Shown piece by piece: positions 1 to 64,000 of a stretch of DNA of 64,000 bases. Positions within the stretch are counted from its first letter, which is position 1. Every line of letters begins with the position of its first letter. The notes beneath the pieces were generated by a model. It did not search any database. It saw only the letters and a list, made by a program, of their open reading frames with translations, and was not told the origin of the DNA. The position numbers were made by a program, and so were the translations under genes. The DNA comes from Verrucomicrobiota bacterium (GTDB lineage Bacteria; Verrucomicrobiota; Verrucomicrobiia; Limisphaerales; UBA11358): positions 57,797-121,796 of the forward strand of contig JBEKZC010000002.1 of NCBI GenBank assembly GCA_049510295.1, read 5' to 3'.

Positions 1-159
1 CAGGCAAAGACGTTGAACGACTACAAAAAATCGCTTGCGCTCGGCGGCTCGCGGCCGTTGCCGGAATTGTTTCAGGCAGCGGGCTGCAAATTTCAATTTG
101 ATGCGGCGACGATCAAGCCGTTGATTGAACTGGCGAGAAGCGAACTGGCGAAATTGTAG
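1..159 (+). CDS. M3-family oligoendopeptidase, C-terminal end (gene begins before the window)
   Basis: Frame +1 reads QAKTLNDYKKSLALGGSRPLPELFQAAGCKFQFDAATIKPLIELARSELAKL*, matching the 'LxLGGSxPLPELFxxAG' tail of M3/PepF-like peptidases. Confidence 0.75.
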   Translation, partial: QAKTLNDYKKSLALGGSRPLPELFQAAGCKFQFDAATIKPLIELARSELAKL

Positions 160-435
160 GACAGGCGGCGCGCCGATCTCCATTTTGCCGGGGCGTGTTC
201 ACAGAATGGGTCTGGGAGCGGGAAGTCATGGACTGCGGCGGCAAACGGAGCGCGACGCCGCTTTGGATCCGGCCCACCACCTTGGTGGTCACACAAAAGC
301 GCTGTCGCCGCTGCGCTCTGCCAGCGCAGTCCAAAAACTGTCGCCGGTTTCAGGCGGCTGCTTTTTTTGAAAACACGCTCCAATGTTTTTTTTGATCCTG
401 AAACAAGTTGGAGACAGGCGCGACGCCTGTCCTAC
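156..435. repeat. Nested REP-like palindromic elements
   Basis: Outer inverted pair GTAGGACAGGCG (156)...CGCCTGTCCTAC (435); inner imperfect inverted ends at 191 and 380 enclosing a TGGACTGCG...CGCAGTCCA doublet (229-333) related to 46595-46695. Confidence 0.7.
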
Positions 436-439
436 GGCG

Positions 440-731
440 GACATCGCACAACTCGGCGCGCTGCAGGTTTGGGCGAATTCAACCCGAACTCCGAAGTTAA
501 ATTTTTGCGTTAGCGGAGTGCGGCCGTCCCGGCCGCAGCCAAGTGGGGTGGGCGAGCAGTGGGGAAATGTTCCGTGGCTTGAATGAAGCCAGTTGCTGCG
601 CCCGAGGACGGGCGCACTCCGACATGGCCTCGTCCGCCCCGCCACCACCGGCAACTTCGGAGTTCGGGTTCAGTGCGAAGATCATTCAACCACTGACGAA
701 ATTACTTCGGGAAGAACTGGGAAAACTTTAA
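440..731 (+). pseudogene. Degenerate second copy of the oligoendopeptidase 3' end, interrupted by a MITE
   Basis: 440-481 encodes DIAQLGALQVWANS (conserved M3 segment); about 669-731 encodes FSAKIIQPLTKLLREELGKL*, paralogous to FDAATIKPLIELARSELAKL*. Confidence 0.65.
481..670. mobile_element. MITE-like element with 18-bp perfect terminal inverted repeats enclosing a REP doublet
   Basis: AACCCGAACTCCGAAGTT (481-498) / AACTTCGGAGTTCGGGTT (653-670); TCA at 479-481 and 670-672 can be read as a 3-bp target duplication. Confidence 0.7.
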
Positions 732-762
732 ACCTGAAGAAAATTTGCAGCCTGTCTGGATA

Positions 763-1011
763 TTAGGCAGCATCTGCTCTCTGTGAAATTTGCTTCCTGC
801 TTTGTTCGCGGCGGATAGAACCTTTGTGGGCACATAGTCCCATAATGAAGGAAAAGCTAAAGAACCCCAATTGTTGAAGGCCGCGCCACGGCTCTCCTAA
901 CGTGAAACCCAATACGGCGCAAGCAATACCACAAAACAGTAAAAACCAAGACAGAACCAAGAAGTCGTACTTGGACGGTCGGTAGCCGATTAACGCTAAA
1001 AATCTTTTCAT
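763..1011 (-). CDS. Small two-helix membrane protein, probable orphan integron gene cassette
   Basis: Lower GC than flanks; two hydrophobic segments; preceded by GTTAGGCAGC and ending in GCTGCCTAA on the minus strand. Confidence 0.6.
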   Translation of the reverse strand: MKRFLALIGYRPSKYDFLVLSWFLLFCGIACAVLGFTLGEPWRGLQQLGFFSFSFIMGLCAHKGSIRREQSRKQISQRADAA

Positions 1012-1073
1012 AATCGCCAACGCTGCCTAACAGCGAGCAGGCGGCATTGTTTGCAGCCTATCCCGTTTGAGAT

Positions 1074-2417
1074 TTACACTTCGATCCCGTACGCCTTGAT
1101 TTTGTTGTAGAGGGTCTGGCGGCCGATGCCGAGGCGTTTGGCGGTTTCGAGCTTGTTCCCGCCGGTTTCCTTGAGCGTCTGGATGATGGCGTTGCGTTCA
1201 ACCCCTTCGAGCAGGGTGAAACTCGTGTCGGTGCCGTCGGTCGAACCGACTTTGGCGTTGGTGACGGAAAGATCAGCCACGTCCACTTCGTTGCCTTCGT
1301 TCAAGAGGACGGCACGCTGGACTTCGTTTTGCAATTGTCGAACGTTGCCCGGCCAGTCAAATGCGGTGAGCCGCTCAACCGCTCCCGGCGTGAAGCCGTT
1401 AATGACGTGATTGGCCTGTGCCGCGAACCGTTTCAAAAATGCGTTCGCCAGCGGCATGATGTCTTCGCGGCGTTCGCGCAGCGGCGGCAGGTGAACCGAA
1501 ATGGCGCTGATGCGGTAATAAAGGTCCTCGCGCAATTTGCCCTCTTTGAGGGCGTCTTCCGGCTTGCGGTTGGTGGAGGCGATGACACGGCAGTTGGTCT
1601 TGTAACTGACCTTGCCGCCGACCGGACGGACTTCCTGGTCCTGCAGAACGCGCAGCAACTTGCTTTGCGTGTCGATGGGCATTTCGGAGATTTCATCGAG
1701 CAGCAACGTGCCGCCTTCAGACTGGCGGAAAAGCCCTTCACGGTCGGTGTGCGCGCCGGTGAACGCGCCTTTGACCGAACCGAACAATTCACTTTCGATC
1801 AATTCGCGAGGCAGGGCAGCGCAATTGATTTTGATGATTTTGTTTTTGCTGCGCGGACTGAGCGCGTGGAGGAGGTCGGAGATGACTTCCTTGCCGGTGC
1901 CGCTTTCGCCGGTGATGAGCACGGTGACGTCGCTGGGGGCAATGCGTTCAATGGTGCGCACGACTTCCTGCATGGATGCGCTGCGGAAGATCGGCGACGC
2001 CGTGCCGCTCATCGTTTCCAATGCGCGCCGGAGCGTGTTGTTTTCCTGGTTTTGTTCCTTGCGTTCGACGGCGCACTTGACGTCGGCCAGCAGTTTTTCG
2101 TTTTCAAACGGCTTGGAGAGAAAGTTATAAGCGCCGCCGCGTCCGGCTTCGACGGCCATGCTGATGGTGCCGTGTCCGGTGAGCACGATGACCTCGGTGT
2201 CGGGCCAGCGCTTTTTGATTTGCGGCAGCAATTCCAAGCCGTTAGCATCCGGCAATATCACGTCGAGCAGCACCACGTCGGGCGGCGGCTGGGCAAAGGC
2301 CTTTTGCACCGCCGCGCCGTTGTTGGCCTGGTCGACTTCGTACTGATCTTCGAGCACCGAGGCGAGTAAATTCCGCACATCCGCCTGGTCGTCCACGATG
2401 AGAATTTTGGCTTTCAT
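1074..2417 (-). CDS. Sigma-54-dependent response regulator (NtrC/AtoC family)
   Basis: Receiver domain (ILIVDD, LLD), Walker A GESGTGKE, GAFTGA, WPGNVRQL, Fis-type HTH. Confidence 0.95.
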   Translation of the reverse strand: MKAKILIVDDQADVRNLLASVLEDQYEVDQANNGAAVQKAFAQPPPDVVLLDVILPDANGLELLPQIKKRWPDTEVIVLTGHGTISMAVEAGRGGAYNFLSKPFENEKLLADVKCAVERKEQNQENNTLRRALETMSGTASPIFRSASMQEVVRTIERIAPSDVTVLITGESGTGKEVISDLLHALSPRSKNKIIKINCAALPRELIESELFGSVKGAFTGAHTDREGLFRQSEGGTLLLDEISEMPIDTQSKLLRVLQDQEVRPVGGKVSYKTNCRVIASTNRKPEDALKEGKLREDLYYRISAISVHLPPLRERREDIMPLANAFLKRFAAQANHVINGFTPGAVERLTAFDWPGNVRQLQNEVQRAVLLNEGNEVDVADLSVTNAKVGSTDGTDTSFTLLEGVERNAIIQTLKETGGNKLETAKRLGIGRQTLYNKIKAYGIEV

Positions 2418-2419
2418 GT

Positions 2420-3184
2420 TTAACGTTTCCGCCTGCATGCTTCGACAAACCGGCGAAAAATCGCCCGGTGTTCAGCATATCGTTCACTCAATCGTTCGGG
2501 ATGAAATTGCACACTCAATAAAAACGGCATTGCCCGCGCCATGTCCGGTCTCAATTCCATCGCTTCCACTATTCCATCCTGCGTTCGCGCCACAGCCATT
2601 AACGGTTCCGCCGGTTTCAAAACGGCCTGATGATGCGAACTGTTCACACCCAAAACCCGCTTCCGCACCATCTTGGCCAGTAACGAACCCGATGTCAATG
2701 GCACTTCATGCACTAATTCACCCGCTTTGTCCATGCGCCAATGGTTCAGCGCGCCGGGCATCTGACGGCGAATATCCGCAATCAACCGCCCGCCCAGCGC
2801 GATGTTCAACATTTGATGCCCGCGGCAAATTGCCAGAAGCGGTTTATGCTGGCGAAAAATTTCGTCAATTAAAATCAGTTCGCGCCAATCACGCCCGCCG
2901 CCATCGGGCGTCAGGCCGACGGCTTGGCGGACGGCCCGCGGAAGGTTTTTGTCGTAAAGGTCGGGATTGATGTCGTCACCGCCGGTCAACAACACACCAT
3001 CCGCGCGGCGGACGATTTCAGCGAGCATCTGCCGGTCAGTCGTCGTTGGCGTGGTGACGGGAATGCCACCGGCCTCGAGCACGGCATTTTCGTACTTGAC
3101 CGAAAGGCTGACGGAAAGGTCATGAAACTCGACACCCCGTTTCTCAATGCTCGGCGAAACAATAATCAAAGGCGGTTTGGCCAT
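2420..3184 (-). CDS. Class I glutamine amidotransferase, peptidase C26/PuuD-like
   Basis: LLTGGDDI, AICRGHQ nucleophile, VNSSHHQ, VQFHPE catalytic motif. Confidence 0.9.
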   Translation of the reverse strand: MAKPPLIIVSPSIEKRGVEFHDLSVSLSVKYENAVLEAGGIPVTTPTTTDRQMLAEIVRRADGVLLTGGDDINPDLYDKNLPRAVRQAVGLTPDGGGRDWRELILIDEIFRQHKPLLAICRGHQMLNIALGGRLIADIRRQMPGALNHWRMDKAGELVHEVPLTSGSLLAKMVRKRVLGVNSSHHQAVLKPAEPLMAVARTQDGIVEAMELRPDMARAMPFLLSVQFHPERLSERYAEHRAIFRRFVEACRRKR

Positions 3185-3646
3185 CCACGTGAAATGTAAG
3201 GGGACAGGGTTGTTTTGTCAGGAGAAAACGAATGTCAGTCTTCACAACATGTTGTCATAAGCCTAGTTATAACTATTTCAAAAACCTGGCCTGATTTAAG
3301 CTTGAGGGATGGTATGAGAGTAGATGCGGTCAAAATAAATCGAAGTGGCATTTATAATTTGATCAACACCGTAGCCCCCACAAATCATGCATTGAAGGCC
3401 GAATTTGACGCCATTGGTTCAGTGATTGTCGTTGGCCTGTTCCTCGGAATCGTATCTTTGGTGCGATTTGTTTTGGTTTGGGTGCAGTGATTGTGGGACT
3501 GTAGCGTGCCATTTTGAGGCAGGCGCTTGGGAAACAACCTTGGTATTCCGGCGCAGTTCAATTTCCACTTCGGAAAAGTGCTTGCAAAACAACTTTACCG
3601 GCTTACGTTTGACCATCGCAGCTAAAGAACAAAATGAGAGAAAGTT

Positions 3647-4012
3647 ATGGTCAAAATGCAAAGCAAAAGCCTGTCGAAACCCGATGAACTTCGCTCGTTC
3701 GACAAGGGCAAACTCGAACTCATCACACTCGGCGGCGTCACGTTTGGTCGCGCCACACTCCAGCCGGGCTGGAAATGGTCAACGTCGCTCAAGGCGCTGA
3801 TGAAAACCAAAAGTTGTGAGGCCCCGCACCTGCAGTATCACGTTTCGGGACGGATTGCCGTTTTGATGGACGACGGCAGTCAGGCGGAGTTCGGGCCGGG
3901 GGAAGTGTCACTGATCCCGCCGGGCCACGACGCGTGGGTTGTGGGCAGTGAGCCGGTCGTGGTGATTGATATTACCGGCATGGTCGAATACGCCAGGCCG
4001 CACGCGCACTAA
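3647..4012 (+). CDS. Cupin-domain protein
   Basis: PGWKWS, CEAPHLQYHVSG and IPPGHDAWVVG cupin motifs. Confidence 0.85.
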   Translation: MVKMQSKSLSKPDELRSFDKGKLELITLGGVTFGRATLQPGWKWSTSLKALMKTKSCEAPHLQYHVSGRIAVLMDDGSQAEFGPGEVSLIPPGHDAWVVGSEPVVVIDITGMVEYARPHAH

Positions 4013-4081
4013 ATTTTTGCTTCGGGAAGACGCTCGCGGATCCGGCGGGCGCACGGACTGTTCGTTTGGGACGGCAGTCGT

Positions 4082-5200
4082 TCATTTTTGCAGCAGCGCC
4101 CAGGCACACCACAACACGGGCGCCTGGCCGTGCAGGTCGCCGACGGCCCGCGGACGGTTCAAATAGTATTCAGTGTCCTGGTTCTGGCCCGTACCGACGC
4201 AAATTTCGCGGACGTTGCCATCCGCATCAACATAGCCGCACAAGCCAATCCAGCCTTTGCGCGCGCAATCGCCGTATTCCTTTGCCTCCAGCCAGCCATG
4301 CTGGACACCCACAATCATCGCGTAGGTGAACATGCCCGTGCAGGAGGTCTCGACCCACGATTGGTCGTCGTCAATGAGCTGCCGCCACAAACCGGATGGC
4401 GCTTGATAACGCTGCAGCCCGGCCATCATTTTGCGGTAGCCGTCCATCAACCGCGCGTATTTCGGGTGGTCCGGTGGAAGCGAACTGAGCACTTCGGCGA
4501 GCGCAACCGCGAACCAGCCGTTGCCCCGGCCCCAATAGTGCGGAACTTCCGGGCCGTGATAAAACAGGCCGTTGGTTTTTTGCAATTTATCGAGGTAGGC
4601 GGCAAGCTGCATCGCAGCCCGGTCGGCGTATTTCGGGTCCTTCGTCGCGCGATAGGCCTGGATTTGCAGGCTGCCGATCATGAACGCGTCGTCCACCCAC
4701 CAGCGGGTTTCGCGCGTGAGGCCGTCGGGCAACGGGTCCTCCCATTGCTGGTCGGCGAGGTCACGTCCGGGGTTGAGGTAACGTTCGTCGCCCGTCTCCA
4801 GATAAATTTCCAGCGGCACGATGCCAAAGACGCGGAAATCCACGTGGCGGTTCGTCGAAACCAGTTTTTGACCTTCCGGCGTCAAAATCACCGAGTAACG
4901 CCCGGCGAGTTTTTGCAACAATGCCTTGTCGCCCGCCGCCCCCGCGAAACGCAGCGCGCCGAACGCAGTGCAGGCTTCGGGATAAACGATGCAACCGGCC
5001 TTGTTGGTCAGATAATCGCGCTGGAGAAAATTCCGCGCCACCTTTTGGCCGACGGTTTTGGGGTCGGCATTCGTCGGCCAGTTTTGGAAAAGGCCGGTGC
5101 TTTTTTCACCGGCGTCCGTTTTGCCTTTTTCAGCGACGCAACCTCCCGTCAAAATTGCGCTGAGGGACAATGTCATTGCCAGCCGAAGAGGTATGTACAT
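4082..5200 (-). CDS. GH105/GH88 unsaturated glycuronyl hydrolase, probable lipoprotein
   Basis: WVDDAFM, WGRGNGW, ETSCTGMF motifs; N-terminal hydrophobic stretch ending LTGGC. Confidence 0.88.
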   Translation of the reverse strand: MYIPLRLAMTLSLSAILTGGCVAEKGKTDAGEKSTGLFQNWPTNADPKTVGQKVARNFLQRDYLTNKAGCIVYPEACTAFGALRFAGAAGDKALLQKLAGRYSVILTPEGQKLVSTNRHVDFRVFGIVPLEIYLETGDERYLNPGRDLADQQWEDPLPDGLTRETRWWVDDAFMIGSLQIQAYRATKDPKYADRAAMQLAAYLDKLQKTNGLFYHGPEVPHYWGRGNGWFAVALAEVLSSLPPDHPKYARLMDGYRKMMAGLQRYQAPSGLWRQLIDDDQSWVETSCTGMFTYAMIVGVQHGWLEAKEYGDCARKGWIGLCGYVDADGNVREICVGTGQNQDTEYYLNRPRAVGDLHGQAPVLWCAWALLQK

Positions 5201-5248
5201 GGTGTGTCTTTAACCCAAATCGCCCCGGTTCGTCCAGCCGCATGCGCA

Positions 5249-5518
5249 TTAAATTTTCACCTCGGGAAACCGTTCGCGGATCCGGCGGCGAAGACGCTCC
5301 TCATGCTCCGGTTGCAAACGGCGGCGGGTGATGAGCCGTTGCACCGCGTCGAGCAATTCCAGCCAATCTTCCAATGGCGGTTCCAGCACGGGTTGCCATT
5401 GATCAAAACGCTTTTCGCGTTGGAAAAACCGCCACTCGCGGCTCACGCGTTGGGCATTAACCTGCAGCTTCACGCCGTCGTCGGTCACCCGTTTCCAACT
5501 GATTTCAGCTTTCGGCAT
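5249..5518 (-). CDS. Small hypothetical protein
   Basis: ATG start, tight coupling to the upstream gene, protein-like composition. Confidence 0.7.
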   Translation of the reverse strand: MPKAEISWKRVTDDGVKLQVNAQRVSREWRFFQREKRFDQWQPVLEPPLEDWLELLDAVQRLITRRRLQPEHEERLRRRIRERFPEVKI

Positions 5519-5520
5519 TT

Positions 5521-7509
5521 TTAATTTTGCGGATGAGATTCAAATTTCCGGGATTCGGCTTCCGATGTCGATTTTGCAGGAACGCGCCCGGATTGATAGG
5601 CTTTTAATTCTGCGGTAATTTGACCGGTCAAGGATTCCAACTGGTTTGCGGTGGCAATTTTCAGCGCAAGGTCTGCCGTGGAAATGGCGTTTGAAAAATC
5701 CCCTTCGGCAGCGTATGTCCTCGCCAGGGTTTTGAGAAAAAATGGCGATCGGTTGTGGGTGATTTCGTTGGCCTGTAATGACCATTTCACTGCTTCAGCG
5801 GGATTTTGTAATTTTGGCTGGGAACAGGTCGCCAGCAGAAGCGCCAGGCGGTCCAAGGCTTCCGGCCAGTCGGGATCGAGTCGCACGGCTTTGGAAAAAT
5901 TGGTTGCGGCGGCCTCGTCGTGTCCGAGTTGTTGTTCAAATTTTCCGAGATTGAAATAAGGCTTCGGGTAATCCGGCTGAATTTGAATCGCCCGGTTAAA
6001 TTCCTTTATTGCTTCCGAAATTTTGCCCTCTTGTCCCAGCGCTGCGCCGAGGCTGTTGTGAAGAATCGGGCTGCCGGGCATTTGCTTGAGGGCTTCAGAC
6101 AGATGGATTTCCGCCTCGCCGAATCGTCCGGCTTCAATCAGTTCACGTCCAAGGTGGTATTGAAATTCAACGTCACCTGGTTTGATATGCACGGCTTGCC
6201 GGTAATGTTCGATGGCTTCGTCCTGCTTTCCGTCTCCGGACAAAACGGCACCCAACAGATCGTGGGCGGCGGCGTTTCTTGGGTTCACCCCAATGGCTTG
6301 TTTGAATAATTCAACACTGTTGCGCCAGCACATGATTTGCTGGCGGGTGAGCAACAGACAGAAAAAAATAAAGAGGCAACTCAAGGTCACGGCGATCAGC
6401 CGGGAATGCGGCCTTGACCGCACCCATTCGTTCAGTCCGCCGGCGGCCATCAAAAACAAACCCAACAAAGGAACGTAGGTGTAACGGTCGGCCAGCGCCT
6501 GCGATCCGATTTGCACGATGCCGATTACTGGAACGAGCGTTCCCAAAAACCAAAACCAACCTGTCAGCAGCCATGAAAATTTAAGCCGCCAGTGAAAAAC
6601 CAGACCGGTCACCGCCGCCAGCAAAACGCCTGACCCGGCGGCAGCCAGAACCGGCAACCTTTCCGGCAGCGGGTAAAGAACGCAAAGATTGACCGGCCAG
6701 ACCACCTTCGAGATGTAGTTTGCATAAGCCACCGGCACGTTAAAAACCCGCAGGGTGAGCGGCACTTCATGCAGCGATTTCACTGCGCCGCTTGAGTTTT
6801 GCGCCATCAGCGTGACGATGATGGCCACACCCGTCAAAATAAAGAATGGCAGCTTCTCCAAAAACAAATGGCCCCAGGTTTTTCCAGCCAGCGTCCCGCC
6901 GTTCATCCGGCGCAAAGGCCAGTAATCAAGCAGCAGCAACAGGCAGGGCAAGGTGACGAGCATCGGCTTGGACATCAATCCCAGGGCAAACAACCCCAAT
7001 GTCAGCGCATATCTTCCCGGCCCTGGTTTTTCCACATAATTCAAATAAGCCCAGAGGGTGAGAATCAAAAAAAACATGCTCAAAACATTTTTCCGCTCCG
7101 CAACCCAGGCCACGGATTCCACGTTCAATGGATGCCATGCAAATAATGCCGCGACCAGCGCACCGGTCCAAAAAGATTGCGTCAGGCGTTTGAACAGCAG
7201 CCATATCAACAGCGCATTGACCGAATGAAGCAGCAGGTTGGTCAGGTGGTGGCCGCCGGCAAATAGTCCATAAACAGAACAATCCGCCATGTGTGAAAGC
7301 ATGGTAAGCGGATGCCAGTTTCCTCCGACGACAGCAGTGCCGGCCCATTTCATTCCCTCCCCGGACAGGCCTTTGACCACCACGGGATTTTCATAGACAT
7401 ACAACTGGTCGTCGTATGCGGCAAAAGGAAAAGTCGTCACCGGCCAATACAACGCAAACGTGATGATGAGCAACCCAAGTCCAACTGCCAGGCTGCGGCG
7501 ACTTTTCAT
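5521..7509 (-). CDS. Membrane GT-C (TMTC-like) protein with C-terminal TPR repeats
   Basis: YDD, WHPLT, HPLNVESVAW, ADRYTY motifs, many TM helices, TPR repeats. Confidence 0.88.
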   Translation of the reverse strand: MKSRRSLAVGLGLLIITFALYWPVTTFPFAAYDDQLYVYENPVVVKGLSGEGMKWAGTAVVGGNWHPLTMLSHMADCSVYGLFAGGHHLTNLLLHSVNALLIWLLFKRLTQSFWTGALVAALFAWHPLNVESVAWVAERKNVLSMFFLILTLWAYLNYVEKPGPGRYALTLGLFALGLMSKPMLVTLPCLLLLLDYWPLRRMNGGTLAGKTWGHLFLEKLPFFILTGVAIIVTLMAQNSSGAVKSLHEVPLTLRVFNVPVAYANYISKVVWPVNLCVLYPLPERLPVLAAAGSGVLLAAVTGLVFHWRLKFSWLLTGWFWFLGTLVPVIGIVQIGSQALADRYTYVPLLGLFLMAAGGLNEWVRSRPHSRLIAVTLSCLFIFFCLLLTRQQIMCWRNSVELFKQAIGVNPRNAAAHDLLGAVLSGDGKQDEAIEHYRQAVHIKPGDVEFQYHLGRELIEAGRFGEAEIHLSEALKQMPGSPILHNSLGAALGQEGKISEAIKEFNRAIQIQPDYPKPYFNLGKFEQQLGHDEAAATNFSKAVRLDPDWPEALDRLALLLATCSQPKLQNPAEAVKWSLQANEITHNRSPFFLKTLARTYAAEGDFSNAISTADLALKIATANQLESLTGQITAELKAYQSGRVPAKSTSEAESRKFESHPQN

Positions 7510-7518
7510 GTGTGCGAT

Positions 7519-7992
7519 TTAGCAGTCGATGCCCGCCACGGCCATCGCGGCGATGCCTTCCTCGCGTCCGACGAACCCCATTTTTTCGTTCGTGGTGGCT
7601 TTCACGCCGATTTGTTTTTCGGAAACCCCGAGCGCGGCGGCAATGCGCTTCTTCATTTCGGCAATGTGCGGATATATTTTAGGCTCCTGCGCGATGATGG
7701 TCGCGTCCACGTTGACGATTTTGCCTTTGCGCTTCGCAACCTGCCTGGCGGCTTCTTCAAGGAACACCTTGCTGGGCGCGCCTTTCCAGCGCGGGTCGGT
7801 GTTCGGGAAAAAATGGCCGATGTCCGGCTCGCCGAGCGCGCCGAGGAGCGCGTCGCAAATCGCGTGCATGAGCGCGTCGGCGTCCGAATGGCCGTCCAGG
7901 CCTTTGGTGTGCGGGATCTCGACGCCGCCGAGGATGAGTTTGCGTCCCGCGACCAATTGATGAACGTCATAGCCGATGCCAACGTGAACCAT
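7519..7992 (-). CDS. ispF: 2-C-methyl-D-erythritol 2,4-cyclodiphosphate synthase
   Basis: GIGYDVH, GHSDAD, DIGHFFP, KATTNEKMGFVGREEG. Confidence 0.97.
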   Translation of the reverse strand: MVHVGIGYDVHQLVAGRKLILGGVEIPHTKGLDGHSDADALMHAICDALLGALGEPDIGHFFPNTDPRWKGAPSKVFLEEAARQVAKRKGKIVNVDATIIAQEPKIYPHIAEMKKRIAAALGVSEKQIGVKATTNEKMGFVGREEGIAAMAVAGIDC

Positions 7993-8028
7993 GCCCGACT
8001 ATAAAACCGGCGTGCCTGCCGACCAAGT

Positions 8029-9198
8029 TTATTTCTCTCCCGGCGGCAGCGTGAAGAAAAACGCCGCGCCCTTGCCCAACTCGCTTTTCACCCAGACCTT
8101 GCCGCCGTGGTTTTGCACGATGTGTTTGACGATGGACAAACCCAGGCCCGTCCCGCCTTGCTCGCGCGACCGCGCCTTGTCCACGCGGTAAAACCGCTCG
8201 AACACACGGTCAAGCGCTTCGGGTGGAATGCCCGGCCCGTCGTCCTGCACAAAAATTTCAATCTTGTCCGTGTCGGCCTTGCGCCCGCCGATGATGACCG
8301 TGCCATCCGCGCGGCCATATTTGATGGCGTTGTCCACGAGGTTCGCGAGGACCTGTTCGAGCCGGTTTGCGTCCGCCATCGCGGTGAGTTCGGGCAAATC
8401 GTTGACGAGTTTCACGTCTTTCGCGTCGGTGCGCGTTTTGAGGTCGGCCAGAACTTTTTCAGCGAGCGGACGCAGCGGGACGGGCTGCAAATTCAATGTA
8501 ATCCGCCCGGATTCCAGGGCGGAAATGGTGAGCAGGTCTTGAATCAGCAAATCGAGCCGGCTGGTGTTGCGTTCGATGATTTTGAGAAAGCGCTCGGCGA
8601 CTTCGGGGTTGTCGCGCGCGCCGTCGAGCAGCGTTTCGACGTAACCTTTGATGAGCGAAAGCGGCGTGCGCAACTCGTGGCTGACGTTGGCGACAAATTC
8701 CTCGCGGGTGCGCTCCAGTTGCTTGAGCCGGGTCAAATCGTGAAAGACGAGAATCGTGCCTTCGCGTTCGCCGGCGGAATTGGAAATGGCGGCGGCGTTG
8801 ACCTGCAACCAGCGTTCACTCAACTCCGGCAGCTTCAGTTCGTAATCGAAAACCTGTCCATCGCTTTCGACGCGCTCGACCAGCGCGGCGAGTTCATGCA
8901 GGCGCAGGGCTTCCATGACAGTTTTGCCGCGCAGCTCGGTTTTCAGGCCGAAAAGATTTTTGAACGCGCGATTGGCGAGATAAATCCGGCGGTTGCGGTC
9001 GAGCAACAGCAAACCCTCCAGCATGCTGTTGAACAGGACCTGTTGTTGGGCCTTGGCGTCAATCGTCGTTTGCTGGTGCCGCCGTTGCAGCTCCTCGATT
9101 TCGGCCTGCACTTGGCGCTGCTGGCGGAGAAATTTATGCCGCCACCGGAAATGAATTCCTGCGGCTGCGGCAATGGCGATGATCAAGGCAGCCCACAT
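8029..9198 (-). CDS. phoR: Phosphate regulon sensor histidine kinase
   Basis: TM + PAS + FVANVSHELRTPL + FERFYRVDKARSR/GGTGLGL; downstream of a phoB-like gene. Confidence 0.85.
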   Translation of the reverse strand: MWAALIIAIAAAAGIHFRWRHKFLRQQRQVQAEIEELQRRHQQTTIDAKAQQQVLFNSMLEGLLLLDRNRRIYLANRAFKNLFGLKTELRGKTVMEALRLHELAALVERVESDGQVFDYELKLPELSERWLQVNAAAISNSAGEREGTILVFHDLTRLKQLERTREEFVANVSHELRTPLSLIKGYVETLLDGARDNPEVAERFLKIIERNTSRLDLLIQDLLTISALESGRITLNLQPVPLRPLAEKVLADLKTRTDAKDVKLVNDLPELTAMADANRLEQVLANLVDNAIKYGRADGTVIIGGRKADTDKIEIFVQDDGPGIPPEALDRVFERFYRVDKARSREQGGTGLGLSIVKHIVQNHGGKVWVKSELGKGAAFFFTLPPGEK

Positions 9199-9228
9199 GG
9201 GGATGAAATCCGGGGTTCAAACGGGGAA

Positions 9229-9330
9229 AACATCCAACATCCAACATCCAACATCCAACGCCCAATGACTTGGCGGCGGGTGCCATTGGATGTTGGGTCC
9301 CGCTTTGCGGGATTCAATGTTCGATGTTCC
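9229..9330. repeat. Inverted heptamer tandem repeats (AACATCC)n / (GATGTTG/C)n
   Basis: Directly visible; same family at about 14308-14400 and 46765-46866. Confidence 0.8.
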
Positions 9331-9340
9331 CAGCTTTTGT

Positions 9341-10033
9341 TCACTCCACAAATCGGTACCCGACACCGCGGACGGTGTCCAGATGCTTCGCTGCCGGGCC
9401 GAGCTTTTCGCGGAGGCGGCGCATGTGCGTGTCCACCGTGCGCGTGTCAATCAGACTGTCGTATTCCCACACGTCCCGCAGCAAAGCGTCTCGGGATTGC
9501 ACGCGGCCGGCGCGTTGCGCGAGGGTGGTGAGCAGCTTGAACTCGGTTGCGGTCAGTTCAAATGCCCGGCCCTTCCAGTTCGCCAGGTGATGCGGTACGT
9601 CAATCAGTAAATCGCCGAAGCGCATCTGTTCGCGCGGTTTTTCCCCGGTTTCGCCGCGCGAAAGAATTTTTTTGATGCGGAGCAGCAGTTCGCGCGGGCT
9701 GAAGGGCTTGGTCAGGTAATCGTCCGCGCCCAGTTCCAGGCCGAGCACCCGGTCAATCTCCGCGGCCTTGGCCGTGAGCATGATAATGGGGACTTTGGCG
9801 GTGGCCGGATCGAGCCGCAGCGCCTTGCAAATCTCAAAACCGTCCATTTCCGGCAGCATCACGTCGAGCACCACCAAATCCGGCGTTTGGCTCCGGACCT
9901 TTTTCAGCGCCTCTGCGCCGTCCGCCGCCGTCATTACCGCATAGCCGGCCTGCTTGAGGTTGAACTCCACGAGTTCAACCGCCTCCGGTTCGTCATCCAC
10001 CACCAATATTCGCGGCTTCACCCTCAGTTGCAT
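9341..10033 (-). CDS. phoB: Phosphate regulon response regulator (OmpR family)
   Basis: Receiver + winged helix (RTVDTHMRRLREKL, TVRGVGYRF); start moved to ATG at 10033 just below a Pho-box array. Confidence 0.88.
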   Translation of the reverse strand: MQLRVKPRILVVDDEPEAVELVEFNLKQAGYAVMTAADGAEALKKVRSQTPDLVVLDVMLPEMDGFEICKALRLDPATAKVPIIMLTAKAAEIDRVLGLELGADDYLTKPFSPRELLLRIKKILSRGETGEKPREQMRFGDLLIDVPHHLANWKGRAFELTATEFKLLTTLAQRAGRVQSRDALLRDVWEYDSLIDTRTVDTHMRRLREKLGPAAKHLDTVRGVGYRFVE

Positions 10034-10062
10034 ATCACGCGCGCCATTGTTACACAATTTCA

Positions 10063-10095
10063 GTTGGGTGACAACCCTGTGACAATTGGGTGACG
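10063..10095 (-). promoter_or_regulatory. Pho-box-like array upstream of phoB (autoregulation)
   Basis: Minus strand CGTCACCCAAT|TGTCACAGGGT|TGTCACCCAAC: three direct repeats with 11-bp period. Confidence 0.75.
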
Positions 10096-10230
10096 AAGCG
10101 GGCGGCCGGGCTGGCGGTCTCCGGCCGGCTTTCCGGTGAACGCCAAAAATGGCCTCAGCAACACCTTGAAACAGCGACGGTCGCCGTTTTCCGCTTTCGC
10201 CCCCGCTTGAAATTTTGCTACGCTCGCGCC

Positions 10231-11652
10231 ATGCCACTTCCGGTCATCAGCATCGCCCAAATGCGCGAATGGGAACGTGCCACGTGGGAAACCGGCCAGA
10301 CCGAGGCTGAAGTCATCCATCGCGTTGGCGGAAAAATCGCGCAACGCGCGTTGCAACTCACGCGGCCCGGCGACGCGATTTTGATTCTCGCCGGCAAGGG
10401 CCACAACGGCGACGACGCCCGCGCCACGCGGGAATTTTTGACCGATCGTCGCATCGAAACGCTCGACGTTATTGCGCCCGAAAGCAATTTACCGGAACTT
10501 GAACAATCGCTGTCTCAAAAACCGGCGTTGATCATTGACGGCTTGTTCGGCATCGGGCTTGACCGGCCGCTGGCCGATGATTGGAAAAAATTCATCGAGA
10601 CTGTCAACCGGTCGGGAATTCCAGTTTTGGCGGTGGATGTGCCATCCGGGCTGAACGCCGACACCGGCGAAACCGCGTCGCCGGGCATGGCGATGGAAGC
10701 GGCGGTCACGTTGACCATCGGCGCGCCGAAAACCGGTTTGCTCGCGCACAACGCGTGGCTGTTTGTCGGCCGGCTCGAAGTCGTGGACGACGTGGGCCTG
10801 ATTCCGTGTCCGCATACGAGCGAGTTGAATTGGACATTGCCGGAAGATTTCATAAATTTTCCGCCACGCCGTTCCGCGGCCGGTCACAAGGGCACGTTTG
10901 GGCATTTGGGAATTATCGCGGGCAGTTTTGGCTTTCACGGCGCGGCGGTTTTGGCCGCGCGCGCCGCACAACGTGCGCAGCCCGGCCTGATCACTCTTTT
11001 TACCCAGGAATCCGTTTATCATGTGGTGGCGGCACAATTGCAGGCGGCAATGGTGAACTTGTGGACGCCGGATTTGAGGCTGCCCGACACGGTAAGCGCA
11101 GTTCTGGCTGGTCCCGGGCTGGCGGCGCCCGGTCTGGCTGACGTCATGTCCCCAACGACCACGCGGCGGATTTGGCGTGACTCGGTTTTGCCGGTGGTCG
11201 TGGACGCCAGCACCCTGGACTGGCTGCCGATGGGACCGTCGGCCAGAAATGCCATCCGCGTCCTCACGCCGCATCCCGGCGAAGCGGCGCGGTTGCTGAA
11301 TTCGACAAAGCAGCAAATCCAGGCGAACCGTCCGAAGGCGTTGCGCGAAATCTCGCGGCGGTTTGGCAATTGCTGGGTCGTGCTGAAGGGGCACCAGACG
11401 CTCGTGGGCCGGAACGACGGGGAAATTTTTGTGAACCCGTCCGGCAATCCGCATCTGGCGCAGGGTGGCAGTGGCGACGTGCTGGCGGGTTACATCGCGG
11501 GATTGCTCGCGCAACGGCCGTTGCTGGCCGACGTCGGCAAATTAATTCGTTTCGCCGTCTGGCAGCACGGCGCGGCGGCGGACGCGCTGCAAGCGAGCCG
11601 CGCAAACTGGGTCGTCGCAGATTTGATTGGTGAACTGGGGAACGCGCGCTGA
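10231..11652 (+). CDS. nnr: Bifunctional NAD(P)H-hydrate epimerase/dehydratase
   Basis: GKGHNGDD, DGLFGIG, AVDVPSG, HKGTFG, LTPHPGEAARL, GGSGDVLAG. Confidence 0.93.
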   Translation: MPLPVISIAQMREWERATWETGQTEAEVIHRVGGKIAQRALQLTRPGDAILILAGKGHNGDDARATREFLTDRRIETLDVIAPESNLPELEQSLSQKPALIIDGLFGIGLDRPLADDWKKFIETVNRSGIPVLAVDVPSGLNADTGETASPGMAMEAAVTLTIGAPKTGLLAHNAWLFVGRLEVVDDVGLIPCPHTSELNWTLPEDFINFPPRRSAAGHKGTFGHLGIIAGSFGFHGAAVLAARAAQRAQPGLITLFTQESVYHVVAAQLQAAMVNLWTPDLRLPDTVSAVLAGPGLAAPGLADVMSPTTTRRIWRDSVLPVVVDASTLDWLPMGPSARNAIRVLTPHPGEAARLLNSTKQQIQANRPKALREISRRFGNCWVVLKGHQTLVGRNDGEIFVNPSGNPHLAQGGSGDVLAGYIAGLLAQRPLLADVGKLIRFAVWQHGAAADALQASRANWVVADLIGELGNAR

Positions 11653-11693
11653 ATTTGCTTTCGCACTGCGCTTGCATTTGTTAAAAGTTTTTC

Positions 11694-12635
11694 GTGCGCA
11701 GAATCTTTTGGACAATTTTTGGTCTCTGGCTTTGCGGGCTGTTTGTCGCCGTTGGCGCGGACACGTTTCAATTGACCGACGGCACATCGCTGACCGGTGA
11801 CGTGATTTCGTATAACGACAACGGCGTCGTTTTCCGGCTGGAGGCGGACAAATACTCCCCACGCGTGCCGTGGACGAAATTTTCCCAGGACGCGCTCAAG
11901 CAACTGGCGAACAACCCGAAAATCCGGCTGCTGGCCGAGCCGTTCATTGAAACTGCGCCGGTGGTGGAGCGGACGAAAAAGACGGAGGTGAAGGTTCATG
12001 AAGTGTCGCGCCTGGAATTGCCGCCGAAACAATCCCTGTTCGGCGCCCTGTTTTCGTCGTCAGTCGGGCTGGTCGCGCTGATGCTGATTTACGCGGCGAA
12101 CATTTTTGCGGGCTATGAGATTGCCGTGGTGAGGTCGCGGCCGATTGCGCAGGTAATGGGCGTGGCGGTGGTGCTGCCGATTTTGGGGCCGATTATTTTT
12201 CTCGCGCTGCCCGTGCGCGTTGAACCCTCCAAGACGGCTGCGCCGCGACCCGAAGCCGCTCCGCACACTTTTGCCGTGCCGGGCGCCGCCCAGCCTGTGG
12301 CGGCTGGAATTCACATCGTTGAGGCTTCATGGCAGAAGGAGGCGCCGGCCGCTGAGCCCGGCGCGCCGCAGATTTTTCAGCGCGGACAATTCACGTTTAA
12401 CCGCCGTTTTTTTGAGACGAAGTTTTCCGGTTTCTTCAGCATGATCCGGCGCGAATCTGAAAAAAATCTGATGCTGACCGTGAAAACGGGGCGCGCGCTG
12501 TTCGTTGTCGAGCGCATCACGCGCATCGCCACCAATGAAATGCATGTGGAAGTCGCCCGCGGCGCGGCAAAACAGGAAATCATGGTGCCGTTCGCTGAAA
12601 TCGTGGAGGTTCAACTCAAACCCAAAGACGCGTGA
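11694..12635 (+). CDS. Hypothetical exported/membrane protein
   Basis: Signal-like N-terminus, two central TM helices, Pro/Ala linker. Confidence 0.7.
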   Translation: MRRIFWTIFGLWLCGLFVAVGADTFQLTDGTSLTGDVISYNDNGVVFRLEADKYSPRVPWTKFSQDALKQLANNPKIRLLAEPFIETAPVVERTKKTEVKVHEVSRLELPPKQSLFGALFSSSVGLVALMLIYAANIFAGYEIAVVRSRPIAQVMGVAVVLPILGPIIFLALPVRVEPSKTAAPRPEAAPHTFAVPGAAQPVAAGIHIVEASWQKEAPAAEPGAPQIFQRGQFTFNRRFFETKFSGFFSMIRRESEKNLMLTVKTGRALFVVERITRIATNEMHVEVARGAAKQEIMVPFAEIVEVQLKPKDA

Positions 12636-12753
12636 AATTAGCGCCGGCCAAACGCCGGCCAAGGTCCTCGCCGGCATTTTGCGCATGGCCGTCCAACATT
12701 GATCGCTCGACTTTTTCCTTTCGCCCGCGCGCAATTTCCCTTTCGCTGTCCGC

Positions 12754-13737
12754 ATGACGGCGTTGCGAATCATCTTCATGGGCACGGCGGAATTGTCCTG
12801 CGCCAGCCTCCAGGTGTTGGCGGGCAATCCACAATTTCAAATCGCCGCCGTCGTCACGCAGCCCGACCGGCCCAAAGGCCGCGATCTCAAACTGCAACCG
12901 TCACCCGGCAAATCGCTGGCGCGGCGACTCAATCTGCCCGTGCTCCAGCCCGAACGCGTCCGCGACGAAAAATTCATCGCCGAATTTCGCTCCTTGCAGC
13001 CCGACCTTGTCGTCGTCGTGGCCTATGGACAGATTTTGCCGCCCGCCATTCTGGATTTGCCGCGCCATGGTTGTCTGAACATCCACGCGTCGCTGCTGCC
13101 CAAATATCGCGGCCCGGCGCCGATTCAATGGGCGATTGCCAATGCTGATACTGAAACCGGCGTCACGCTCATGCGCATCGACGCCGGACTCGATACCGGC
13201 GACATTGTCGCGCAACGGCGCACGCCCATCCGTCCGGAAGATGACTCGGCCACGCTGCACGACCGGTTGGCGCAACTCGGCGCGGAACTGCTCGTGCAGA
13301 CCATTCCCGATTATGTCGCCGGAAAAATCCAACCGACTCCGCAATCCGCCGCCGGCGCGAGCTACGCGGCAAAAATCAAAAAGGAAGACGGTCACATTGA
13401 TTGGAACCAGCCGGCACAAACCATCTGGAACCGGCTGCGCGCCTTCACGCCCTGGCCCGGCGCCTTCACGTTTTTGAAAGCGCAACCCAAGTCACAGTTG
13501 ATCAAAATCTGGAAGGCTGAAGTGGTTGAAAAGTCCGGTGGAGCAGCTTGCCGGGCCGAAGCTTCGGAGCGAAGGCCGGGGGAGATTTTATCGGCGGACA
13601 AAACTGGCATTATCGTTGCCTGCGGACAACACGCGCTGCGGATTTTGGAATTACAGCGTGAAGGCAGCAGGCGGCTGACCGCGGCGGAATTTCTTGCGGG
13701 TCATCCGATGAAGGTTGGTGAGAACTTTTTGGTGTAG
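12754..13737 (+). CDS. fmt: Methionyl-tRNA formyltransferase (carries an in-frame repeat insertion)
   Basis: IIFMGT, VVTQPDRPKGR, NIHASLLPKYRGPAPIQWAI, LDTGD. Confidence 0.97.
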   Translation: MTALRIIFMGTAELSCASLQVLAGNPQFQIAAVVTQPDRPKGRDLKLQPSPGKSLARRLNLPVLQPERVRDEKFIAEFRSLQPDLVVVVAYGQILPPAILDLPRHGCLNIHASLLPKYRGPAPIQWAIANADTETGVTLMRIDAGLDTGDIVAQRRTPIRPEDDSATLHDRLAQLGAELLVQTIPDYVAGKIQPTPQSAAGASYAAKIKKEDGHIDWNQPAQTIWNRLRAFTPWPGAFTFLKAQPKSQLIKIWKAEVVEKSGGAACRAEASERRPGEILSADKTGIIVACGQHALRILELQREGSRRLTAAEFLAGHPMKVGENFLV

Positions 13738-13864
13738 CACCCGCCTCCGGCGGGTTCGATTCGGCGTCCCGCCGAATTGTTTCCCAAAAAACTCCAAAGC
13801 TGATTGTTGTTGGAAAGAGAATCGGGCGTGACGCCCGATTCGACCCGCGAGACGCGGGTGCTAC
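13734..13864. repeat. GTAG-type REP doublet between convergent fmt and arsC
   Basis: GTAGCACCCGC...GCGGGTGCTAC inverted ends; each GTAG supplies the TAG stop of one flanking gene. Confidence 0.75.
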
Positions 13865-14298
13865 CGCAGAACAACTCCATCACGCAATCCTGCCGCGTAG
13901 ACTTCAAACACGTGCCGCATTTCATCGCGGACACTGCGGAAACAGGCGAGGATTTCCTCTTCATTGCCGGCGGCTTTGGCCGGGTCAACGAACGGCCAGT
14001 GATGGCGGTTCACCTGGCCGGGAAAAATCGGGCACGCCTGGTCCGCGTTGTCGCAAACGGTAATGACGGTGTGTACCGGCTGAGCCAAAAATTCCTTCAG
14101 GTGTTTCGAGCGATGGCCGGAAATGTCAATGCCCACCCCGGCCATGACCTTGATGGCCAGTGGATGAACGTGGCCGGTTGGATTCGAGCCGGCGCTTTGA
14201 ACATTCACCAGGTCGCCTGCCGCCGCGCGCAAAAATCCCTCAGCCATGTGACTACGACACGAATTGCCGGTGCAGAGAATGAGGACAATGGGCTTCAT
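13861..14298 (-). CDS. arsC: Arsenate reductase (thioredoxin-coupled, LMW-PTP fold)
   Basis: CTGNSCRS P-loop, VITVCDNADQACP, HWPFVDP. Confidence 0.93.
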   Translation of the reverse strand: MKPIVLILCTGNSCRSHMAEGFLRAAAGDLVNVQSAGSNPTGHVHPLAIKVMAGVGIDISGHRSKHLKEFLAQPVHTVITVCDNADQACPIFPGQVNRHHWPFVDPAKAAGNEEEILACFRSVRDEMRHVFEVYAAGLRDGVVLR

Positions 14299-14409
14299 AA
14301 TCTTGGAAAACATCGAACACCCAACAACGAACATCCAACATCCAATGTTGGCGCGGTGTCCGCATTGGATGTTGGGCGTTGGATGTTCGATGTTGGACGT
14401 TTCATCTGG

Positions 14410-15480
14410 TCATTGCCCGCGCTGATACCACCCACGCGATTGGTTGCAGATTTTGCAGACGGAGAGCATAACCGGCACCTCGACCAGCACGCCGACGACC
14501 GTGGCCAATGCCGCGCCGGAACCGGGCCCGAACAAAGTGATGGCCACCGCCACCGCCAGCTCGAAGAAATTGCTCGCGCCTATAAGTGCGCCGGGCGAGG
14601 CGACGTTGTGCGGCACGCGCAACCGTCGCATCAGCAGGTAGGCGAGCGTGGAATTGAAATAAACCTGGATGACAATCGGCACGGCCAGCAGCAGCACCGC
14701 CAGCCAGCGCGTGGTGAGATTTTCCGCCTGGAAGGCGAAGATGAGCACCAACGTCAACAGCAGCGCCGCGATGGTCACCGGATGAAATTTCGGCAGAAAA
14801 TCTCGTTCAAACCAATCCTTGCCATGCGATTTCAACAGTGCGGTGCGCGTCAGCCATCCCGCCGCCAGCGGAATCACGATGAACACCACGACCGACGTGA
14901 TGAGCACTTTCGAGGGCACGATCACATTGGCGACGCCGCACAGGAACATCACGATGGGTGCGAAAGCGATGAGCATGATGAGGTCATTCACGGCCACTTG
15001 CACGAGCGTATAGACGGGATCGCCGTCGGTGAGATAACTCCAAACGAAGACCATCGCGGTGCAGGGCGCGGCGGCGAGGATGATGAGGCCGGCCGTGTAA
15101 TTTTTGGCTGTCTCCGGCTCGATCCATGCGGCGAAAATGTGTTGCATGAACAGCCACGCCAGGAATGCCATGCTGAATGGCTTGACCAGCCAGTTGACGA
15201 ATAGCGTTACTACGAGGCCCTTGGGTTTGCGCGCGATGCCGCCCAGCGCGATGAAATCCACCTTGAGCATCATCGGATAAATCATCAGCCAGATGAGCAC
15301 GGCGATGGGGACGTTCACCTGCGAGCCGCGGCCGAATTGAAGTTGACTCAACGTGGTGGTGAATTCCGGCGCGAGTTTGCCGAGCAGAACGCCGGCGACC
15401 ATGCACAGGAAAACCCAGACAGTCAGGTAACGCTCGAAGAACGCCAGGCGTTTTGGGGTGGTGGAATTTTCGTTGCTCAT
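14410..15480 (-). CDS. acr3: Acr3-family arsenite efflux transporter
   Basis: FERYLTVWV, MIYPMM, NWLVKPF, APCTAMVFVW, GASNFFELAVA, GVLVEVPVML. Confidence 0.95.
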   Translation of the reverse strand: MSNENSTTPKRLAFFERYLTVWVFLCMVAGVLLGKLAPEFTTTLSQLQFGRGSQVNVPIAVLIWLMIYPMMLKVDFIALGGIARKPKGLVVTLFVNWLVKPFSMAFLAWLFMQHIFAAWIEPETAKNYTAGLIILAAAPCTAMVFVWSYLTDGDPVYTLVQVAVNDLIMLIAFAPIVMFLCGVANVIVPSKVLITSVVVFIVIPLAAGWLTRTALLKSHGKDWFERDFLPKFHPVTIAALLLTLVLIFAFQAENLTTRWLAVLLLAVPIVIQVYFNSTLAYLLMRRLRVPHNVASPGALIGASNFFELAVAVAITLFGPGSGAALATVVGVLVEVPVMLSVCKICNQSRGWYQRGQ

Positions 15481-15505
15481 GGTTTCAAAGATTGGTTCTG
15501 ACTTA

Positions 15506-16192
15506 TCACGCGCTCCACAGCAGATACAAGCCGGCAATCAACACCAGCGCACCGCAGATGCATTTTACAATGGTCACGCCGCGGGATTGCTCGTTCCAGT
15601 TCAGGAAGCGCTGCACCCGTTCGGTGGACGTGCCGGCCGCAACAATCACGGCGCAATGTCCGACACCGTAAGCCAGCAGCAGTGACGCGCCGTAAAACGG
15701 AGCCGTCTTCGCCAGCTTGAAGGTCACGGCCAGCATCGGCGCCATGTAGGCGAACATGCAGGGACCGAGGGCAACGCCGAACACCAGACCAAGGATGAAC
15801 GCCGCCAGGAATCCCTTGCGCTTCATGCCGACCTGCCCCGGCCCGGAGAAAGGCATGGGAATCACACCCAGCAAATGCAATCCCACCGCGAAGAAGATGA
15901 GCGCGACAAAATAATTTCCCCAACGTCCCACGTCGCCCAGCATCCGGCCCGCCATGGCGGTGATGGCGCCGATGGTGATGAGAATACCCACCGCGAAGAG
16001 CGTCGCGATGCCCGCTGCGCGGGCGGTGGAAACGCGTCCTTGTCCGCTGATGAAGCCCACAATAAGCGGGATACTCGCCAGGTGACAGGGACTGAGAATG
16101 ATGCTCAGGATGCCCCACACGATGGCGGCCGTCAGCGCAATCAGTGGTGCGCCTTCAACGGCGTGATTCAGGTTGGTGAAGAGTTGTTCCAT
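15506..16192 (-). CDS. CcdA/DsbD-beta transmembrane disulfide-exchange protein
   Basis: LSPCHL and LGPC redox cysteine motifs, six TM helices. Confidence 0.88.
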   Translation of the reverse strand: MEQLFTNLNHAVEGAPLIALTAAIVWGILSIILSPCHLASIPLIVGFISGQGRVSTARAAGIATLFAVGILITIGAITAMAGRMLGDVGRWGNYFVALIFFAVGLHLLGVIPMPFSGPGQVGMKRKGFLAAFILGLVFGVALGPCMFAYMAPMLAVTFKLAKTAPFYGASLLLAYGVGHCAVIVAAGTSTERVQRFLNWNEQSRGVTIVKCICGALVLIAGLYLLWSA

Positions 16193-16195
16193 GTC

Positions 16196-16666
16196 TCACT
16201 TCAACTCCACGCCCAGCTCCTTCCACTTGCCGAGGATGTCTTCCTTGCCGAAGAAACCGATGTGGCGGAACAATTCCTTGCCGGTGGTGTCGTAAAAAAT
16301 CTGCGTCGGAATCACCTCAATCCCGTATTGCTTGCCAGCATCGGGATTTTTCCACACGTCAATGAATTCAACCTCCAGTTTGCCGGAGTATTCCTTTTTC
16401 AACTTGTCCAGCACCGGGAACATCATTTTGCACGGAATGCATTTTCCGGCACCGAGATCGAGCAGCTTGGGCAGCGATTTCTTTTCCGGTTGGGTTGCTG
16501 GAGCATTGGTCGGGGCATGGCTGGAGATGGCCGCCAGGTTGGTGAGGGGTAGGCAACACGCGCCCGTGCCGCCGGTGGCGGGGCGATTGGTTTGTGCAAT
16601 GGCCAGCGCGGCTCCGATGCTGACCAGAAGCACCGTCGCTAGACTGAATCTTGGATTCTTGTTCAT
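16196..16666 (-). CDS. Exported thioredoxin-family protein
   Basis: Signal peptide (ALAIA-Q), CIPC motif, IPTQIF. Confidence 0.85.
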   Translation of the reverse strand: MNKNPRFSLATVLLVSIGAALAIAQTNRPATGGTGACCLPLTNLAAISSHAPTNAPATQPEKKSLPKLLDLGAGKCIPCKMMFPVLDKLKKEYSGKLEVEFIDVWKNPDAGKQYGIEVIPTQIFYDTTGKELFRHIGFFGKEDILGKWKELGVELK

Positions 16667-16689
16667 AAAAGTTCTGTTGTTGATTTTGT

Positions 16690-16932
16690 TCACTTGTCAG
16701 TTTGCTGAAGCATGGTTTTGATTTCATCCACGGCTGGCACTTTGCCGCTGACCTTCACCTAGCCGTCCACCACGAGCGCGGGCGTTGTCATCACGCCGAA
16801 GCTCATAATGCGTTGCAAGTCCGTGATCTTTTCGAGTTCGTATTGCAGGCCGAGCGATTGCGCGGCTTGTTCCGTTACTTCATAAAGTTTGGTGCATTTC
16901 GCACAGCCGGTTCCCAAAATAAGCAGTCGCAT
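16690..16932 (-). pseudogene. Small redox-active disulfide protein (thioredoxin-like) with an in-frame TAG
   Basis: Not in the ORF track. Reads MRLLILGTGCAKCTKLY...GVMTTPALVVDG*VKVSGKVPAVDEIKTMLQQTDK; TAG at 16759-16761. Confidence 0.85.
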
Positions 16933-16953
16933 GGTTCTTTCAGATTTCGGATT

Positions 16954-17808
16954 TTACTTCCGCGCCTGCACTTCCAAACTGGTGATGTATTCGTAGGGTT
17001 TGGTTCCCGCCGGCAGATGCTCCACAATTTTCCGGTAGAGCGGGTCTTCGAAGCTATCCATGGCTTCGACGTAGCCGGGTTTGGACTTGAGAACGATGTC
17101 CGCCAGTCCGGCTTCGCGGGCCATGCGTTCGGTGTCGCTCACGAGCGCCGCGCCGGCGATACAACCCACGAGCGCCTCGACCATTTTGAGCACTTCCGAT
17201 GGCAACGGTTTGAGCAGCGCCATGTCCGAAACGGCCACGCGCCCGCCCGGTTTGAGCACACGGGCCATTTCCCGCCACACCTGCGGTTTGTCCGGCGAAA
17301 GATTGATGACACAATTCGAGATGATTGCGTCCACGCTGTTGTCTGCCACGGGCAGATGCTCAATTTCACCGAGACGAAATTCCACGTTGTCCAGGCCGGT
17401 CTGCTGGCGATAACCCGCCGTGTTGCGCCGCGCCTTGGCCAGCATTTCCGGCGTCATGTCCACGCCGATGGCGCGGCCCGTGGCGCCGACCTTGCAGCCG
17501 GCGATGAATACATCAAAGCCGCCGCCGCTGCCGAGATCGAGCACGACTTCACCGGGTTTCAACGCGGCCAGCGCGGCGGGGTTGCCGCACGATAGCCCCA
17601 TGTTCGCGCCTTCGGGGAGGGCCTTGAGTTCCTCGACCGAGTAACCGAGTTCGCGGGCGAGCTTGTCGGCGTCCTGCGGCGCAGAACCGCAGCACGAGAC
17701 GCCCGGTTCGCAGCAACAGGCGGAGGTGTCCTGGGCGATTTTGGCGTAACCTTCGCGCACCATCCGGCGCACGGCTTCGTTCTTATCTTCGATTAATGTC
17801 GTGTTCAT
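16954..17808 (-). CDS. arsM: Arsenite S-adenosylmethionine methyltransferase
   Basis: GLSCGNP, LDLGSGGG, ISNCVINL, GCIAGA, Cys-rich N-terminus. Confidence 0.93.
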   Translation of the reverse strand: MNTTLIEDKNEAVRRMVREGYAKIAQDTSACCCEPGVSCCGSAPQDADKLARELGYSVEELKALPEGANMGLSCGNPAALAALKPGEVVLDLGSGGGFDVFIAGCKVGATGRAIGVDMTPEMLAKARRNTAGYRQQTGLDNVEFRLGEIEHLPVADNSVDAIISNCVINLSPDKPQVWREMARVLKPGGRVAVSDMALLKPLPSEVLKMVEALVGCIAGAALVSDTERMAREAGLADIVLKSKPGYVEAMDSFEDPLYRKIVEHLPAGTKPYEYITSLEVQARK

Positions 17809-17815
17809 AAATTTT

Positions 17816-18190
17816 TCAGCATCCCCGCCGGCGGCATTGGCGGCGGCAAATGGTTTTCAAATTCATTTTCAAAATGGCATTCAGACGTTTGGCATCGGCC
17901 TTGGTCTCATCCGTTCGGGCGAGCGATTTGTTCACCCAATCCAGCGCTTTGCGGACCGCCGTCGGCACCGGCCGGTCGGGCAGACGGTAATGAACCCAGC
18001 GCTCGGTCTTGCGGGACTGAATCAGGCCCGCGTGATGGAGGATGGAGAGGTGCTTGGACATGGTGGACGGTGCGAAGCCGAACAGTTCCGTGATCTGGCA
18101 GACGCACAATTCCCGGCGCCGCAGCGCCAGGAGAATCCGCACGCGGCCGGGGTCGGACAACGCCTTGGTGATGGCCATGAATTCGCGCAT
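17816..18190 (-). CDS. arsR: ArsR/SmtB transcriptional repressor
   Basis: KALSDPGRVRIL, ELCVCQI, SKHLSIL; heads the ars operon. Confidence 0.92.
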   Translation of the reverse strand: MREFMAITKALSDPGRVRILLALRRRELCVCQITELFGFAPSTMSKHLSILHHAGLIQSRKTERWVHYRLPDRPVPTAVRKALDWVNKSLARTDETKADAKRLNAILKMNLKTICRRQCRRRGC

Positions 18191-18276
18191 AAATTGTTAT
18201 TTCGTCAAATAACGAAATAATTATCACTCGGACGGTGTTCCTGGTCAAGCGATTTTATTCAGCGCTTCCCGGGACG

Positions 18277-18410
18277 GCGTCCCGAACCAGCGCGAAGCTG
18301 CGGAAACAGTCTGGCACTTCAACTTCCGTGCCGGGCGCCCTGCCCGGATCGTCAAAGGACTGGTGATGCCGATTCATCTGGCTGGGAAAGATCAGACGCA
18401 CACTGATTCC
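18277..18410 (-). pseudogene. Degenerate arsC C-terminal fragment
   Basis: Reads LIFPSQMNRHHQSFDDPGRAPGTEVEVPDCFRS, aligning with ArsC PIFPGQVNRHHWPFVDPAKAAGNEEEILACFRS. Confidence 0.7.
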
Positions 18411-18664
18411 AGCCGTGCTGTGAAAATTGTCCTGTCACGTTTTGGTGACGCACCCGGTTGAGATGTCACCTGCCTGAAACATTGCGCTCAAAAACCTTTT
18501 GTAACGGGGCGGCTTGAACTTTCAAGATGGTGTAATCACCCGGCACGAAACTGAGTGCGGCTGGCCGGTTTATGGAAGTTGGTTGGGTGAAATATCTTTA
18601 ATATGTCGGCGTTAAGAAGGTTGAAAATTTAAACCGTTAACCGTTTAAAATTTAAAAAAATCAT

Positions 18665-19615
18665 ATGCTAAACAAAAAGGTCGGACTCATTGCTTTGCTC
18701 ACAAGTGTTGCCGCCAGCGGAGTCTGGGCAGGCACAATTACCAATTATGCGGTTGGGGATGTGTTGATATGCTTTCGAAAGGGAGGTAATGACATGGTCG
18801 TTGACGCGGGTCAGATTTCCACCCTCACCAATGCGACCCCCAATCAAAGGATCCCCATCACCCAATACACCGGCACTCAACTCGCCGCTGTTGGCACCAA
18901 CGGCGTCAGTTGGTCGGCCTTCACCTGGTTGAGTGACAACACGCTGTTTGTGACCGAGGCCCGGACTTCCCTGAACAGCCAGACCGCCCCGTGGATAGCC
19001 CAACGAGCCAGTGTCCAGTTTGGCACTGTCGCGTGCATGGTGACAATTCCGCCCGGTGCGCTGGATCAATTGCACCTCAATATATATCCCGTTAGCACGC
19101 CAAGCGCCGTGGTCGAGCAGGACAGCAGTGATGGCAACGCCAATTATCCGGACGGTACCAGTTATGGCGATGCCCTGACTGGCGGGTATGGCGGCAATTT
19201 CGACGGCACTTTTGCGGGCAATCCGGAGAATACCACGCTCAATACTTTCACTACTGCGGGAGCGGTGGTTCGCTCTGATTTTTATCAGTTGACGCCCACC
19301 ACCGCTTATGGGCAGAAGGGGACATGGCTGGGCTATTTTGAACTGTCAACCAATGGCGCGATGACCTATGTGGCGTATCCGAGCACGCCGGCTGTCCTGG
19401 CTTCCATCACCCGTTCGGGTTCTTTGACCACCATCCAATACACGGCCGGTCTCTATGGCACTTATACCCTTCGGGGAACCAACAGCCTGACTTCCGGAAC
19501 GCCTATGACCAACTGGCCGGCCATTGCCACCCTGACGAGTGGTGATACTGCAACCCACACCATAACAGATACAACCACGGACAATGTCAGATTCTACACC
19601 ATCACCGCCCAATAA
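18665..19615 (+). CDS. Secreted Thr/Gly/Ser-rich protein with a C-terminal 'RFY' domain
   Basis: Signal peptide (VWA-G), extracellular composition, tail YTLRGTNSL...NW...RFYTITAQ. Confidence 0.8.
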   Translation: MLNKKVGLIALLTSVAASGVWAGTITNYAVGDVLICFRKGGNDMVVDAGQISTLTNATPNQRIPITQYTGTQLAAVGTNGVSWSAFTWLSDNTLFVTEARTSLNSQTAPWIAQRASVQFGTVACMVTIPPGALDQLHLNIYPVSTPSAVVEQDSSDGNANYPDGTSYGDALTGGYGGNFDGTFAGNPENTTLNTFTTAGAVVRSDFYQLTPTTAYGQKGTWLGYFELSTNGAMTYVAYPSTPAVLASITRSGSLTTIQYTAGLYGTYTLRGTNSLTSGTPMTNWPAIATLTSGDTATHTITDTTTDNVRFYTITAQ

Positions 19616-19679
19616 TTAACCCATCCAAACCAGCAATTCTTTTTACCAAACAATATCAACCAAAACAAAAACACATAAT

Positions 19680-21068
19680 ATGAAAAAAACGATACTCCTT
19701 ACATTGGCGCTCGGCCTTGCTGGCGCCCCGTCGCTCCTGGCCGGCAACGTTGATGTGTATATCACCGGGTCCACGGCCTTCCGAGCAAACGTCTATACCG
19801 CTTGTCAAAAGTTGTTCACTACCGGCAGCTCCACCCCCGTTTACTACGGCGACACTGCGCATGGCGGTGCCACTTCGGGTTTTGGTTCCAGCACGGCCGC
19901 TTGGGCCATGACGGGAACCCCCATATCTGGACTCACGAATCTGAATCCCAGTGGCAACACGCTGACCATCCACGGCCTCTTCACCGGCTCGATTCAGGGC
20001 ATGCAGACTACGGAACAAAGCACCAAGCTCATTTTCCCGAATGCTGATGGCACCCCAAACGGGAATTGCGCCACCTATTCCACGAACAGTCCCACCATCG
20101 GCTTTTCCGATGCGTCCGGAGTGTCCACTCCCTACCCGGCGACGGGCAACTACGTTGAAGAACAGGTGTGTGTTCAGCCTTTCGTCATGGTCAAATCAAC
20201 CGCCAGCAGCGGCGCAGTGACCACTATCAGCAACGTCAGTTGGGAACAGCTTGAATACGGCATTCCGGTGGGACGCATTCCCCTCGCGGCTTGGACAAGC
20301 CATATTACGGACACCAACACGTTTGTTTATCTGATGCAACGCACCAAGGACTCCGGCACCCGCCGCTGCGAAACCGCCGGGAATTATTATCAATATGGCA
20401 AAACGGTCGGCATCTATATCTACGACTATACAAACAACTTCTTCTATACTCCCACCGTTTCTGCCGCAACTACCTATGGGGCCTCTCCCAACGGTGTTGT
20501 CGGTTCGGCGGGTCTCAACAATGCGAATCTGAACTGGGGATATGGTTATGTTGCCGGTGGTGACATCAAGAATTCACTGAACAACAACAACGCTGCCAAC
20601 CAGGCCATTGCCTATCTGTCAATCTCCGACGCCAAGGGCGTAAACACCGCAGGCGGCAACTGGGCCAATGTGCTCTCCTACAATGGTTTCTGGCCGACGG
20701 CCGCTGGCGCAGGCATCCATGGCACTACCGGCACCAACGACTACTCGCCCATCACCCTTGGCTACTATCCGTTGTGGGGTTTGGAAGTCCTGGTTCATCC
20801 CACCGACCCCAGCAAGATCTCTGACCAAGACATCACGAAGACCCAATTGGGCGACCAGTACACGCCCGGCAGCTTCATGGGTGTGTTCAATTACCAAACC
20901 GTGAACTACCCCGGCAGTTCGCCCCTCACTGGCAGCATCGAAAACGAAATCGAATTGAGCAAAACTCCTAGTGGTTCACCGGCAGCGGGGGCCACAGCCA
21001 TCCGCCTTTCCGACATGTTTAATTATCGGCAGTCGGTTGGCGGAACGATTTCGCCGCCGTTTAATTGA
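19680..21068 (+). CDS. Secreted PstS/DING-like (type II substrate-binding fold) protein
   Basis: Signal peptide; ITGSTAF, IGFSD and RTKDSGTR parallel PstS motifs GAGATF, FGASD and RSDGSGTT in the same order. Confidence 0.6.
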   Translation: MKKTILLTLALGLAGAPSLLAGNVDVYITGSTAFRANVYTACQKLFTTGSSTPVYYGDTAHGGATSGFGSSTAAWAMTGTPISGLTNLNPSGNTLTIHGLFTGSIQGMQTTEQSTKLIFPNADGTPNGNCATYSTNSPTIGFSDASGVSTPYPATGNYVEEQVCVQPFVMVKSTASSGAVTTISNVSWEQLEYGIPVGRIPLAAWTSHITDTNTFVYLMQRTKDSGTRRCETAGNYYQYGKTVGIYIYDYTNNFFYTPTVSAATTYGASPNGVVGSAGLNNANLNWGYGYVAGGDIKNSLNNNNAANQAIAYLSISDAKGVNTAGGNWANVLSYNGFWPTAAGAGIHGTTGTNDYSPITLGYYPLWGLEVLVHPTDPSKISDQDITKTQLGDQYTPGSFMGVFNYQTVNYPGSSPLTGSIENEIELSKTPSGSPAAGATAIRLSDMFNYRQSVGGTISPPFN

Positions 21069-21083
21069 TATCAGTTATCGCCG

Positions 21084-21120
21084 AAGGCCGGTGCGAATTC
21101 GTTCGCGCCGGCCTTTTTTT
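21084..21120 (+). terminator. Intrinsic terminator
   Basis: AAGGCCGGTGCGAA-TTCG-TTCGCGCCGGCCTT followed by a T run. Confidence 0.9.
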
Positions 21121-21171
21121 GGAAGATTCCACAGTTTCAACCCCGGAATTCAGGTTCAAAAGTTCCCGAAT

Positions 21172-21204
21172 TGGCACCTGATCTTCATACGGACGTAACG
21201 ATTC
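21172..21204 (+). promoter_or_regulatory. Degenerate Pho-box-like array
   Basis: TGGCACCTGAT|CTTCATACGGA|CGTAACGATTC, 11-bp period, about 30 nt before the ATG at 21237. Confidence 0.35.
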
Positions 21205-21236
21205 AGGTTCAAGTTCCTGCAATTAGATTCAAGCCC

Positions 21237-21809
21237 ATGAATACTGAAACTTTGTTTGAACCGGAGTTGGTGGCGGACAGGAGACTGCACTTGTTTTCGT
21301 TGTATGTGGATTTTCCCGCGGCCGTGCGCGCCCGCTGGGTGACCGGCCAGATCTCCCGGCTGGCCGGGAAGCAGTGGAAAACTTCCGCGGAAATGTGGAA
21401 CCTGGATTCCCTGACGACCAGCGAACCCATCCGGAAAATGATCACCCAGGACGTGGCGGATGCCGACGTGCTCGTCATCGCGATGAGTTCATTGGACTGG
21501 CGTGAACTGGAACTGGTCGAATGGCTGAATTGCCTGACCGTCGGGAAGGCGAACCGCCCGGGGTCCGGATTGTTCATCGGCCTGCTCGGTGACGGAAGAG
21601 GCGAGGCGGAAGAACTGGACTGGACGGTGAAACAATTCCTGCGTTGCGCCCGGCAAATGGACCGGGATTTCATCTGGCGCTGGATGGACCGAGATGCGAT
21701 GGCTGATGTTGATTATTGGCTAACGGACAGTGTAGAAGCGCTATTGACCCGCAAACAGCCCAGACGCAATGTGATTTTTTTGCAGGAAGCCGCCATCGAA
21801 GATTTTTAA
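21237..21809 (+). CDS. Hypothetical alpha/beta protein
   Basis: Open frame with protein-like composition; alternating strand/helix pattern (DADVLVIAM, LFIGLL). Confidence 0.7.
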   Translation: MNTETLFEPELVADRRLHLFSLYVDFPAAVRARWVTGQISRLAGKQWKTSAEMWNLDSLTTSEPIRKMITQDVADADVLVIAMSSLDWRELELVEWLNCLTVGKANRPGSGLFIGLLGDGRGEAEELDWTVKQFLRCARQMDRDFIWRWMDRDAMADVDYWLTDSVEALLTRKQPRRNVIFLQEAAIEDF

Positions 21810-21854
21810 AGCCCGCCTTCCTATGGCCGAACACCGCCGTAATCCACCCAGCCA

Positions 21855-22013
21855 TCAGCGTAGTTTCGCCTTTCCCAACATGATCATCACTATCGCAGTG
21901 ATGCCGGCGATGGCCAGGCCCGCCAACAAGGCAAAACGCAGGGTGCGCATTTCGCGCCGCCGTTGATCAGGTTGCAAACGCGGGAACAACAATTTTTCCA
22001 AATTTAGTGTCAT
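21855..22013 (-). CDS. Small single-pass membrane protein
   Basis: MTLNLEKLLFPRLQPDQRRREMR followed by a hydrophobic helix and basic tail. Confidence 0.55.
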   Translation of the reverse strand: MTLNLEKLLFPRLQPDQRRREMRTLRFALLAGLAIAGITAIVMIMLGKAKLR

Positions 22014-22147
22014 AAAATTCAAAAATTTGACCCGCACCTTGACGTTGCATTCAAGGTTGAACGTTAAGAGCCGGTTACAAGTTCGCGATCCAGCTTGTCG
22101 TTCGCGTCATAAATTTTCTGGCCCCCGGTCTGCGAGTTAACGCGCTT

Positions 22148-22291
22148 GAAAATGTCACCCGCTTGTTTCCGTCCCGCCTTTGACGGAATTGGGGAAGTGT
22201 AGTTTGATGGCTGCGCAAAAGAGAGAAATAATCGTTCCGCTGATTCGCCACAGGCGCTGGTGTGCGTTCAGACACCAGCGCCTTCTATTTC
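22148..22291 (+). ncRNA. Candidate small RNA unit, copy 1 (Pho-like box, sigma-70 promoter, about 75-nt body, terminator)
   Basis: Near-identical to 26845-26986; TTGACG-N17-TTTGAT at 22180-22208; 12-bp hairpin 22252-22283 followed by TCTATTT. Confidence 0.5.
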
Positions 22292-22462
22292 CAAAAGAAA
22301 AAGGGTTGGTTGCCGTGAAAGTCTGTTGACGCCGTGCCTTGCCGCTTGACTCTCAACTTTCCACGTTCAACCACCCAAGTGAAAAAGACGTGGCGGCCGC
22401 TTGGCGTTGGAACCAAGCGGGCCGACGGCCAAAAGCCATGAATTTGCGCACTTGGCAAGATT

Positions 22463-22484
22463 TGTCACCTACTTGTAACTTTCC
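22463..22484 (+). promoter_or_regulatory. Pho-box-like site upstream of CHAD-sixA
   Basis: TGTCACCTACT|TGTAACTTTCC, 11-bp spacing. Confidence 0.65.
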
Positions 22485-22565
22485 GTTGGCAAGGGCGAAC
22501 CTACCCTGCGGGCGGTTTGACTCTTTGAAAGCGACGAGTGGAGTCATTCCAAGTCAAAGCATTTG

Positions 22566-23531
22566 ATGAATCACATTATGCGCCGGCAAAGCCAGTCAGA
22601 CATCATCCCCGTCCAAACCGCCGACGTGCTGAAGCACCTCGGCGATTCGTTGAACACGCAGTGGCGGCGTTATCGCAAACGGCTGAAGCGCTGCCAGAAG
22701 CGTTTTTCCCAGGACGCCGTGCATAACTCGCGTGTGGAAACCCGACGGCTGCTCTCGACCATCGAGTTGCTCGGCGCGTTCGTTCCTGAACACGACATCC
22801 GGAAGGCCCGCCGCGCGCTCAAGCATCACCTCGACACTTTCGACCAGCTCCGTGATACGCAGGTCCAATTGACTTACGTGGGGCGGATGGCGGGTACCTT
22901 TCCGGAAGCGCACGCGTTTTACGACTGGCTGCAGGACCGCAAGGCCCGTTTCACCCGGACAACACGCAAAGCCGTCAAACATATCAAGACGAAGCGTTTG
23001 GGCCGTTGTCTTACGGCATTTGAAAAGGGGATCCGGCTCCAGCGCAAACGAATCACCCGCGAACAGGCTTTCGCGATTGTCCAGCGCGCCATAAATCAGG
23101 CGTTTGCCCGGGTCTCGCAACTTTGCCGGCACGTGCGGGCCGACGACACCAAGACCATCCACCGCACGCGGATTGCGTTCAAGCGCTTCCGTTACATGGT
23201 CGAGGCGCTGTCGCCCCTGCTGCCCGCCGTCACGGAGGACCATCGCCGCGCCATGCGTGGTTACCAGTGCATGATGGGTGACATCCAGGACATGGAAGTA
23301 TTGCTGGCGGCATTGGACAAATTCGTGCAAAAGAAAGAAGTCAGCGCCGCGTCGGCCCGCCAGATGAAAAAAGAGCTGGTGCGCTGGCGCCAGATGCTGA
23401 TTCAGGTCTATCTGAACGCGGCGGGCCGGTTGCAGCGTTTCTGGCCACCCCCCGGACTCAGGCAACCAGCGCAAAAGCGCAAAACGGAAACTCATGAACC
23501 TCTACCTGCTTCGCCACGGCATCGCCACTGA
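22566..23531 (+). CDS. CHAD-domain (polyphosphate-binding) protein
   Basis: AVHNSRVETRRL, LRDTQV, IHRTRIAFKRFRY, MGDIQD; very basic and helical. Confidence 0.88.
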   Translation: MNHIMRRQSQSDIIPVQTADVLKHLGDSLNTQWRRYRKRLKRCQKRFSQDAVHNSRVETRRLLSTIELLGAFVPEHDIRKARRALKHHLDTFDQLRDTQVQLTYVGRMAGTFPEAHAFYDWLQDRKARFTRTTRKAVKHIKTKRLGRCLTAFEKGIRLQRKRITREQAFAIVQRAINQAFARVSQLCRHVRADDTKTIHRTRIAFKRFRYMVEALSPLLPAVTEDHRRAMRGYQCMMGDIQDMEVLLAALDKFVQKKEVSAASARQMKKELVRWRQMLIQVYLNAAGRLQRFWPPPGLRQPAQKRKTETHEPLPASPRHRH

Positions 23532-23997
23532 ACCGGAAATGGCCGGTTATAAACCGGATTCCGAGCGTTCCCTCACCACCAAAGGAAAAGCCCGCCTTCA
23601 CGTGGCCGCCAAGGCGATGGAGGCATTGGACCTGTCCTTCGACCTGATTCTTTCCAGCCCGTTCCGGCGCGCGAAGCAGACCGCCGAGATCATCGCCAAA
23701 AATTTCAAGCTGCGGAAAAAACTGGCCTTCTCCGACGACTTGACTCCCGCCGGCAACCCCCGGTTGTTGATTCAACAATTGAACCAGTTTCATCCCGAAC
23801 CGGAGAACGTCCTGCTGGTCGGCCACGAACCGTACCTGGGCCAACTCATCGCGTTGCTGGCCGCCGGCAATACCAGCCTGGAGATTGATTTTAAAAAAGG
23901 CGGTTTGTGCAAATTGGAGGCGGAATTCCTGCTTTATGGCCGCTGCGCGAAACTGGTGTGGCTGCTCACCCCGCGGCAAATGGAATTGATGACGTAA
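23494..23997 (+). CDS. sixA: Phosphohistidine phosphatase
   Basis: LYLLRHG, SSPFRRAKQTA, LLVGHEP. Confidence 0.9.
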   Translation: MNLYLLRHGIATEPEMAGYKPDSERSLTTKGKARLHVAAKAMEALDLSFDLILSSPFRRAKQTAEIIAKNFKLRKKLAFSDDLTPAGNPRLLIQQLNQFHPEPENVLLVGHEPYLGQLIALLAAGNTSLEIDFKKGGLCKLEAEFLLYGRCAKLVWLLTPRQMELMT

Positions 23998-24316
23998 CGC
24001 GGGCCGACTGAAGTTGGAGTTCACGTTTTGGCGTGGACACAGAGTGGTGCGATGATCCCGAATGCACGCTCCGCATGCCGAATCCTTACGGTGGAGAAAA
24101 CATGATCCGGCAGGTAAGAGCTTCCGCAACGGCATAAACTGCCTTTTCCGGGCGGCCGTAATTTGCGGGACAATGGTGATTCGATGGATTTTGTCCATCG
24201 GTTGGGCGAATGGGTCGGGTTGTATGGCAAATACCGGTCTCTTACAAATCCTTGGCCTACGCAGTGGTCACTGCCGCGCGAGATTTGAAGTGGCGCTGCA
24301 GACCAGACGGTCAACC

Positions 24317-24703
24317 TCAACCGCGTGAATCCACTCTGTTGGTTATATCCGATGATTGTGGGAACATCGGTATTATGGTTTCAACCGCCATTCCTTGGGA
24401 CTGAAACCGACCCACAATAGTCTGCATGTGGTTATTGATTTCCTCTACCGAGTATTGGCTCTTTGGTATGCAAAGAACCCAATAACCGTTTTCTTCAGCC
24501 TCAAGGTTCCCGGCAAAACGCGTGGCGATTACATAGTGGGTTGGAAGGTCTCCGGTTATAGTTTGCACCGTTGTCTTACCGGGTGGATGGCTTTTGGGAA
24601 ACTCGTCGATAAGGCCCAACTCAAGCAGTAAATCCACAGCTTGTTTATCATCTGAAAATTCAAACAGCTTGTTCGGCTTATTGATGATTTTATCTTTGAC
24701 CAT
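24317..24703 (-). CDS. Hypothetical protein, low GC
   Basis: 128-codon open frame in AT-rich DNA; ATG start. Confidence 0.6.
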   Translation of the reverse strand: MVKDKIINKPNKLFEFSDDKQAVDLLLELGLIDEFPKSHPPGKTTVQTITGDLPTHYVIATRFAGNLEAEENGYWVLCIPKSQYSVEEINNHMQTIVGRFQSQGMAVETIIPMFPQSSDITNRVDSRG

Positions 24704-24952
24704 ATCTAAATGAGTTGCTTGGCATTTTAAGGTAAAAAATCACTTTTTAAAAGTAAAATGTTGACTAAAAAGTATCCGTCTGAGGGAGCACGCATGCGAA
24801 ATGCGTGCCGCCGCAATTCAGACACCATGACAGCTACCTGTCAACCGGAGCGTTCGGATTTTTTGCGCCAACGATAGAAAACCAAGTGATGCAAGAACAG
24901 AAACCTGATTCATTCGTCGCCCTGCCATTTCATCTCAAAAAAATCCGGCCGT

Positions 24953-25171
24953 CTAGTTCCTCCACGCGTACCCGAAGGCTGATAGCGGTCCACCGGCGTT
25001 GGTCCCTCGGTTCGGACCCGGTGTTGAACCCGTGGTCGCCTCGCTAATCCTGGGCTTCTGCATCCGAGAATTGGCCTCATGAAAGAAAAAACTCTCCGAT
25101 GCCACTAGCATCCTTCTGACCCCTTTGGGTAGAGATTGAAAATCGGGGTACGTCGTGATTATTGATTTCAT
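24953..25171 (-). CDS. Small hypothetical protein
   Basis: MKSIITTYPDFQSLPKGVRRMLVASESFFF looks protein-like; no family recognised. Confidence 0.45.
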   Translation of the reverse strand: MKSIITTYPDFQSLPKGVRRMLVASESFFFHEANSRMQKPRISEATTGSTPGPNRGTNAGGPLSAFGYAWRN

Positions 25172-25368
25172 AATGCGCTTTTGTCCTCTTTTGACTGTTG
25201 GACGTACTGTGCTCCAAAAAGTTCAATCGAGCCAGTTACGTTCACGTTACGCCGGCTCCCGAGTGGTCGCTCGCGCTCAAATGCGGTGAATAACTCGTGC
25301 TTGCCATCCGCACGAAAGAGACGATGCTTTTTTAGATTCGCGAAGTTCAGATTAACCAGTAGTTTTTT

Positions 25369-25689
25369 ATGTTGAACCAAACGCTTGGGCCAGCTCATGA
25401 GTTGAGCATCGATCTAACCCTTGTCAGGGATGCGGATGGCAATCCGTCTTGTTCCATCCGAGTCCAGGCTGCGCAGATGATCACTTACGATCAACAGATT
25501 GGTTTCACGCGGTTGAGATTGACCAAGGGCAGGGTCCTTGAGGTCAGAGAGGGCACCGATCAAATTGACCGTCTCGTTCGAGGCGCCGCCGCCAATCTCG
25601 CTGGGAATACGCTACAACCTGACCGGCTGCGAATACGTGCTGGGGAATGTGAGCCAGACGAAACTGCTACTGTGGGGAATGCTGGATGA
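25369..25689 (+). CDS. Possible FlbD-like small beta protein (start uncertain)
   Basis: IDLTL...FTRLRLTKGRVLEVREGTDQIDRLV resembles the FlbD pattern TxIxLxxGxxxxVxExxxxI. Confidence 0.35.
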   Translation: MLNQTLGPAHELSIDLTLVRDADGNPSCSIRVQAAQMITYDQQIGFTRLRLTKGRVLEVREGTDQIDRLVRGAAANLAGNTLQPDRLRIRAGECEPDETATVGNAG

Positions 25690-26024
25690 GGTTGAAATCT
25701 AATCGTCTCCCCACCACGTCTCCCCACCATTTTTTCTCGAAAAAACCCGGTCAATCCGCAACAGCTCAATGCGGCGCGGGTCGTCGGTCTTGGGACTGTT
25801 CACCAGACTGCTGACGGGCATCCGGTCATGCTACGGGGCGATGGTCGCATTGAAGCGTGCTTGCAAATTTGTCCGGTCCAGCCACTTTGGAAAGCGTTAC
25901 CCTAAACCCCGCTCCAACAGGAAATGAACAACACTTAACCGCGACGACGGTTCATCGAAACGGCCAAATAGCTTCAAGTGGATTTCCACCGCTCTGGATT
26001 GGCGAGGTTCGGCAAGCAACGTGT

Positions 26025-26672
26025 TCAATCATTCGTCGGTTCTTGGCCAGAAAAGGAAGGCGCGGCAACGTCAGGTGCAGGCAACGGATTCAGGTCAACC
26101 AATTTTTGGCGGGTGGCTGAAACTGGTTTGGGTTCGGGTGCAACTGCCGGGACCGGTTGGGCAGGTTTGCCGTTGACAGTTTTCTGCGCCGACCGGCGGG
26201 CGCCGGGTGCTCTGCGGGCGGCTGGCTTTGGTGACTGTCGCGATTGAATAGGTGACACTCGCGGTGTTGTGTCCATTGTCGTTTTGACCGGCGTTGACTT
26301 CGGCTGGTTGCGCAGCAAATCGTCATCGCTCCGGGGCAACTTTGGTTTCGAGGAGGGTTTCTGAACAAGTTCGGAACCTCGAACAAGTCGTGCGGGGTTG
26401 TTCTTACATTGCTCCTTCCTGATTCGCTCTCGCAGCATCTCCAACTTTGCCTGAGCGATTCCGAGAGTTGCCGAAGACTCCTCGGCCCGATCCTCAGCCT
26501 TCCTGGCCGATTTCCTGGCCATCTTGGACAACTTCCGCGCTTGTTTCAAATTGACTTTCGCCGCCCGGGCCAATTCGTGTGCGAGTTGGGCCGCTTTTGC
26601 GTCAACCGCAACTTGCATTTTGGCGCGTTCCACCTCTTTGCTTGCCTTGTTGAGAAGCAATGTCGTGTTCAT
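26025..26672 (-). CDS. Lys/Ala/Pro-rich low-complexity protein with N-terminal coiled coil (histone-H1-like composition)
   Basis: AK/ARK-rich helical half followed by a disordered Pro/Lys/Ala tail. Confidence 0.6.
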   Translation of the reverse strand: MNTTLLLNKASKEVERAKMQVAVDAKAAQLAHELARAAKVNLKQARKLSKMARKSARKAEDRAEESSATLGIAQAKLEMLRERIRKEQCKNNPARLVRGSELVQKPSSKPKLPRSDDDLLRNQPKSTPVKTTMDTTPRVSPIQSRQSPKPAARRAPGARRSAQKTVNGKPAQPVPAVAPEPKPVSATRQKLVDLNPLPAPDVAAPSFSGQEPTND

Positions 26673-26844
26673 GGCTGGCCTTTCGATCGTTCTTCGTGCC
26701 CGGAAGCAGATTGACGAAACGCTTCATTCGCGGTCGCACCCGTCAGTATTAAAATCACGTTTTATGCTCGAACGCAAGCAACTTCCCAAACAGTAACTGC
26801 GCTCGAATAGGGTACTTCGCTGCCTTACCGCCTTCTTGTTTTCT

Positions 26845-26986
26845 GAAATGTCACCGGTTTGTTTCCATCCCGCCTTTGACGGAATTGGGGAAGTGTGGTT
26901 TGATGGCTGCGCGAAAGAGAGAAATAATCGTTCTGCTGACTCGCCAGGCGCTGGTGTGCGTTCAGACACCAGCGCCCTTCTATTTC
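26845..26986 (+). ncRNA. Candidate small RNA unit, copy 2
   Basis: Near-identical to 22148-22291; TTGACG 26876-26881, TTTGAT 26899-26904, same terminal hairpin. Confidence 0.5.
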
Positions 26987-27012
26987 AACCGCCCGGTTGT
27001 TGAGACGGATTG

Positions 27013-27474
27013 CTACCGGGTGCCGGTGGCGGTGAACAACGTGGAAAATAATGGAGCGGAGCGGGCGGATGCGAGTTGGACCAGCGGGGTTTTATCATCC
27101 GGCATTTCCCGGGCCGGAGCGTTGGTCAGCCCCGGGCAATAATACAAGTCCGCCCAGACATAAGCCGTGGCGAGATAACCGTGGACTTCAAATTGTCCGA
27201 AATTTCCCGTGCTGTTGGGTGGATCAACTCCCAGCAAGACCACCACGTTTGCGCCTTTCCCGGCCGCATCCTGTCTCATATGCGCCATGGCATCGTCAGC
27301 GTAATGCCGGGTCAGGTGATCGTTAAATGAAGTCCACCCGACATGCACTCCGTCCGGGGGTGGCGCTGCCAAAAAAAATACGTTACTGGAAGATACTTTG
27401 GCGGGTGTTGTCTGGTTGGATGCACAACCGGCGGCAAACAAGGAAAGACACAGGACTATAATTGTTTTCCCCAC
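27013..27474 (-). CDS. Lipoprotein, YbjQ-like fold possible
   Basis: Lipobox AAGC; AMAHMRQDAAGKGANVVV resembles 'AxxxLxxxAxxxGANAVI'. Confidence 0.6.
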   Translation of the reverse strand: MGKTIIVLCLSLFAAGCASNQTTPAKVSSSNVFFLAAPPPDGVHVGWTSFNDHLTRHYADDAMAHMRQDAAGKGANVVVLLGVDPPNSTGNFGQFEVHGYLATAYVWADLYYCPGLTNAPAREMPDDKTPLVQLASARSAPLFSTLFTATGTR

Positions 27475-27706
27475 GCATCCAATTTAACAAAAATGGCTTG
27501 TTTGGCAATTGATTAAAAAACTTGAGCTGTTTGGAAGTTAAAAGCGTTCTTAACAGCCGACCGTGACATTCCAAGATTAAGAGGCGTCCAATGTCCGGAA
27601 AATGTCTCTTTTGACCGTTTTTGTCCGATAAATGAAATTTGTTGTTTCAAAATTGTTGCCAGGCTGACGCACGATAGTCACAAGCTGTCTTCAATCTTGT
27701 GCGCAG

Positions 27707-30700
27707 GTGACCATTGAGCGACATCTGCTGCTGCAGGAACTGACCTTGCGTCCTTCCGGCGAATGGACTCCCAGCCATCATGAATGGTTCATGGTACGGG
27801 TGGCCGAGGGCGTCGGTTACTGGCTGCAACCGGGTACCGCCCGCCAGCTTTCCGTGGGGGACGGTCTGCTGACGAGCAGCAGCAGCAACGGAGTGTTGCG
27901 GGCCAGCCAGCTCGGTCCGCTCAAATTGCAGTTTTTCAGCGTCCAGCCACAGTACCTCAACGGCCTGCTTACGGTCGCGGAATGGCATCAACTCGAAGTG
28001 GCCCCCAACAACCTGACGTCGCAAATTTCCATCTTCACCGCCGGCGAGCCGCTGGCGCAACGGTTCACGCGGCTGGCGGAGCAAACGCAGCGGGAGGGTC
28101 TGCCCGTGCGTTGCGGGCTGCTACAGCTTTGGGCGAACGCCATCGCCGGTCTGCTGCCGGCGCCGGCGATGGAATCCGCCGAGGGCGGCAGGCTGCATGA
28201 GCGTTTCCGGCAACTGGTCGGCCAGATGCCGGAGGTCGAACTGTCCCAATGCTCGTTGCGCGACCTGGCCGGGCAGCTCAATTGCAGCGAACGACATTTC
28301 AGCCGCCTGTTCCGCGAGGAGTTCGGCGTGCCGTTCCGCGCGCGGCAGATTGAATTGCGACTCCAACGCGCGCGGCAACTGCTCACGAACTCGGACGCCA
28401 AAATCATCAACGTTGCCTACGACAGCGGTTACCAGCACCTCGGCCTTTTCAATGTGATGTTCAAAAAACGTTTTGGTATGACGCCCAGTGAATGGCGGCA
28501 GCAGAACCTGCGCAGAAGCCTTCCGCCCCAATCCCGGAAAAATCTTCCGAAGTCTGTGGCCCGTGCCGGCGTCCTGCTCGCTCTGTTCATCTTGAATTGT
28601 ATTTCACCTGCAATCGCACAGACGAATTCAATCGTTGTGCCTGCCCAATCCAGTCCGACGGCCCCGGCGGAGAGCAACGCTGCTCCTTACTTTAACGTCC
28701 GGGCCTATGCCGTCAAAAGCAACACGTTGCTTGCCACCAACATCCTGACTCGCATCTTTTCCAAGTACACCGGCACGAACGTCGGTTTGGACGAGATAGT
28801 GAAAGCGGCCTCAGACCTGCAATTGGAATACCGCAACCAGGGCTATCCAACGATGAGCATCGCAATCGCGCAGCAACAAATCATCAACGGCACTGTTACG
28901 ATGAACGTTTTCCCGATGGCGTTTCCCCAGATTTTGGTGTCCGGCAAACGTTACGTCAGTTCCGGTAACCGCACACAAGTCAGCTCGAACTTGTCGGCTG
29001 CCGAACCGGCTTTGCCGCAAATGGCCCCGGCCGTGTTCGCCCCCACCACCAATGCCGTTCCACTTGCAACCGGCCATCAGACGGTAGCAGCCGGTCCTGA
29101 AGCGATGGCCCGGGTGCGCGCGGCGTTGTTCCAGAAGCTGGCCGAGTTGAACGCCAAGGAACAAGACACACGGGTTCACGTGGTTTCCACGAACGCCGGG
29201 CCGAGGTTTGCCGTGGACAAATATCTGGTCATGGGCAATTCCGTTCTGCCGCCGGAGGCCATCGCCCGGGCCATCACCAACGTGGACGGCGCTTTCGGCA
29301 CCAACACCAGCTTTGACGGGATTCGCGCGGTGATGATTGAACTGCAAAAGGCGTATCGCGAACGCGGCTACGTCACCGTGTCCGTCGGCCTGCCCCAACA
29401 GAAACTTACCAACGCCACAGTGAAAGTGAAGGTGACTGAGGGCCGGCTCGCCGCCATCAACGTCACCGGCAACCGCTACTTCAGTTCCAACGACGTGATG
29501 CGCTCCCTGCCAAGCCTGCAAACGAACATACTGCTCAACTCGCACATTCTGCAGCGCGAACTGGACAACGCCAATGCCAGCCGCGACCGGCAGATTTATC
29601 CCGTCATCGGCCCCGGCCCGGAGCCGGACACCAGCGAACTTACGCTCAAGGTCCAGGACCAGTTGCCCCTGCACGCACGGCTGGAACTGAACAATCAGGC
29701 CACGCCCGGCACGCCCGACCTGCGCGCGAATTTGAACGTCCAATACGACAATCTTTGGGACCTCGAGCACCAGGTCGGCATCCAATACAACTTCACGCCC
29801 GAGCAACTCAAAAACAGCGACCCGTATTATACCACCCCCTTCGATAATCCGTTGATTGCCAATTACAGCGCTTATTATCGCCTGCCGCTCGGCGGTTACA
29901 ATTCGGTGGAGCAGCAGGTGGACGCCAATCCCGGCAGCTTCGGTTACAACGAAATCACCCACCAGTTCCAAGTGCCTCCGCCCACCGGACGGCCGGAACT
30001 GACGCTCTACGCCAGCCGTTCGACCTCGGACACGGGTGTTCAAATGGGGCCACGCAATGTAATTATAGGCGCTACTCCTAGCGGGAATCCTACAAATCTG
30101 GAAGCCATCGGGACTCAGACAGCAGGTGAGAATGTTACTCTGAATGAGGGACTGGGCTTCAAATTCTCCCTGCCCTTGCCGGCCTTGGACAAGCTTGCCT
30201 CCACACTTACTTTTGGCGCGGATTATAAAAAGTATCAGGCCAATAGCGCCAACGCTAACATTTTTTATGCGTTGACCAGCACGACCAACAATGGTTCAGC
30301 ATATAAGTTTGGCGATGTACTTTACACACTTCAGTCGGTTCGGCCGACGGCGGTGGATTATTTTCCCCTGAATGTTGGCTGGAACGGCTCTTTGCCCGAC
30401 ACCTTGGGGACAACTTTTTTCAACGCTCAAGTCAATTTCAATATTCTCCCGATTTTTTCAGAGGAAAACACCCAAGTAACCACAACGAATGTAACAACGA
30501 CTGAAACGAATGTAGTTACAACCACAAAGACAATTCATGACCACTCCTTTTCCAGCGTTGCTTATACGACAAATGCCCGCCCTCATTATGTGACGCTGCA
30601 ACTCGGAGCCAACCGCATTCAGACGATTTACAAAGACTGGTCAGTGAAGTTTCACGCTGATGGCCAGTGGGCCGACGGTGCGCTGATCAGCAACGAACAA

Positions 30701-31069
30701 TATGCCATGGGTGGCACGGCAGGCGTTCGTGGCTATCAAGATGGCCAGGCCTATGGCGATACCGGCTGGCGTTTCTCCATCGAACCACAAACGCCCCTCA
30801 TGAACATCGGCAGGGTCGGCAACGAGGGACATGAAGAGCCTTGCTGGGTTCGCGCCTCGGTGTTCCTGGATTATGGCAGGATTTATTTGCTTGCCCAACC
30901 ATCACCCGGCAGTGACAGCCACGAGTCATTTTGCGGTGCGGGTTGGGCCATGACCGCCAATATCGGCAGTCACATGGACGGGCGATTGACGGTCGCCTGG
31001 CCCTTGATCAGTCACGCCGGGGAATCTGACGGCGTTCACGTCTATTTCGGCATTGGTGCTCAATTTTAA
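27707..31069 (+). CDS. AraC-family regulator fused to a ShlB/FhaC (TpsB) outer-membrane transporter
   Basis: AraC HTH (SERHFSRLFREEFG, IINVAYDSGY, FKKRFGMTPSEWR), internal signal-like segment ending AIA-Q, POTRA repeats (YRNQGY, YRERGY), VRGY loop motif, terminal Phe. Confidence 0.85.
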   Translation: MTIERHLLLQELTLRPSGEWTPSHHEWFMVRVAEGVGYWLQPGTARQLSVGDGLLTSSSSNGVLRASQLGPLKLQFFSVQPQYLNGLLTVAEWHQLEVAPNNLTSQISIFTAGEPLAQRFTRLAEQTQREGLPVRCGLLQLWANAIAGLLPAPAMESAEGGRLHERFRQLVGQMPEVELSQCSLRDLAGQLNCSERHFSRLFREEFGVPFRARQIELRLQRARQLLTNSDAKIINVAYDSGYQHLGLFNVMFKKRFGMTPSEWRQQNLRRSLPPQSRKNLPKSVARAGVLLALFILNCISPAIAQTNSIVVPAQSSPTAPAESNAAPYFNVRAYAVKSNTLLATNILTRIFSKYTGTNVGLDEIVKAASDLQLEYRNQGYPTMSIAIAQQQIINGTVTMNVFPMAFPQILVSGKRYVSSGNRTQVSSNLSAAEPALPQMAPAVFAPTTNAVPLATGHQTVAAGPEAMARVRAALFQKLAELNAKEQDTRVHVVSTNAGPRFAVDKYLVMGNSVLPPEAIARAITNVDGAFGTNTSFDGIRAVMIELQKAYRERGYVTVSVGLPQQKLTNATVKVKVTEGRLAAINVTGNRYFSSNDVMRSLPSLQTNILLNSHILQRELDNANASRDRQIYPVIGPGPEPDTSELTLKVQDQLPLHARLELNNQATPGTPDLRANLNVQYDNLWDLEHQVGIQYNFTPEQLKNSDPYYTTPFDNPLIANYSAYYRLPLGGYNSVEQQVDANPGSFGYNEITHQFQVPPPTGRPELTLYASRSTSDTGVQMGPRNVIIGATPSGNPTNLEAIGTQTAGENVTLNEGLGFKFSLPLPALDKLASTLTFGADYKKYQANSANANIFYALTSTTNNGSAYKFGDVLYTLQSVRPTAVDYFPLNVGWNGSLPDTLGTTFFNAQVNFNILPIFSEENTQVTTTNVTTTETNVVTTTKTIHDHSFSSVAYTTNARPHYVTLQLGANRIQTIYKDWSVKFHADGQWADGALISNEQYAMGGTAGVRGYQDGQAYGDTGWRFSIEPQTPLMNIGRVGNEGHEEPCWVRASVFLDYGRIYLLAQPSPGSDSHESFCGAGWAMTANIGSHMDGRLTVAWPLISHAGESDGVHVYFGIGAQF

Positions 31070-31087
31070 ATGCCATGACCAACAACA

Positions 31088-31109
31088 TGTCACCAATTTG
31101 TAACGTACG
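31088..31109 (+). promoter_or_regulatory. Pho-box-like site upstream of tpsA
   Basis: TGTCACCAATT|TGTAACGTACG, 11-bp spacing, 40 nt before the ATG at 31150. Confidence 0.7.
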
Positions 31110-31149
31110 GTCGCACGCGATTGCCCTAAACTTAAAAATTAGGATTGTT

Positions 31150-34100
31150 ATGCGCACACTGTATCGCCACTCCAAGTTCCGCCGGCTGGTTACCGCGGTT
31201 CTGATGCTTGGTATTGCGCTGGACGCGCCGGCCAATCCAACAGGCATGACCGTGCATGGCGGTTCCGCCACCGCCACCAGCAGCGGTTCACAACTCACCG
31301 TCACCACGACTTCGCAAAACACCGTCCTCAATTGGCAGAGCTTCAACATTGGTGCCGGCGAGACCACGATTTTTCAGGAACCTTCCACCACCTCAATCGT
31401 GTGGAACCAGATCAACAATGCGAACCCGTCGCAGATTTACGGCAGTCTCCAGGCCAATGGCATCGTGGTGCTGCTCAATTCCTCCGGTTTTTATTTTGGA
31501 CCTAACTCGTTTGTGAGCGCCGCCGGGCTGGTCGTTTCCACCGCGAATTACATCCCGCCGCAAAATTCCGGCGGCGGTTGGGAGTTCAACGGCCCGCCCC
31601 CGCTCGCCAGCATCGTCAACTACGGGCAGATCAACATTGGCCAGGGTGGCTCGGCATTTTTGATCGCCGACCACGTCGAGAACCACGGCACCATCAGCGC
31701 GCCCGGCGGTACTGTTGGCTTGGCGGCGGGACAGACCGTGCTCTTGAGCGATCGTCCCGACGGTCGCGGCATGAGCATGCAGGTCACGCTGCCCAGCGGT
31801 TCAGTGGACAATGAAGGCCGGCTCATCGCCGACGGCGGAACGATTGCCATGAACGCCAAAGTGGTGAACCAAAATGGTTTCATCCAGGCCAACTCGGTGC
31901 AGAATGTCAACGGCACCATCGAACTCGTCGCTTCCGATCAACTGACGCTGGGTGCGAACTCTCAAATCATCGCCAGCGGTGACAATTCGCCGGCCGGCAG
32001 CGCTGGTGGCAATGTGACGCTTCAATCAGGAAAAGATTTCAGCGACAGCGTTGGCAGTCAAATCATCACCACCGGTGGCACGCAAGGTGGTAACGGCGGC
32101 GACGTCGAAATCAGCGCGCCAAACGTCCTGTCGCTGAATTCCAGCATCAACGCGCGGGCGCAGGCGGGTTGGACGGCGGGGAAATTGTTGCTGGACCCGG
32201 ATTACATCATTTTGGACACGACCGGCTCCGGCAGCGCCGGCAGTGGTACCGTGTTGGCCGGGAGCAATCCCGGCAGCACGCTGGATTTGAACGTGAACAG
32301 CGCGTTCGCCAACCTTGCGGTTTCCACGATCATTCTTCAGGCCGTGTATGACATCACGCTCGCCAGCGGCACGTCGTGGAACCTGAGTCAGACCATCGGG
32401 GCAAATTTCGGAGGTGTGACCAGCGGCCAACTGACGCTGGAGGCCGGGCGCAACATCATCTTTCAATATGACAACGTTTCTCAAAATGGCTCTTCAATTT
32501 CTGACGCCAACAATTGGTCCATCGCCCTTTATGCCGGGGTCAGCGATTTTACCCAGCCAACGCCAACGGTCACACCTGGCAAGGGTTTAATCTCGTTCTT
32601 CGATGAATACGATCCAAACAACCCTCAACCCATCACCCAACCTAGTGGATACATTCAAACCGCCACGGGGAACATCACCTTGGTTGCCGGGCAGGCCATT
32701 ACAGTAGGTTCTGGATATGTGATCACGACGGGGGGTGGCAGCATCAGCGCCCATGCCTTGGCGGGAAACATTGACACCGGCAACTACGCGGAAGGCTACA
32801 GTTTTCTTGGTCAGCCTAATTTGAGTGATGGTTTGGGCGGCATCAGCACCGAAGCGGGCGGTGATGTGACGCTCATCGCAGGTGGTGACGTGAAAAGTGT
32901 ATTGCCCGGCAGCGGTGTTTATTATTACGACGGCAATCCAGTGCCAATCAACAACGACGATTACATGACGGCGGGTTCCGGTGCTTATGGCTCCCAACCC
33001 GGGAATGTGACCATCGTGGCGGGTGGCAATGTGACCGGTAATTATCTCGTGGCCAACGGCACGGGCGTCATCTACGCCGGGGTGAAAATGGTCAACGGCG
33101 TTCCCGTGGACGCCAATGGCAATCCCGTCACGGATGGCAAAAGTTATGTTTTGGATTCGAGTTCCACGGGCAGCGCCGGGACGGCGGACAATGAACTGGC
33201 GTTGAATCTGATCACGGGCGGCTGGACGGTGGACGCGGCGCAGGACGTCTACCTCCAGGAAGTCCGCAATCCCAATGGCGTCTTTGACATCAATGGCGGA
33301 CGCTCTAACGTCCATAAATTTAATTACGCGGCTGGCGACTATGTTGATTTGAACGCGGGAAACCTGGTGCAGTTGGGCGCAGATCCCTCGGTGCTGCCAC
33401 GACCGACGGGCATCCAGGTGCCATTCATTTATCCCTCCATCTTGAATATCACTGCGGGTGCGGGTGGTGTGGAATTGGTGGGCGGCAGCACCGATCCATT
33501 TAACCAATTGATTTTATTCCCTTCACCGCAGGGAAGCCTCACCATCAACACCACGGACGGCGGCTCGCTTTTCAGTGACCTGGCGTCTTCTGGCGGAGTC
33601 CCCCAAATTTTCAATCTAATCGTCTCGGACAGCGGCAGCCTGCAACTTACCACGAGTTCCTCCGATGCGAGCTGCACCTTTGGCATAAACGATCATGCCG
33701 CCTCGCCGATTCATGCCCCCACACTGACTGATCCCGACAATTCCACCCCGATCGCCCTGAACATCTCGGGGGATATGAGCCTGGTGTTGCTGGCCGCTCC
33801 CGAGGCGGCGCAAATTAATGTGGTTGGCAACATGTACAACTGCCGGTTTCAGGGCATGAACTTGTATGCCAACGACGTAACCAGCATCAATGTCGGTCAG
33901 ACCGCCAAGGAAAACATGGAGAACAGCGGTTTGCTCAATCGCAACACGGATTCCGGCATCACGGTGGGTGGTGACATCATTAACCGGGGCGCTTTCACCT
34001 CCGTTACCCTTGATTTGACTCAGACTGGCGTGCAAGCCCCGGACATGGATTATCTTTCAGAAGCAATAAACAACGCAATTGGCAGCACTTCCATTTCGGC

Positions 34101-35865
34101 AGCCACACTGACCACGAGTTTATATTATAATCCCCAAACCGGTGTCCTGACCTATCAGAACATCTCCGGGGTGAGCATTGCCAGTGTTCTGAACCTGCTG
34201 CAAAATTTGACGGTCCAAGTTTACCAAAATGGCGTCCCCGAACTCGACAGCAATGGTAATCCCGTAACGACTACCGTTTCCGTCTTGACCTCCGCAACCG
34301 CGCAAGCACTTCTGGCTCAATATAACGCGGAGAACGCGTTCAGCGGGATTCCTGCCGGTTCGGGGCCTCCTGACGGCACTTACGGTTACACCATTGGCGG
34401 CGGTGGACAATTCAACATTACGGCACGGACCATAGACCTGGGAACCACCGCCGGGATCCAATCGGAGGGCGTGGGGCTTTATACGGTTCGCGGCAATTAT
34501 CCACTCGCCAGTTTGTTTGGCAACGGAGGCGTGTTCGATCATGGGGCCGACATCACCATCACCACCACCGGGAACCACTCCGAGGGAGAAACTGCCGGCG
34601 ATCTCGTCGGAGACTTGGACATGTATTCCAGTTCCATCGCCTCTTTGCAGGGCGGCAATATCACCATCTACGCCGGCGGAGATATCAATGCCGGCTCGGC
34701 GGATTTTTCCGTCAACACCGCTTCTGCTCGCGGCATTTATTCGACGGATCAAGGCAATGTTTTTGTTTACGCCGACGGGGACATCAATGTCAATGGTTCC
34801 CGGATTGGCGTCTATGACACACGCCAGGACAATGGTTCCACGACGCCCGGCGGTTCCGTAACCGTGGTGTCCAGGAATGGCAATATAGACGCGGGAAGCG
34901 GTGGTTCCGGGTTTGTGGGCGTCAGTTCTTATCTGGTTAATCCCGACCAGTCGGTTACCGCGGAGTCATCAACCATTCCGGGCAGCGGCATCATGGAAGT
35001 TTCGTACACCCAAAACGGCAATATCTTGATTGAAGCCCCCAATGGCTCGGTCAACGCCGCTGCGGGTGGCATCCTCCAACTGCTCTTGAACGGGCCTCCA
35101 CTTCCTGAATCAACAACTCTTTTTGGTTTGCCGCTTAATCATGCAGCCCTGGCAAAAATGTTTGATCTGGCGCTTAACGGCAAGATGAAGGCCGCTCTGG
35201 ACTTGCAACAGGTTCTCAATGGCAATCCAGGAAATAGTGTGGTGGATGTTTTTGCGGGTTATGAATTGCAACAACTGGATGGTTCCGGCAATCCCATTGT
35301 GGATGCCTATGGCGACCCAGTGATCACAGCCCTCAATCTGTCTGAAGGCACACTGGTGAAAACATCCGACAATCAGGATATAACCGCCACCGGATCGGGA
35401 GTATTGGGTGCCGGCACGGTAACCATGGATGCTTCCGGTAACATCACGGGAAACATTTTTACCCTCGGCGGTTTAAACATAACGGCCGTTAACAACGTTG
35501 ATGTAAATGCTTTGGGACTTGGCCCTGTTGTTATCGTTGCAGCCAACCTTGGTCCTAGCATTATTGTCGGTATCCAAGGTGTCTCTGCTACCGGCGACAC
35601 GAGTGGCGCTTCGTTATTATCAAACAACCAAGTCAGCGGCGGCCAGAACAGCATGGCTGCCGGCACGGCTGCGGATGCGGCCAGCCAGGGAGCGGCCAGT
35701 GAAACTTCCACCAGTCCAGCCAAAAATGACGACACGACTGCCACCGATGACGACGTGAAGAAAAAAGGCAAGGCGGCGGCCACGGTGCAAAAGAAGGGCC
35801 GCGTGACCGTTTTGTTGCCGCCGAAGAATTTATCCCAAAACCAAACCTCAAGTAACCATTTATGA
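31150..35865 (+). CDS. Filamentous haemagglutinin-family (TpsA) exoprotein with a DUF3739-like C-terminal region
   Basis: Signal peptide then NPTG, LNWQSFNIG, SQIYGSLQANG TPS domain; beta-helical repeats; GGNITIYAGGDINAG...VNGSRI...SRNGNIDAG; start set at ATG 31150. Confidence 0.88.
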   Translation: MRTLYRHSKFRRLVTAVLMLGIALDAPANPTGMTVHGGSATATSSGSQLTVTTTSQNTVLNWQSFNIGAGETTIFQEPSTTSIVWNQINNANPSQIYGSLQANGIVVLLNSSGFYFGPNSFVSAAGLVVSTANYIPPQNSGGGWEFNGPPPLASIVNYGQINIGQGGSAFLIADHVENHGTISAPGGTVGLAAGQTVLLSDRPDGRGMSMQVTLPSGSVDNEGRLIADGGTIAMNAKVVNQNGFIQANSVQNVNGTIELVASDQLTLGANSQIIASGDNSPAGSAGGNVTLQSGKDFSDSVGSQIITTGGTQGGNGGDVEISAPNVLSLNSSINARAQAGWTAGKLLLDPDYIILDTTGSGSAGSGTVLAGSNPGSTLDLNVNSAFANLAVSTIILQAVYDITLASGTSWNLSQTIGANFGGVTSGQLTLEAGRNIIFQYDNVSQNGSSISDANNWSIALYAGVSDFTQPTPTVTPGKGLISFFDEYDPNNPQPITQPSGYIQTATGNITLVAGQAITVGSGYVITTGGGSISAHALAGNIDTGNYAEGYSFLGQPNLSDGLGGISTEAGGDVTLIAGGDVKSVLPGSGVYYYDGNPVPINNDDYMTAGSGAYGSQPGNVTIVAGGNVTGNYLVANGTGVIYAGVKMVNGVPVDANGNPVTDGKSYVLDSSSTGSAGTADNELALNLITGGWTVDAAQDVYLQEVRNPNGVFDINGGRSNVHKFNYAAGDYVDLNAGNLVQLGADPSVLPRPTGIQVPFIYPSILNITAGAGGVELVGGSTDPFNQLILFPSPQGSLTINTTDGGSLFSDLASSGGVPQIFNLIVSDSGSLQLTTSSSDASCTFGINDHAASPIHAPTLTDPDNSTPIALNISGDMSLVLLAAPEAAQINVVGNMYNCRFQGMNLYANDVTSINVGQTAKENMENSGLLNRNTDSGITVGGDIINRGAFTSVTLDLTQTGVQAPDMDYLSEAINNAIGSTSISAATLTTSLYYNPQTGVLTYQNISGVSIASVLNLLQNLTVQVYQNGVPELDSNGNPVTTTVSVLTSATAQALLAQYNAENAFSGIPAGSGPPDGTYGYTIGGGGQFNITARTIDLGTTAGIQSEGVGLYTVRGNYPLASLFGNGGVFDHGADITITTTGNHSEGETAGDLVGDLDMYSSSIASLQGGNITIYAGGDINAGSADFSVNTASARGIYSTDQGNVFVYADGDINVNGSRIGVYDTRQDNGSTTPGGSVTVVSRNGNIDAGSGGSGFVGVSSYLVNPDQSVTAESSTIPGSGIMEVSYTQNGNILIEAPNGSVNAAAGGILQLLLNGPPLPESTTLFGLPLNHAALAKMFDLALNGKMKAALDLQQVLNGNPGNSVVDVFAGYELQQLDGSGNPIVDAYGDPVITALNLSEGTLVKTSDNQDITATGSGVLGAGTVTMDASGNITGNIFTLGGLNITAVNNVDVNALGLGPVVIVAANLGPSIIVGIQGVSATGDTSGASLLSNNQVSGGQNSMAAGTAADAASQGAASETSTSPAKNDDTTATDDDVKKKGKAAATVQKKGRVTVLLPPKNLSQNQTSSNHL

Positions 35866-36695
35866 CCACCATGCTCATACATCCCATCCTCGCCTCCGGC
35901 GCGTTGCAGTTCGCCTTCGAAAAGGCCACGATCGAAGGCAAAATCACCATCGGTTCGCTGTTCATCCTGTCCATGTTCAGTTGGACGATCATCATCACCA
36001 AGTTTCGCCAGCTTTCCATCGCGCGGCGGGCGGCCAAAAAATTCTTCGCCGCCTACAGCGCCACGCGCGATCCACTGGACATCAAACGCAAGGGCGAGAA
36101 CTACGAAGGCGCGCCCGCTTACCAGCTTTACAGCCGCGCGGCCGACGAGCTGGATTACCACCTCAAGCACAACCCCGTCATCGTGAAGGACCGGCGCCGC
36201 ATCAGCGCCGCGTCGTTTGAAGCCGTGAAGGTGACGCTGGAGGAAGCCGCCGCCACCGAGGCCATGGCCTTGGAAAAGGGCATGATCGTGCTGTCCACGG
36301 CCGTGGCCGGCGGGCCGTTCATCGGTCTGCTCGGCACGGTTTGGGGCGTCATGGAAACGTTTGCCGGCATTGCCCGGGCCAATGCCGCGAGTCTTACCGC
36401 CATGGCGCCCGGTGTGGCCGGCGCGTTGATTGCCACGGTCACCGGCCTGCTCGTCGCCATTCCCGCCATGTTCGCCTACAACTTCATGGTCACCACCATC
36501 CGCCACATCACGCAGGAACTGGACGGTTACGCCACCCGTTACGCCACCCAGATTGAACATGCCTACGTGGACAACCGCCCCCTCTCGGAGGAACTCAAGC
36601 AGGCCAACGAAGCGCTGGCCGTGAGCCTGGTCGCCGCCCTCAAGGGCGACGAGAATGTGTTGCGCAACACGCCGGTGTTCGCCGCCGAACGTTAA
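35862..36695 (+). CDS. exbB: MotA/TolQ/ExbB proton channel subunit
   Basis: GPFIGLLGTVWGVM, APGVAGALIATVTGLLVAIPA. Confidence 0.9.
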   Translation: MTTMLIHPILASGALQFAFEKATIEGKITIGSLFILSMFSWTIIITKFRQLSIARRAAKKFFAAYSATRDPLDIKRKGENYEGAPAYQLYSRAADELDYHLKHNPVIVKDRRRISAASFEAVKVTLEEAAATEAMALEKGMIVLSTAVAGGPFIGLLGTVWGVMETFAGIARANAASLTAMAPGVAGALIATVTGLLVAIPAMFAYNFMVTTIRHITQELDGYATRYATQIEHAYVDNRPLSEELKQANEALAVSLVAALKGDENVLRNTPVFAAER

Positions 36696-36707
36696 GGCCG
36701 TCGTGCC

Positions 36708-37121
36708 ATGAAGAAATGTTCCCATTCCGAGCACGAAACGCTCACGCAGTTGAACATCACGCCGTTGCTCGACCTGGCGTTCGTGTTGCTGGTCATTTTC
36801 ATCATCACCACCACACCCATTGTGAATGACCTTGATCTGAACCTGCCGACGGCGGCGAGGCACCAGAAAGACCCGCCGCGCAAGGCCAATTACATTTCCG
36901 TTCAGGCCGACGGGAAAATTTATTTGAATACCAAGAAGGTGGGCATAAGCGACCTGTTGCAAACGCTCGTGGGCCTGCGCATGGACGACCCGGACTTGAA
37001 CATCGTCGTGCGCGGCGACGGCAAGACGAAATACCGGCAGATTCGCGCTGTGCTCGACGCCTGCCAGCAGGCCAACGTCATGAAAGTGGACCTGGCCACC
37101 GAACCCGCCGGCCAGTTTTAA
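36708..37121 (+). CDS. exbD: ExbD/TolR subunit
   Basis: LNITPLLDLAFVLLVIFII, VVRGD. Confidence 0.9.
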   Translation: MKKCSHSEHETLTQLNITPLLDLAFVLLVIFIITTTPIVNDLDLNLPTAARHQKDPPRKANYISVQADGKIYLNTKKVGISDLLQTLVGLRMDDPDLNIVVRGDGKTKYRQIRAVLDACQQANVMKVDLATEPAGQF

Positions 37122-37122
37122 C

Positions 37123-37800
37123 ATGCAACCGCAAACCCAGCCGCGCAAACCGCGCAACTCGTCGAAGGTGAACCTGGCCATCTCGGTCACCTTCCACGTG
37201 GTGCTGGTGGTGGCGTTGTTTTACCTGGCGGCCCGCCAAGGGTTTCTGGGCAAGCAACTTCAGAAAATCTCGGTGGAAATGGTGAGGGAAAAACCGCCGG
37301 AAAAACCCAAGGAACCTGAAAAACCGAAAGTCGAGCCGCCCAAGGTGGAAACGCCGAAGGTCGAAACCCCCAAGATGGTCGAAATGCCCGCGCCCCAGCC
37401 GACGGCCGTGGCGGCGGTCACCGCGCCGCCGGCCATCGCGCCGCCGTCGGTCGATCTGCCGTCGTTTGAATTCGAAGGCGGCAAGGCGGTCGAGACCAGC
37501 TCCGATGCGGTGCAGGTTTACAAAGGTTACCTGGAATATGCGTTGCGGTCTAAATGGAACCGGCCGGATGACCGGCCGGATGACAATTACGTGGCCGAGG
37601 TGGAAGTGGCGGTCAACCGCACGGGCGACGTCAGCGACCCAGCCTGGAGAAAAGGCTCCGGCGACCCGAAATGGGACGAGTCCGTGAAAAAGGTGTTTGC
37701 CACGGTCAGCCGCCTTGACCATCCGCCGCCGACGAATTTCCCGCCGCGGGTGACCATCCGGTTTGACGTGCAGGAGGAAACCGAACCCGTGTTGCAATGA
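37123..37800 (+). CDS. TonB/TolA-like energy transducer
   Basis: N-terminal TM with SxxxH, Pro/Lys/Glu linker, C-terminal KGSGDPKWDESV domain. Confidence 0.82.
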   Translation: MQPQTQPRKPRNSSKVNLAISVTFHVVLVVALFYLAARQGFLGKQLQKISVEMVREKPPEKPKEPEKPKVEPPKVETPKVETPKMVEMPAPQPTAVAAVTAPPAIAPPSVDLPSFEFEGGKAVETSSDAVQVYKGYLEYALRSKWNRPDDRPDDNYVAEVEVAVNRTGDVSDPAWRKGSGDPKWDESVKKVFATVSRLDHPPPTNFPPRVTIRFDVQEETEPVLQ

Positions 37801-38216
37801 AAAAGATCTCCCATTCCCATCATAGCACCCTGAACGAGCTGAACATCACGCCGCTGCTGGACCTGGTGTTTGTTTTGCTGGTGATCTTCATCATCACCAC
37901 GCCGCAGTTGATGAACAACCTGGAAATGAACCTGCCGTCGGGCAAACCACCGCCGAAGAAGGCGGCTGAGCCGAAGATCAACAAGATCGCGGTGGACGGG
38001 CGGGGGCAAATCACCTTCAACAGCGAAGTGGTCACAGTGACGCAATTAAAAGAAACGCTGCAGCAACTCAAGGCGGCCGATCCCGGACTCAGCGTGGTGG
38101 TGAAAGGCGCCGACGAGGTGGATTACCAGTTCATGGTCAACGTTCTGGATGTCCTCCGCCAGCTCGACATCACCAAGGTGGGTTTGGCGACGGAAGCCGG
38201 CGCGACTAACCCATAA
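37797..38216 (+). CDS. exbD: Second ExbD/TolR subunit
   Basis: LNITPLLDLVFVLLVIFII. Confidence 0.9.
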   Translation: MKKISHSHHSTLNELNITPLLDLVFVLLVIFIITTPQLMNNLEMNLPSGKPPPKKAAEPKINKIAVDGRGQITFNSEVVTVTQLKETLQQLKAADPGLSVVVKGADEVDYQFMVNVLDVLRQLDITKVGLATEAGATNP

Positions 38217-38414
38217 AAAATTTGTTCCGACTGGACCGGGATTCCGCCAATGCCGGCGTGCGCGACGCCTTTTGCCTCAACACCTTTCCACCATCCCAAA
38301 GTCATGGCAACGGCCAGCAACCACCCGCGCCCGCCCCGATGCCCGCGCCGCAGGCCGCCAAAGCGTAAATCATTTGTTCGAGCGGTTGATGAAAATATGA
38401 ACGATGAGACAACG

Positions 38415-38555
38415 AGCGGCCTCCGGCAACGGGGGCCGCTTTTTGTAACAAAAAAGTTCTAGACACGATTTTGAAATCGGCGTATGACAGCAACCAGTAG
38501 GGCAATCTGGGCTTCAAAGTGCCAAGTTTGTTTCGGTTGTTGTTTTTGAATCGGG
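38415..38555 (+). repeat. Terminator-plus-promoter repeat, copy A
   Basis: AGCGGCCTCCG-GCAA-CGGGGGCCGCT-TTTT, then TAGACA-N17-TATGAC and GGGCTTCAAAGTGCCA; related copies at 41800-41911 and 42637-42729. Confidence 0.75.
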
Positions 38556-38656
38556 AGATTACCTGTCACGTTAAAATTAAAAAAGGACAACTATAAACAT
38601 CATTTGGAGATTTATGCCAAATCCGTGAACCATTAACGACCGACTACGCAAAACCT

Positions 38657-38824
38657 ATGGCAAAAATTGATGCGGATGATCTGCGTCTAAACTACAACCC
38701 GGAACAGCCGCAGGAACGATTCAAAGCTGCGGGCGTCAGAGCTGCGCTCGTGGCAAAAGCAAGCGACCGTATTCCCAGTCCGGTCCCTTGGCCTGCCGCC
38801 AGCAAACCAACGCCAAACCGGTAA
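38657..38824 (+). CDS. 55-aa peptide (below the ORF-track cutoff)
   Basis: MAKIDADDLRLNYNPEQPQERFKAAGVRAALVAKASDRIPSPVPWPAASKPTPNR*, ending 16 nt before the next gene. Confidence 0.5.
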   Translation: MAKIDADDLRLNYNPEQPQERFKAAGVRAALVAKASDRIPSPVPWPAASKPTPNR

Positions 38825-38840
38825 ATGAAAGGGTTATTTT

Positions 38841-39383
38841 ATGGAAGGAAGACCGTCTAAAATTGCTTTGCTGATCGGCATTCTTGGGCTTCTCACCGCG
38901 CTGGTCACAAACCTTGATAAAATACAGGAGCTTGTTGACTCCTTTCGCTCGCCTACCGAGCCCGTCATTTCCGGCGAGTGGACAGGTGTGTTTAAGGAAT
39001 ACTGGCCTGAAACGCCGGACTCCTTACATGGCGCAACAGAAACGATAACGTTTACTTGTGACAAGCACAACAAAGTTGCGGCAAAAATTGGAACACCAGT
39101 TGGTGAAAAGCGGCATTGGAAAGCCGTTGGCGAGATTGTCGGGTCACAGAACAATCGGATGTTTGTAATGTATTATGTCAGCACCGACCCGGAGCGTCCC
39201 ATGAGCAACGGTGCGTATGTTCTTAACTATGATGTCACCAAGAACTCATACTTCGGTTATCGGATGGGATATGACAAGGACCTTAAAAAAATTGTCGCCT
39301 TTCCGTATATTCTTACCCTGGAGAACTCCGCTACGGCTCAAGAAAGTTATAAGGACTATCTAAATAAGCCTGCGCTTTATTGA
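38841..39383 (+). CDS. Single-TM protein with a beta-strand-rich (lipocalin/Cap15-like) domain
   Basis: TM helix, then ISGEWTG and about 8 predicted strands (FVMYYVS, GAYVLNY, YFGYRMG); lower GC. Confidence 0.6.
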   Translation: MEGRPSKIALLIGILGLLTALVTNLDKIQELVDSFRSPTEPVISGEWTGVFKEYWPETPDSLHGATETITFTCDKHNKVAAKIGTPVGEKRHWKAVGEIVGSQNNRMFVMYYVSTDPERPMSNGAYVLNYDVTKNSYFGYRMGYDKDLKKIVAFPYILTLENSATAQESYKDYLNKPALY

Positions 39384-39447
39384 ACTTTCGCCGCCCGCAT
39401 CATCTGCAGCGCCTCAACAATCGTCAAAATTGAAAATAAATTAGATT

Positions 39448-40431
39448 ATGGAAACAAAAAACAAATCGCTGGCCACCATCAAAGAGGAAATTGGCCGGAA
39501 GCAAAAAGTTCTTGATCAAATTCACGCCGCGCGCCAGGCCGTGCGCGGTTATACCACTGTGCCCGCAGCCGAACGCGGCGCATCGGCCGCACCGTTGCGA
39601 GCCATGCTGGCGGCCGCTCCGGCCAAACGAACCTTCAATCTTCTCGCGCAAGGCGATTCATGGTTCGACTACCCGCCCGGCACGGATTTGATTGATTGCC
39701 TGCACTCCAATCACGGGCACACCATCACCAACATCGCCGTGGCCGGTTCGACGCTGAACGACGAGGCCTACGGCCTGGTGCCGCGCGAGATGTTCGGGCT
39801 GCCATTTGGCCCGCTCCAGTCGGACGATCCTTCACGCATCGCCGAACTCGTTAATCGCATCCAGCAGGACAAGCCGCAGGCATTGCTGCTGTCCGCCGGC
39901 GGCAACGACATTGCAGGCGATGAATTTTTCTCCTTCATCAACAATGCGAAGTCCGGCCTGTCGGCCATCAATCAGGAGGTTCTCGATGGTGTCGTCAACG
40001 GCACGTTCAAGACCGCCTACCAATACCTTATTGACACGGCGTTGCAGGCGGCGGCGACCGCCACTATCACCATGCCCATCTTTACGCACGGTTACGATTA
40101 CCCCTTTCCGGACGGACGCGGTGTGATTTCATTTTTGGGCTGGAAAGTCGGGCCGTGGTTTGACCCGACGTTTAACCAGAAGAATTATCCCAACAACAGC
40201 GCCGCCGATTGACAGGTGCGCCACGACATTACTGCAAAATTCATAGATTCCTTGAATGCCATGCTCAATGGACTCGCATCACAGCCTGCGTATGCCGGGA
40301 AGCTTTTCCATGCGAACCTCACCGGCACGTTGCAGTCCGACGCCGATTGGGCCAACGAACTGCATCCGGGCAACTCCGGCTTCAGCAAGCTGGCGGACAA
40401 AATTGATGCCGCGTTGCAGGCAAACATTTAG
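39448..40431 (+). pseudogene. SGNH/GDSL hydrolase split by a single in-frame TGA
   Basis: GDSWF, SAGGND, HGYDY before the stop at 40210-40212; WANELHP (catalytic His block) continues in the same frame. Confidence 0.85.
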
Positions 40432-40492
40432 TTTCCCACCCAAACCAAACCAATAAACACACAACCAAACCAAAAAACCAAAAGGATCAAAT

Positions 40493-41503
40493 ATGAGCAC
40501 TTCAGGCGTTACTTTGTTCGCTATTAAACTCACTGATCTTCGCAGCGCCAAAAGGGAGTGGTCGGAGCGACTCTTGCACGCTCCGCGGGCCGAGGCCTTC
40601 CGGTCGTTTGCGGCGGCTTCGAGTGTCGCGCCGGATCAAAACGTCGTCGGCGTCGGAATCGGCGAGCAGATTGTGGATGACAAACCGACCGGCATCATGG
40701 CGGTGAAGTTCTTTGTGCGTGTCAAATACCCGGAGCATGAACTCTCGAAGAAGACTTTGCTGCCAAAGAGCATTGATGGCCTGCCCGTTGATGTCGAGGA
40801 GACCGGCTTGTTCCGACGGTTCACTCCCGCCATGCCCAATCCAAAAACGAAGATTCGGCCCGCACAGCCTGGGTGCTCTGTGGGGTATCAGGATCCAAGC
40901 AACCAAATCGTCATGGCCGGGACTTTCGGCGCGGTGGTGAAAGACAACGCAGGGCAGTACATCTTGAGCAACAACCATGTGCTCGCCGACGAGAGTCGTT
41001 TGCCGGCCGGCGCGCCGATTTTCCAGCCCGGATTGCTCGATGGCGGCAATGCGAACACCGACCAGATCGCCGCGCTGACAAGATTCATCGCGCTTCAGGC
41101 TGCGGGGAACAAAGTAGATTGCGCCATTGCCAAGGTAACGGCCAACAATCTTGTCTCCAAAGACGTGCTTCACATCGGCGCATCCACCGGAACGGACGAT
41201 GCGGCCATTGATATGGCGGTTCATAAATTCGGACGGACCACCAGTTACACTGTGGGCCAGGTGAAGAGCATTGATACCGACGTGACGGTTGGTTACGAGA
41301 CCGGCAACTTCACTTTCCAGGAACAGATCATCATCGTGGGAAGCGCCGGACTCCCGTTCAGTGCGGCCGGCGACTCCGGGTCGCTGATCCTGCAACGCGG
41401 CACGAACAAGGCCGTCGGTTTATTGTTCGCCGGTTCCAACACCCATACGATTGCCAATCACATAGGCGATGTTCTCCAGGCTTTGAAGGTGACACTGGCA
41501 TGA
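40493..41503 (+). CDS. Trypsin-fold serine protease, Nal1-like, no signal peptide
   Basis: Triad motifs SNNHV, DCAIA, GDSGS; KFGRTT; N-terminal NVVGVGIG...LPKSIDGLPVDV domain. Confidence 0.85.
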   Translation: MSTSGVTLFAIKLTDLRSAKREWSERLLHAPRAEAFRSFAAASSVAPDQNVVGVGIGEQIVDDKPTGIMAVKFFVRVKYPEHELSKKTLLPKSIDGLPVDVEETGLFRRFTPAMPNPKTKIRPAQPGCSVGYQDPSNQIVMAGTFGAVVKDNAGQYILSNNHVLADESRLPAGAPIFQPGLLDGGNANTDQIAALTRFIALQAAGNKVDCAIAKVTANNLVSKDVLHIGASTGTDDAAIDMAVHKFGRTTSYTVGQVKSIDTDVTVGYETGNFTFQEQIIIVGSAGLPFSAAGDSGSLILQRGTNKAVGLLFAGSNTHTIANHIGDVLQALKVTLA

Positions 41504-41525
41504 TCCTGGGGCATATTGTTCAGCC

Positions 41526-41750
41526 ATGACTTCCGAACAGCAAGCCCGGGAAATAAAACGCAAACACTCTGGGCAGTTGCTCCAGCAGCCCGGAGTGTGC
41601 GGCGTTGGCGTCGAGAAGGATGAAGCCGGTAATTTTGTGCTGGCCATCCATCTCGATGCCAATCAGCCCGACGCCGGCGCGGCGATTCCTGATTCCATTG
41701 AGGGATGTCAGGTTAAGCGGCTCTTCAGTGGTCCCTTCACCAAGCAATAA
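41526..41750 (+). CDS. Stand-alone homologue of the protease N-terminal domain
   Basis: KRKHSGQLL/GVCGVGV/IPDSIEGCQV/SGPF align with protease KREWSERLL/NVVGVGI/LPKSIDGLPV/TGLF. Confidence 0.72.
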   Translation: MTSEQQAREIKRKHSGQLLQQPGVCGVGVEKDEAGNFVLAIHLDANQPDAGAAIPDSIEGCQVKRLFSGPFTKQ

Positions 41751-41799
41751 ACTGCGTTTCATAAAGGCAAAGGATTATTCAAAAATCCAATGGTCGAGA

Positions 41800-41911
41800 G
41801 GCCGCTTTTTAGCAAAAAAAAATGACACTGAAATATGCGTATTCAGCGAACGGTCGGAAAATCCGGGCTTCAAAGTGCCATGTTGTTTCGGCTGTTTCTT
41901 TTGATTCAGGG
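41800..41911 (+). repeat. Terminator-plus-promoter repeat, copy B (left arm and spacer eroded)
   Basis: GGCCGCTTTTT...GCGTATTCAGCGAAC...GGGCTTCAAAGTGCCA...TTGTTTCGG shared with copies A and C. Confidence 0.7.
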
Positions 41912-42008
41912 GTTGTCCACTGCTGTAAAGCCATTCCAAGTGGCTTGAAATCTTGGACGTTAAAAACCTTCACGATAGAAGGCTTAAACTGATTGAAAAA
42001 ATAACCGT

Positions 42009-42620
42009 ATGAAAAACAAAATTAAACTTACTGCCATTCCGATACTCACCGCCACGGCGCTTTCTCTGGTGGGATGCGCGAGCTATACAATCCAGCCCAT
42101 CGCATCAAAAGAACTCAACAAATGGAACGAGGGAAAACTCGACACGGGTTATGTCTTTTATCAACCCGAACTGTATTTTCTTGTGACGTCCACACCTCCC
42201 AAGGCTGCCAAAGACACTGCAATCACAAATGCACCTTCGGTTGATGAAGCCAAAAAAAGTCCCGCCGCTTCCCCAAATGAAGGACCGAGCACCACTTTTA
42301 GTGTGACCCCCATTTATCTGCCGAACCCGGACAAACCGTATCGGGTTACGACCTTTAACTTCCTCGCCAAAAGTGATTTCACCTTCAACTTCAAAGACGG
42401 CTGGCAACTCACTTCTATAGCCGATAAGGCCGATAACAGCGGCATAGCCACCGCGCTGGTCGGGCAAATGAAAACCATATTGGATGCTGTTACGGCCCAG
42501 AACTTAACGTCTGGCTCCGCAAAACCGCTTCCCAAAACATTTCTTTTGCATCCTGAATTTGATGACGCTGGCGTTATCACAAGCTTTACTCCGATTTTCC
42601 TGCCTGATTTAGGCAAATAA
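42009..42620 (+). CDS. Hypothetical lipoprotein
   Basis: Lipobox LVGC; lower GC; lies between repeat copies B and C. Confidence 0.75.
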   Translation: MKNKIKLTAIPILTATALSLVGCASYTIQPIASKELNKWNEGKLDTGYVFYQPELYFLVTSTPPKAAKDTAITNAPSVDEAKKSPAASPNEGPSTTFSVTPIYLPNPDKPYRVTTFNFLAKSDFTFNFKDGWQLTSIADKADNSGIATALVGQMKTILDAVTAQNLTSGSAKPLPKTFLLHPEFDDAGVITSFTPIFLPDLGK

Positions 42621-42636
42621 ATCCGCAAACAAATAA

Positions 42637-42729
42637 CGGCCTCCGGCAACGGGGGCCGCTTTTTGTCAAAAATTCTCGACACGGTTTTGAAATGGGCGTA
42701 TTCAGCGAACAGTTGGAAAATCCGGGCTT
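42637..42729 (+). repeat. Terminator-plus-promoter repeat, copy C
   Basis: CGGCCTCCGGCAACGGGGGCCGCTTTTT identical to copy A; TCGACA-N17-TATTCA. Confidence 0.75.
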
Positions 42730-42927
42730 TATGTCACGCAAAGAAATTCCTGATGTTGATGAGGCAGGCGACGTGAGGATGCTCTGACTGGTTTGTGTCT
42801 GATGTTTCGGTTCTGGGACCCGGAAAAATTTGAGCCTTGGCCAAATTGCTGAAGTAACGCCAAATCAAAGTCGCTTCATCGCGTCCTGCAAACCCGCAGC
42901 ACAAGCTTCAAACCCGCACGCGTTTCG

Positions 42928-43608
42928 TTACGCGCCGGTCGGGGGCGCGAGCTGGCTTTTCATGCCGGTGTGCCGGATGTCCTGCGCTTCGCAGAGATAA
43001 ACGACGTCCTCCGCCACGTTCGTTGCGTGGTCGGCGATGCGTTCGATGCTTTTGGAAACCACCATCAGGTGGAGGCAGCGCCCGATCGTGTCCGGGTTTT
43101 CGACCATGTGCTGCACGAGGGCGTTGTGGATTTGTTTGTTGAGCGCGTCCACCTCCTTGTCGCGCGGAATCAAGGCGCGGGCGGCGGCGGGATCATTGTT
43201 CACAAACGCGTCGAGCGCGCCCTTGAGCATGTTGAGCGCGAGGCCGGTCATGCGCGGCAGGTCGAGGACGATTTTCACCGGGGCTTCCTGTGACAGGTCG
43301 CGGGCGCGCTTGGCGATTTTGGTGGCTTCGTCGCCAATACGTTCGAGGTTCTGGGAAATTTTCATCGCCGTGGTGACCAGACGCAAATTGCTGGCGAGCG
43401 GCGCCTTGGTGAGCAACTGGATGACCAGTTCGTCAATCTCCACTTCGAACTGGTCAATGACACGGTCGTCCTCCTTCACGCGCAGGGCGAGGTCGCGGTC
43501 GCGTTGGGTGAGCGCCTGGAGCGCCTGGTTCACCGCCGTCTCGGCGTGGCTCGCCATCGTCAGCAGTTTTTGCTTCAGAACGTCCAGCTCCATGTCGAAA
43601 TGTTCCAT
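42928..43608 (-). CDS. phoU: Phosphate signalling protein
   Basis: LERIGDEA and IERIADHATNVAEDV; start reset to MEHFDMEL because the longer ORF runs through a hexamer repeat. Confidence 0.95.
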   Translation of the reverse strand: MEHFDMELDVLKQKLLTMASHAETAVNQALQALTQRDRDLALRVKEDDRVIDQFEVEIDELVIQLLTKAPLASNLRLVTTAMKISQNLERIGDEATKIAKRARDLSQEAPVKIVLDLPRMTGLALNMLKGALDAFVNNDPAAARALIPRDKEVDALNKQIHNALVQHMVENPDTIGRCLHLMVVSKSIERIADHATNVAEDVVYLCEAQDIRHTGMKSQLAPPTGA

Positions 43609-43623
43609 AATCTTTCTCTTTCT

Positions 43624-43732
43624 CTTAATCTTAATCTTAATCTTAATCTTTCTCTTAATCCTCATCCCACTTCATTGCCGGCGGCTGCAAATGGCAGATT
43701 AAGATTAGGATTAAGATCAAGATTAAGGATAT
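43624..43732. repeat. Inverted hexamer tandem repeats (CTTAAT)n / (GATTAA/G)n
   Basis: Directly visible between pstB and phoU. Confidence 0.8.
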
Positions 43733-44547
43733 TATCCGAACCGGCCGGTCACATAATCTTCCGTTTGTTTCTTCGCCGGGCTGGTGAAAATCTTCCTGGT
43801 CACATCGAATTCCACCAGGTCGCCCAGATAAAAGAACGCGGTGAAATCCGACATGCGCGCAGCCTGCTGCATGTTGTGCGTGACGATGACAATCGTGTAA
43901 TCTTTTTTCAACTCCAGAATCAAGTCCTCGATTTTCGAGGTGGCCAGGGGGTCGAGCGCCGAGGCCGGTTCGTCCATGAGCAGCACTTCCGGCTGCACGG
44001 CGAGCGCGCGCGCAATGCACAGGCGCTGCTGCTGGCCCCCCGAAAGGCTGATGGCCGGGGCGTTCAGGCGGTCTTTGACCTCGTCCCAAAGCGCGGCCAT
44101 GCGCAGCGATTGCTCCGTGCGTTCAACCAGCAGCTTGCGGTCGCGCAGGCCGTTTAAACGCAGGCCGACCGTGACGTTGTCGCTGATGGACATCGTCGGG
44201 AACGGATTCGATTTTTGGAACACCATGCCGACGCGGCGACGGACGATGACCGGCTCAATGCCGGCCGCGTAAATGTCGTCGCCGAACAGGCGGATTTCGC
44301 CGGTCATCCGCGCTTCGGGCACGAGTTCGTGCATCCGGTTGAGCGCGCGCAAAAACGTGGATTTGCCGCAGCCGCTGGGACCGATGATGGCGGTGACGGC
44401 CCGGGCGGCGATGTCGAGCGAGACGCTCTTGAGCACGTGATTATCGCCGAAGAAGACCGAGAGATTGCGCACGGTCAACGCGGTAGCGTTCACGGCGATT
44501 GGTGGCGTTGGTGCGGTCACAACCATATTGTTTGCGATGGCGGCCAT
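43732..44547 (-). CDS. pstB: Phosphate ABC transporter ATPase
   Basis: [41 protein letters not shown]. Confidence 0.97.
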
Positions 44548-44553
44548 GGGAAA

Positions 44554-45408
44554 TCAAGCCTTGCGTTGGAACCGGTCGCGCGTGAGCACGCGCACCCCGG
44601 CGTTGACGAACAAAACCAGCAGAAGCAGTACCAATGCGCCCGCCCACGCCTGCCGGTGCTGGTCGTCGTAAGGCCCAATCGCATAAATAAAAATTTGCAG
44701 CGGCAGGGCGGAGATGGGGTCGGTCAGACTGTGCGCCCAATACTGGTTGCCCAAGGCGGTGAACAGCAGCGGAGCGGTCTCGCCCGCCACGCGCGCCAGC
44801 GCGAGCAGGACGCCGGTGACGATGCCTTTGAGCGCGGTGCGCATGACGATTTGAACAATGGTGCGCCATTTGGCGATGCCCAGCGCGAACGCGGCTTCGC
44901 GGTAACCGTTGGGCACGAGCTGCAACACCTCCTCGGTCGTCCGCATCACGAGCGGAATCATCATCATGCCGAGCACAACGCCGCCGGCCAGCGCGGAAAA
45001 GCCGGGTAGATGCGGCACGACAAGCAATCCACAAACGACGATGCCCCAAGTGATGGACGGCACGCCATTGAGAACGTCCGCCGCGAAACGGACCCACCAG
45101 TTGAGGCGTGACGAACCGTATTCGGAAAGAAACACGCCGCCGAGCACACCAATGGGCACGCCGAGCAGGGCGGCCTGGCCCAGCAAAATGAACGTGCCGA
45201 CGATGGCATTGGCCATGCCCCCGCCGGTTACGCCGGCGGGTTTCGGCAATTGGGTGAAGAAAGCCCAGTTCATCGAACTGAAGCCCTCCTTTACCAAGTG
45301 ATAAAAGACCAACACCAGCGGCGCGACGACCAGGATCGCACACGTGAACGTGACCGCCTGCATCAAGGCATTCTTGAACTTGCGCCAGTTGTGGTTGGGG
45401 GCGGTCAT
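44554..45408 (-). CDS. pstA: Phosphate ABC transporter permease
   Basis: GVPSI, REAAFALG, ARVAGETAPLL. Confidence 0.95.
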   Translation of the reverse strand: MTAPNHNWRKFKNALMQAVTFTCAILVVAPLVLVFYHLVKEGFSSMNWAFFTQLPKPAGVTGGGMANAIVGTFILLGQAALLGVPIGVLGGVFLSEYGSSRLNWWVRFAADVLNGVPSITWGIVVCGLLVVPHLPGFSALAGGVVLGMMMIPLVMRTTEEVLQLVPNGYREAAFALGIAKWRTIVQIVMRTALKGIVTGVLLALARVAGETAPLLFTALGNQYWAHSLTDPISALPLQIFIYAIGPYDDQHRQAWAGALVLLLLVLFVNAGVRVLTRDRFQRKA

Positions 45409-45415
45409 GCTTATG

Positions 45416-45527
45416 AAAGGCTGAAGGCTGAAGGCTGAAGGCTGAAATTCCTCCTCGTCCTCGTTCTCGTCCTCGTAATCGAAACAATCAAATCAAGGAC
45501 GAGGACGATGGACGAGAACGAGGACGA
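45416..45527. repeat. Short tandem repeats (CTGAAGG)n and inverted (CTCGTC)n/(GACGAG)n
   Basis: Directly visible between pstC and pstA; the CTCGTC/GACGAG type recurs at about 49548-49618. Confidence 0.75.
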
Positions 45528-45608
45528 TAAAGCAAACCGGCTGAAGCCGGGACTCCGAGCGCCGGCTAATCCATGTCCATCCGTGTTCATCCGTGGTTTC
45601 ATTTAAGT

Positions 45609-46553
45609 TCATTGTTGTGGTTTCACACCCGGGCCGGCGAAGGTTTTCAACAGCAGTTGCGCGAAGATGTTGACCAGCACGGTCACGCCGAGCAGCACCA
45701 GGCCGAGTTCAAACAATGCGCTGGGATACAGGCTGCCGGTGGCTTCGTTGAATTCGTTGGCGATCTTGCTGGACAGCGTGTCGGCGGGCGCGAAGAGCGA
45801 CAGGGACATTCGTGGCGAATTTCCAATGACCATGGTCACCGCCATGGTCTCACCCAACGCGCGGCCCAACCCCAAAATGACTGCGCCGAACAAACCTTTT
45901 TTGGCATAGCTCAACACGGCAATGCGCGTGACTTCCCAGCGCGTCGCGCCCAGCGCATAGGCGGCCTCGCGTTGCAGGCCGGGCACGGAGCGCAAAATTT
46001 CACGCGAAACCGACGTGATGATGGGAATGCTCATAATGGCAAGGATGATGCCGGCCGATAACATGCAGACGCCGTAAATCGGCCCTTGAAACAGCGGCAG
46101 AAAACCAAATGCGCTTTGCAGCCACGGAAACAGGTGGCTCCGCAGCCACGGTACCATTACAAAAATTCCCCAAAGGCCGAGAATGACACTCGGCACGGCG
46201 GCGAGGAGTTCGATGAACATGATCAATGGCTGGCGCAGCCAGAGCGGGGCGAGTTCGGTGAGATAAACGGCGGTGGCGATGCTGATGGGCACGGCGATGA
46301 GCAGGGCGATGGCTGACGAGACGAGCGTGCCGAAGATGAACGGCAACGCGCCGTATTGTTCGTTGACCGGGTCCCAGTCACTACTGACGAGGAAATGCCA
46401 GCCGAACCGGCGCAAGGCGATGCCGGAGCCTTGCGTCAACTCGTAGCCGATGAGCGCAATCAACGCGAAGACCGTGAGCGCCATGAGCAGTGTAAGCCAT
46501 TTGAAGGCGCGGTCGCCGAAGTGCGGCCCGGCTTTGGCGGTTGTCGTTTCCAT
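45609..46553 (-). CDS. pstC: Phosphate ABC transporter permease
   Basis: ELLAAVPSVILGLWG, REAAYALGATRWE, GRALGETMAV; start set at METTT. Confidence 0.95.
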   Translation of the reverse strand: METTTAKAGPHFGDRAFKWLTLLMALTVFALIALIGYELTQGSGIALRRFGWHFLVSSDWDPVNEQYGALPFIFGTLVSSAIALLIAVPISIATAVYLTELAPLWLRQPLIMFIELLAAVPSVILGLWGIFVMVPWLRSHLFPWLQSAFGFLPLFQGPIYGVCMLSAGIILAIMSIPIITSVSREILRSVPGLQREAAYALGATRWEVTRIAVLSYAKKGLFGAVILGLGRALGETMAVTMVIGNSPRMSLSLFAPADTLSSKIANEFNEATGSLYPSALFELGLVLLGVTVLVNIFAQLLLKTFAGPGVKPQQ

Positions 46554-46594
46554 TTTTAACACAAAGGCACAGCGTGGCGAAGCCACCAAATCTT

Positions 46595-46695
46595 TTTGGA
46601 CTGCGGCGGGAAGCGAAGCGCCACGCCGCTTTGGAAGCTCTGTCCGCAGTCGAAAAGCGGGGTCGCCGCTGTGCTCTGCCACCGCAGTCCAAAAT
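46595..46695. repeat. REP-like doublet
   Basis: TTTTGGACTGCGG...CCGCAGTCCAAAA, same family as 229-333. Confidence 0.75.
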
Positions 46696-46955
46696 CCTCG
46701 CGGTGTGCGAGGGTTCTGACGGATAGCAGTGCAAAGGCGCAAAGGCGCGGAACTTGAAGCGAAACAACATCCAACATCCAACATCCAACATCCAACATCG
46801 AATACTGCAGAGCGCGGATTCCAAACATTGGATGTTCAATGTTCGATGTTGGATGTTCGATGTTCATAACTTTTAATGCAAAGGGACGAAGAGCGGGAGG
46901 AACTACGCCCTTCGTCCGGCTCGCGCCCATAAAATGATAGGGCGGCGGAGCGAAG

Positions 46956-47969
46956 TCAGTATTTTATTGTTTTGATCCGCTCCAGAACGCGCTGTTGGAC
47001 GTTTTCCGGCAACGACGCGTAATCCAGTGATGAGGCCATGCCTTCGCCTTTGGTCAAGGCCCAATTCAAAAACTCGACCAATTTTTTGCCCTTGGCGGCG
47101 TCCTTTTGTTTTTCATAAACCAACAACCAGGTCGCGCCGGAAATCGGATACGCCTGGTCACCCGGCGCGTTGACCATCGAGAAGCGGAAGTCGTCGGGAA
47201 TCTTCGCCGTTGCGAGCGCCGCGGTGACCGATTCAATCGTAGGCGCGATGAAGTTGCCCGCCACATTCTTTACGTCCGCGTAAGGCATTTTATTTTGCTT
47301 GGCGTAGATCAGTTCAACATAGCCGACCGCTCCCGACAATTGTTTGACCTGGCCGGCGACGCCTTCATTGCCCTTGCCGCCAATCCCCACGGGCCATTTG
47401 ACGGAAGTGCCTTTGCCAACCGAATCCGCCCATACGGGGCTGATGCTGCTCAGGTAATCAACGAAAATATAGGTTGTGCCGCTGCCGTCGGAACGATGCA
47501 CCACAATCACCGGCAGGTCGGGCAGATCCACGCCTGGATTGAGCGCGGCGATTTTCGGGTCGTTCCATTTGGTGATGTTGCCCATGTAAATGTTGACGAT
47601 GGCGTCACCGTCCAATTTGAGCTTCGGGTTGCCCGGCAGGTTGTAAGTGATGACATCCGCGCCGGCGACGGTGGGAATGTGCAGGATTTTTCCTGGCGCC
47701 TTGGCCAGATTTTCATCACTCATCGGTCCGTCGGACGCGCCGAAGTCCACGGTCCGGGCGGTGATTTGCTTTTGACCGCCGCCGGAACCGATGGACTGGT
47801 AATTGAAGCGGACCGACGGGTCCACCTTCGCGTATTCATCGAACCACTTCGAGTAGATGGGATAGGGAAAGGTTGCGCCCGCGCCGTTGATGAGCAATTG
47901 CGCGTGCGCGCCGGTTTGCGCGGCGAGCAGACAGCCGCCGCCGAGAAGAAAGAGGATGAGTTTTTTCAT
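46956..47969 (-). CDS. pstS: Phosphate ABC transporter substrate-binding protein
   Basis: GAGATFPYPIY, GSGGG, DFGASD, HRSDGSGTT, GKGNEGV. Confidence 0.97.
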   Translation of the reverse strand: MKKLILFLLGGGCLLAAQTGAHAQLLINGAGATFPYPIYSKWFDEYAKVDPSVRFNYQSIGSGGGQKQITARTVDFGASDGPMSDENLAKAPGKILHIPTVAGADVITYNLPGNPKLKLDGDAIVNIYMGNITKWNDPKIAALNPGVDLPDLPVIVVHRSDGSGTTYIFVDYLSSISPVWADSVGKGTSVKWPVGIGGKGNEGVAGQVKQLSGAVGYVELIYAKQNKMPYADVKNVAGNFIAPTIESVTAALATAKIPDDFRFSMVNAPGDQAYPISGATWLLVYEKQKDAAKGKKLVEFLNWALTKGEGMASSLDYASLPENVQQRVLERIKTIKY

Positions 47970-48016
47970 ATTGGGAATTTAATCAGTTTGCGTTAATCAA
48001 TCACGTTACATTCCGG

Positions 48017-49417
48017 TTAAAATTTCCACATCAGGTCGGCCATCGCGTGGACGGCGCCGCTTTTTGGTTCACCAGTAGAAGCGTTCAAACCAGGATTAAT
48101 CAAATCATTCAGGAAGCAACTGAATGTGAAAGTCAACGAGTCGGTTATCGAGTAGTTGGCCTTGATCAAACTGCCTTTTATGTTCGTGCCGGCATAATAG
48201 CCAACCGCACCACCTGTGGAGGCGTTTTGGTAGTAAGCGCCGTTATCGTCATCCACCAATTGGTCATATATCGCGTCGGCTTCGAGATATTCGTAGCGAT
48301 AGGAAATGTCCCAGGCGTGTTTCTTGCCGGATTTGCCGAAAGTGATGCCCACCCAGTAGCCTTGGTTGTTGTTGTTGTTTTGAATCGCACCCACATTATT
48401 GATGTATTCGCCGGCCAGCTTGATGGGAAATGCGCCGGGGTATAACGGAAACGAGTCCAGTTTATAGGTCACGCTGGCATCAGCGATGATGGGCGTGTAA
48501 TTGTTGACCAGAGCCCCGCCGGCTGTGCGGGTGTTGCCTTGGTTGACGTAAGGCACATTGGCGGTCGTGAGGTTTGTGGAGTTGACGATGGCATATCCAC
48601 CGATGCCGAGCGACGTTCCGATTCTCCGGGTCCAATTCGCATTCCAAACTGCCTGCCCGCCGAAAAGTCCCGGGGCCCGAACGGATCCTTTGTCCGTGCC
48701 GCCGACTTCCTGATCCTCTACAAACGCCACGCCAGTAACCATGATTGAATGTTGATCATTGAATGTGTAGCCGCCTTGCACCGCTGCGCCTTCCGGCGTC
48801 CAATCCGGGTCGAACACCATGGGCGTGAATTGGAGTGGATTATACATTTTGCCAATGGTCGCTGAAAGCAACCAGCCGTCGCTGTTCAAAGCCGTCCATT
48901 TGCCGTAGGCGGTGTCAAAATAGACGTTCTTTTTCGTGCCGTTATCCTGAAGCGTGCTGTTGTTCGAGAGGGGTTGCCCGCCATAACCGCTGCCCGGTGC
49001 TGCATCGCCCGAGGTCAGGCTAAATCCCGCCTCCAAATTGTCCTTCATTGAAACTATCAAGCCAGCGCGCAGCCGGTAACGGTAGCGGATGCGGTCGTCA
49101 AAAGTCTTGTTGCCATCAGTGCTGGCTTGATCGTCAAACCGCCCGCGGAAGTCGCCGTAAAGTTTGTAACTCGTTATCCAGTCCGGCATCTGGAATTTGG
49201 AGTTCATTGCCTTGTTCAAGTCGGCAACGGAATCCTGCTGGTTTTCCGCCTTTAACTCCTTCGCTTCGTCCACCGTGAGGATGCCTTTCTGCTCCAGCTT
49301 GTTGAGCAGCGCGTCCACGGACGTTTGCGCGTGAATGTTCGGGGTGAGAGCCATGAGCGCCGTGGCTCCGGCGAACAGGGCGACTTTCGTGTGATTTTGT
49401 TTTTTAAGTTTTTTCAT
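48017..49417 (-). CDS. Putative outer-membrane porin heading the pst operon
   Basis: Signal peptide, LLNKLEQKGILT N-terminal helix, GDFRGR/RYRLR basic strands, terminal WKF. Confidence 0.8.
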   Translation of the reverse strand: MKKLKKQNHTKVALFAGATALMALTPNIHAQTSVDALLNKLEQKGILTVDEAKELKAENQQDSVADLNKAMNSKFQMPDWITSYKLYGDFRGRFDDQASTDGNKTFDDRIRYRYRLRAGLIVSMKDNLEAGFSLTSGDAAPGSGYGGQPLSNNSTLQDNGTKKNVYFDTAYGKWTALNSDGWLLSATIGKMYNPLQFTPMVFDPDWTPEGAAVQGGYTFNDQHSIMVTGVAFVEDQEVGGTDKGSVRAPGLFGGQAVWNANWTRRIGTSLGIGGYAIVNSTNLTTANVPYVNQGNTRTAGGALVNNYTPIIADASVTYKLDSFPLYPGAFPIKLAGEYINNVGAIQNNNNNQGYWVGITFGKSGKKHAWDISYRYEYLEADAIYDQLVDDDNGAYYQNASTGGAVGYYAGTNIKGSLIKANYSITDSLTFTFSCFLNDLINPGLNASTGEPKSGAVHAMADLMWKF

Positions 49418-49474
49418 GGTCGTTGTTTCAATAACAACGACACGATGAAACCACGCTGTTACAATCACACGGCG

Positions 49475-49496
49475 GGAAGGTTACAATTCGGTGACA
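49475..49496 (-). promoter_or_regulatory. Pho-box-like site upstream of the porin-pst operon
   Basis: Minus strand TGTCACCGAAT|TGTAACCTTCC, 11-bp spacing. Confidence 0.72.
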
Positions 49497-49640
49497 AAAC
49501 TTCGGTTCCGTAAGAGTGCGTCTGAAAATGTGTGTTGTGCGGGAGAATCGTCCTCGTCGTCGTTCTCGTCCTCGATTTGCCGGGCTTTCCGAGGACGAGG
49601 ACGAGAAGGAGAACGAAGGCCGTTTTTGGAGAACGCGCCC

Positions 49641-50639
49641 TTACCGTGCTGAAATTCCCAGCATCCGTTCAATCGGCAGGCGGGCGCGCTTCAAAATTTC
49701 CGCCGGTAATTCGATGCGCGGGGCGAGTTTTTTCATGCAGTCGCGCAGCTTCTCCAGCGTGTTCAACTTCATGTATTTGCACTCGCTGCACCGGCAGTTG
49801 TCCGACGGCATCCGCATCACATCGAAAACCGGCGCACAGAGAAATTCTTTGCCCGGACATTCCTTCTGCATCCGGTGGATGATGCCCGACTCGGTCACAA
49901 TCACGAACCGTTTGGCTGGGCTCGATTTGCACCAGGCAATCATCTTTTCCGTCGAGCAAACCGCATCGGCCAGATCGCGCACTTCGCGCAGGCTTTCCGG
50001 ATGGACGACAACCTTCGCGTCAGGGAATTTTTCACGCAATCGCAGCACCTGATCGCGCCGGAACTCCACGTGCGCATAACAGTCGCCGTGCCAAAGCGTC
50101 ATCGGACGGCCGGTCTGTTCCATCACCCACGCGCCGAGATTTTCGTCCGGCACAAACAGCAGGTCTTTGTCCTTCGGCGCGGCGCGGACGATTTTCTCCG
50201 CGTTGCCGCTGGTGCAAATCACGTCGCTCAACGCCTTCACCGCCGCGCTGCAATTAATGTAGGCGATGGTCCAGAAATTCGGGTTGGTCTTTTGCAATGC
50301 GGCGAGTTTGTCCGCCGGACAGCTTTCTTCGAGCGAACAGCCGGCGTCCTTGTCCGGCAGCACGACGATTTTGTTTGGGTTTAAAATCTTTGCTGTCTCA
50401 GCCATGAAATGCACGCCGCAGAAAACAATCACGTCCGCGTCCGTCTTTGCCGCCTGCTGCGAGAGGCCGAGCGAATCGCCCACAAAATCCGCGACGTCCT
50501 GAATTTCCGGCACCTGGTAATTGTGGGCAAGGATGACGGCGTGGAGCTGTTTTTTGAGCGCAAAAATTTCCTTCGCCAGCGGCTCGAATCTGGCCCGTGG
50601 CATCGTGCTGCGCGGCTGGATTTCTGCGACATCGGTCAT
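49641..50639 (-). CDS. nadA: Quinolinate synthase
   Basis: ILAHNYQ, GDSLGL, FCGVHFMAETAKIL, YINCSA, VHPES, CKYMK. Confidence 0.96.
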   Translation of the reverse strand: MTDVAEIQPRSTMPRARFEPLAKEIFALKKQLHAVILAHNYQVPEIQDVADFVGDSLGLSQQAAKTDADVIVFCGVHFMAETAKILNPNKIVVLPDKDAGCSLEESCPADKLAALQKTNPNFWTIAYINCSAAVKALSDVICTSGNAEKIVRAAPKDKDLLFVPDENLGAWVMEQTGRPMTLWHGDCYAHVEFRRDQVLRLREKFPDAKVVVHPESLREVRDLADAVCSTEKMIAWCKSSPAKRFVIVTESGIIHRMQKECPGKEFLCAPVFDVMRMPSDNCRCSECKYMKLNTLEKLRDCMKKLAPRIELPAEILKRARLPIERMLGISAR

Positions 50640-50920
50640 GTGGGAAAATTACTTGCCATTCGCAATGCCGTCAAACTGCGAACGGGTTCCTCAGTCGATA
50701 TTACCGAGATCAAGGAGTTCACGCCAGCGGTATGGGCCGCGACCACTGCCAAACAGAATGCACTTGCCTGCACCGCTTGAAACTTTTGGTTGGCAGGAAG
50801 AATCAAACCCAGCACTTCCCCGAACCAGCCTTTGCTTTTCGTGGAAAATCCAAACCTTTACTCCCATTTCAGATCGCCAGGGGATGCCTGTGACAATTTT
50901 TCAATTTTTCCGAGTGTAGT

Positions 50921-53900
50921 TCATGGCCCGATTTGGATGCGATAGAAGCGCCCGGGACCGGTGGTCATGGGCACCACCAGCGTCACCGGCGTCACCGGCG
51001 AATTGGTCATCAACAACACCTGCCAGTTGGCTGGCGGAGTGGTGAGATTGGTCGAAGTCAACACCGTGTAATCCAGGTCTTGAGGTCCGTTCACCACCAA
51101 AGTCAACTGACCACCCGCGGAACTGATCGAACTCACCGATGGCAGCGAGCTTAACGGATTGACAATCACATTGAAACTGTTGGTGGCGCTCAAACTCGTC
51201 CCGTTGTCTGTCACCACCACCGTCACCAAATTGGTTGTGTTAGCCTGGCTCACCGGCGCCCGCCACGTGAAGAGAGCGTTGGTGGCGTTCAAGCTGGTGA
51301 GCGTGGCGCCGGACGGGGTGCTCAACAAAGTGAAGGTCAGCGTTTGCGGCGGCACATTCGGATCGGTCGCCGCGTTGGTCGCCAACAGCGTCTGGCCGGC
51401 GTTGATGGTCTGATTTGGCGCCGGCGCCAGCGTCGGCGGCGTGGGAGTGATGGCAGTTACCTGGCCCACAAACGTCACCGCGCTCATGGCCGGCAGGATG
51501 TAGCTGAACGATGAACTGCTGACGGTGACGGGCGTTTGATTGGAGAGCGACAGGGTGGCCGAGGTAATCCACGGCGTCGCCAAACTGACCCCACCGGGAA
51601 AATTGGTGAGATTAAACGTCTGAATGATGTCGCTGCTGGTATTATTGAGGGCGACAATGACAAAATTACCCGTGTTGGCGTCGTTGAAGGCGCTGATGAG
51701 GGCGTTGCCGGTGGTGCTGGCACCAATGCGATAATAACCCGGCCGCACAAACCGGCTGTATTGGCCGAGCACATACATGCGCTTGGCGGGATTGCCGGAG
51801 GTGTCCGTCAGCCCTTCGTTGTCCGGGTTTTGGGAAATCAACCACCAATAATGCCACGCGTTCGCCTGCGCTGCCGTCAAGAAAAGATAAATTCGCTGGC
51901 CCCAGTAAAGTCCATTGCCGATGCTGCCATCATAAGAGTCTCCGGTGGACACTTCCGTTTCCCACAACGCTTTGCCGTTAACCGATAATGCCGCCGGGAT
52001 TGTCGTGTCACCGGTTTCAAAATTCATGCCGTCGTAATTGTGATTGGCGATAATACTCACGTCTGCCGCCGCGGCTGGATTATTCAGTGTCGGCGTGAAG
52101 AGCGCGGTATCGCTCGACCAGTGCTCGCTTTCGGGGATGATGATTTTGGTGGAGCCCACGCCCTTGGCCACCAGAGCAGCGTAGAGATTGGTGACAAAAT
52201 CACGAATCTGCCCGCCGGTCCACTGACATGCCTCGTAGGTGGTGACATCCGCGTCCGGCTCGTTTTGAACCGAGATGGCGTAGATGTTGACGCCATAGCT
52301 GTTTGACATGCTGTACACATAGTTGGCCAACTGGCTGGCATAGTTCAGATTGGTGATATTATTGCCGGCGCCGAGATAACTACCGCCATCCAGTCCTCCA
52401 TCGGTGGCTTGGTCACCGTCATAGATGTCGTTGGTGCTCTTAAATCCGGCTGCCGGCGTCCACGGCGTGCTCCACACCGTGGCGCCACGGGCTTGGGCCT
52501 GCTGCATGATGCTGATTTCACCCGTGCTCGGCGTCGCGTTCGATGAAGTTGAACCGGCGTACACAATGTGGTTGCGCAAGAGCGAAAGGCCGATGCCAGT
52601 GTTGGTGGAAAAAAACATGTCGTACTGTGCGGTGCTAAAACTGCTCTGCCATGCCGAGGAAGCGCCAAAGCCGTCAATGCGTTGATACACCGTGTTCCAG
52701 TCCACCGTACCTTGCGCGAATACCAGGGCGTTGACGACCTGGTTCAGCGTATTGGTGCCGCCCGGATAGTTGCCGCCGGAGTAGATGGCGGTGATCAGGT
52801 CCGTGCCCACCGGCAGATTAGTAATTGAGGCACTGGTGGCGCTGCCGCCACTCATCGCGTTGGTGCTGAACGGGCCGCTGGCCGAAGCAAATACCACCTG
52901 GCCAGTGGCGTCGCCGGCGATGGCCCCATTGGTCTGCACCGTGGCGGTGAAGGTGACGCCGCCGCCGTAGGGTGAAGGGTTGACCGACGAGGCGAGCCCA
53001 AGGGCACTACTGCTGATAATGAGGATGCTCGACGGGCTGGGTATGCCGTTGACGAACACCGTCACCAGCGCATAGCCGGGCGGTAAATTCCACCCCGGCG
53101 CGGAGGTGAACGAATTCGTGGACCAGTTGGTGGTCAGCAGAAACAAGGTCTGCTCGTTATCCAAGCGACGCAATTGCACCACTGGATAATCTGCCGGTGA
53201 ATCCTGGCAACCATTGCCGCCGGAGCCTTCGGAAATGCCCCGGAATTGGGAACCGGTGAGCATCACGCTGCTGCTGGGACTGAGTGGCGAGTTGACCGTG
53301 GCAATCTGCGGCTGCCAGGACGCATTAAAACCCAGGCCGACATTGTACAGCTCCGCGCTGGAAAGAACACCGCTTGATCCATAACCCCCCGCGACCAGCA
53401 CCTTGCCATTGGGCAGCAAGGTCGCCGTGTGATAATACCGTGCGGTGTTCAGCGGGCCGGTCGCCGTCCATGTCCCGGTGGCCGGATCGTACAGCTCCGC
53501 GCTGTTGGTAACACCGCTTGATCCATTGCCCCCCGCGACCAGCACCCGGTCATTGGGCAGCAACGTCGCCATGTGTCCATACCGTGCGGTGTTCAGCGGG
53601 CCGGTCGCCGTCCATGTCCCGGTGGCCGGATTGTACAGCTCCGCGCTGGAAAGAATACCGCTTGATCCATAACCCCCCGCGACCAGCACCTTGCCATTGG
53701 GCAGCAACGTCGCCGTGTGTCCATACCGTGCGGTGTTCAGCGGGCCGGTCGCCGTCCATGTCCCGGTGGCCGGATTGTACAGCTCCGCGCTGGAAAGAAT
53801 ACCGCTTGATCCATCGCCCCCCGCGACCAGCACCCGGCCATTGGGCAGCAACGTCGCCGTGTGAGCAAACCGTGCGGTGTTCAGCGGGCCGGTCGCCGTC

Positions 53901-55441
53901 CATGTCCCGGTGGCCGGATCGTACAGCTCCGCGCTGGAAAGAGCACCGCTTGATCCATAACCCCCCGCGACCAGCACCTGCCCATTGGGCAGCAACGTCG
54001 CCGTGTGTCCATACCGTGCGGTGTTCAGCGGGCCGGTCGCCGTCCATGTCCCGGTGGCCGGATTGTACAGCTCCGCGCTGGAAAGAGCACCGCTTGATCC
54101 ATAACCCCCCGCGACCAGCACCTGGCCATTGGGCAGCAACGTCGCCGTGTGAACAAACCGTGCGGTGTTCAGCGGGCCGGTCGCCGTCCACATCCCGCTG
54201 GCCGGATTGTACAGCTCCGCGCTGGAAAGAATACCGCTTGATCCATAACCTCCCGCGACCAGCACCCGGCCATTGGGCAGCAACGTCGCCGTGTGAACAT
54301 AGCGTGCGGTGTTCAGCGGGCCGGTCGCCGTCCATGTCCCGGTGGCCGGATTGTACAGTTCCGCGCTGGAAAGAATACCGCTTGATCCATCGCCCCCCGC
54401 GACCAGCACCTTGCCATTGGGCAGCAAGGTCGCCGTGTGCGAACAGCGCGCGGTGGTCAGCGAGTTGGTCGCCGTCCACGTCCCGGTGGCCGGATTGTAC
54501 AGCTCCGCGCTGTTGGTAACACCGCTTGATCCATCGCCCCCCGCGACCAGCACCTGCCCATTGGGCAGCAACGTCGCCGTGTGAACAAACCGTGCGGTGT
54601 TCAGCGGGCCGGTCGCCGTCCATGTCCCGCTGGCCGGATTGTACAGCTCCGCGCTGGAAATAGAGTTGCCGTTGCTGTCTTCGCCCCCTGCGACCAGCAC
54701 CTGGCCATTGGGCAGTAACGTCGCCGTGTGAGCATACCGTGCGGTGGTCAGCGAGTTGGTCGCCGTCCACGTCCCGGTGGCCGGATTGTACAGCTCCGCG
54801 CTGTTGGTAACACCGCTTGATCCATCGCCCCCCGCGACCAGCACCTGCCCATTGGGCAGCAACGTCGCCGTGTGATCTTCCCGTGCGGTGTTCAGCGGGC
54901 CGGTCGCCGTCCATGTCCCGCTGGCCGGATTGTACATCTCCGCGCTGGAAAGAATACCGCTTGATCCATAACCCCCCGCGACCAGCACCTGCCCATTGGG
55001 CAGCAACGTCGCCGTGTGAACAAACCGTGCGGTGTTCAGCGGGCCGGTCGCCGTCCACGTCCCGGTGGCCGGATCGTACAGCTCCGCGCTGGAAAGAGCA
55101 CCGCTTGATCCATAGCCACCCGCGACCAGCACCTGCCCATTGGGCAGCAACGTCGCCGTGTGTCCATAGCGTCCGGTGGTCAACGAGCCGGTGTTCGTCC
55201 ATGTCCCGGTGGCCGGATCGTACAGCTCCGCGCTGTTGGTAACACCGCTTGATCCATCGCCCCCCGCGACCAGCACCTGGCCATTGGGCAGCAACGTTGC
55301 CGTGTGATCTTCCCGTGCGGTGGTCAGCGGGCTGTTGGTGACCCAGGCAGCGGCTTTGGCCTCGTGGCTGACCGATAGATTGAGCGCCAGCGCGGCCAAC
55401 GCCAGTGCGAGTGAAAGGATTTTGTGTGTGACCGTTTTCAT
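50921..55441 (-). CDS. Large secreted protein: 14 Kelch repeats, Ig-like domain, GH30 xylanase-like catalytic domain, Ig/cadherin-like domain, C-terminal 'RFYR' domain
   Basis: Signal peptide (AKA-A); HTATLLPNGxVLVAGG repeats; QRIDGFG, WSTPWTP, SVQNEPD, LWETEV GH30 motifs. Confidence 0.85.
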   Translation of the reverse strand: MKTVTHKILSLALALAALALNLSVSHEAKAAAWVTNSPLTTAREDHTATLLPNGQVLVAGGDGSSGVTNSAELYDPATGTWTNTGSLTTGRYGHTATLLPNGQVLVAGGYGSSGALSSAELYDPATGTWTATGPLNTARFVHTATLLPNGQVLVAGGYGSSGILSSAEMYNPASGTWTATGPLNTAREDHTATLLPNGQVLVAGGDGSSGVTNSAELYNPATGTWTATNSLTTARYAHTATLLPNGQVLVAGGEDSNGNSISSAELYNPASGTWTATGPLNTARFVHTATLLPNGQVLVAGGDGSSGVTNSAELYNPATGTWTATNSLTTARCSHTATLLPNGKVLVAGGDGSSGILSSAELYNPATGTWTATGPLNTARYVHTATLLPNGRVLVAGGYGSSGILSSAELYNPASGMWTATGPLNTARFVHTATLLPNGQVLVAGGYGSSGALSSAELYNPATGTWTATGPLNTARYGHTATLLPNGQVLVAGGYGSSGALSSAELYDPATGTWTATGPLNTARFAHTATLLPNGRVLVAGGDGSSGILSSAELYNPATGTWTATGPLNTARYGHTATLLPNGKVLVAGGYGSSGILSSAELYNPATGTWTATGPLNTARYGHMATLLPNDRVLVAGGNGSSGVTNSAELYDPATGTWTATGPLNTARYYHTATLLPNGKVLVAGGYGSSGVLSSAELYNVGLGFNASWQPQIATVNSPLSPSSSVMLTGSQFRGISEGSGGNGCQDSPADYPVVQLRRLDNEQTLFLLTTNWSTNSFTSAPGWNLPPGYALVTVFVNGIPSPSSILIISSSALGLASSVNPSPYGGGVTFTATVQTNGAIAGDATGQVVFASASGPFSTNAMSGGSATSASITNLPVGTDLITAIYSGGNYPGGTNTLNQVVNALVFAQGTVDWNTVYQRIDGFGASSAWQSSFSTAQYDMFFSTNTGIGLSLLRNHIVYAGSTSSNATPSTGEISIMQQAQARGATVWSTPWTPAAGFKSTNDIYDGDQATDGGLDGGSYLGAGNNITNLNYASQLANYVYSMSNSYGVNIYAISVQNEPDADVTTYEACQWTGGQIRDFVTNLYAALVAKGVGSTKIIIPESEHWSSDTALFTPTLNNPAAAADVSIIANHNYDGMNFETGDTTIPAALSVNGKALWETEVSTGDSYDGSIGNGLYWGQRIYLFLTAAQANAWHYWWLISQNPDNEGLTDTSGNPAKRMYVLGQYSRFVRPGYYRIGASTTGNALISAFNDANTGNFVIVALNNTSSDIIQTFNLTNFPGGVSLATPWITSATLSLSNQTPVTVSSSSFSYILPAMSAVTFVGQVTAITPTPPTLAPAPNQTINAGQTLLATNAATDPNVPPQTLTFTLLSTPSGATLTSLNATNALFTWRAPVSQANTTNLVTVVVTDNGTSLSATNSFNVIVNPLSSLPSVSSISSAGGQLTLVVNGPQDLDYTVLTSTNLTTPPANWQVLLMTNSPVTPVTLVVPMTTGPGRFYRIQIGP
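53341..55335 (-). repeat. 14 near-identical 144-bp coding tandem repeats
   Basis: Counted from the translation; the DNA units are almost identical. Confidence 0.9.
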
Positions 55442-55859
55442 AATGTCTCGGGTCTGCATCATTCCAATGGTGGATCGTGGTTTGTCAGCCCGGTCCACAC
55501 CGGGCTGGGCACACGGGTCGTCGCTCGAAAAAAACAAGTCGGTGACTCGTGGAGGCAATTATAGTGGCTTAATATCACAATAGTGGAACAATAACAATGA
55601 AAATCGTCAGCGTGTTTTCGGCCCGGCGTCCGGGACGCCACCGGAGTCCGCTCCGCAAAGCGCCCCTGCCGCCAGTCGGACTCCCGGTTTCGCCTTGGAG
55701 CCGGTTTTGGGAGAGTCCGGGTCGCGACTGATGGCGGGCGTGATCTTCACCCGGCGCCACTCCGTCACTTCGAGTTCGACGACTTTCTGGAGCCTGAGTT
55801 GAGCGCCCAGGCAGATGGTTTTGGAGCGGGTTGCCGGTCGGGTCGAACGCGACTGGGAA

Positions 55860-56066
55860 AGCATTAGGACAAGGGGGGACAACCCGATGCCGTGGCGGGC
55901 GGCAAAGTCCCGTTGAGCCAATTGACTTTGGTGGTAACGCGCCAACTATCCTTGCCGCTGTTCAGGAGTCCAACGCCGCCGGCCTGATCCATTTTCTAAA
56001 GAGTTCATGCTGCCATGATTTCATAATCCAGCGCCGGAAACTAGACGTGGCCGCTCAGACGCATAC
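55860..56066 (-). mobile_element. IS66-family remnant (left end plus truncated tnpA)
   Basis: GTATGCGTCTGAGCGGCCACGTCT end at 56066-56043; MNSLENGSGRRRWTPEQRQG*LARYHQSQLAQRDFAARHGIGLS from 56008; no tnpB or tnpC. Confidence 0.7.
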
Positions 56067-56072
56067 GGAATT

Positions 56073-56525
56073 TTACGTCGGACGAGCGAGCCGCCGCAAC
56101 GTGGCGGTCACCGCCGCCAGTAGGCGGGATTTGAAGGTGGCCCAGTTCTTGACGCCTTTTTGCCTAGCGATTTTCTGCAACACCGGCTCGGTGCAGTTGG
56201 AATAGTCGCGGGCATCGGTAACAAGGATCAATGGCACGATGGCCTTTTCCGCCCATTCGTTGGCCGTGGCCTTGGTCAGCGGCGGCAGCAGGCGAGCGGC
56301 GTGAATAACCGCCAGCACGTCCTCATTGGGACAATCCTCCCGCCGTGTCCACCAAGTCATGTACAAATAATGCTGCTCATCCTGAATTGATTTAAACTCC
56401 ATGTCCCTGATTTCCTGGCAGGTGACATTTAACCGGTAAATCAGCGGGTCGAGATACCGCACCAGCGGCGTATCGGGCCGGAACCGCGCGCCCTCACTGG
56501 CATCGGTCGGATATCCCCTCGGCAT
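56073..56525 (-). CDS. Hypothetical protein, possibly a fragment from an integrative element
   Basis: 150-codon frame between an IS relic and a direct repeat. Confidence 0.5.
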   Translation of the reverse strand: MPRGYPTDASEGARFRPDTPLVRYLDPLIYRLNVTCQEIRDMEFKSIQDEQHYLYMTWWTRREDCPNEDVLAVIHAARLLPPLTKATANEWAEKAIVPLILVTDARDYSNCTEPVLQKIARQKGVKNWATFKSRLLAAVTATLRRLARPT

Positions 56526-56538
56526 AAACGCGATTCTA

Positions 56539-56613
56539 TAAGGTTTTCCGCGCCTTGAAGTGCCAAGTGAAACTGTGAATTTAAAAGTTCTTTCTATGGA
56601 ATGACTTAGGGAG
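56539..56613. repeat. 75-bp imperfect direct repeat, copy 1
   Basis: Matches 58168-58242 (shared AAAGTTCTTTCTATGGAATG core). Confidence 0.75.
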
Positions 56614-56640
56614 CCAACCGGCCTGCCGTCTTTAGGTCAC

Positions 56641-56700
56641 CCGACTTGAAATCGGAACGAGACTGCGCTCCTCGTCATTCGGTCGAGCGACTTGTTGGAC
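56641..56700 (-). mobile_element. Truncated attC-like site (left half)
   Basis: Minus strand GTCCAAC (RYYYAAC)-AAGTC-GCTCGACCGAATGACGAGGAGCGC..., 30 nt after the HNH gene stop; complementary arm absent. Confidence 0.5.
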
Positions 56701-56729
56701 TCGTTCTTGTTCATGGAATCAACCGAGAA

Positions 56730-57911
56730 TCAGAAAAAGAATTCGCTTGGGAAGTGCAGGTTGTGCCTCACCAGTGAGACAGCATAACGCTTGCACGAGA
56801 AAGCGAACGCGAGTTCGATGAAGAGTCGGCGATGTTCTCTATCAAAGAAGTTCACGTTGACGAACTCAACGTCTCCAGGACGCTGCCCGCTGGGGTGGCG
56901 GCAAAGCCTCAGAACGTACGCTGCTGCTTCACCGTGCGTGATGACGTGCGGAGGCAGGTTAACTGAGACGCCACGAAATACCCTTTTCGTGCCCAGTTGT
57001 TCATACGACTCGTCCACGCCGTAAATCTCCAAAAAGGCTCTCAGCATATCGGCTGGTGACCATGTGCGGGAGTGCCGGACCTCAGCATCGTACAAGCGCA
57101 GGGCACAGCTAGCAAGACGAGTGTTTCCCAGAAGCCCGGAAATGACTAAAGCTGTGAAGTCCTCTCCTATCAAATGTGGCTTCAAACGTTTGACGTAGAG
57201 AGAACAACGCGCCTGACTTTCTGGCACCTCATTGCCAGCGAAGAAATGCTGCGACGAATCGGGTGTACTCAGCACCGCTAACAAGGCTGAACGGGACAAC
57301 AGGTAGTGGCTTATACCTGTAAGATATGAGGGGGCCAGTACGACTGGCATTGGGTCATTCTCAGCCTTCTCTATCTCGACTTCTACGATCCCGACACTGT
57401 CCAAGGCATTCTTCTCCTGCGCGAGAAGGAGGCCTGCCAACTGGCGGCCATTGAGGCGGACTCTCAAGACCACACTGCCACGTCTTACACTAATCAGATC
57501 TATCCTTTCATCGTTTTGCAGAACCTGCTGGACGGCTTGCAGCACTTTCTCCGCATCAGATTTGCCAAAGTCGTCGAATTCTCGCTTCAAGCGGAGGACA
57601 ACGACAAACTGCGCCGCCCCCTCGGAGGCCAAGTGATTGTAAAGGTCTGCTCGCGCATGACGGAGTACGTCAGCGGATATGCCCTTTAACTGAGGATCTT
57701 TCCGGTCATAAAGGTTGTGGTGTGCAAAGCACAAGAATGCCAAATTTTCCTCTTCCGAGTTCGAAGAATCATGGTCGACGTGTGCGATCTGACCTTGCTT
57801 CTGAGTTAGATCACCGTTGAGGAAGAAGCACAAACAGCATCGGAAGCGACAGCACATCATGACCCGGCTCTGGATTCTCTGCGGCACCTTTTTCCGATTG
57901 GTTGCAGTCAT
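56730..57911 (-). CDS. HNH-like nuclease fused to a 'GSV' alpha/beta domain and an unknown C-terminal domain
   Basis: RCCLC...IAHVDH...NLAFLCFAHH; IDLISVRRGSVVLRVRL; atypical codon usage; start set at MTATNRKK. Confidence 0.72.
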   Translation of the reverse strand: MTATNRKKVPQRIQSRVMMCCRFRCCLCFFLNGDLTQKQGQIAHVDHDSSNSEEENLAFLCFAHHNLYDRKDPQLKGISADVLRHARADLYNHLASEGAAQFVVVLRLKREFDDFGKSDAEKVLQAVQQVLQNDERIDLISVRRGSVVLRVRLNGRQLAGLLLAQEKNALDSVGIVEVEIEKAENDPMPVVLAPSYLTGISHYLLSRSALLAVLSTPDSSQHFFAGNEVPESQARCSLYVKRLKPHLIGEDFTALVISGLLGNTRLASCALRLYDAEVRHSRTWSPADMLRAFLEIYGVDESYEQLGTKRVFRGVSVNLPPHVITHGEAAAYVLRLCRHPSGQRPGDVEFVNVNFFDREHRRLFIELAFAFSCKRYAVSLVRHNLHFPSEFFF

Positions 57912-58167
57912 TTCTTTGCTACGCACGCGATATCAGGTGGCGAATCAAACGTAAACGGAAGAATTTCCTTGGTATCTTGTATTGGACTGGTAACAAGGAA
58001 ACCGGCTTCCATGATATTTTCCGTTCACGAAAAAAGACTACAACTATGAATGCGGACGGTCAATCCCTCAAATTTCCGAGAGTTTCTTTTGTCAAAAGCC
58101 GGTCTTTAATCGTGACCGCCGGGCAAATGCGCTTGCCTGCTGCTATAAATCAGCCACAATCGGAACG

Positions 58168-58242
58168 TAAGGTTTCCCGCGCCTCGAATTGCCAAGCAAA
58201 ATCGTGATTTTGAAAGTTCTTTCTATGGAATGGGCAAGGGAG
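58168..58242. repeat. 75-bp imperfect direct repeat, copy 2
   Basis: Matches 56539-56613. Confidence 0.75.
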
Positions 58243-58493
58243 GAGGTCGGAGGTCGAACCGCGCGCCGCCTTTTTGCGAGGCGGTCACCAGATCACCGGC
58301 GAGCCGATGAAATTCCTGACGCTGGCCGATGGTTTGAAGTGAGCCGCAGCGGGGAATAATCACCGGCGTGGTTGAATTTCAGCAACATCGGTCATAAAAA
58401 CAGGTTACCGCTGTAATTTTGTGTCGTCAAACCAGGAGGGACGGCATGTTGCTGTCCCTGAAATTTGGGACGCCGACACGGCGTCCCTCCCAA

Positions 58494-59192
58494 TTATACC
58501 AACGCGCGTTCTTCCGCCGTGAGAATCCGCCATTGTCCGGCGGGCAAATCGCTGAGCCATAAATTTCCGATGCGCACCCGGATGAGCCGCAGCGTGGGAT
58601 GGCCGATGGCGGCGGTCATGCGGCGCACCTGCCGGTTTTTGCCTTCAACCAGTTCCAGCCCAATCCAGCAATCCGGCACGCTTTTGCGAAATCGGATGGG
58701 CGGGTCGCGCGGCGGGATTTTAATAACCGTAGCGGCGTCTCGGCAGAGCGCCGCTGACTGTCTTTTCGAAGAAACGGCGCTCTGCCGAGACGCCGCTACG
58801 GGGGTGGGGATTATTTCCGGTTGCGGGTCCAGAATCCACGCGCGGCACGGCAATGTTTTCCGGCCTTGGATGGAAACGCCGCGTTCGAGCTTCTTCAAAA
58901 CTTCGGGCGTTGGAATGCGTTCCAGTTGCGCCCAATACTCACGTTCGTGGGCGTGGCGCGGGTGCAGCAACCGTTCGTTCCATTCCGGTTCGTCGCTCAA
59001 CAGCAGCAAGCCCTCGGAATCCGCGTCGAGCCGGCCAATGGGATAAACGTTTTTCGGAAAACCGAATTCCGCGAGTGTGCGATTGGGCAGGCCAAACGAT
59101 CTTCGCCCCGACGCGGGTGTCGGCGCTTTGTCCGCGCCGTCGGGCGTGAATTGCGAAACGACGCCGTAAGGTTTGTTGAATGCGATGAGCAC
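58494..59192 (-). CDS. rluE: RsuA-family pseudouridine synthase (RluE-like) with two in-frame insertions
   Basis: FNKPYGVVSQF, GRLDADSEGLLLL, EGKNRQVRRMTAAIGHPTLRLIR. Confidence 0.85.
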   Translation of the reverse strand: MLIAFNKPYGVVSQFTPDGADKAPTPASGRRSFGLPNRTLAEFGFPKNVYPIGRLDADSEGLLLLSDEPEWNERLLHPRHAHEREYWAQLERIPTPEVLKKLERGVSIQGRKTLPCRAWILDPQPEIIPTPVAASRQSAVSSKRQSAALCRDAATVIKIPPRDPPIRFRKSVPDCWIGLELVEGKNRQVRRMTAAIGHPTLRLIRVRIGNLWLSDLPAGQWRILTAEERALV

Positions 59193-59275
59193 CGCGGGAG
59201 TTTCAAGTGTCGGGTTTCAAGTTTCAAGCAAATCGTCCTCGTCGTCCGGTCGTGGTGTCGCAGATTGTTGCTGGT

Positions 59276-59339
59276 GGCTCGGTTTGAAACTACTCATCTT
59301 CATTCTTGAACCAAAACTCCGCAAGCTTCCGGCTTTTGA
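59276..59339. repeat. 64-bp perfect direct repeat, copy 1 (duplicate of a gene 3' end)
   Basis: Identical to 61141-61204. Confidence 0.9.
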
Positions 59340-59419
59340 GGTAGTGCCTTAATTTGAATTTTATGTCCCCTTTACTTCCCCAGATTTGGCACGAAATTTG
59401 GCCATGCAGGTATGAAAAA

Positions 59420-60946
59420 TCATTGGTCGGCCAGTTCTCCCAGGTTGTCTTTGGATGGATATTTGAACCACGCTTTTCTTTCAGGAATTTTTGGCACCGG
59501 CAAACCGGCTCTTTGTTGGATCATATAGTGTCCAAAAGCAATTGTTATTGCGCCATCAGGAGCCACAAAAATACCATTAATTTCTATTGCGTTTGGGGAA
59601 TTATAGCGGACTTGGAAAACAGGAAGCATTTTTTCATCCACTATTTCAAACGAATTTGCATTAAAATTCCTATCCCATCCATCTGGTATTTTGGGAGGCC
59701 ATTCATTGTTCATCTCAACCGTTTGTTCAGCATCTCCAAACATGGTCTTTATTTTTATGTAAAGACGGTTGCTTATGATGTAGGGAGTAAAATCCTCGCC
59801 CGCTGGCCCCGAATAAGGATGTATAAAATGCCACCCTTCAGCCCCCACAGGAAGAGCGATGTAATTGCCCCCAATTTTAATCTCAATCATTTTCCCTCCC
59901 CCCGATATGTCCGGCAATTGTGGAGGCAGTTCCGGGGGCTGCCATTGGCGGGCGGCGGCCATCTTAGAAAAATAAGAAACTTCCTGTTCAATTGTGGGTT
60001 TTGGCGGCTCGGTGGCATTTGTGGGCGAAGGCGGTGCGGATGCCAATTCGTGCAGGTGCAAGTTGGATGGATATTTGAACAAAGTTTTTCTTTTGGAAAA
60101 AAGATCGTCGGCTGGCCCCAAGGGAAAGTTTCTCGTTTCAAATCCATTACCAAAAGCTATCAGGCCGTTGGTTTTGGAGAAAAAGAAAATCCCATTAACC
60201 TGAATCCAAGTCGGATTCAAATAAATCACTTGAAGAACCGGCAATCCATCCTCTGCGACAATTTCAAACGTATTAGAATTATAATTTCTGTCCCATCTTG
60301 GGGGCAAAGGATAATTCAAGTCCTCATTCATAAAAACAGTATCCAGATTTGTGATCAAAAGGTTTTTAACTGCTACATAAAATCGATTGTTTTTCACATA
60401 AGGCTCTATTGGGGATTGAGCCGGTGTAAAACCATTATGAAATTCCAACATATTCATAAAATTACTGCTAACAGTTGGGTCATTCGGCACAGACGCTGCT
60501 GGGCGCGACAGAGTGATTCCTCCAAGGGTCACAGAAACAACGAAGATGTTTGTAGGAAGTTCTGGTGGCTCCCATTTGGATATAACCCCCAAAGATTCCA
60601 AAGTCGTATTTGGCTCCGACGACTGGATTGGATTCGGTCTGACGGAATTTGCGGGCAATGGATGAGCGATTTTATATGACCACACAAAAAACCAAACCGC
60701 TATTAGAAAAAGTAAGCACCAATAAACAATCCAAACCCAGACTTTTTTGAGAGGTTTTGCTTCGGAAAAATAATGAGCGGGAGCGTGAAAAAATCCTGCC
60801 AAGCAAATAAAAGAACACCAAAGTCCATAGATAAAATGAAACTCAATATCACTAGAGAAGAAAATGGGGGCGAAAATCATGCCAAAAACACCGACAATAA
60901 CGGCGTCACGAAAGACGAATCCGAATTTATTGTCGTCAGTAGGCAT
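59420..60946 (-). CDS. Low-GC membrane protein with two tandem copies of an uncharacterised beta-rich domain
   Basis: Three TM segments; WxPPELP...PY...WDRN(Y/F)NxNxFEIV...PVxQV...NGIF...FKYPS occurs twice. Confidence 0.75.
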   Translation of the reverse strand: MPTDDNKFGFVFRDAVIVGVFGMIFAPIFFSSDIEFHFIYGLWCSFICLAGFFHAPAHYFSEAKPLKKVWVWIVYWCLLFLIAVWFFVWSYKIAHPLPANSVRPNPIQSSEPNTTLESLGVISKWEPPELPTNIFVVSVTLGGITLSRPAASVPNDPTVSSNFMNMLEFHNGFTPAQSPIEPYVKNNRFYVAVKNLLITNLDTVFMNEDLNYPLPPRWDRNYNSNTFEIVAEDGLPVLQVIYLNPTWIQVNGIFFFSKTNGLIAFGNGFETRNFPLGPADDLFSKRKTLFKYPSNLHLHELASAPPSPTNATEPPKPTIEQEVSYFSKMAAARQWQPPELPPQLPDISGGGKMIEIKIGGNYIALPVGAEGWHFIHPYSGPAGEDFTPYIISNRLYIKIKTMFGDAEQTVEMNNEWPPKIPDGWDRNFNANSFEIVDEKMLPVFQVRYNSPNAIEINGIFVAPDGAITIAFGHYMIQQRAGLPVPKIPERKAWFKYPSKDNLGELADQ

Positions 60947-61140
60947 TATTTTTCCGTTGCTATTTTGGTTTGTACGATTGCTGGAATTGGCATTGCGGAA
61001 TATTCACGTTCCTCATCTCTAATTTTTTGAGGTCGCATTAATTTGACATTTTTAAAATGCGTGCAATTTTCCAATCGTTTTGGGTACGTAAGTTAATTGG
61101 CAAACTTGGCGTTCCTTACAATCGCAGATTGCGAGTCCGA

Positions 61141-61204
61141 GGCTCGGTTTGAAACTACTCATCTTCATTCTTGAACCAAAACTCCGCAAGCTTCCGGCTT
61201 TTGA
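61141..61204. repeat. 64-bp perfect direct repeat, copy 2
   Basis: Identical to 59276-59339; overlaps the stop of the 61155-61409 gene. Confidence 0.9.
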
Positions 61205-61409
61205 TGATGAGAAATATGCCAACCACCCCTTGCACGACATCACCAATCGCGTTAGGTAAAATGTAAAACATCGTGTCACTCGATTTAGGCATCCCGAAAG
61301 TCCATGCAATCACAGCAGCAATTACAGAAACCAATCCTGGGATGGCGCACAGGCAAACGTAAAGCCCTATAATCTTGATTAAGACGTTCGCAAGTTGTTT
61401 TGATTTCAT
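61155..61409 (-). CDS. Small two-TM membrane protein
   Basis: MKSKQLANVLIKIIGL...KSRKLAEFWFKNEDE. Confidence 0.65.
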   Translation of the reverse strand: MKSKQLANVLIKIIGLYVCLCAIPGLVSVIAAVIAWTFGMPKSSDTMFYILPNAIGDVVQGVVGIFLIIKSRKLAEFWFKNEDE

Positions 61410-61490
61410 GCTCCAAAAATTGAACCCGAACCGCACAAGAATCAAGGTGCGAGTTCGGCAAACATCGGGCGCGCTCCCCAATTCCGGCTG

Positions 61491-61618
61491 ATACCATTTC
61501 CCGATAATAATCGGCACATTTCCCAGATGGCGGGGCCGTGCTGTTGCGCGGCCATCTTACCCGGCGGCGCAGCAGCGCCGCCCCACCAATTGCACCGATT
61601 GTCTTCGGGAATTGGCAT
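61491..61618. mobile_element. 128-bp MITE-like element, copy 1
   Basis: Ends ATACCATTTCCCG...CGGGAATTGGCAT; TGA on both sides; similar to 63571-63698. Confidence 0.7.
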
Positions 61619-61757
61619 GAATCGTTGCGGCCAAAGCGTGAACTCCAACTTTGGCCGCCACTTCGCGGCTGGAAATTGGAAAACACGGCCCAATTAGGGT
61701 AATTCGCCGTCAAAATTTGATGGACTTTTCGCGCGTTTTCCAGACCCTGTTCCAATC

Positions 61758-62387
61758 ATGTTTTCGCTTCAAATGCTCTTCGGAAAGGCCGACCGGTTTT
61801 ATCAACTGCTGGAAGACGCCGCCAGCGAAGCCCACGAAAGCGTCCGGCTGGTCATTGAGATGATCAAGTCGCCGGACTCCGCCAAAGGTCTGGACGAGCT
61901 GGCGCTTACGCGCCGCAAGGAGAAAAAAATCGCCGAGCAAATTACCGCCGAACTGGTGAAAACCTTCGTGACCGGGCTGGAGCGCGAGGACATTGAGGCG
62001 TTGTCGCTGGCGCTGCGCAAAATTCCCAAGACGGTCGAGAAACTGGCGGAGCGCATCAACCTCGGCCACCAGCACATTGACGGCGTGGATTTCACCCGCC
62101 AGATAGAAATCCTGGAACAGTCCACCGACGTGGTGCTGGCCATGGTAAAACAGCTCCGCGACATGCGGCATCTGGAAAGAATCCACGAGTTGAACACCAA
62201 GCTGCAATATCTCGAAAACGAGGCGGACAAGCTGATGACGAACCTGCTGAAAGAACTTTACAGCGGGCGCTACGAGGCCACGAAGGCCATGGTCATCCGC
62301 GACCTTTATGAATTGATGGAGAAGGCCATTGACCGGTGCCGTGACGCCGGCAACGTGGTCATGCATATCGTGCTCAAAAATTCCTGA
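61758..62387 (+). CDS. DUF47 phosphate transport regulator (PhoU-like)
   Basis: KTFVTGLEREDI, LENEAD, EKAIDRCRDAGN, IVLKNS; paired with PiT. Confidence 0.9.
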   Translation: MFSLQMLFGKADRFYQLLEDAASEAHESVRLVIEMIKSPDSAKGLDELALTRRKEKKIAEQITAELVKTFVTGLEREDIEALSLALRKIPKTVEKLAERINLGHQHIDGVDFTRQIEILEQSTDVVLAMVKQLRDMRHLERIHELNTKLQYLENEADKLMTNLLKELYSGRYEATKAMVIRDLYELMEKAIDRCRDAGNVVMHIVLKNS

Positions 62388-62397
62388 CCGGCACGCG

Positions 62398-63492
62398 ATG
62401 ATTCTCATCTTCACCGTCATCTTTGCGGCGTTGGTGTTCACCTACATCAACGGCTTTCACGACACGGCCAATTCCATCGCCACCGTCGTCGCCACCAAGG
62501 TGCTGACGCCGCGCCAGGCCGTGATGCTGGCCGCCGTCACCAACCTGGTCGGCGCCTTCATTGGCAGTGCCGTTGCCACCACGATTGCTTCCGGCCTGGT
62601 TGACCCAAAAGTTGCCACGTCCGAGGTCCTGATCTGTGCCTTGGTCGCCGCCATTCTCTGGAACCTGTTGACGTGGTGGTTTGGGATGCCGTCCAGTTCG
62701 TCGCACGCGCTCGTCGGCGGTTTGTGTGGGGCGTGTCTGGCTGCCGCCCACAACCATTGGAATGTCCTGGTCTGGTCCGTTCCCAGTTCAAAACATTGGT
62801 GGTTGGGCACAGGACTGATTTGGAAGGTCATTGTTCCGATGATTTTGTCTCCCGTTTTCGGTTTGGTCTTTGGTTTTCTGGTTATGGGAACGCTTTACTT
62901 CCTGTTGCGCAACTGGCGGCCAGCCACAGTCAACAAAACCTTCGGCATCCTCCAGCTTGGCAGTTCGGGTTTTATGGGAATCAGCCACGGCATGAATGAC
63001 GCACAAAAAACCATGGGCATCATCGCGCTGGTATTGCTGACCGGCACGAGCAGCGGCGTATTTGGCCAGCTGCCCGGCTGGTTGTCGTTTTTGCGCACCG
63101 CTCCGCCGGAAGCGAACCAGCCGCTGGTCATCGCCGCGTGGATCAAAGTGCTTTGCGCGTTGACGATGTGCGCCGGCACCGCCGTAGGCGGCTGGCGCAT
63201 CATCAAAACCCTTGGACACAAAATGGTCCGTCTGCATCCGGTTCACGGCTTCGCCGCCGAAACCACCGCCGCCACAATCCTGGCCACCGCCGCGCATTTC
63301 GGCATGCCCGTGTCCACCACGCACGCCGTCACCACCTCCATTATGGGCGTCGGCTGCGCGAAAGGATTCAATCACCTCAAACTCGACGTGGTCGAACGCA
63401 TCCTCTGGGCGTGGATAATGACGCTGCCCGCCAGCGGCGGCGTGGCTTACCTGCTGGTCAAACTGGCCCAGTTCGCCGGTTGGATTCAGTAA
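62398..63492 (+). CDS. pit: PiT-family inorganic phosphate transporter
   Basis: NGFHDTANSIAT, PSSSSHALVGG, HGMNDAQK, PVSTTH. Confidence 0.95.
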   Translation: MILIFTVIFAALVFTYINGFHDTANSIATVVATKVLTPRQAVMLAAVTNLVGAFIGSAVATTIASGLVDPKVATSEVLICALVAAILWNLLTWWFGMPSSSSHALVGGLCGACLAAAHNHWNVLVWSVPSSKHWWLGTGLIWKVIVPMILSPVFGLVFGFLVMGTLYFLLRNWRPATVNKTFGILQLGSSGFMGISHGMNDAQKTMGIIALVLLTGTSSGVFGQLPGWLSFLRTAPPEANQPLVIAAWIKVLCALTMCAGTAVGGWRIIKTLGHKMVRLHPVHGFAAETTAATILATAAHFGMPVSTTHAVTTSIMGVGCAKGFNHLKLDVVERILWAWIMTLPASGGVAYLLVKLAQFAGWIQ

Positions 63493-63515
63493 CCCCAAAT
63501 TCTCTCCCGGGGTTG

Positions 63516-63739
63516 GTAGGGCGGGCAGTCCCCTGCCCGCCGCCAAATATGATGAGATGTCCAAACGCTAATACCCTTTCCCGATAATAATCGGCACATT
63601 CCCCGATGGCAGGGCCGCGTTGCTACGGCGGCCATCATACCCGGCGGCGCAGCAACGCCGCCCTACCCATTGCACCGATTGTCTCTGGGAATTGGTATAA
63701 CAACCGCCAGACGGCGCGCACGGAGTAACGCGCCCCACC
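63516..63739. mobile_element. REP doublet with nested MITE copy 2 (63571-63698)
   Basis: GGTAGGGCG...CGCCCCACC outer pair; inner ATACCCTTTCCC...GGGAATTGGTAT with TAA on both sides. Confidence 0.7.
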
Positions 63740-63919
63740 TTTCAATTCGTGTCAACCTTGACGGCTTTCTCTCTGCGTTGCAATCAGCCGTTCAACTTGC
63801 ACACGCCATTCCGTTCTTTTCGCTCAAGGAAACCAAATCCGGGGAACTTCATGTTCCTGAAACCATTGCCAACGATTCGCCATAAGATTTATACTCCAGC
63901 AAATCTTAAGAACGAACTT

Positions 63920-64000
63920 ATGATTTCAAACGAACGACCATCGCCTTTCAAAGGCCTGCCTCAAATGCAACCCCGTCCGCCGGTTCAGGAGGACACCCTC
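63920..64000 (+). CDS. Start of a gene running off the window, possibly a PUR-family nucleic-acid-binding protein
   Basis: MISNERPSPFKGLPQMQPRPPVQEDTL; only 27 codons visible, so the family call is tentative. Confidence 0.4.
   Translation, partial: MISNERPSPFKGLPQMQPRPPVQEDTL

Follow-up and report, generated by a model that had tools for sequence, protein, structure and literature searches.

In Pseudomonas aeruginosa, the PUMA3/σVreI segment is described as comprising lapA-pdtA-phdA-pdtB-exbB2-exbD2-tonB4-PA0696 together with the AraC-like PA0701a (PMC7035377, PMC2729926). According to the published descriptions, the PUMA3 regulon is induced by phosphate starvation via PhoB and a pho box, and its Ton set has no characterised role (PMC7035377, PMC4971064, PMC2729926). 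The association of TPS genes with ExbBD and PA0696 is attributed by Llamas et al. to several Proteobacteria (PMC2729926). In the description of the Haemophilus influenzae HxuCBA system, a TpsA/TpsB pair also takes part in Ton-dependent nutrient acquisition (PMC5422565).

The window analysed here, a stretch of 64,000 nucleotides, comes from a peat-soil bacterium. Its cluster (Table 1) resolves into two conserved units, p316 with p462, and a tightly packed operon reading araC::tpsB-tpsA-exbB-exbD-tonB-exbD. Going by its published description, PUMA3 resembles the cluster in combining a TPS pair and an ExbB-ExbD-TonB set of its own with a putative porin and a phosphate-related protein that is secreted (the PstS-like LapA in PUMA3). 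The first-pass annotation had pointed to this Pseudomonas gene set of the VreI regulon, which is documented in print (PMC7035377, PMC2729926). By contrast with PUMA3, the cluster of the window lacks the ECF sigma/anti-sigma/VreA module, follows the order tpsB-tpsA-exbB with the regulator fused to TpsB, and has a second ExbD in its Ton set, and the porin is part of a pstSCAB operon. The TPS-ExbBD-TonB association is already known from Pseudomonas, where it is uncharacterised, and the present locus is a variant of it in which the regulator is fused to TpsB.

Table 1. Features of the cluster and its surroundings, numbered from the first nucleotide of the window.
Feature	Position	Strand	Basis or remark
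Two weak Pho-like pairs, 11-bp-spaced TGTCAC-type direct repeats	18432..18480	+	~190-230 nt upstream of p316
p316, secreted 316-aa protein of unknown family	18665..19615	+	unmatched N-terminal domain and C-terminal FN3-like sandwich
p462, 462-aa PstS-fold periplasmic binding protein with signal peptide and ~140 extra residues	19680..21068	+	profile and AF2/Foldseek
~4.8-kb segment: CHAD, SixA-type histidine phosphatase, three unknown genes	22145..26976		CHAD and His_Phos_1 domain matches
Four to five 11-bp-phased direct repeats, degenerate TTGTCAC type	27642..27691	+	begins 65 nt before the araC::tpsB start codon
AraC-family regulator module, residues 1-282, HTH residues 187-266	27707..28552	+	HTH_18 E=4.5e-24, full length 1-80/80
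Internal signal peptide (predicted): basic stretch, ~14-residue hydrophobic core, Pro, AIA/Q cleavage site	28553..28618	+	conserved cleavage positions
Mature TpsB: extra POTRA-like module, Pro/Ala linker, H1-like helix, POTRA domains, ShlB barrel	28619..31069	+	domain matches, alignment
TpsA exoprotein, 1596 aa	31075..35865	+	TPS domain residues 55-291, beta-helical repeats, marginal DUF3739
RVTVLLP, C-terminal strand of TpsA, predicted TonB-box equivalent	35800..35820	+	alignment and complex model
ExbB/TolQ-family proton channel	35862..36695	+	MotA_ExbB 98.7 bits
ExbD/TolR, first copy	36708..37121	+	PF02472, 102 bits
TonB-like protein: membrane anchor, Pro/Lys/Glu linker, C-terminal domain	37123..37800	+	TonB_2 44.2 bits (cut-off 22)
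ExbD/TolR, second copy	37797..38216	+	PF02472, 94 bits
Classical phosphate operon: porin, pstS, pstC, pstA, pstB, phoU	42928..49497	-	context, outside the machine

The genes of the cluster (p316, p462, AraC, TpsB, TpsA and the Ton genes) co-occur among 77 related loci, in line with the conserved unit proposed at first pass, and the gene set is genuine and conserved together within Verrucomicrobiota. Of the 23 p462 loci that have at least 55% identity and sufficient flanking sequence, 19 include AraC. In the window, p462 and araC::tpsB are kept apart by the CHAD segment, flanked by a ~135-nt direct repeat (copies at 22145-22282 and 26841-26976); in relatives, the gap between p462 and AraC goes down to 182 nt. 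RNA-library contigs of close relatives from 4 runs map on the operon, and one of them, of 1574 nt, spans the AraC part into TpsB; these contigs are not proof of transcription and are silent on regulation.

The proposal of a secreted PstS/DING-like 462-aa protein was borne out as to signal peptide and fold. Searches of p462 gave no Pfam, NCBIfam or single-sequence PDB match and the PBP_like_2 HMM gave none, but a profile built from 67 homologs matched the solved PstS proteins 4exl (E=7.4e-11) and 4ecf (E=4.5e-9). Its AF2 model (pLDDT 88.5) yielded 45 Foldseek matches at E<=0.001, the best being 4lat (E=3.5e-10, TM by target 0.75), and those among the matches listed were PstS, DING or other phosphate-binding proteins throughout. 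The near-invariant motifs GSTAF, GS(I/V)xG, SD and R..DSGT line up with SD and R..GSG of 4exl and 4ecf. As modelled, p462 is of the PstS-type fold, and it most likely binds phosphate in the periplasm; since its only localisation feature is a signal peptide, it is not placed at the surface. Fold, SD and R..(D)SGT are common to p462 and PstS/DING proteins, but p462 has ~140 extra residues and is not encoded with pstCAB. DING proteins are defined by an N-terminal DINGGG signature, which p462 lacks. The adjoining p316, found next to p462 in 55 of the 77 related loci, matched nothing in Pfam and NCBIfam searches, and its Atlas neighbours are unnamed Verrucomicrobiota clusters throughout. In its AF2 model (pLDDT 88.4), residues 241-316 alone resemble solved folds (FN3-like, Z 6.5, rmsd 2.3 over 71 residues).

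The first-pass annotation had listed TpsB and TpsA. Both are present, with POTRA_2 (90 bits, residues 501-579) and ShlB (49 bits) matches in TpsB and a TPS domain of 91 bits in TpsA. The DUF3739 assignment of TpsA stands above the cut-off of 27 but is marginal at 29.1 bits. What had been overlooked is that TpsB is not a separate gene: AraC and TpsB form a single ORF of 1120 aa (27707-31069) that runs from the HTH to the POTRA domain without a stop, in the order AraC regulator, cleavable-type signal peptide, TpsB. As read from the ORF, TpsB is encoded solely as the C-terminal portion of a predicted precursor, of which the first ~280 residues make up a transcription factor of the AraC type. Matches to AraC-type domains in the PDB are limited to residues 164-270, and family searches with the N-terminal 165 residues gave no match. 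The ORF is unbroken in 37 of 39 loci; of the other two, L035 keeps a continuous junction between AraC and the signal peptide with a frame change further on, and L027 has its frame change right at this junction. Of the 38 fused sequences, 15 have an in-frame start codon close to the hydrophobic core, and only 2 combine it with an SD-like word and hence have a plausible internal start. HTH_18 and POTRA_2 occur together in nearly all of the 120 homologs listed and in 100% each of an Atlas cluster of 228 members, and independent gene callers name the fusion 'hemolysin activation/secretion protein/AraC-like DNA-binding protein'. A genome of the same order carries an unfused AraC ortholog that adjoins exbB-exbD without TPS genes.

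The segment that joins AraC to TpsB displays every sequence feature of a cleavable Sec signal peptide. Signal peptidase I is predicted to cut after residue 304, where Ala occupies position -1 in 36 of the 38 fused proteins; at position -3, 33 of them have A, V, G, L or I, and at position +1, 36 have Q, E or D. The homologous segment of an unfused TpsB paralog of the same genome (contig C32) is an ordinary N-terminal signal peptide. In the alignment of the 38 fused proteins, the extra POTRA-like module and the Pro/Ala linker are confined to the subgroup of the window.

As noted at first pass, exbB-exbD-tonB-exbD (35862-38216) is coupled to tpsA, the exbB start overlapping the tpsA stop as ATGA. 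The tail of TpsA carries an acidic run and a KKK run N-terminal of RVTVLLP. The R, V, T, V, L and P of RVTVxLP are invariant across 17 aligned TpsA tails, and the motif lies within the last 70 residues in 113 of 120 TpsA homologs. In 14 of the 16 loci with a recovered RVTV tail, ExbB starts -7 to +284 nt from TpsA; of the remaining two, one is at a contig end and one has no ExbB. At three distant loci (L052, L054 and L060), tpsA is not immediately followed by the Ton genes.

The complex model of the TpsA tail with the TonB C-domain scored 0.61 against 0.03 for the best of 3 controls. Among solved complexes, 58 of 80 reach the mark that it passes, as do 2 of 110 mismatched pairs; since our own alignments were used as input, this calibration is approximate here. 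Tail residues 85-96 pair with the final strand of the TonB C-domain (TonB 209-219), the runs concurring in at least 93% of contacts with a partner pLDDT of at least 51. Because the model pairs RVTVxLP with the TonB C-domain, the own tail of TpsA, rather than TpsB or the porin, is the likely Ton target. The earlier proposal that Ton acts through TpsB or the porin is thereby disfavoured, the TpsA C-terminal tail being the single partner modelled with TonB. The modelled contact, a short strand added to the sheet of the TonB C-domain, resembles the pairing of the TonB box in TonB-dependent transporters and imported bacteriocins (general description in PMC2729926). TonB boxes lie at the N-terminus of a barrel plug or colicin, whereas RVTVxLP lies at the extreme C-terminus of a TPS exoprotein. 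Complexes of the TonB C-domain with TonB boxes exist as solved structures, and the score may reflect likeness to these rather than real binding.

The Pho-like box that had been placed before tpsA was not upheld: the tpsB-tpsA gap is only 5 nt, so no box can sit there, and the repeats, which are degenerate, lie 65 nt upstream of araC::tpsB. Clean pairs of the form TTGTCAC-N4-TTGTC(A/C)C occupy -64 to -67 from the araC::tpsB start in many of the 42 loci inspected. The pst promoter of the window carries TTGTCAC-N4-TTGTAAC at 49480-49497, that is ~63-80 nt upstream of the porin, since the real start of the porin is a Met at ~49417, followed by a signal peptide. Repeats similar to those before p316 occur upstream of this gene in several relatives (for example L035, L037, L039 and L040), and we infer that they are PhoB sites. 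A strict E. coli-type Pho-box scan gave no site at these promoters. Of the suggested wiring to PhoB and AraC, the PhoB half has support, PhoB-type repeats preceding the operon in relatives and the pst operon of the window, but AraC is not simply wired in, being translated as the pre-sequence of TpsB. The gene at 48017 has the Porin_5 match that was expected of it; its suggested role as a Ton-powered channel fares less well, as it heads the porin-pstSCAB-phoU operon and a link to Ton is not required. A Porin_5 homolog stands beside the cluster in 9 of the 77 loci, and the window also holds CHAD and a PHO4 transporter. Because PhoB-type repeats lie upstream and both a PstS-fold gene and a pst operon are close by, phosphate shortage is most likely the inducing condition of the cluster.

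Taken together, the cluster can be explained as a type Vb two-partner-secretion surface fibre with its own proton-driven ExbB-ExbD-TonB-ExbD motor, a reading to which, as a whole, we give about even odds (0.5). The AraC::TpsB precursor would insert into the inner membrane with AraC facing the cytoplasm, signal peptidase I would cleave after AxA, and mature TpsB would proceed to the outer membrane. AraC would remain on a short hydrophobic tail and may act at the membrane; alternatively, it could be released by a signal-peptide or site-2 protease. For RsiV/σV, signal peptidase is described as the site-1 protease, so that there too a cytoplasmic transcription regulator begins to be released once signal peptidase has cut a membrane protein (PMC4183432). 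By that description, RsiV differs in being an anti-sigma factor with lysozyme-triggered cleavage, whereas the C-terminal part of AraC::TpsB is an outer-membrane transporter whose cleavage may be constitutive. TpsA would then be exported by TpsB, with its extreme C-terminus retained in the periplasm. The C-terminal part of Bordetella FhaB has been reported to remain in the periplasm. FhaB/FhaC is likewise a TPS system with an N-terminal helix and two POTRA domains in its TpsB, but it has neither motor genes nor a fused regulator, and its prodomain is large and degraded. RVTVxLP would pair, like a TonB box, with the final beta-strand of the dedicated TonB, and the motor would therefore act on the fibre itself, pulling it into tension, retraction or release, rather than on a plug-containing receptor.

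In an unlikely alternative to this, modelled on Hxu, fibre and binding protein would trap a surface substrate, containing phosphorus or not, and the motor would energise import via TpsB or an outer-membrane channel encoded elsewhere, the TonB-tail model being a false positive of the kind mentioned above. HxuA and HxuB are described as working with the TonB-dependent HxuC (PMC5422565, PMC4873976), and two TonB_dep_Rec barrel matches do occur in the genome, both off the contig of the window. One of them, however, adjoins its own ExbB (contig C111), and Plug had 0 matches across the 92%-complete genome. As the first-pass annotation had stated, no classical TonB-dependent receptor is found in the window; none was found on its contig, nor within or next to the cluster at the loci surveyed using the proteins of the window. 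HxuCBA has the plug-containing transporter HxuC, whereas this cluster has no linked one and its TonB is modelled on the exoprotein. The invariant tail motif and the tpsA-exbB coupling would also be left unexplained. A motor-driven or motor-anchored adhesin (Agl-Glt-like or Tol-like), serving surface movement or envelope tethering with the PstS-fold gene and pst operon as mere neighbours, appears to us no more probable than Hxu-like capture. ExbB, under the NCBIfam equivalog cut-offs of both TolQ and ExbB, scores better with the TolQ model, TonB scores with the TolA and weakly with the GltJ models, and a paralogous cluster lacks p462. Against a machine with no phosphate role, p462 stays with the operon in most close relatives, the PhoB-type repeats share their offset with those of the pst promoter, and the Pseudomonas counterpart is described as induced by phosphate starvation.

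We consider it improbable that AraC::TpsB stays uncleaved, as a cytoplasmic regulator with one membrane span and its POTRA/barrel part at the outer membrane, reporting the state of the secretion pore directly to DNA. The nearly universal single ORF, the basic residues before the hydrophobic segment, which suit an N-in topology, and the long Pro/Ala linker of the subgroup, which could span the periplasm, agree with such a protein. The ~14-residue core, the Pro, the conserved AxA and the Ala at -1 are nevertheless typical of cleaved signal peptides, and the long linker is absent from most orthologs. We know of no protein that sits in both membranes in this manner. Contact-dependent inhibition or toxin delivery would also employ a TpsA/TpsB pair and a large beta-helical exoprotein, but is very improbable here: the TpsA C-terminus is conserved and not polymorphic, domain searches matched no toxin domain, and exbB, not a small immunity gene, follows tpsA.

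If the fibre and its motor work as proposed, their use in phosphate shortage might, as a guess, be adhesion to, or capture of, a phosphorus source. The paralogous cluster of the same genome on C32 consists of a p316-like gene at its head (27% identity), TpsB and TpsA-ExbB-ExbD-TonB-ExbD. It has no PstS-like gene corresponding to p462 and no AraC, so phosphate as such is not bound up with the TPS-Ton core; its nutrient link may be local rather than intrinsic.

The cluster lies in a genome of 3.79 Mb that is 92% complete; its relatives are Verrucomicrobiota MAGs, largely from peat and soil according to the record titles, and the stretch is also present in peat metagenomes. Two genes for secreted proteins of 316 and 462 aa (p316 and p462) precede genes for a two-partner secretion (TPS) transporter, TpsB, its exoprotein, TpsA, and an ExbB-ExbD-TonB (Ton) motor. 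The end of tpsB is separated from the start of tpsA by 5 nt, the tpsA stop codon and the exbB start codon overlap (ATGA), and the remaining intergenic gaps in the run do not exceed 12 nt.

Features of the cluster and its surroundings (nt positions in the window)
Feature	Position	Strand	Remarks
ArsR-family regulator and SAM methyltransferase (arsenite-methyltransferase-like)	16954-18190	-	just upstream of p316
p316	18665-19615	+	
p462	19680-21068	+	
Direct repeat, first copy	22145-22282		
Direct repeat, second copy	26841-26976		
araC::tpsB	27707-31069	+	1120 aa; AraC helix-turn-helix 187-266, ShlB-type POTRA 501-579, ShlB barrel
tpsA	31075-35865	+	TPS domain, marginal DUF3739
exbB	35862-36695	+	
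exbD, first copy	36708-37121	+	
tonB	37123-37800	+	
exbD, second copy	37797-38216	+	
Four genes between the Ton genes and phoU	38841-42620	+	
Canonical pstS	46956-47969		
Porin_5 gene	48017	-	then pstS within 47 nt, pstC, pstA, pstB, phoU
1545-aa protein	50921-55558	-	many Kelch repeats, bacterial Ig-like domain
PHO4/PiT-type phosphate transporter	62329-63492	+	

Regarding the neighbouring genes, the interval between p462 and araC::tpsB holds a CHAD protein, a SixA-type phosphatase and several unknown genes. A direct repeat of about 135 nt, whose copies share 101 nt at 93% identity and 32 nt at 100%, the 32-nt part forming a strong hairpin, flanks most of this interrupting segment; the repeat may mark the scar of an insertion, or may be a terminator or small RNA that is present twice. 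The distance from p462 to the start of AraC is 0.2-1 kb in many relatives, so that the 6.6-kb gap of the window is, to judge from gene spacing, a local insertion. The porin, which had been proposed as part of the Ton machine, instead heads the pstSCAB-phoU run; its true start is the Met at about 49417, directly followed by a signal peptide. Of the four genes that follow the Ton genes, two have no known family (180 and 203 aa), one is weakly GDSL-lipase-like (below cut-off) and one weakly S64/trypsin-like peptidase. The ArsR and methyltransferase pair adjoins the cluster in 10 of 77 related loci; arsenate is a phosphate analogue.

The conservation of the cluster was surveyed by tblastn with the proteins of the window (at least 40% query coverage) in 77 loci, one genome per species. 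p462 was recovered in 76 of them, p316 in 55, AraC in 41 and TpsB in 38, followed by TpsA in 31, ExbB in 22 and TonB in 17, these later counts being limited by the 10-kb flank. When loci were grouped by p462 identity, with at least 9.5 kb downstream required for the top bin, AraC, TpsB, TpsA and ExbB were found in 19, 18, 16 and 9 of 23 loci at 55% identity or more, in 7, 7, 4 and 4 of nine loci at 35-55%, and in 8, 10, 10 and 7 of 22 loci below 35%. The window's own genome carries a paralogous cluster on another contig, C32 (about 26940-36600, minus strand), with a p316-like gene followed by TpsB, TpsA, ExbB, ExbD, TonB and ExbD; its TpsA is 43% identical and its four Ton proteins 62-76% identical to those of the window, and it contains neither a PstS-like gene nor an AraC gene.

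A link to phosphate was sought in the promoters and in p462. A strict scan for E. coli-type Pho half-sites gave three matches in the window, none of them at the relevant promoters. However, TTGTCAC-N4-TTGTC(A/C)C occurs at -64 to -67 from the araC::tpsB start codon in many of 42 loci examined; at this offset (27642-27691) the window shows an array of four to five degenerate repeats in 11-bp phase, and TTGTCAC-N4-TTGTAAC lies in its pst promoter, about 63-80 nt upstream of the true porin start. The published pho box has two direct repeats of 7 bp with a 4-bp A/T-rich stretch after each, a format that the repeats of the araC::tpsB and pst promoters match as putative pho boxes (PMC4971064).

TGTCAC repeats are also found upstream of p316 in relatives. 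The same region holds a conserved block (window, about 18545-18590) of the form ..CGAAACTGAGTGCGGCTGG..TGGA(A/G)G.., and the 8-mer AAACTGAG is present in 22 of 53 p316 upstream regions against 0.3 expected. We take this block to resemble an ECF-sigma-type promoter; it may alternatively be a leader element. A word similar to that before p316, CTGTCACGTT, lies at about 38565, upstream of the first of the four genes that follow the Ton genes.

p462 had no Pfam or NCBIfam match at E<=0.01 or 0.1, not even to PBP_like_2, with which the PstS of the window reaches 136.6 bits, and no single-sequence PDB match; aligned by hhalign with that PstS, the p462 family obtained a probability of just 7.7%. The binding-protein fold proposed for p462 in the first-pass annotation was nevertheless recovered, by profile and by structure rather than by a curated family. 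An exhaustive search yielded 135 relatives, and a profile of 67 of them matched solved PstS proteins (4exl, E=7.4e-11; 4ecf, E=4.5e-9) over an alignment that spans the SD and R..(D)SGT motifs. The AF2 model (pLDDT 88.5, pTM 0.88) had 45 Foldseek matches at E<=0.001, those listed being PstS, DING or other phosphate-binding proteins, with 4lat as the best (E=3.5e-10, TM by target 0.75). Both lines place p462 in the type II periplasmic binding-protein fold of the PstS kind. T32, S104, D144, R221, S225, G226 and T227 vary little or not at all in the family, the SD and R..SG motifs aligning with 4exl and 4ecf, and we assume by reference to E. coli PstS that these include the phosphate-contacting residues. 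We infer that p462 most probably binds phosphate. It is encoded apart from pstCAB, a place occupied by the canonical pstS. DING proteins are defined by an N-terminal DINGGG signature; p462 was rejected as a DING protein, its mature N-terminus, GNVDVYITGSTAF, being devoid of that signature, and DING structures matched its model more weakly (e.g. 2q9t, E=4.3e-5). As for p316, no Foldseek match was obtained at E<=0.001, a VIA-wide structure comparison returned only FN3-like folds, at residues 241-316, and its Atlas neighbours were exclusively clusters without protein names.

AraC and TpsB, whose fusion the first reading had not noticed, are encoded by one open reading frame without a stop codon between the AraC module and TpsB. 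The AraC part matches PF12833 with 85 bits across the whole model as well as AraC-type domains of the PDB (C-terminal double helix-turn-helix), and the TpsB part matches PF08479 (90 bits) and PF03865 (49.2 bits), that is, a POTRA domain and a ShlB/FhaC-type barrel. TpsB is not a stand-alone precursor, as its signal peptide is internal, behind the 282-residue AraC module. In 37 of the 39 loci that hold both parts, AraC and the whole of TpsB share a single uninterrupted frame. In one of the others (L035) the frame is unbroken across the junction of AraC and signal peptide and shifts later, at about 19700 in the TpsB linker; in the second (L027) a single frame change falls at the junction itself, at about 14560-14620. 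These changes may be sequencing errors or natural splits. The same long proteins are produced by JGI and NCBI gene calls, automatic annotation already names both domains (HTH_18 and POTRA_2) in nearly all of 120 listed homologs, and an Atlas cluster of 228 members has the same pair, every named member being from Verrucomicrobiota. No published description of such a fusion was found, and a survey of Omp85/TpsB proteins does not contain the term (PMC4104836).

In 38 sequences the junction consists, in order, of a basic stretch, a hydrophobic core of about 14 residues, usually a Pro, and AxA|Q, with Ala at position -1 in 36, A, V, G, L or I at -3 in 33, and Q, E or D at +1 in 36. These are the features of a predicted cleaved Sec signal peptide, and the unfused TpsB of the C32 cluster opens with a homologous segment as an ordinary N-terminal signal peptide. 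An in-frame ATG, GTG or TTG near the hydrophobic core is present in only 15 of the 38 sequences, preceded by an SD-like word in only two; since both are so scarce, TpsB must, as far as the sequence tells, normally be made from the fused precursor. Downstream of the signal peptide an H1-like helix is followed by POTRA domains, and an alignment of the fused proteins shows an additional POTRA-like module and a Pro/Ala linker in the subgroup of the window. A candidate TonB box after the signal peptide, NSIVVPA, was dropped because it is present only in the window and in one other locus, L040. Contigs of four RNA libraries (soil, wetland), mostly 90-99% identical, map on the operon, and one of 1574 nt runs from the AraC part through the signal peptide into TpsB without the subgroup-specific insert; these contigs report presence in the libraries only, not transcription level, ends or regulation, and empty bins carry no meaning.

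We further infer that signal peptidase would separate the AraC regulator from the TpsB transporter. The opposite case, in which the single frame is kept as one uncleaved polypeptide spanning the envelope, seems improbable next to a junction that ends in AxA|Q. Signal peptidase has been described as the site-1 protease for RsiV (PMC4183432), and AraC::TpsB would resemble RsiV in logic, a signal peptidase cut parting a regulator. In another genome of the same order (G330, contig C58, 4541-6805) an unfused AraC ortholog of 293 aa, 42% identical, immediately precedes exbB-exbD in an examined stretch of 16 kb free of TPS genes, which ties this AraC lineage to motor genes. A search with the AraC part in 401 genomes of the phylum gave mostly generic AraC domains, the long frame only in the window's own genome and the unfused ortholog in G330, a result that yields no usable frequency.

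The TPS domain of TpsA is firmly recognised (PF05860, 91.3 bits for a cut-off of 33.5, residues 55-291; TIGR01901, 60.5 bits). The match to DUF3739, the type named in the first-pass annotation, is marginal (29.1 bits vs a cut-off of 27); DUF3739 was absent from all 14 control genomes, and the sole paper found to contain the term is unrelated. In the tail of the protein an acidic run and a KKK run precede the final (A)LAQKV(G/S)RVTVxLP, whose R, V, T, V, L and P do not vary across 17 aligned tails. R[VI]T[VI]x[LIF]P was found within the last 70 residues in 113 of 120 homologs, the other seven comprising six near variants and one truncated protein. ExbB begins -7 to +284 nt after TpsA in 14 of the 16 loci with a recovered tail; of the two others, L041 stops at the contig end and L052 has no ExbB. 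No protein of 2794-5000 aa sharing the tail was found, which is weak evidence. A CDI or toxin reading of TpsA was rejected, the C-terminus being conserved and without a toxin-domain match, and exbB lying next to tpsA.

The Ton parts are ExbB (PF01618, 98.7 bits), the two ExbD copies (PF02472, 102 and 94 bits) and TonB (PF13103, 44.2 bits), the last having by sequence a membrane anchor, a Pro-rich linker and a C-terminal domain. ExbB, one of seven MotA/ExbB-family genes of the genome, stays below the equivalog cut-offs of both the TolQ (141 bits; 221) and the ExbB model (114 bits; 206). As the first reading had stated, no TonB-dependent receptor lies nearby: none is encoded on the window's contig, Plug has no match in the 92%-complete genome, and the two TonB_dep_Rec barrel matches are on other contigs, one of them adjoining its own ExbB.

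The target of the motor was addressed by complex prediction with TonB residues 105-225 and the last 55 residues of TpsA. The score was 0.61, compared with 0.03 for the best of three controls; the mark applied is reached by 58 of 80 solved complexes and by 2 of 110 mismatched pairs, counts that hold only roughly here because custom alignments were used. At least 93% of contacts are shared between runs, the partner pLDDT is at least 51, and in the modelled interface tail residues 85-96, which include the motif, face the last strand of TonB (209-219). Since TonB-box complexes have already been solved, passing the mark may reflect likeness rather than binding. The model supports binding of the TonB C-domain to the TpsA tail strand, and thereby places the predicted action of the motor there and not, as had been supposed, at TpsB or the porin. 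Two-partner secretion is held to need no outer-membrane energy source. No paper on a TonB box in a TpsA was found, the literature search returning only PUMA3 and Hxu papers.

The phosphate-starvation-induced Pseudomonas gene set cited as a parallel is indeed in print: a TPS-Ton set with phosphate/PhoB control is described (PMC7035377, PMC4971064, PMC5422565, PMC2729926), its Ton components being termed uncharacterised (PMC7035377). The association of TPS with ExbBD and PA0696 in several Proteobacteria was noted in 2009, and TPS genes beside an orphan ExbB-ExbD-TonB have been known in Pseudomonas since then, with no partner proposed in the accessible text (PMC2729926). Unlike PUMA3, the sigma-VreI regulon of Pseudomonas aeruginosa, in which the TPS-Ton genes are accompanied by those for an ECF sigma, an anti-sigma and a receptor-like VreA, the window showed no such domain in a general domain scan of the ORFs at 16.9-49.5 kb.

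Taken together, these results lead us to propose a Pho-linked TPS fibre that a dedicated Ton motor grips by its C-terminal strand in the periplasm and whose regulator is the pre-sequence of TpsB, a reading to which we give a probability of about one half. The first-pass annotation was right for the most part in its observations, and its interpretation stands in outline, apart from the porin, the site of motor action and the missed fusion. In a fuller version, each Sec insertion of TpsB and signal-peptidase cut would leave one AraC molecule, which an intramembrane protease would then liberate, so that gene expression would be metered by TpsB export itself. The Ton motor would meanwhile hold a TonB box with which the secreted fibre ends in the periplasm, and proton-motive force would serve to draw the fibre in through TpsB or to keep it under tension, as an energised 'fishing line' for phosphorus capture. 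That export-metered release and fibre pulling operate jointly is a speculative and rather unlikely extension.

The invariant TonB-box-like strand, modelled onto the cognate TonB, makes the question of orphan TPS-Ton sets concretely testable. Such fibre pulling would, if true, explain the purpose of the orphan exbB2-exbD2-tonB4 genes of Pseudomonas. The AraC::TpsB precursor would represent a new way in which envelope biogenesis and a regulator are coupled. Among Verrucomicrobiota of peat and soil the cluster is common, and it may therefore matter for phosphorus cycling there.

Follow-up and report, generated by a model that had tools for sequence, protein, structure and literature searches.

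A candidate two-product precursor joining an AraC/XylS-type regulator to a TpsB transporter in Limisphaerales

Results

The window analysed here, a DNA stretch of 64,000 nucleotides, comes from a peat-bog Verrucomicrobium known from a metagenome-assembled genome of 123 contigs. It contains a gene for a predicted AraC::signal peptide::TpsB precursor (27707..31069, + strand), a single ORF of 1120 codons plus stop that begins with GTG. The first-pass annotation had described this frame as uninterrupted, and it is indeed open throughout. In the encoded protein, an AraC/XylS regulator is followed by a basic linker, a signal-peptide-like segment, and a TpsB part with a duplicated POTRA. The presence of an AraC helix-turn-helix (HTH) ahead of POTRA domains and a ShlB-type barrel in one chain, as first proposed from the letters, was confirmed by Pfam, an AF2 model, and Foldseek. 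Homologues share the N-terminal start MT[IV]ERHL.

By its domain content, the segment formed by the first 270 residues looks like a complete AraC/XylS-type regulator with predicted DNA binding. Its sensor/dimerisation-like N-terminal domain (aa 1-160; 27707..28186, +) is modeled by AF2 as a beta-rich part followed by helices (strands within residues 10-79, helices within 90-146), with pLDDT values mostly between 70 and 90 for this block. Standalone AraC orthologues align with the fused protein from residue 1. No Pfam family matched this domain, even at E<=1; thus, of the “cupin-like/AraC HTH region” noted earlier, the HTH was confirmed, and for the cupin-like part a beta-rich domain was seen in the AF2 model only. 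The double HTH DNA-binding domain (aa 163-270; 28193..28516, +) was recognized by HTH_18 (PF12833; aa 187-266, 4.5e-24, 85 bits against a cut-off of 33.6) and HTH_AraC (PF00165; 55.1 bits against 26.6), and it matched AraC-type DNA-binding domains in the PDB by sequence. In an alignment of 51 homologues, 13 residues of the HTH domain are invariant. About 25-65 nt before the start codon lies a block, TTGTTTCA-AAT-GT... (27640..27683, +), which was the sole conserved block in a MAFFT alignment of the 200 nt preceding nine AraC starts (seven fused, two standalone) and is a candidate promoter or operator.

The regulator is followed by a basic linker (aa 271-286, RQQNLRRSLPPQSRKNLPKSVAR region; 28517..28564, +) that ends at R286, is modeled with low AF2 confidence over residues 271-285, and resembles the n-region of a signal peptide by its charge in homologues: in 114 of them, this region is 15-26 aa long with a net charge of at least +3 and a mean of +5.4. 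It leads into a putative internal signal peptide (28565..28618, +), identified from sequence features and composed of an h-region, A287-I299, and a c-region, S300-A304 (SPAIA). The hydrophobic core spans 13 residues, a proline occupies position -4, and the predicted type I signal peptidase site, S-P-A-I-A|Q, would place the cut between A304 and Q305 (nt 28618|28619). The junction quoted in the earlier reading, RKNLPKSVARAGVLLALFILNCISPAIA-QTNS, is present in the translated frame. This is the sole signal-like segment of the window protein (aa 287-304), and its position behind the AraC part means that the N-terminal signal peptide of a TpsB is missing.

Judged by hand-made rules, a site with small residues at (-3,-1) was found in 119 of 119 parsed proteins, 117 of which are fused, and in all 53 parsed species-representative fused loci. 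The pattern [AGSTVLIC]x[AGSCT]|Q[TMISA][NDSGHT] fits 106 of the 117 fused homologues. Over the 119 homologues, the strict hydrophobic run has a mode of 10 aa (range 9-22), and the distance from the start of the h-region to the site has a mode of 18 aa. When the residues that follow a crude N-terminal signal-peptide pattern were counted in the same genome, A|QTN was the most frequent tripeptide (5/790), and at least eight ordinary N-terminal signal peptides end in AxA|QTN. By these features, the internal segment resembles substrates of type I signal peptidase. The genome encodes signal peptidase I at three loci over the cut-off, together with one RseP and one SppA.

The TpsB half begins with an extra N-terminal POTRA (aa 323-419; 28673..28963, +), a duplicate of POTRA1 flanked on both sides by long disordered linkers (aa 300-325 and 419-467 in the AF2 model). 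The suspected duplication of the first POTRA-type unit was borne out, as residues 323-419 and 495-594 are 36% identical over 100 aa (E 7e-17) and both units fold as POTRA in the AF2 model, giving three POTRA folds in all (pLDDT 85-91 for the extra one). The extra POTRA is missing from close relatives of ~950 aa, and an RNA-library contig has 94 nt where the gene version with the extra POTRA has 520. An amphipathic helix before POTRA1 (aa 464-486, AMARVRAALFQKLAEL; 29096..29164, +), with low pLDDT and a conserved AR-AL--K--EL motif in the alignment, may be a counterpart of the H1 plug helix of FhaC. POTRA1 (aa 495-590) and POTRA2 (aa 591-665) follow (29189..29701, +), supported by AF2 secondary structure, a PDB match to CdiB, and POTRA_2 (PF08479), which matched two stretches of the protein, best at 501-579 (8.9e-26). 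The remainder is an Omp85/TpsB beta-barrel (aa 666-1120, ending in ...GIGAQF; 29702..31066, +), with ShlB (PF03865) matched at 955-1060 (6.6e-13, 49.2 bits against a cut-off of 22.7) and CdiB (6wim, 4.3e-28) and FhaC (4ql0, 4.6e-23) as the best Foldseek matches.

The fused tpsB is the first gene of a tight operon, tpsB-tpsA-exbB-exbD-tonB-exbD. The tpsA gene (31075..35865, +) encodes an exoprotein of 1596 aa that contains a TPS secretion domain (PF05860, 1.2e-25) and DUF3739 (PF12545), and its C-terminus carries a GRVTV[IL]LP tail that is invariant in the alignment. It is followed by exbB (35862..36695, +; PF01618, 2.6e-28), whose start overlaps the tpsA stop, a first exbD (36708..37121, +; PF02472, 2.8e-29), tonB (37123..37800, +), recognized by a TonB_2 C-terminal domain (PF13103, 2.2e-11) and, in the alignment, a Pro/Lys-rich spacer, and a second exbD (37797..38216, +; PF02472, 8.1e-27), whose start overlaps the tonB stop. 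As in Ton systems, a MotA/ExbB channel, ExbD (here in two copies), and a TonB C-terminal domain are encoded together. No Shine-Dalgarno motif was found before any gene of this operon. The same tpsA-exbB-exbD-tonB-exbD series lies downstream of 10 of 12 fused loci vs none of four unfused loci. This operon context, which co-occurs with the fused form, is an addition to the first-pass annotation.

The search for the AraC+POTRA+ShlB architecture in other genomes that had been suggested with the first reading was carried out. Among the matches listed, PF12833 and PF08479 occur together in 117 of 120 homologues. Both halves lie in one stop-free frame at 59 of 79 species-representative loci and in two separate genes at 17; two relatives (L057, L061) carry frameshifts, both elsewhere in the gene than at the junction. 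By row count, ~34 of 301 genomes sampled from the order, in ~21 families, have the HTH part within a frame of 600 aa or more, and ~30 further clusters at 50% identity have the same fused look. Relatives with two genes, which had been named as telling against a fusion, thus exist, but the accompanying stop or frameshift at the junction was found in none. Metagenomes of peat, bog, lake, and soil show the family to be common in Limisphaerales.

The split relatives show what each half looks like alone. Standalone AraC orthologues (eight loci, 48-67% identity) end 10-40 aa past the HTH and have no hydrophobic tail, and unfused TpsB orthologues have their own Met and signal peptide at the N-terminus. 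In three genomes with unfused genes (G016, G019, G014), an AraC paralogue of 34-38% identity lies directly upstream of the TPS genes on the opposite strand, and in G004 and G016 an orthologue of 65-66% identity is found just beyond that paralogue. An AraC-family gene beside TPS genes is the layout of a dedicated regulator. In a quick tree of the AraC part, standalone genes nest in the fused clade at no fewer than three places, so that the fusion appears dispensable in some lineages.

Discussion

Our analysis leads us to consider it fairly probable that this gene is a natural two-product precursor, cut into an AraC regulator and a TpsB transporter. A cleavage fits all the sequence evidence gathered. 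The AraC/XylS-type regulator formed by the first 270 residues would fold in the cytoplasm, and the basic linker of ~16 residues and the 13-residue hydrophobic core would together form an internal Sec signal that leaves the N-terminus in the cytoplasm. The TpsB part would be threaded into the periplasm. Type I signal peptidase would cut behind A-I-A304, and the mature TpsB, with Q305 as its first residue, would be inserted in the outer membrane to secrete the TpsA encoded next door. The regulator would keep the signal peptide at its C-terminus, as a short tail in the membrane, and would act from the membrane or be freed by RseP or SppA clipping of this tail. Its most probable target would be the promoter of its own operon, tpsB-tpsA-exbB-exbD-tonB-exbD. 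Each regulator molecule would be made with one pore and would become available only after the export machinery has taken over that pore. Some observations count against the cleaved precursor. The signal is placed behind a folded domain of ~270 residues, and uncharged hydrophobic runs of 17-22 aa in 18 of the 119 homologues could be stable anchors. Moreover, in eight homologues AQTN is followed by another signal-like segment that is preceded by a Met; a simple scheme in which the first signal is cut would strand their TpsB in the cytoplasm. The standalone genes nested in the fused clade of the quick tree count on this side as well.

Could the fused frame be an artefact or the TpsB be made from a start of its own? 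The window comes from a metagenome-assembled genome in many contigs and the two frameshifted relatives exist, but an assembly chimera, a lost stop, or a pseudogene is excluded by the 59 fused species, the independent contigs, and the clean junction crossings, and we give this explanation practically no weight. Identical or near-identical proteins are encoded on several independent contigs (P0001-P0004), and many residues are invariant in both halves. The loss of a stop near 28500, for which a check of the reads had been proposed, did not hold up, as DNA contigs from two runs span the junction with no indels, one of them with 0 differences; an RNA-library contig of 1574 nt also begins ahead of the start codon, covers the AraC part and the junction, and extends into tpsB. 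It is more conceivable, but still quite unlikely, that most TpsB is translated from a start codon within the frame, just ahead of the hydrophobic core, with the read-through fusion a minor or tolerated by-product of a lost stop. In the window, ATG258 (the Met of FGMTP, pointed out previously as a possible sole start of TpsB) and GTG284 precede the core in frame, the latter would yield a textbook signal peptide (MARAGVLL...AIA|Q), and the Met-preceded second segments after AQTN could be seen in the same light. As Shine-Dalgarno motifs are absent across the whole operon, their absence at internal codons is uninformative. However, no internal Met is conserved: among 140 fused proteins, just six have a Met in the linker, and the variable position of FG[x]TP holds M (62 proteins), V (39), L (19), or a residue unable to serve as a start (T/A/I/E/Q; 20). 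Val284 is not conserved either. A neutral fusion would also predict common stops after the HTH, yet one frame is kept in 59 of the 79 species and only two are frameshifted, and ribosomes initiating at codon 1 would still make the full precursor.

Two other explanations accept the fused protein but not its proposed fate. In one, the chain would stay uncleaved and span the envelope, an inner-membrane anchor linking the cytoplasmic DNA-binding domain to the outer-membrane barrel and reporting secretion or Ton-motor activity straight to transcription, like a one-piece ToxR or FecA-FecR. The architecture is formally that of a single-pass transmembrane regulator, the disordered linkers and the extra POTRA could add reach, the long hydrophobic runs mentioned above could serve as anchors, and exbB-exbD-tonB-exbD, which accompany the fused form, encode a transducer of force from the inner to the outer membrane. 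Nevertheless, we find this very unlikely. At 10 aa, the most frequent length of the strict h-region falls short of what a stable anchor needs, every parsed fused homologue has a small-x-small site after the core, and the A|QTN site is shared with ordinary secreted proteins of the same genome. The extra POTRA and linkers also occur in unfused relatives and are absent from most fused ones. In addition, fewer than 30 aa separate the hydrophobic run from the first POTRA strand in 34 of 138 fused proteins. The periplasm is ~20 nm wide, and members of ~900 aa with two POTRAs have a spacer of just 10-23 aa, so an uncleaved chain would be unable to bridge it. In the other explanation, which we regard as unlikely, the precursor would be cleaved with no regulatory coupling; the fusion would merely ensure co-expression, and the stub would be released or degraded and behave like the standalone orthologues. 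Such orthologues in the same genus, nested among fused ones, indicate that the regulator works unfused, and fusions of neighboring partner genes are common. On the other side, the fusion has been kept across ~21 families of the order, and the conserved length of the basic linker (15-26 aa) suggests selection on the junction, although this argument is weak.

The proposed precursor combines features of several known systems. It resembles the TpsB proteins of two-partner secretion (FhaC, CdiB, ShlB) in its ShlB-type POTRAs, its barrel of the Omp85 type, its aromatic residue at the C-terminus, and the tpsA gene, encoding a TPS domain, that comes directly after it. It differs from them in that its signal peptide is not N-terminal but is preceded by what looks like a full AraC regulator of 270 residues, that a duplication gives the window subfamily a third POTRA, and that exbB-exbD-tonB-exbD extend the operon. 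AraC/XylS regulators of adhesin or TPS operons belong to the same DNA-binding domain family, and unfused relatives have a dedicated regulator beside the TPS operon; however, the known ones are free cytoplasmic proteins, whereas here the regulator shares one chain with the transporter and its N-terminal domain has no Pfam family. Rns is described as one such regulator acting on etpBAC (10.1101/362178). For the anti-sigma factors RsiV and RsiP, signal peptidase is described as making the first RIP cut, and S2P as cleaving liberated signal peptides (PMC10202637). Similar to these, the precursor would cross the membrane once with its N-terminus inside, its regulatory domain in the cytoplasm, and its signal-peptidase site facing outward, and the genome encodes an S2P (RseP) that could release the cytoplasmic part. 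In RsiV and RsiP, a sensor domain is cut off upon a ligand trigger, whereas here a whole outer-membrane transporter would be released by a probably constitutive cut, and the cytoplasmic part is itself a predicted DNA-binding protein. ToxR, TcpP, and CadC share the order of a cytoplasmic DNA-binding domain, one hydrophobic segment, and an extracytoplasmic domain, but theirs are OmpR-type winged helices with stable anchors, in contrast to the AraC-type domain, the core of ~10-13 residues, and the peptidase site that follows it here. As far as can be read from the sequences, a ToxR-like stable single-pass anchor is not found, the core being too short in most homologues, the peptidase site present, and the spacers to POTRA1 short. 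Flavivirus and HCV polyproteins are viral precedents for internal signal-peptidase cuts. A eukaryotic precedent is described for iRhom2, in which an internal signal-peptidase cut frees a cytoplasmic or nuclear factor (PMC7618786). In these cases also, signal peptidase cuts an internal signal or anchor and the N-terminal cytoplasmic fragment acts elsewhere, but they belong to another domain of life, use other machinery, and have no homology to the precursor. The terms AraC, HTH_18, POTRA, and “signal peptide” do not occur in the main text of a paper on transmembrane transcription regulators (PMC10269533), whose supplementary lists could hold such proteins.

A broader reading, which we put forward only tentatively and consider doubtful, joins these elements into a self-contained envelope device. 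Signal peptidase, followed by RseP or SppA, would free one AraC activator with each TpsB pore exported, creating an export-licensed positive feedback with no sensor protein. The ExbB-ExbD2-TonB motor of the operon would grip the GRVTV[IL]LP tail of TpsA like a TonB box, and TpsA would be a surface filament driven by the proton-motive force. The regulator would be physically born on the pore of the machine under its control.

We found no published description of an AraC::signal peptide::TpsB precursor in the literature. If it is cut as predicted, this would be the first bacterial case, as far as the literature searched shows, in which the housekeeping signal peptidase derives both a transcription factor and an outer-membrane transporter from a single translation product, and it would provide a natural test of how Sec handles a signal behind a large folded domain. 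If true, the mechanism would be a simple means, with no sensor involved, of linking how much regulator is present, and when, to export of the machine under its control. The linked Ton genes suggest proton-motive-force coupling of some two-partner secretion systems, which to our knowledge is not in the current picture of type Vb secretion. Finally, because the family is common in metagenomes from these habitats, it may matter for how abundant uncultured Limisphaerales handle surfaces or polymers.

One gene encodes an AraC regulator and a TpsB transporter

The gene at window 27707-31069 (+) is read from a GTG start codon through 1120 codons without a stop, as the first-pass annotation had described, and opens with the MT[IV]ERHL start that it shares with its homologues. 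Above the curated Pfam cut-offs, its product matches HTH_18 (aa 187-266, 4.5e-24) plus HTH_AraC, POTRA_2 in two stretches (the best at aa 501-579, 8.9e-26) and ShlB (aa 955-1060, 6.6e-13); the N-terminal 168 aa matched no Pfam family. An AF2 model built from 51 homologues (mean pLDDT 73.9, pTM 0.49) predicts a beta-rich domain (strands aa 10-79, helices 90-146), a helical HTH region (aa 163-270), a low-confidence linker (aa 271-285), a lone helix (aa 282-303) and a disordered stretch (aa 300-325). These are followed by a well-folded first POTRA (aa 328-411), further disorder (aa 419-467), a helix (aa 464-486), two more POTRAs (aa 501-587 and ~594-662) and the barrel (aa 673-1119). The best Foldseek matches in the PDB were CdiB (6wim, 4.3e-28) and FhaC (4ql0, 4.6e-23), then BamA. 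Pfam, AF2 and Foldseek therefore agree on the AraC HTH, the POTRA domains and the TpsB barrel previously read from the sequence. The first POTRA, already suspected of being a duplicate, is one: aa 323-419 are 36% identical to aa 495-594 (E 7e-17).

This extra POTRA (window 28673-28963) is variably present among very close relatives. The listed homologue P0034 (977 aa), the nearest AraC neighbour, does not have it, and an RNA-library contig (X19 record 3, 90-95% alike) has 94 nt where the window has 520 nt (28644-29165), an in-frame difference of 142 codons.

The fusion is conserved in Limisphaerales

The architecture recurs in other genomes. In a word-indexed protein search, PF12833 and PF08479 occur together in 117/120 relatives listed, at 55-100% identity, many of which bear the JGI name 'hemolysin activation/secretion protein/AraC-like DNA-binding protein'. 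A full HMMER pass over 1.84 billion representatives with the junction fragment (aa 150-420) gave 97 matches at E<=1e-30, and among the 150 matches listed, the HTH end, basic linker, hydrophobic core and POTRA are found in ~30 proteins of 600-977 aa. Among species-representative genomes, the AraC and TpsB parts share one frame in 59/79 loci; the remainder comprise 17 with TpsB alone, 2 with the parts in different frames and 1 truncated at a contig end. Of 301 genomes drawn from the order, ~34, in ~21 families, have the HTH part within a frame of 600 aa or more. Of 401 genomes drawn from the phylum, 398 lie outside the order; with 6 candidates scored for each genome, none of these 398 matched the junction fragment at E<=1e-25, and the sole match besides the source genome was one same-order genome with an unfused AraC.

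The record titles of these loci read Verrucomicrobiota, Limisphaerales or 'subdivision 3', plus a few odd labels. A Verrucomicrobia-type locus is held by public records titled Bifidobacteriaceae, Acidoferrum, Acidiferrales, Sulfopaludibacter and Sulfotelmatobacter (loci L053, L060, L077, L078, L087, L123, L052, L091, L095, L098 and L099), which suggests that the assemblies are mislabelled or misbinned rather than that the locus has moved into other phyla. Two loci, L057 (contig C8 of the related genome G017) and L061, carry frameshifts inside tpsB, away from the junction; pseudogenes or long-read assembly errors are both possible.

A lost stop codon or a frameshift could also have joined two neighbouring genes artificially. 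Of the 24 sequencing runs listed, 11, all peat/wetland metagenomes, contained at least half of the words sampled from window 27300-29300. DNA contigs from two runs span the junction without an indel, one of them (X2 record 11, 28330-28814) with 0 differences and the other being X6 record 27 (28191-28965), which speaks against this alternative. A 1574-nt RNA-library contig of a relative covers 27619-28644, junction included, and picks up again at 29165; it does not prove a single transcript. All of this run evidence, from four runs, consists of contigs, which reveal no transcript start, strand or level, and the RNA-library contigs, being 90-95% alike, are a relative's and possibly include DNA. 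We give an assembly error next to no credence as the source of the fusion.

The junction resembles a signal peptide

In the window, the junction reads ...FGMTPSEWRQQNLRRSLPPQSRKNLPKSVAR / AGVLLALFILNCI / SPAIA↓QTNS, and the AxA site noted in the first pass corresponds to a predicted cut between A304 and Q305 in the residue numbering of this analysis (nt 28618 and 28619). Across the homologues listed in the protein search, the basic stretch is 15-26 aa long with a net charge of at least +3, the strictly uncharged hydrophobic run has a mode of 10 aa (range 9-22), and the distance from the start of the hydrophobic run to the site has a mode of 18 aa. The small-x-small↓Q[T..][N..] pattern is present in 106/117 fused proteins and some (-3,-1) site in all of them. 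A (-3,-1) site is also found in 53/53 parsed species-representative fused loci, 35 being of the AxA↓QTN type and others resembling VKA↓ET, AFA↓ED or ALA↓AD. By these hand-applied tests, the junction is a putative signal peptide. Genes for signal peptidase I (3 loci scoring above the cut-off), RseP and SppA are present in the genome.

We considered whether the near-invariant A↓QTN is a special motif and rejected this idea, as it is the organism's ordinary cleavage context. A crude pattern for N-terminal signal peptides matched 790 times in the genome, and the tripeptide that most often follows is QTN; at least 8 unrelated N-terminal signal peptides end in AxA↓QTN; the sole convincing internal AxA↓QTN in the genome is that of the AraC::TpsB gene. 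For the same reason, the idea that mature TpsB begins with a TonB box (QTNSIVVPA) was discarded; IVVPA is not conserved across the fused family. A 543-aa protein encoded on contig C58, TolC-like by eye only, has a similar VIVVPA after its signal peptide.

The hydrophobic run lies less than 30 aa from the first POTRA strand in 34/138 fused proteins, and in the ~900-aa members with two POTRAs this spacer is 10-23 aa. The periplasm is ~20 nm wide, and we judge that a spacer of 10-23 aa would be too short for an inner-membrane segment and an outer-membrane barrel on one chain.

In eight homologues (P0011, P0014, P0032, P0033, P0044, P0046, P0049 and P0051), a further signal-like segment that brings its own Met comes directly after AQTN...SPPA. 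This segment (~30 aa, MTFLRSH...SAAE) is similar to the signal peptide encoded by unfused tpsB, and it looks as though an unfused tpsB had once recombined with the 5' part of a fused gene. Two tandem signals in these proteins are a topological conflict.

Separate genes and the history of the fusion

The first-pass annotation had allowed that relatives might encode two separate genes, with a stop or frameshift at the junction. Two-gene forms do exist, as the loci with TpsB alone illustrate, and no stop or frameshift was found at the junction. Standalone AraC orthologues, at 8 loci of the same genus, are 48-67% identical over the first ~265-290 residues and stop 10-40 residues past the HTH, without a hydrophobic tail. 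Unfused TpsB orthologues (44-51% identity from ~aa 300 on) have their own Met and signal peptide. The source genome itself holds a second, unfused TpsB paralogue (C32:33494-35302, -), a 741-aa frame that is 42-44% identical to aa 483-1120 and has no AraC part.

In unfused genomes, an AraC-family gene adjoins the TPS genes, as a dedicated regulator usually does. A 34-38%-identical AraC paralogue lies directly upstream on the opposite strand in the related genomes G016, G019 and G014, and a 65-66%-identical AraC orthologue lies just beyond the paralogue in G004 and G016.

A quick AraC-domain tree (51 fused, 8 standalone and 2 paralogous sequences) had standalone genes branching within the fused clade in at least 3 places and fused forms on all deep branches, with at least 3 changes between the two states forced by its starred branches; this nesting is provisional because the tree carries SH-aLRT values only, is midpoint-rooted and has several long branches. 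Provisionally, it points to a fusion that is old and was followed by fissions or exchanges.

Upstream region, operon and Ton genes

A conserved block at window 27640-27683 (TTGTTTCA-AAT-GT...CCGAAAC-like) lies ~25-65 nt 5' of the araC starts and is common to fused and standalone genes (9 loci). It may serve as a promoter or as an operator. A search for shared 9-mers upstream of the 9 araC starts found no repeated operator, and one aligned conserved block only. Divergently upstream, a 153-aa ORF (27013-27474, -) has an N-terminus like a lipoprotein signal (...LFAAGC) and matches no Pfam family.

Five genes follow araC::tpsB, each overlapping its neighbour or separated from it by no more than 12 nt: tpsA (31075-35865; TPS domain 1.2e-25, DUF3739), exbB (35862-36695), a first exbD (36708-37121), tonB (37123-37800) and a second exbD (37797-38216). 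The Ton genes (35862-38216) come directly after tpsA, with overlapping start and stop codons. When the window proteins were compared by tblastn with 18 loci, tpsA-exbB-exbD-tonB(-exbD) was found in 10/12 fused loci with enough downstream DNA, one of them cut inside exbB, the loci without that layout being L039 and L044; Ton genes were found in 0/4 unfused loci (L033-L036). In this small sample of related genomes, the association of Ton genes with the fusion is a lead.

Every TpsA of the group closes with an invariant GRVTV[IL]LP (TpsA C-terminus within window 35563-35862; also L027-L043). Whether or not the locus is Ton-linked, this motif comes after a stretch rich in Lys and acidic residues (Asp), and it looks like a TonB box. 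Complex prediction for the TpsA tail and the TonB C-terminal domain, with alignments made for this analysis, scored 0.58 against 0.00 for the best of 3 controls; the runs share at least 78% of contacts, with a partner pLDDT of at least 68. The mark applied was reached by 58/80 solved complexes and 2/110 mismatched pairs, and scores up to 0.60 include only 7/80 solved complexes and both mismatches that passed. The model lends weak support to binding of the tail by TonB, a pass that may reflect likeness, since complexes of TonB with TonB boxes are solved.

Discussion

In the literature searched, neither an AraC-TpsB fusion nor a Ton-linked TPS operon nor a Ton motor dedicated to two-partner secretion was found described, although supplementary tables may list such architectures. 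Supplementary tables apart, the text of PMC4104836 contains no 'HTH', 'AraC' or 'fused', the main text of PMC10269533 no AraC-TpsB fusion, and the text of PMC12204202 no 'two-partner', 'TpsB' or 'Omp85'.

How might one frame serve a cytoplasmic regulator and an outer-membrane protein? An uncleaved chain spanning the envelope is very improbable: the hydrophobic cores and the spacers are short, and the site is conserved. TpsB could instead be made mainly from an internal start. The organism uses no SD motifs, none having been found at the operon's gene starts, so an SD test at an internal start cannot discriminate. A linker Met occurs in only 6/140 proteins, however, and M stands at the FG[x]TP position in no more than 62/140, which makes this an improbable main source. 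Cleavage that separates the two halves without any regulatory coupling is somewhat less hard to credit, while still unlikely.

The reading that we consider probable is that AraC::TpsB, earlier proposed to be a polyprotein split by signal peptidase, is cleaved into a regulator and an exported TpsB, with the regulator acting on its own operon. The AraC part would fold in the cytoplasm, and the basic linker and hydrophobic core would engage Sec with the N-terminus inside. Signal peptidase I would cut after A304, and TpsB would mature in the outer membrane and secrete TpsA. The regulator would keep a tail of ~34 residues (linker plus signal peptide) and either stay at the membrane or be released by RseP or SppA. 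S2P substrates have helix-weakening residues of the Asn and Ser-Pro kind, and the Asn and Ser-Pro inside the window core are no more than a hint in the same direction. As reported in PMC10202637, RsiV and RsiP undergo a cascade of signal peptidase and then S2P, a precedent for two-step release, and liberated signal peptides are cleaved by S2P.

The TpsB and AraC halves are ordinary members of their families; it is their join that is not ordinary. The conserved architecture is well supported, and the mechanism is inferred. The protein is a TpsB transporter and, on the proposed reading, a membrane-linked regulator processed by signal peptidase.

What the first reader, a model, noticed from the sequence alone, without database searches (positions are those of the whole stretch)
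38657..41750. Candidate protease-triggered conflict or anti-phage system
Seen: compact co-oriented unit of peptide, TM plus beta-rich protein, SGNH hydrolase, Nal1-like protease and a free copy of the protease N-domain; the enzymes lack signal peptides. Three products share A-x-x-hydrophobic-R-[AS]-x-[LA]-[AV]-A: AAGVRAALVA (peptide), AAPLRAMLAA (hydrolase, between an N-terminal helix and the catalytic domain) and AEAFRSFAAA (protease, in a loop absent from the free N-domain copy). Established: protease-activated effectors, lipases and TM beta-barrel effectors occur in bacterial defence. Inference: a zymogen cascade in which cleavage unmasks a lipase, with the loop-less copy as an uncleavable inhibitor and the peptide as decoy or trigger. 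The motif is Ala-rich, so chance similarity is possible.
Basis: partly seen in the sequence, partly recalled or inferred. Interest (0 to 1): 0.8.

Follow-up and report, generated by a model that had tools for sequence, protein, structure and literature searches.

The report
Protease with free prodomain-like partner
A small acquired gene islet holds one intact, widely conserved pair, a plant-NAL1-like serine protease and a 74-residue copy of its own front domain that probably plugs its active site, next to decayed remains of enzymes that sometimes travel with that pair.

Summary
The ORFs are real, but they are not a working five-gene unit. The segment at about 38243-42808 is an insertion: in two same-genus genomes exbD abuts phoU.

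- **Peptide:** the 55-codon ORF is the N-terminal stub of a ~375-aa PNP_UDP-like gene.
- **TM protein:** it has no relatives.
- **SGNH hydrolase:** a real TGA cuts it at a conserved Leu codon, ahead of the conserved C-terminal block with the invariant His.
- **Shared motif:** it is at chance level and not conserved.

Only the protease plus the 74-aa protein is conserved. A small ORF lies just downstream in 66 of 80 loci from many phyla. The 74-aa protein is homologous to the protease N-domain minus an 18-residue insert (hhalign 94.9%). Its nearest folds are the alpha-lytic protease Pro region and the NAL1 ABD, both weak matches. A model docks its C-terminal tail in the active-site cleft (ipSAE 0.93, best control 0.02).

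PNP-like and SGNH genes recur beside this pair (4 of 80 loci each), so a protease-gated effector system remains possible elsewhere. Here it is degenerate.

The parts
38243..42808 (.). Accessory islet (~4.6 kb) inserted between convergent exbD and phoU
   Evidence: tblastx against same-genus G011 and G017: homology to exbD ends at window 38228/38242 and resumes at 42921/42809 at adjacent locus positions. GC is 0.47-0.58 in the islet against about 0.60 in the flanks.
38407..38561 (+). R1, first copy of a ~150-nt non-coding element (terminator-like hairpin plus conserved block)
   Evidence: the repeat finder D2-D6, blastn in the genome, nhmmer
38657..38824 (+). pep55: 55-codon stub of a PNP_UDP_1-like gene
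   Evidence: 85% DNA identity to the 5' end of a 374-aa ORF in L098, ending at window 38814. That ORF hits PF01048. 45 representatives share this N-terminal segment; of the 10 longer ones scanned, 2 carry PNP_UDP_1.
38841..39383 (+). TM180: one N-terminal TM helix plus a beta-rich domain; orphan
   Evidence: Only itself among 378 candidates. No Pfam, PADLOC, NCBIfam or PHROG family reaches significance (only chance-level Pfam hits, E 0.02-0.09). The Atlas nearest named cluster is Cap15 at 0.81, a lead only.
39448..40431 (+). SGNH/GDSL hydrolase interrupted by in-frame TGA at 40210-40212 (pseudogene or truncated 254-aa product)
   Evidence: Translation. All 12 aligned homologues are uninterrupted with Leu at that column. 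The codon is TTG or TTA in 9 homologous loci, TGA is the commonest stop here and no tRNA-Sec was found. Contigs of runs X8, X11 and X16 cover the site with 0 differences.
40493..41503 (+). Nal1-like trypsin-fold serine protease with an N-terminal Pro/ABD-like domain (about 11-113) and putative triad H162, D209, S295
   Evidence: Pfam, 5966 relatives, invariant columns, NAL1 is the only PDB family hit, E 6e-11, phrog_20754 E 1.5e-63
41526..41750 (+). n74: free-standing paralogue of the protease N-domain, predicted to bind the protease
   Evidence: Downstream ORF in 66 of 80 loci, hhalign, complex model, fold, tail SGPFRK[LFQ] with 31 of 56 ending there
41782..41913 (+). R2, second copy of the non-coding element
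42009..42620 (+). Lipoprotein-like ORF (lipobox LVGC by eye), the second 'cassette' of the islet
   Evidence: ORF. 41% paralogue on contig C29. A relative lies upstream of SGNH in L122, E 2.5e-8.
42626..42772 (+). R3, third copy of the non-coding element

Best explanation
The interval is part of a horizontally acquired, partly decayed islet, not a working five-gene cascade. Its one conserved functional unit is a two-gene module.

The first gene is a cytoplasmic NAL1-like serine protease whose N-terminal domain resembles the alpha-lytic-protease Pro region, called the ATP-binding domain (ABD) in rice NAL1. The second is a co-transcribed 74-aa free copy of that domain.

Most likely the free copy adds its beta-sheet to the beta-hairpin 258-269 of the protease's C-terminal barrel. 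It then lays its C-terminal tail (GPFTKQ here; family consensus SGPFRK[L/F/Q], often the very C-terminus) in the substrate cleft. There it sits against strand 311-315, next to S295, H162 and D209, like a cleaved product. That would hold the protease inactive, and/or help it fold, until the partner is removed. The same tail motif (GLFRRF110) ends the protease's own N-domain and marks the likely autoprocessing site.

Shown: the homology, the gene linkage, the breaks in the other genes and the insertion. Predicted only: the binding pose. Inferred: inhibition or foldase action, autoprocessing, and what triggers release.

The upstream genes are a PNP-like stub, an orphan TM protein and a TGA-truncated SGNH hydrolase. 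They are remnants of enzymes that elsewhere sometimes sit beside this module.
For: **Insertion.** exbD abuts phoU in G011 and G017. A protease relative was found in only 2 of 120 other genomes of the genus, at 42% identity, and both have an n74-like ORF downstream.

**Pair.** An n74-like ORF with E < 1e-3 lies just downstream of the protease in 66 of 80 genome loci spanning Verrucomicrobiota, Acidobacteriota, Actinomycetota, Pseudomonadota and others. It lies upstream in 2 more. No other neighbour family is shared by more than 7 loci.

**Homology.** hhalign 94.9%, E 4.8e-8.

**Fold of n74 (pLDDT 79).** The top five Foldseek PDB rows are the alpha-lytic protease Pro region (E 0.02, prob 0.99, TMq 0.54-0.56). 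VIA-align gives 2pro_A Z 5.2, NAL1 residues 90-176 Z 4.0/3.8 and 4hlb Z 3.8.

**Complex.** ipSAE is 0.93 in three runs; the best of 3 controls is 0.02. That mark was reached by 58 of 80 solved complexes and 2 of 110 mismatched pairs. The runs agree in 100% of contacts and the partner's pLDDT is at least 92. My own alignments were used, so the calibration holds only roughly. The interface residues include N160, H162, D209, 258-269, 290-295 and 311-315, and n74 residues 24-31 and 68-74.

**Tail.** 31 of 56 family members end exactly after the FRK[LFQ] column.

**Published parallels.** In alpha-lytic protease the Pro-protease junction lies across the active site and Pro speeds folding (passages of PMC2829044). 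In NAL1, ABD-SPD contacts build the trimer (section 5 of PMC12012508).

**Decay of the other genes.**
Against: - The binding pose is a model. Solved complexes of like kind exist (alpha-lytic protease with Pro; NAL1 ABD-SPD contacts), so the pass may reflect likeness rather than this pair's behaviour.
- Because n74 is a paralogue of the cis N-domain, the model may have put it where the cis domain, or a neighbouring subunit's domain, really sits.
- The fold matches are weak (Foldseek E 0.02; all Z under 8, a range the tool calls common).
- My AlphaFold2 model of the protease failed (pLDDT 32 with 13 sequences), so I have no independent view of the cis arrangement.
- Fourteen of 80 loci lack a downstream n74 (four of these have one elsewhere nearby), and 0 of 22 viral relatives have a free copy. 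The protease can therefore exist without it.
- There are no expression data.
- The recurrence of PNP-like and SGNH genes next to the pair argues that calling them mere passengers may understate a functional link.
Confidence: 0.6

Rival explanations
1. Degenerate member of a real protease-gated effector (conflict or defence) system. In intact relatives the protease, held by n74, is released by a trigger. It then activates or accompanies PNP-like nucleosidase and/or SGNH lipase enzymes that carry N-terminal extensions. This window keeps the switch but has lost the effectors.
For: The same families recur together in distant lineages and different orders.
- SGNH-protease-n74 in L122; protease-n74-SGNH in L151 and L173; both nearby in L153. 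That is 4 of 80 SGNH loci, or 4 of the 50 with at least 1.3 kb of flank on one side.
- A PNP-like gene sits directly upstream of protease-n74 in L057, L061, L049 and L056, 4 of 80 loci.
- In one phylum sample, 2 of the 4 genomes with the PNP-like gene have it beside the protease, out of 251 genomes searched.
- Other SGNH homologues sit beside other proteases: a pepsin-like one in L098 and an astacin+CHAT protein in 5 loci.
- Kaur et al. 2020 describe peptidase-plus-effector conflict systems and small 'trypsin-co-occurring' partner proteins (passages of PMC7159879).
Against: - 0 of 80 protease loci hold SGNH, and 76 of 80 hold no PNP-like gene, so the pair works without them.
- No PADLOC hit of weight.
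- No sensor or NTPase gene was noticed beside the pair; the only shared-neighbour census found no family in more than 7 loci apart from n74, and those families were not annotated.
- In L003 and L005 the pair sits between housekeeping-looking genes shared by both loci, unlike a mobile defence island.
- The proposed cleavage motif fails.
- No cleavage, toxicity or phage data exist.
Confidence: 0.25
2. n74 is a structural subunit or cap of a NAL1-like oligomer rather than an inhibitor. It occupies the SPD surface that a neighbouring subunit's ABD-like domain uses, and so tunes assembly of a protease cage.
For: In rice NAL1, contacts within a trimer are between the ABD of one subunit and the SPD of another (PMC12012508 section 5). 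n74 is homologous to that domain. The complex model shows n74 on the SPD.
Against: The modelled contacts include the catalytic residues and the substrate-binding strand, with the C-terminal tail in the cleft, which points to active-site occupation. The conserved C-terminal end point (31 of 56) is hard to explain for a mere cap. The oligomeric state of the bacterial enzyme is unknown.
Confidence: 0.2
3. One reading: a working five-gene zymogen cascade in this genome. The protease cuts at the shared A-x-x-h-R-[AS]-x-[LA]-[AV]-A motif to unmask the lipase, and the peptide acts as decoy or trigger.
For: The genes are co-oriented and close. The regex is rare in the genome, 6 of 3943 proteins. Protease Arg37 within the motif is invariant.
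Against: - The motif similarity is at chance level, is not aligned between families and is not conserved in two of the three families.
- pep55 is a gene stub.
- The SGNH product lacks its conserved C-terminal block with the invariant His.
- TM180 is an orphan.
- The five genes are found together nowhere else.
Confidence: 0.04

Closest known systems
Alpha-lytic protease and its Pro region (PDB 4PRO, 2PRO, 3PRO)
   Same: It is a trypsin-fold protease with an alpha/beta pro-domain. The n74 model's best PDB matches are this Pro region. In the complex model the partner pairs a beta-sheet with a hairpin of the C-terminal barrel and puts its C-terminus in the active site. That is what is described for Pro (passages and reference titles in PMC2829044; the details of the hairpin pairing are my recollection of Sauter et al. 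1998, which I did not read).
   Different: Alpha-lytic protease is secreted and its Pro is covalently attached and then degraded. Here the enzyme has no signal peptide, keeps one Pro-like domain in cis and has a second one as a separate gene. Sequence similarity to alpha-lytic protease itself was not detected; only NAL1 appeared in the PDB sequence search.
Rice NARROW LEAF 1 (NAL1) protease
   Same: It is the only solved family found by sequence (E 6e-11, with both the N-domain and the catalytic region aligned). NAL1 has an ABD of four strands and a helix before the protease domain, and ABD-SPD contacts between subunits. The n74 model aligns to NAL1 residues 90-176 (Z 4.0 and 3.8).
   Different: NAL1 has an extra N-terminal domain and binds ATP in ABD loops. 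No free ABD-like partner is mentioned in the section I read. The bacterial pair is about 330 + 75 aa. Whether the bacterial domains bind nucleotide is untested.
Yeast Ssy5 (Peptidase S64)
   Same: Pfam S64 is the one family above its cut-off (25.3 against 23.6 bits). From memory, Ssy5 is autoprocessed and its pro-domain stays bound as an inhibitor until a signal removes it. That is the logic proposed here.
   Different: The S64 match covers only residues 218-310. Ssy5 is much larger. The inhibitor there is the enzyme's own pro-domain, not a separate gene.
Trypsin-co-occurring small proteins (Trypco1/Trypco2) and peptidase-effector conflict systems of Kaur, Burroughs, Iyer and Aravind 2020
   Same: Small uncharacterised proteins encoded next to trypsin-like peptidases. 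Those systems also use nucleoside phosphorylase superfamily enzymes and peptidases (passages of PMC7159879).
   Different: Those sit in vWA-MoxR/VMAP or STAND ternary systems, and none of those components was recognised by eye in the neighbour ORFs I inspected (not profile-searched). No Pfam family matched more than 2 of 56 n74 members, all at E 0.04 or worse. The paper's supplements, which list the families, were not seen.
Type II toxin-antitoxin pairs and protease-inhibitor pairs
   Same: Two adjacent co-oriented genes, with the small one predicted to block the enzyme's active site.
   Different: No evidence of toxicity, of a labile partner or of autoregulation. Gene order (enzyme first) and size differ from most classical pairs.

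Membership tests
Nal1-like / S64-type trypsin-fold serine protease | Family profile match above the curated cut-off | tested here: met
   PF08192 25.3 bits against a cut-off of 23.6. PF25819 Nal1_C 24.9 against 26.1, just under. Precomputed Nal1_C is present on most relatives. PDB profile search hits only NAL1, E 6e-11.
Nal1-like / S64-type trypsin-fold serine protease | Conserved His-Asp-Ser catalytic residues | tested here: met
   H162, D209 and S295 (in NNHV, VDCA and GDSGS) are invariant in 13 sequences down to 64% identity. Their assignment as the triad is by motif and by analogy with NAL1 H234, D291 and S385.
Nal1-like / S64-type trypsin-fold serine protease | ABD-like domain before the protease domain | tested here: inconclusive
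   The HMM aligns positions 49-175 to NAL1 78-208 with i-E 0.014. Via n74, Z is 4.0 to NAL1 90-176. My protease model failed.
Alpha-lytic protease Pro-region-like domain (for n74) | Same fold as the Pro region | tested here: inconclusive
   Top five Foldseek rows, E 0.02, prob 0.99, TMq 0.54-0.56. Z 5.2, tied with an unrelated designed protein. All values are in the range the tool calls common.
Alpha-lytic protease Pro-region-like domain (for n74) | C-terminal tail bound in the protease active site; inhibition and foldase activity | not testable with these tools
   Only a model: ipSAE 0.93, best control 0.02, with tail residues 68-74 against 311-315 and S295. Activity needs a bench test.
Known anti-phage defence systems (PADLOC-DB 2.0.0) | A component matches a defence-system profile | tested here: not met
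   Of 6 proteins, 5 had no family. The only hit is SGNH to BrxHII, E 0.0077, 12 bits.
SGNH/GDSL hydrolase (as an active enzyme here) | Blocks I and III (GDS, GGND) present | tested here: met
   GDSWFDYP and SAGGNDIAG are invariant in the family and present before the stop. The weak Pfam GDSL match is E 4e-4 for the truncated part and 7.4e-6 for intact P0121.
SGNH/GDSL hydrolase (as an active enzyme here) | Block V catalytic His in the same polypeptide | tested here: not met
   The invariant WANELHP lies after the in-frame TGA. TGA is the commonest stop, no tRNA-Sec was found, and homologues have Leu there. The stop is present in three further runs.
PNP_UDP_1 phosphorylase superfamily (for pep55) | Phosphorylase domain present | tested here: not met
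   The window keeps only residues 1-51 of the family's N-terminal leader, then NR-stop. The domain is in L098's 374-aa ORF, P0244 and P0276.
Trypco1/Trypco2 (trypsin-co-occurring domains) | Profile match of the small partner | tested here: inconclusive
   No Pfam family matched more than 2 of 56 n74 members, all at E 0.04 or worse. I did not verify that this Pfam copy holds Trypco models.
Cap15-like TM beta-barrel effector (for TM180) | Similarity to the Cap15 receptor domain | tested here: inconclusive
   The Atlas feature score is 0.81, which the tool says is a lead only. No Pfam or PADLOC hit.

The most novel reading that the evidence does not exclude
The NAL1-like protease and its free Pro/ABD-like partner form a widespread, undescribed cytoplasmic 'protease held by a trans pro-domain' switch. 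In intact clusters it gates PNP-like nucleosidase and SGNH lipase pro-enzymes, and perhaps other cargo. This would be a new family of protease-triggered conflict or suicide systems in soil bacteria, of which this window holds a decayed example. It would also suggest that the plant NAL1 ABD descends from a bacterial pro-domain.
Probability: 0.2. Interest if true: 0.8.

Novelty: new variant of a known kind. Interest (0 to 1): 0.45.

Why it matters
The protease family is large. It is 60-90% identical across phyla. Yet its constant small partner has no Pfam family and I found no description of it in print.

If the partner is a trans-acting pro-domain-like inhibitor or foldase, that gives a simple, testable control mechanism for a cytoplasmic trypsin-fold protease. 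It also gives a bacterial context for the unusual ABD of the crop-yield protein NAL1.

For the scan, the result shows that a neat-looking five-gene 'system' can be a mosaic of one live module and several dead genes.

Tried and rejected
- **BLASTP of n74 against the protease:** nothing significant; only profiles show the relation.
- **AlphaFold2 of the protease with 13 sequences:** failed (pLDDT 32). No fold search was made with it, and the second structure job went to n74.
- **Rfam on 36000-45000:** nothing in the islet except a 23.8-bit RT-15 chance hit.
- **The R element as a structured RNA:** RNAalifold gives -5.4 kcal/mol and one covarying pair, so rejected. The simple promoter scan did not call a promoter in R; my reading of a TCGACA-17-TATTCA promoter there is by eye only.
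- **Selenocysteine or recoding at the TGA:** rejected.
- **NCBIfam:** no match approaches its curated cut-off, only chance-level hits at E 0.02-0.2.
- **PHROGs:** nothing for n74, TM180, SGNH, PNP-like or the lipoprotein.
- **Sequencing runs:** no RNA holder listed, so nothing can be said about expression.
- **Viral contigs:** 22 loci hold 32-40% relatives of the protease but no free n74. Their role was not followed.
- **Papers:** searches (terms: NARROW LEAF 1 / NAL1, serine protease, bacteria, hexamer, homologs, cyanobacteria, catalytic triad, crystal structure, N-terminal domain) found no paper on bacterial NAL1-like proteases with a small partner. Supplements of PMC7159879 were not seen and may list the family.
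- **Shared N-terminal extensions as one adaptor domain (EAD-like) in PNP-like, SGNH and protease families:** rejected by hhalign.


Full report
**What is at the coordinates.**
- a 55-codon ORF (38657-38824);
- a 180-aa protein with one N-terminal hydrophobic helix (38841-39383);
- an SGNH/GDSL-type hydrolase (39448-40212) that continues in frame after a TGA at 40210-40212 to 40431;
- a 336-aa protease (40493-41503) that hits Peptidase_S64 just above its cut-off and Nal1_C just below it;
- a 74-aa ORF (41526-41750).

Upstream are exbB-exbD-tonB-exbD. Downstream are a lipoprotein-like ORF (42009-42620) and, on the other strand, phoU and pstB.

**The interval is part of an insertion.** In two same-genus genomes (G011 and G017, about 75% DNA identity in tonB/exbD), the end of exbD and the end of phoU lie next to each other. 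Homology stops at window 38228/38242 and resumes at 42921/42809. So about 38243-42808 is an accessory islet. Its GC is 0.47-0.58 against about 0.60 in the flanks.

Three copies of a ~150-nt non-coding element bound and divide it (R1 38407-38561, R2 41782-41913, R3 42626-42772). Each begins with a terminator-like hairpin.

A relative of the protease was found in only 2 of 120 other genomes of the genus, at 42% identity.

**Which genes belong together.** I fetched 80 loci around protease relatives from species genomes of many phyla.
- A small ORF matching an n74 family profile at E < 1e-3 lies just downstream, same strand, in 66 of 80. The typical gap is 3-46 nt.
- Of the other 14 loci, two have it upstream, one has it 3 kb downstream, one has it in an overlapping frame, and one contig ends at the protease.
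- No other neighbour family is shared by more than 7 loci.
- Relatives of pep55, TM180 and SGNH occur in 0 of 80.

The conserved unit is therefore the protease plus the small protein, not five genes.

**The other three genes are broken or alone.**
- *pep55.* It is 85% identical in DNA to the 5' end of a 374-aa ORF in metagenome locus L098, up to window 38814, and then diverges. That ORF and other long relatives carry a PNP_UDP_1 phosphorylase-superfamily domain. A search of 1.84 billion representatives found 45 proteins with this segment, nearly always at the N-terminus. In the window, 51 residues of this leader are followed by Asn-Arg-stop. pep55 is a gene stub.
- *TM180.* It has no relative among 5.8 billion clustered proteins at that tool's sensitivity. 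Language-model look-alikes are unnamed, and Cap15 at 0.81 is only a lead.
- *SGNH hydrolase.* All 12 aligned relatives (61-90% identical) run uninterrupted to about 325-330 aa and have Leu at the TGA column. The codon is TTG in 8 and TTA in 1 homologous loci. TGA is the commonest stop in this genome (1443 of the long ORF calls) and ends the neighbouring protease gene, and ARAGORN finds no tRNA-Sec. Contigs of three other peat runs from different studies cover the site with no difference. The truncated ORF is on record from 19 contigs. The truncation removes the invariant WANELHP block.

**The shared motif.** Three further tests count against it.
- In an unbiased test, the best three-way 10-mer similarity among the five proteins scores 61, and for a different triple. 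The null from 120 other five-gene windows of the genome is 61.5 +/- 10.5, and 48 of 120 reach 61.
- Family profiles do not align at these segments.
- In the PNP-like family the 'Arg' position is mostly Glu. In SGNH it is lost in distant members. Only the protease Arg37 is invariant.

I conclude the motif is a chance Ala-rich resemblance.

**The 74-aa protein.** Profile-profile comparison aligns n74 residues 2-74 to protease residues 11-113 at 94.9% probability, E 4.8e-8.

The family has no Pfam model: no family matched more than 2 of 56 members, all at E 0.04 or worse.

Its AlphaFold2 model (pLDDT 79) is a helix followed by three strands.
- The five best Foldseek PDB rows are the Pro region of alpha-lytic protease (E 0.02, prob 0.99).
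- An independent aligner gives that Pro region Z 5.2. It gives the ATP-binding domain region of rice NAL1 (residues 90-176) Z 4.0 and 3.8, and an 'alpha-lytic protease prodomain-like protein' Z 3.8.
- These scores are weak by themselves. They agree, however, with the sequence link of the protease to NAL1, which is the only PDB family found (E 6e-11).

**Predicted binding.** The complex model of protease plus n74 scored ipSAE 0.93 in three runs, against 0.02 for the best of three controls.
- That mark was reached by 58 of 80 solved complexes and 2 of 110 mismatched pairs.
- The runs agree in 100% of contacts, and the partner's pLDDT is at least 92.
- My own alignments were used, so the calibration holds only roughly.

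The n74 strand 24-31 pairs with protease hairpin 258-269. The tail 68-74 lies against 311-315 and touches S290-S295, H162 and D209.

The family tail is S-G-P-F-R-K-[L/F/Q], and 31 of 56 members end exactly there. The protease's own N-domain ends with GLFRRF110. This mirrors what is written for alpha-lytic protease: the Pro-protease junction lies across the active site and is cut as the enzyme folds, and Pro greatly speeds folding (passages of PMC2829044).

Two caveats apply. Like complexes are solved, so the pass may show likeness only. And the model may have placed n74 where the cis domain, or a neighbouring subunit's domain, sits, as in the NAL1 trimer where ABD contacts SPD (PMC12012508 section 5).

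**Recurrent company.** The five genes never recur as a set, but their families do meet.
- Among 80 loci around SGNH relatives, 50 have at least 1.3 kb of flank on one side. Four of the 80 hold protease+n74: L122 in the window's order, L151 and L173 as protease-n74-SGNH, and L153 nearby.
- A PNP-like gene lies directly upstream of protease-n74 in L057, L061, L049 and L056.
- In 251 genomes of one of those phyla, 4 have the PNP-like gene, and 2 of these 4 have it beside the protease.
- L098, whose SGNH is 90% identical to the window's, reads PNP-like, another TM protein, SGNH, a pepsin-like aspartic protease and then an R element.
- Five other SGNH loci have an astacin+CHAT protein next door.

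So a link between these enzymes and proteases is plausible. It resembles the peptidase-effector conflict systems, with small trypsin-co-occurring partners, described by Kaur et al. (passages of PMC7159879). Against this:
- most protease pairs stand without such enzymes;
- no PADLOC model matches;
- some pairs sit in conserved housekeeping-looking contexts.

**Verdict.** It is wrong on the motif, on the peptide and on a working lipase arm here.

The best-supported reading is a decayed acquired islet. Its live part is a NAL1-like protease controlled, or folded, by a trans-encoded pro-domain-like partner. That is a new variant of the protease/pro-domain principle: widespread, unannotated and easy to test.

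Noticed in passing
window 38407-38561, 41782-41913, 42626-42772; L098 5658-5805: A ~150-nt non-coding element, made of a terminator-like hairpin and conserved blocks such as GGCGTAT-TCAGCGAAC and GGGCTTCAAAGTGCC, flanks both 'cassettes' of the islet. In this genome it occurs only here, apart from one weak 51-nt match to R3 on contig C99. It was found in 15 of 120 other genomes of the genus at 1-2 copies each. It shows no covarying RNA structure. In other peat runs, contigs leave the window sequence at 38445 and at 42719/42729 inside R copies (loose ends), as if R were a junction between alternative neighbours.
   Followed up: partly
L098 4429-5640: A 403-aa eukaryotic-type (pepsin-like) aspartic protease, PF00026 E 4.9e-26, is encoded directly after an intact SGNH gene on a bacterial-looking metagenome contig, in the place where the window has the serine protease pair.
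   Followed up: no
L136 1237-3909 and four further SGNH loci (L139, L143, L163, L172): Large proteins combining an astacin-like metallopeptidase region and a CHAT (caspase-like) domain sit next to distant SGNH homologues on the same strand.
   Followed up: no
L204-L207 (viral contigs): In four viral loci the protease relative has the same conserved ORFs on both sides. By eye these look like parts of a terminase large subunit, but this was not tested. In general, 22 IMG/VR contigs hold 32-40% relatives without a free n74, and phrog_20754 'protease' matches at E 1.5e-63.
   Followed up: partly
window 43604-43735: A CTTAAT-type hexamer repeat with long inverted arms lies between phoU and pstB (I1-I7). 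It gives phoU's longest ORF an IKIKIK-rich start and draws weak chance Rfam hits.
   Followed up: no
window 42009-42620; genome contig C29; L122 5239-5982: The lipoprotein-like ORF of the islet has a 41% paralogue elsewhere in the genome. It also has a relative directly upstream of the SGNH-protease-n74 set in L122 (E 2.5e-8), so it may travel with these genes.
   Followed up: no
L122 958-2772; L049 1-2208: Near two of the protease sets lie ORFs that look, by eye only, like a large serine recombinase (L122) and a VirB4/TrbE-type transfer ATPase (L049), hinting at mobile-element contexts. This was not profile-tested.
   Followed up: no
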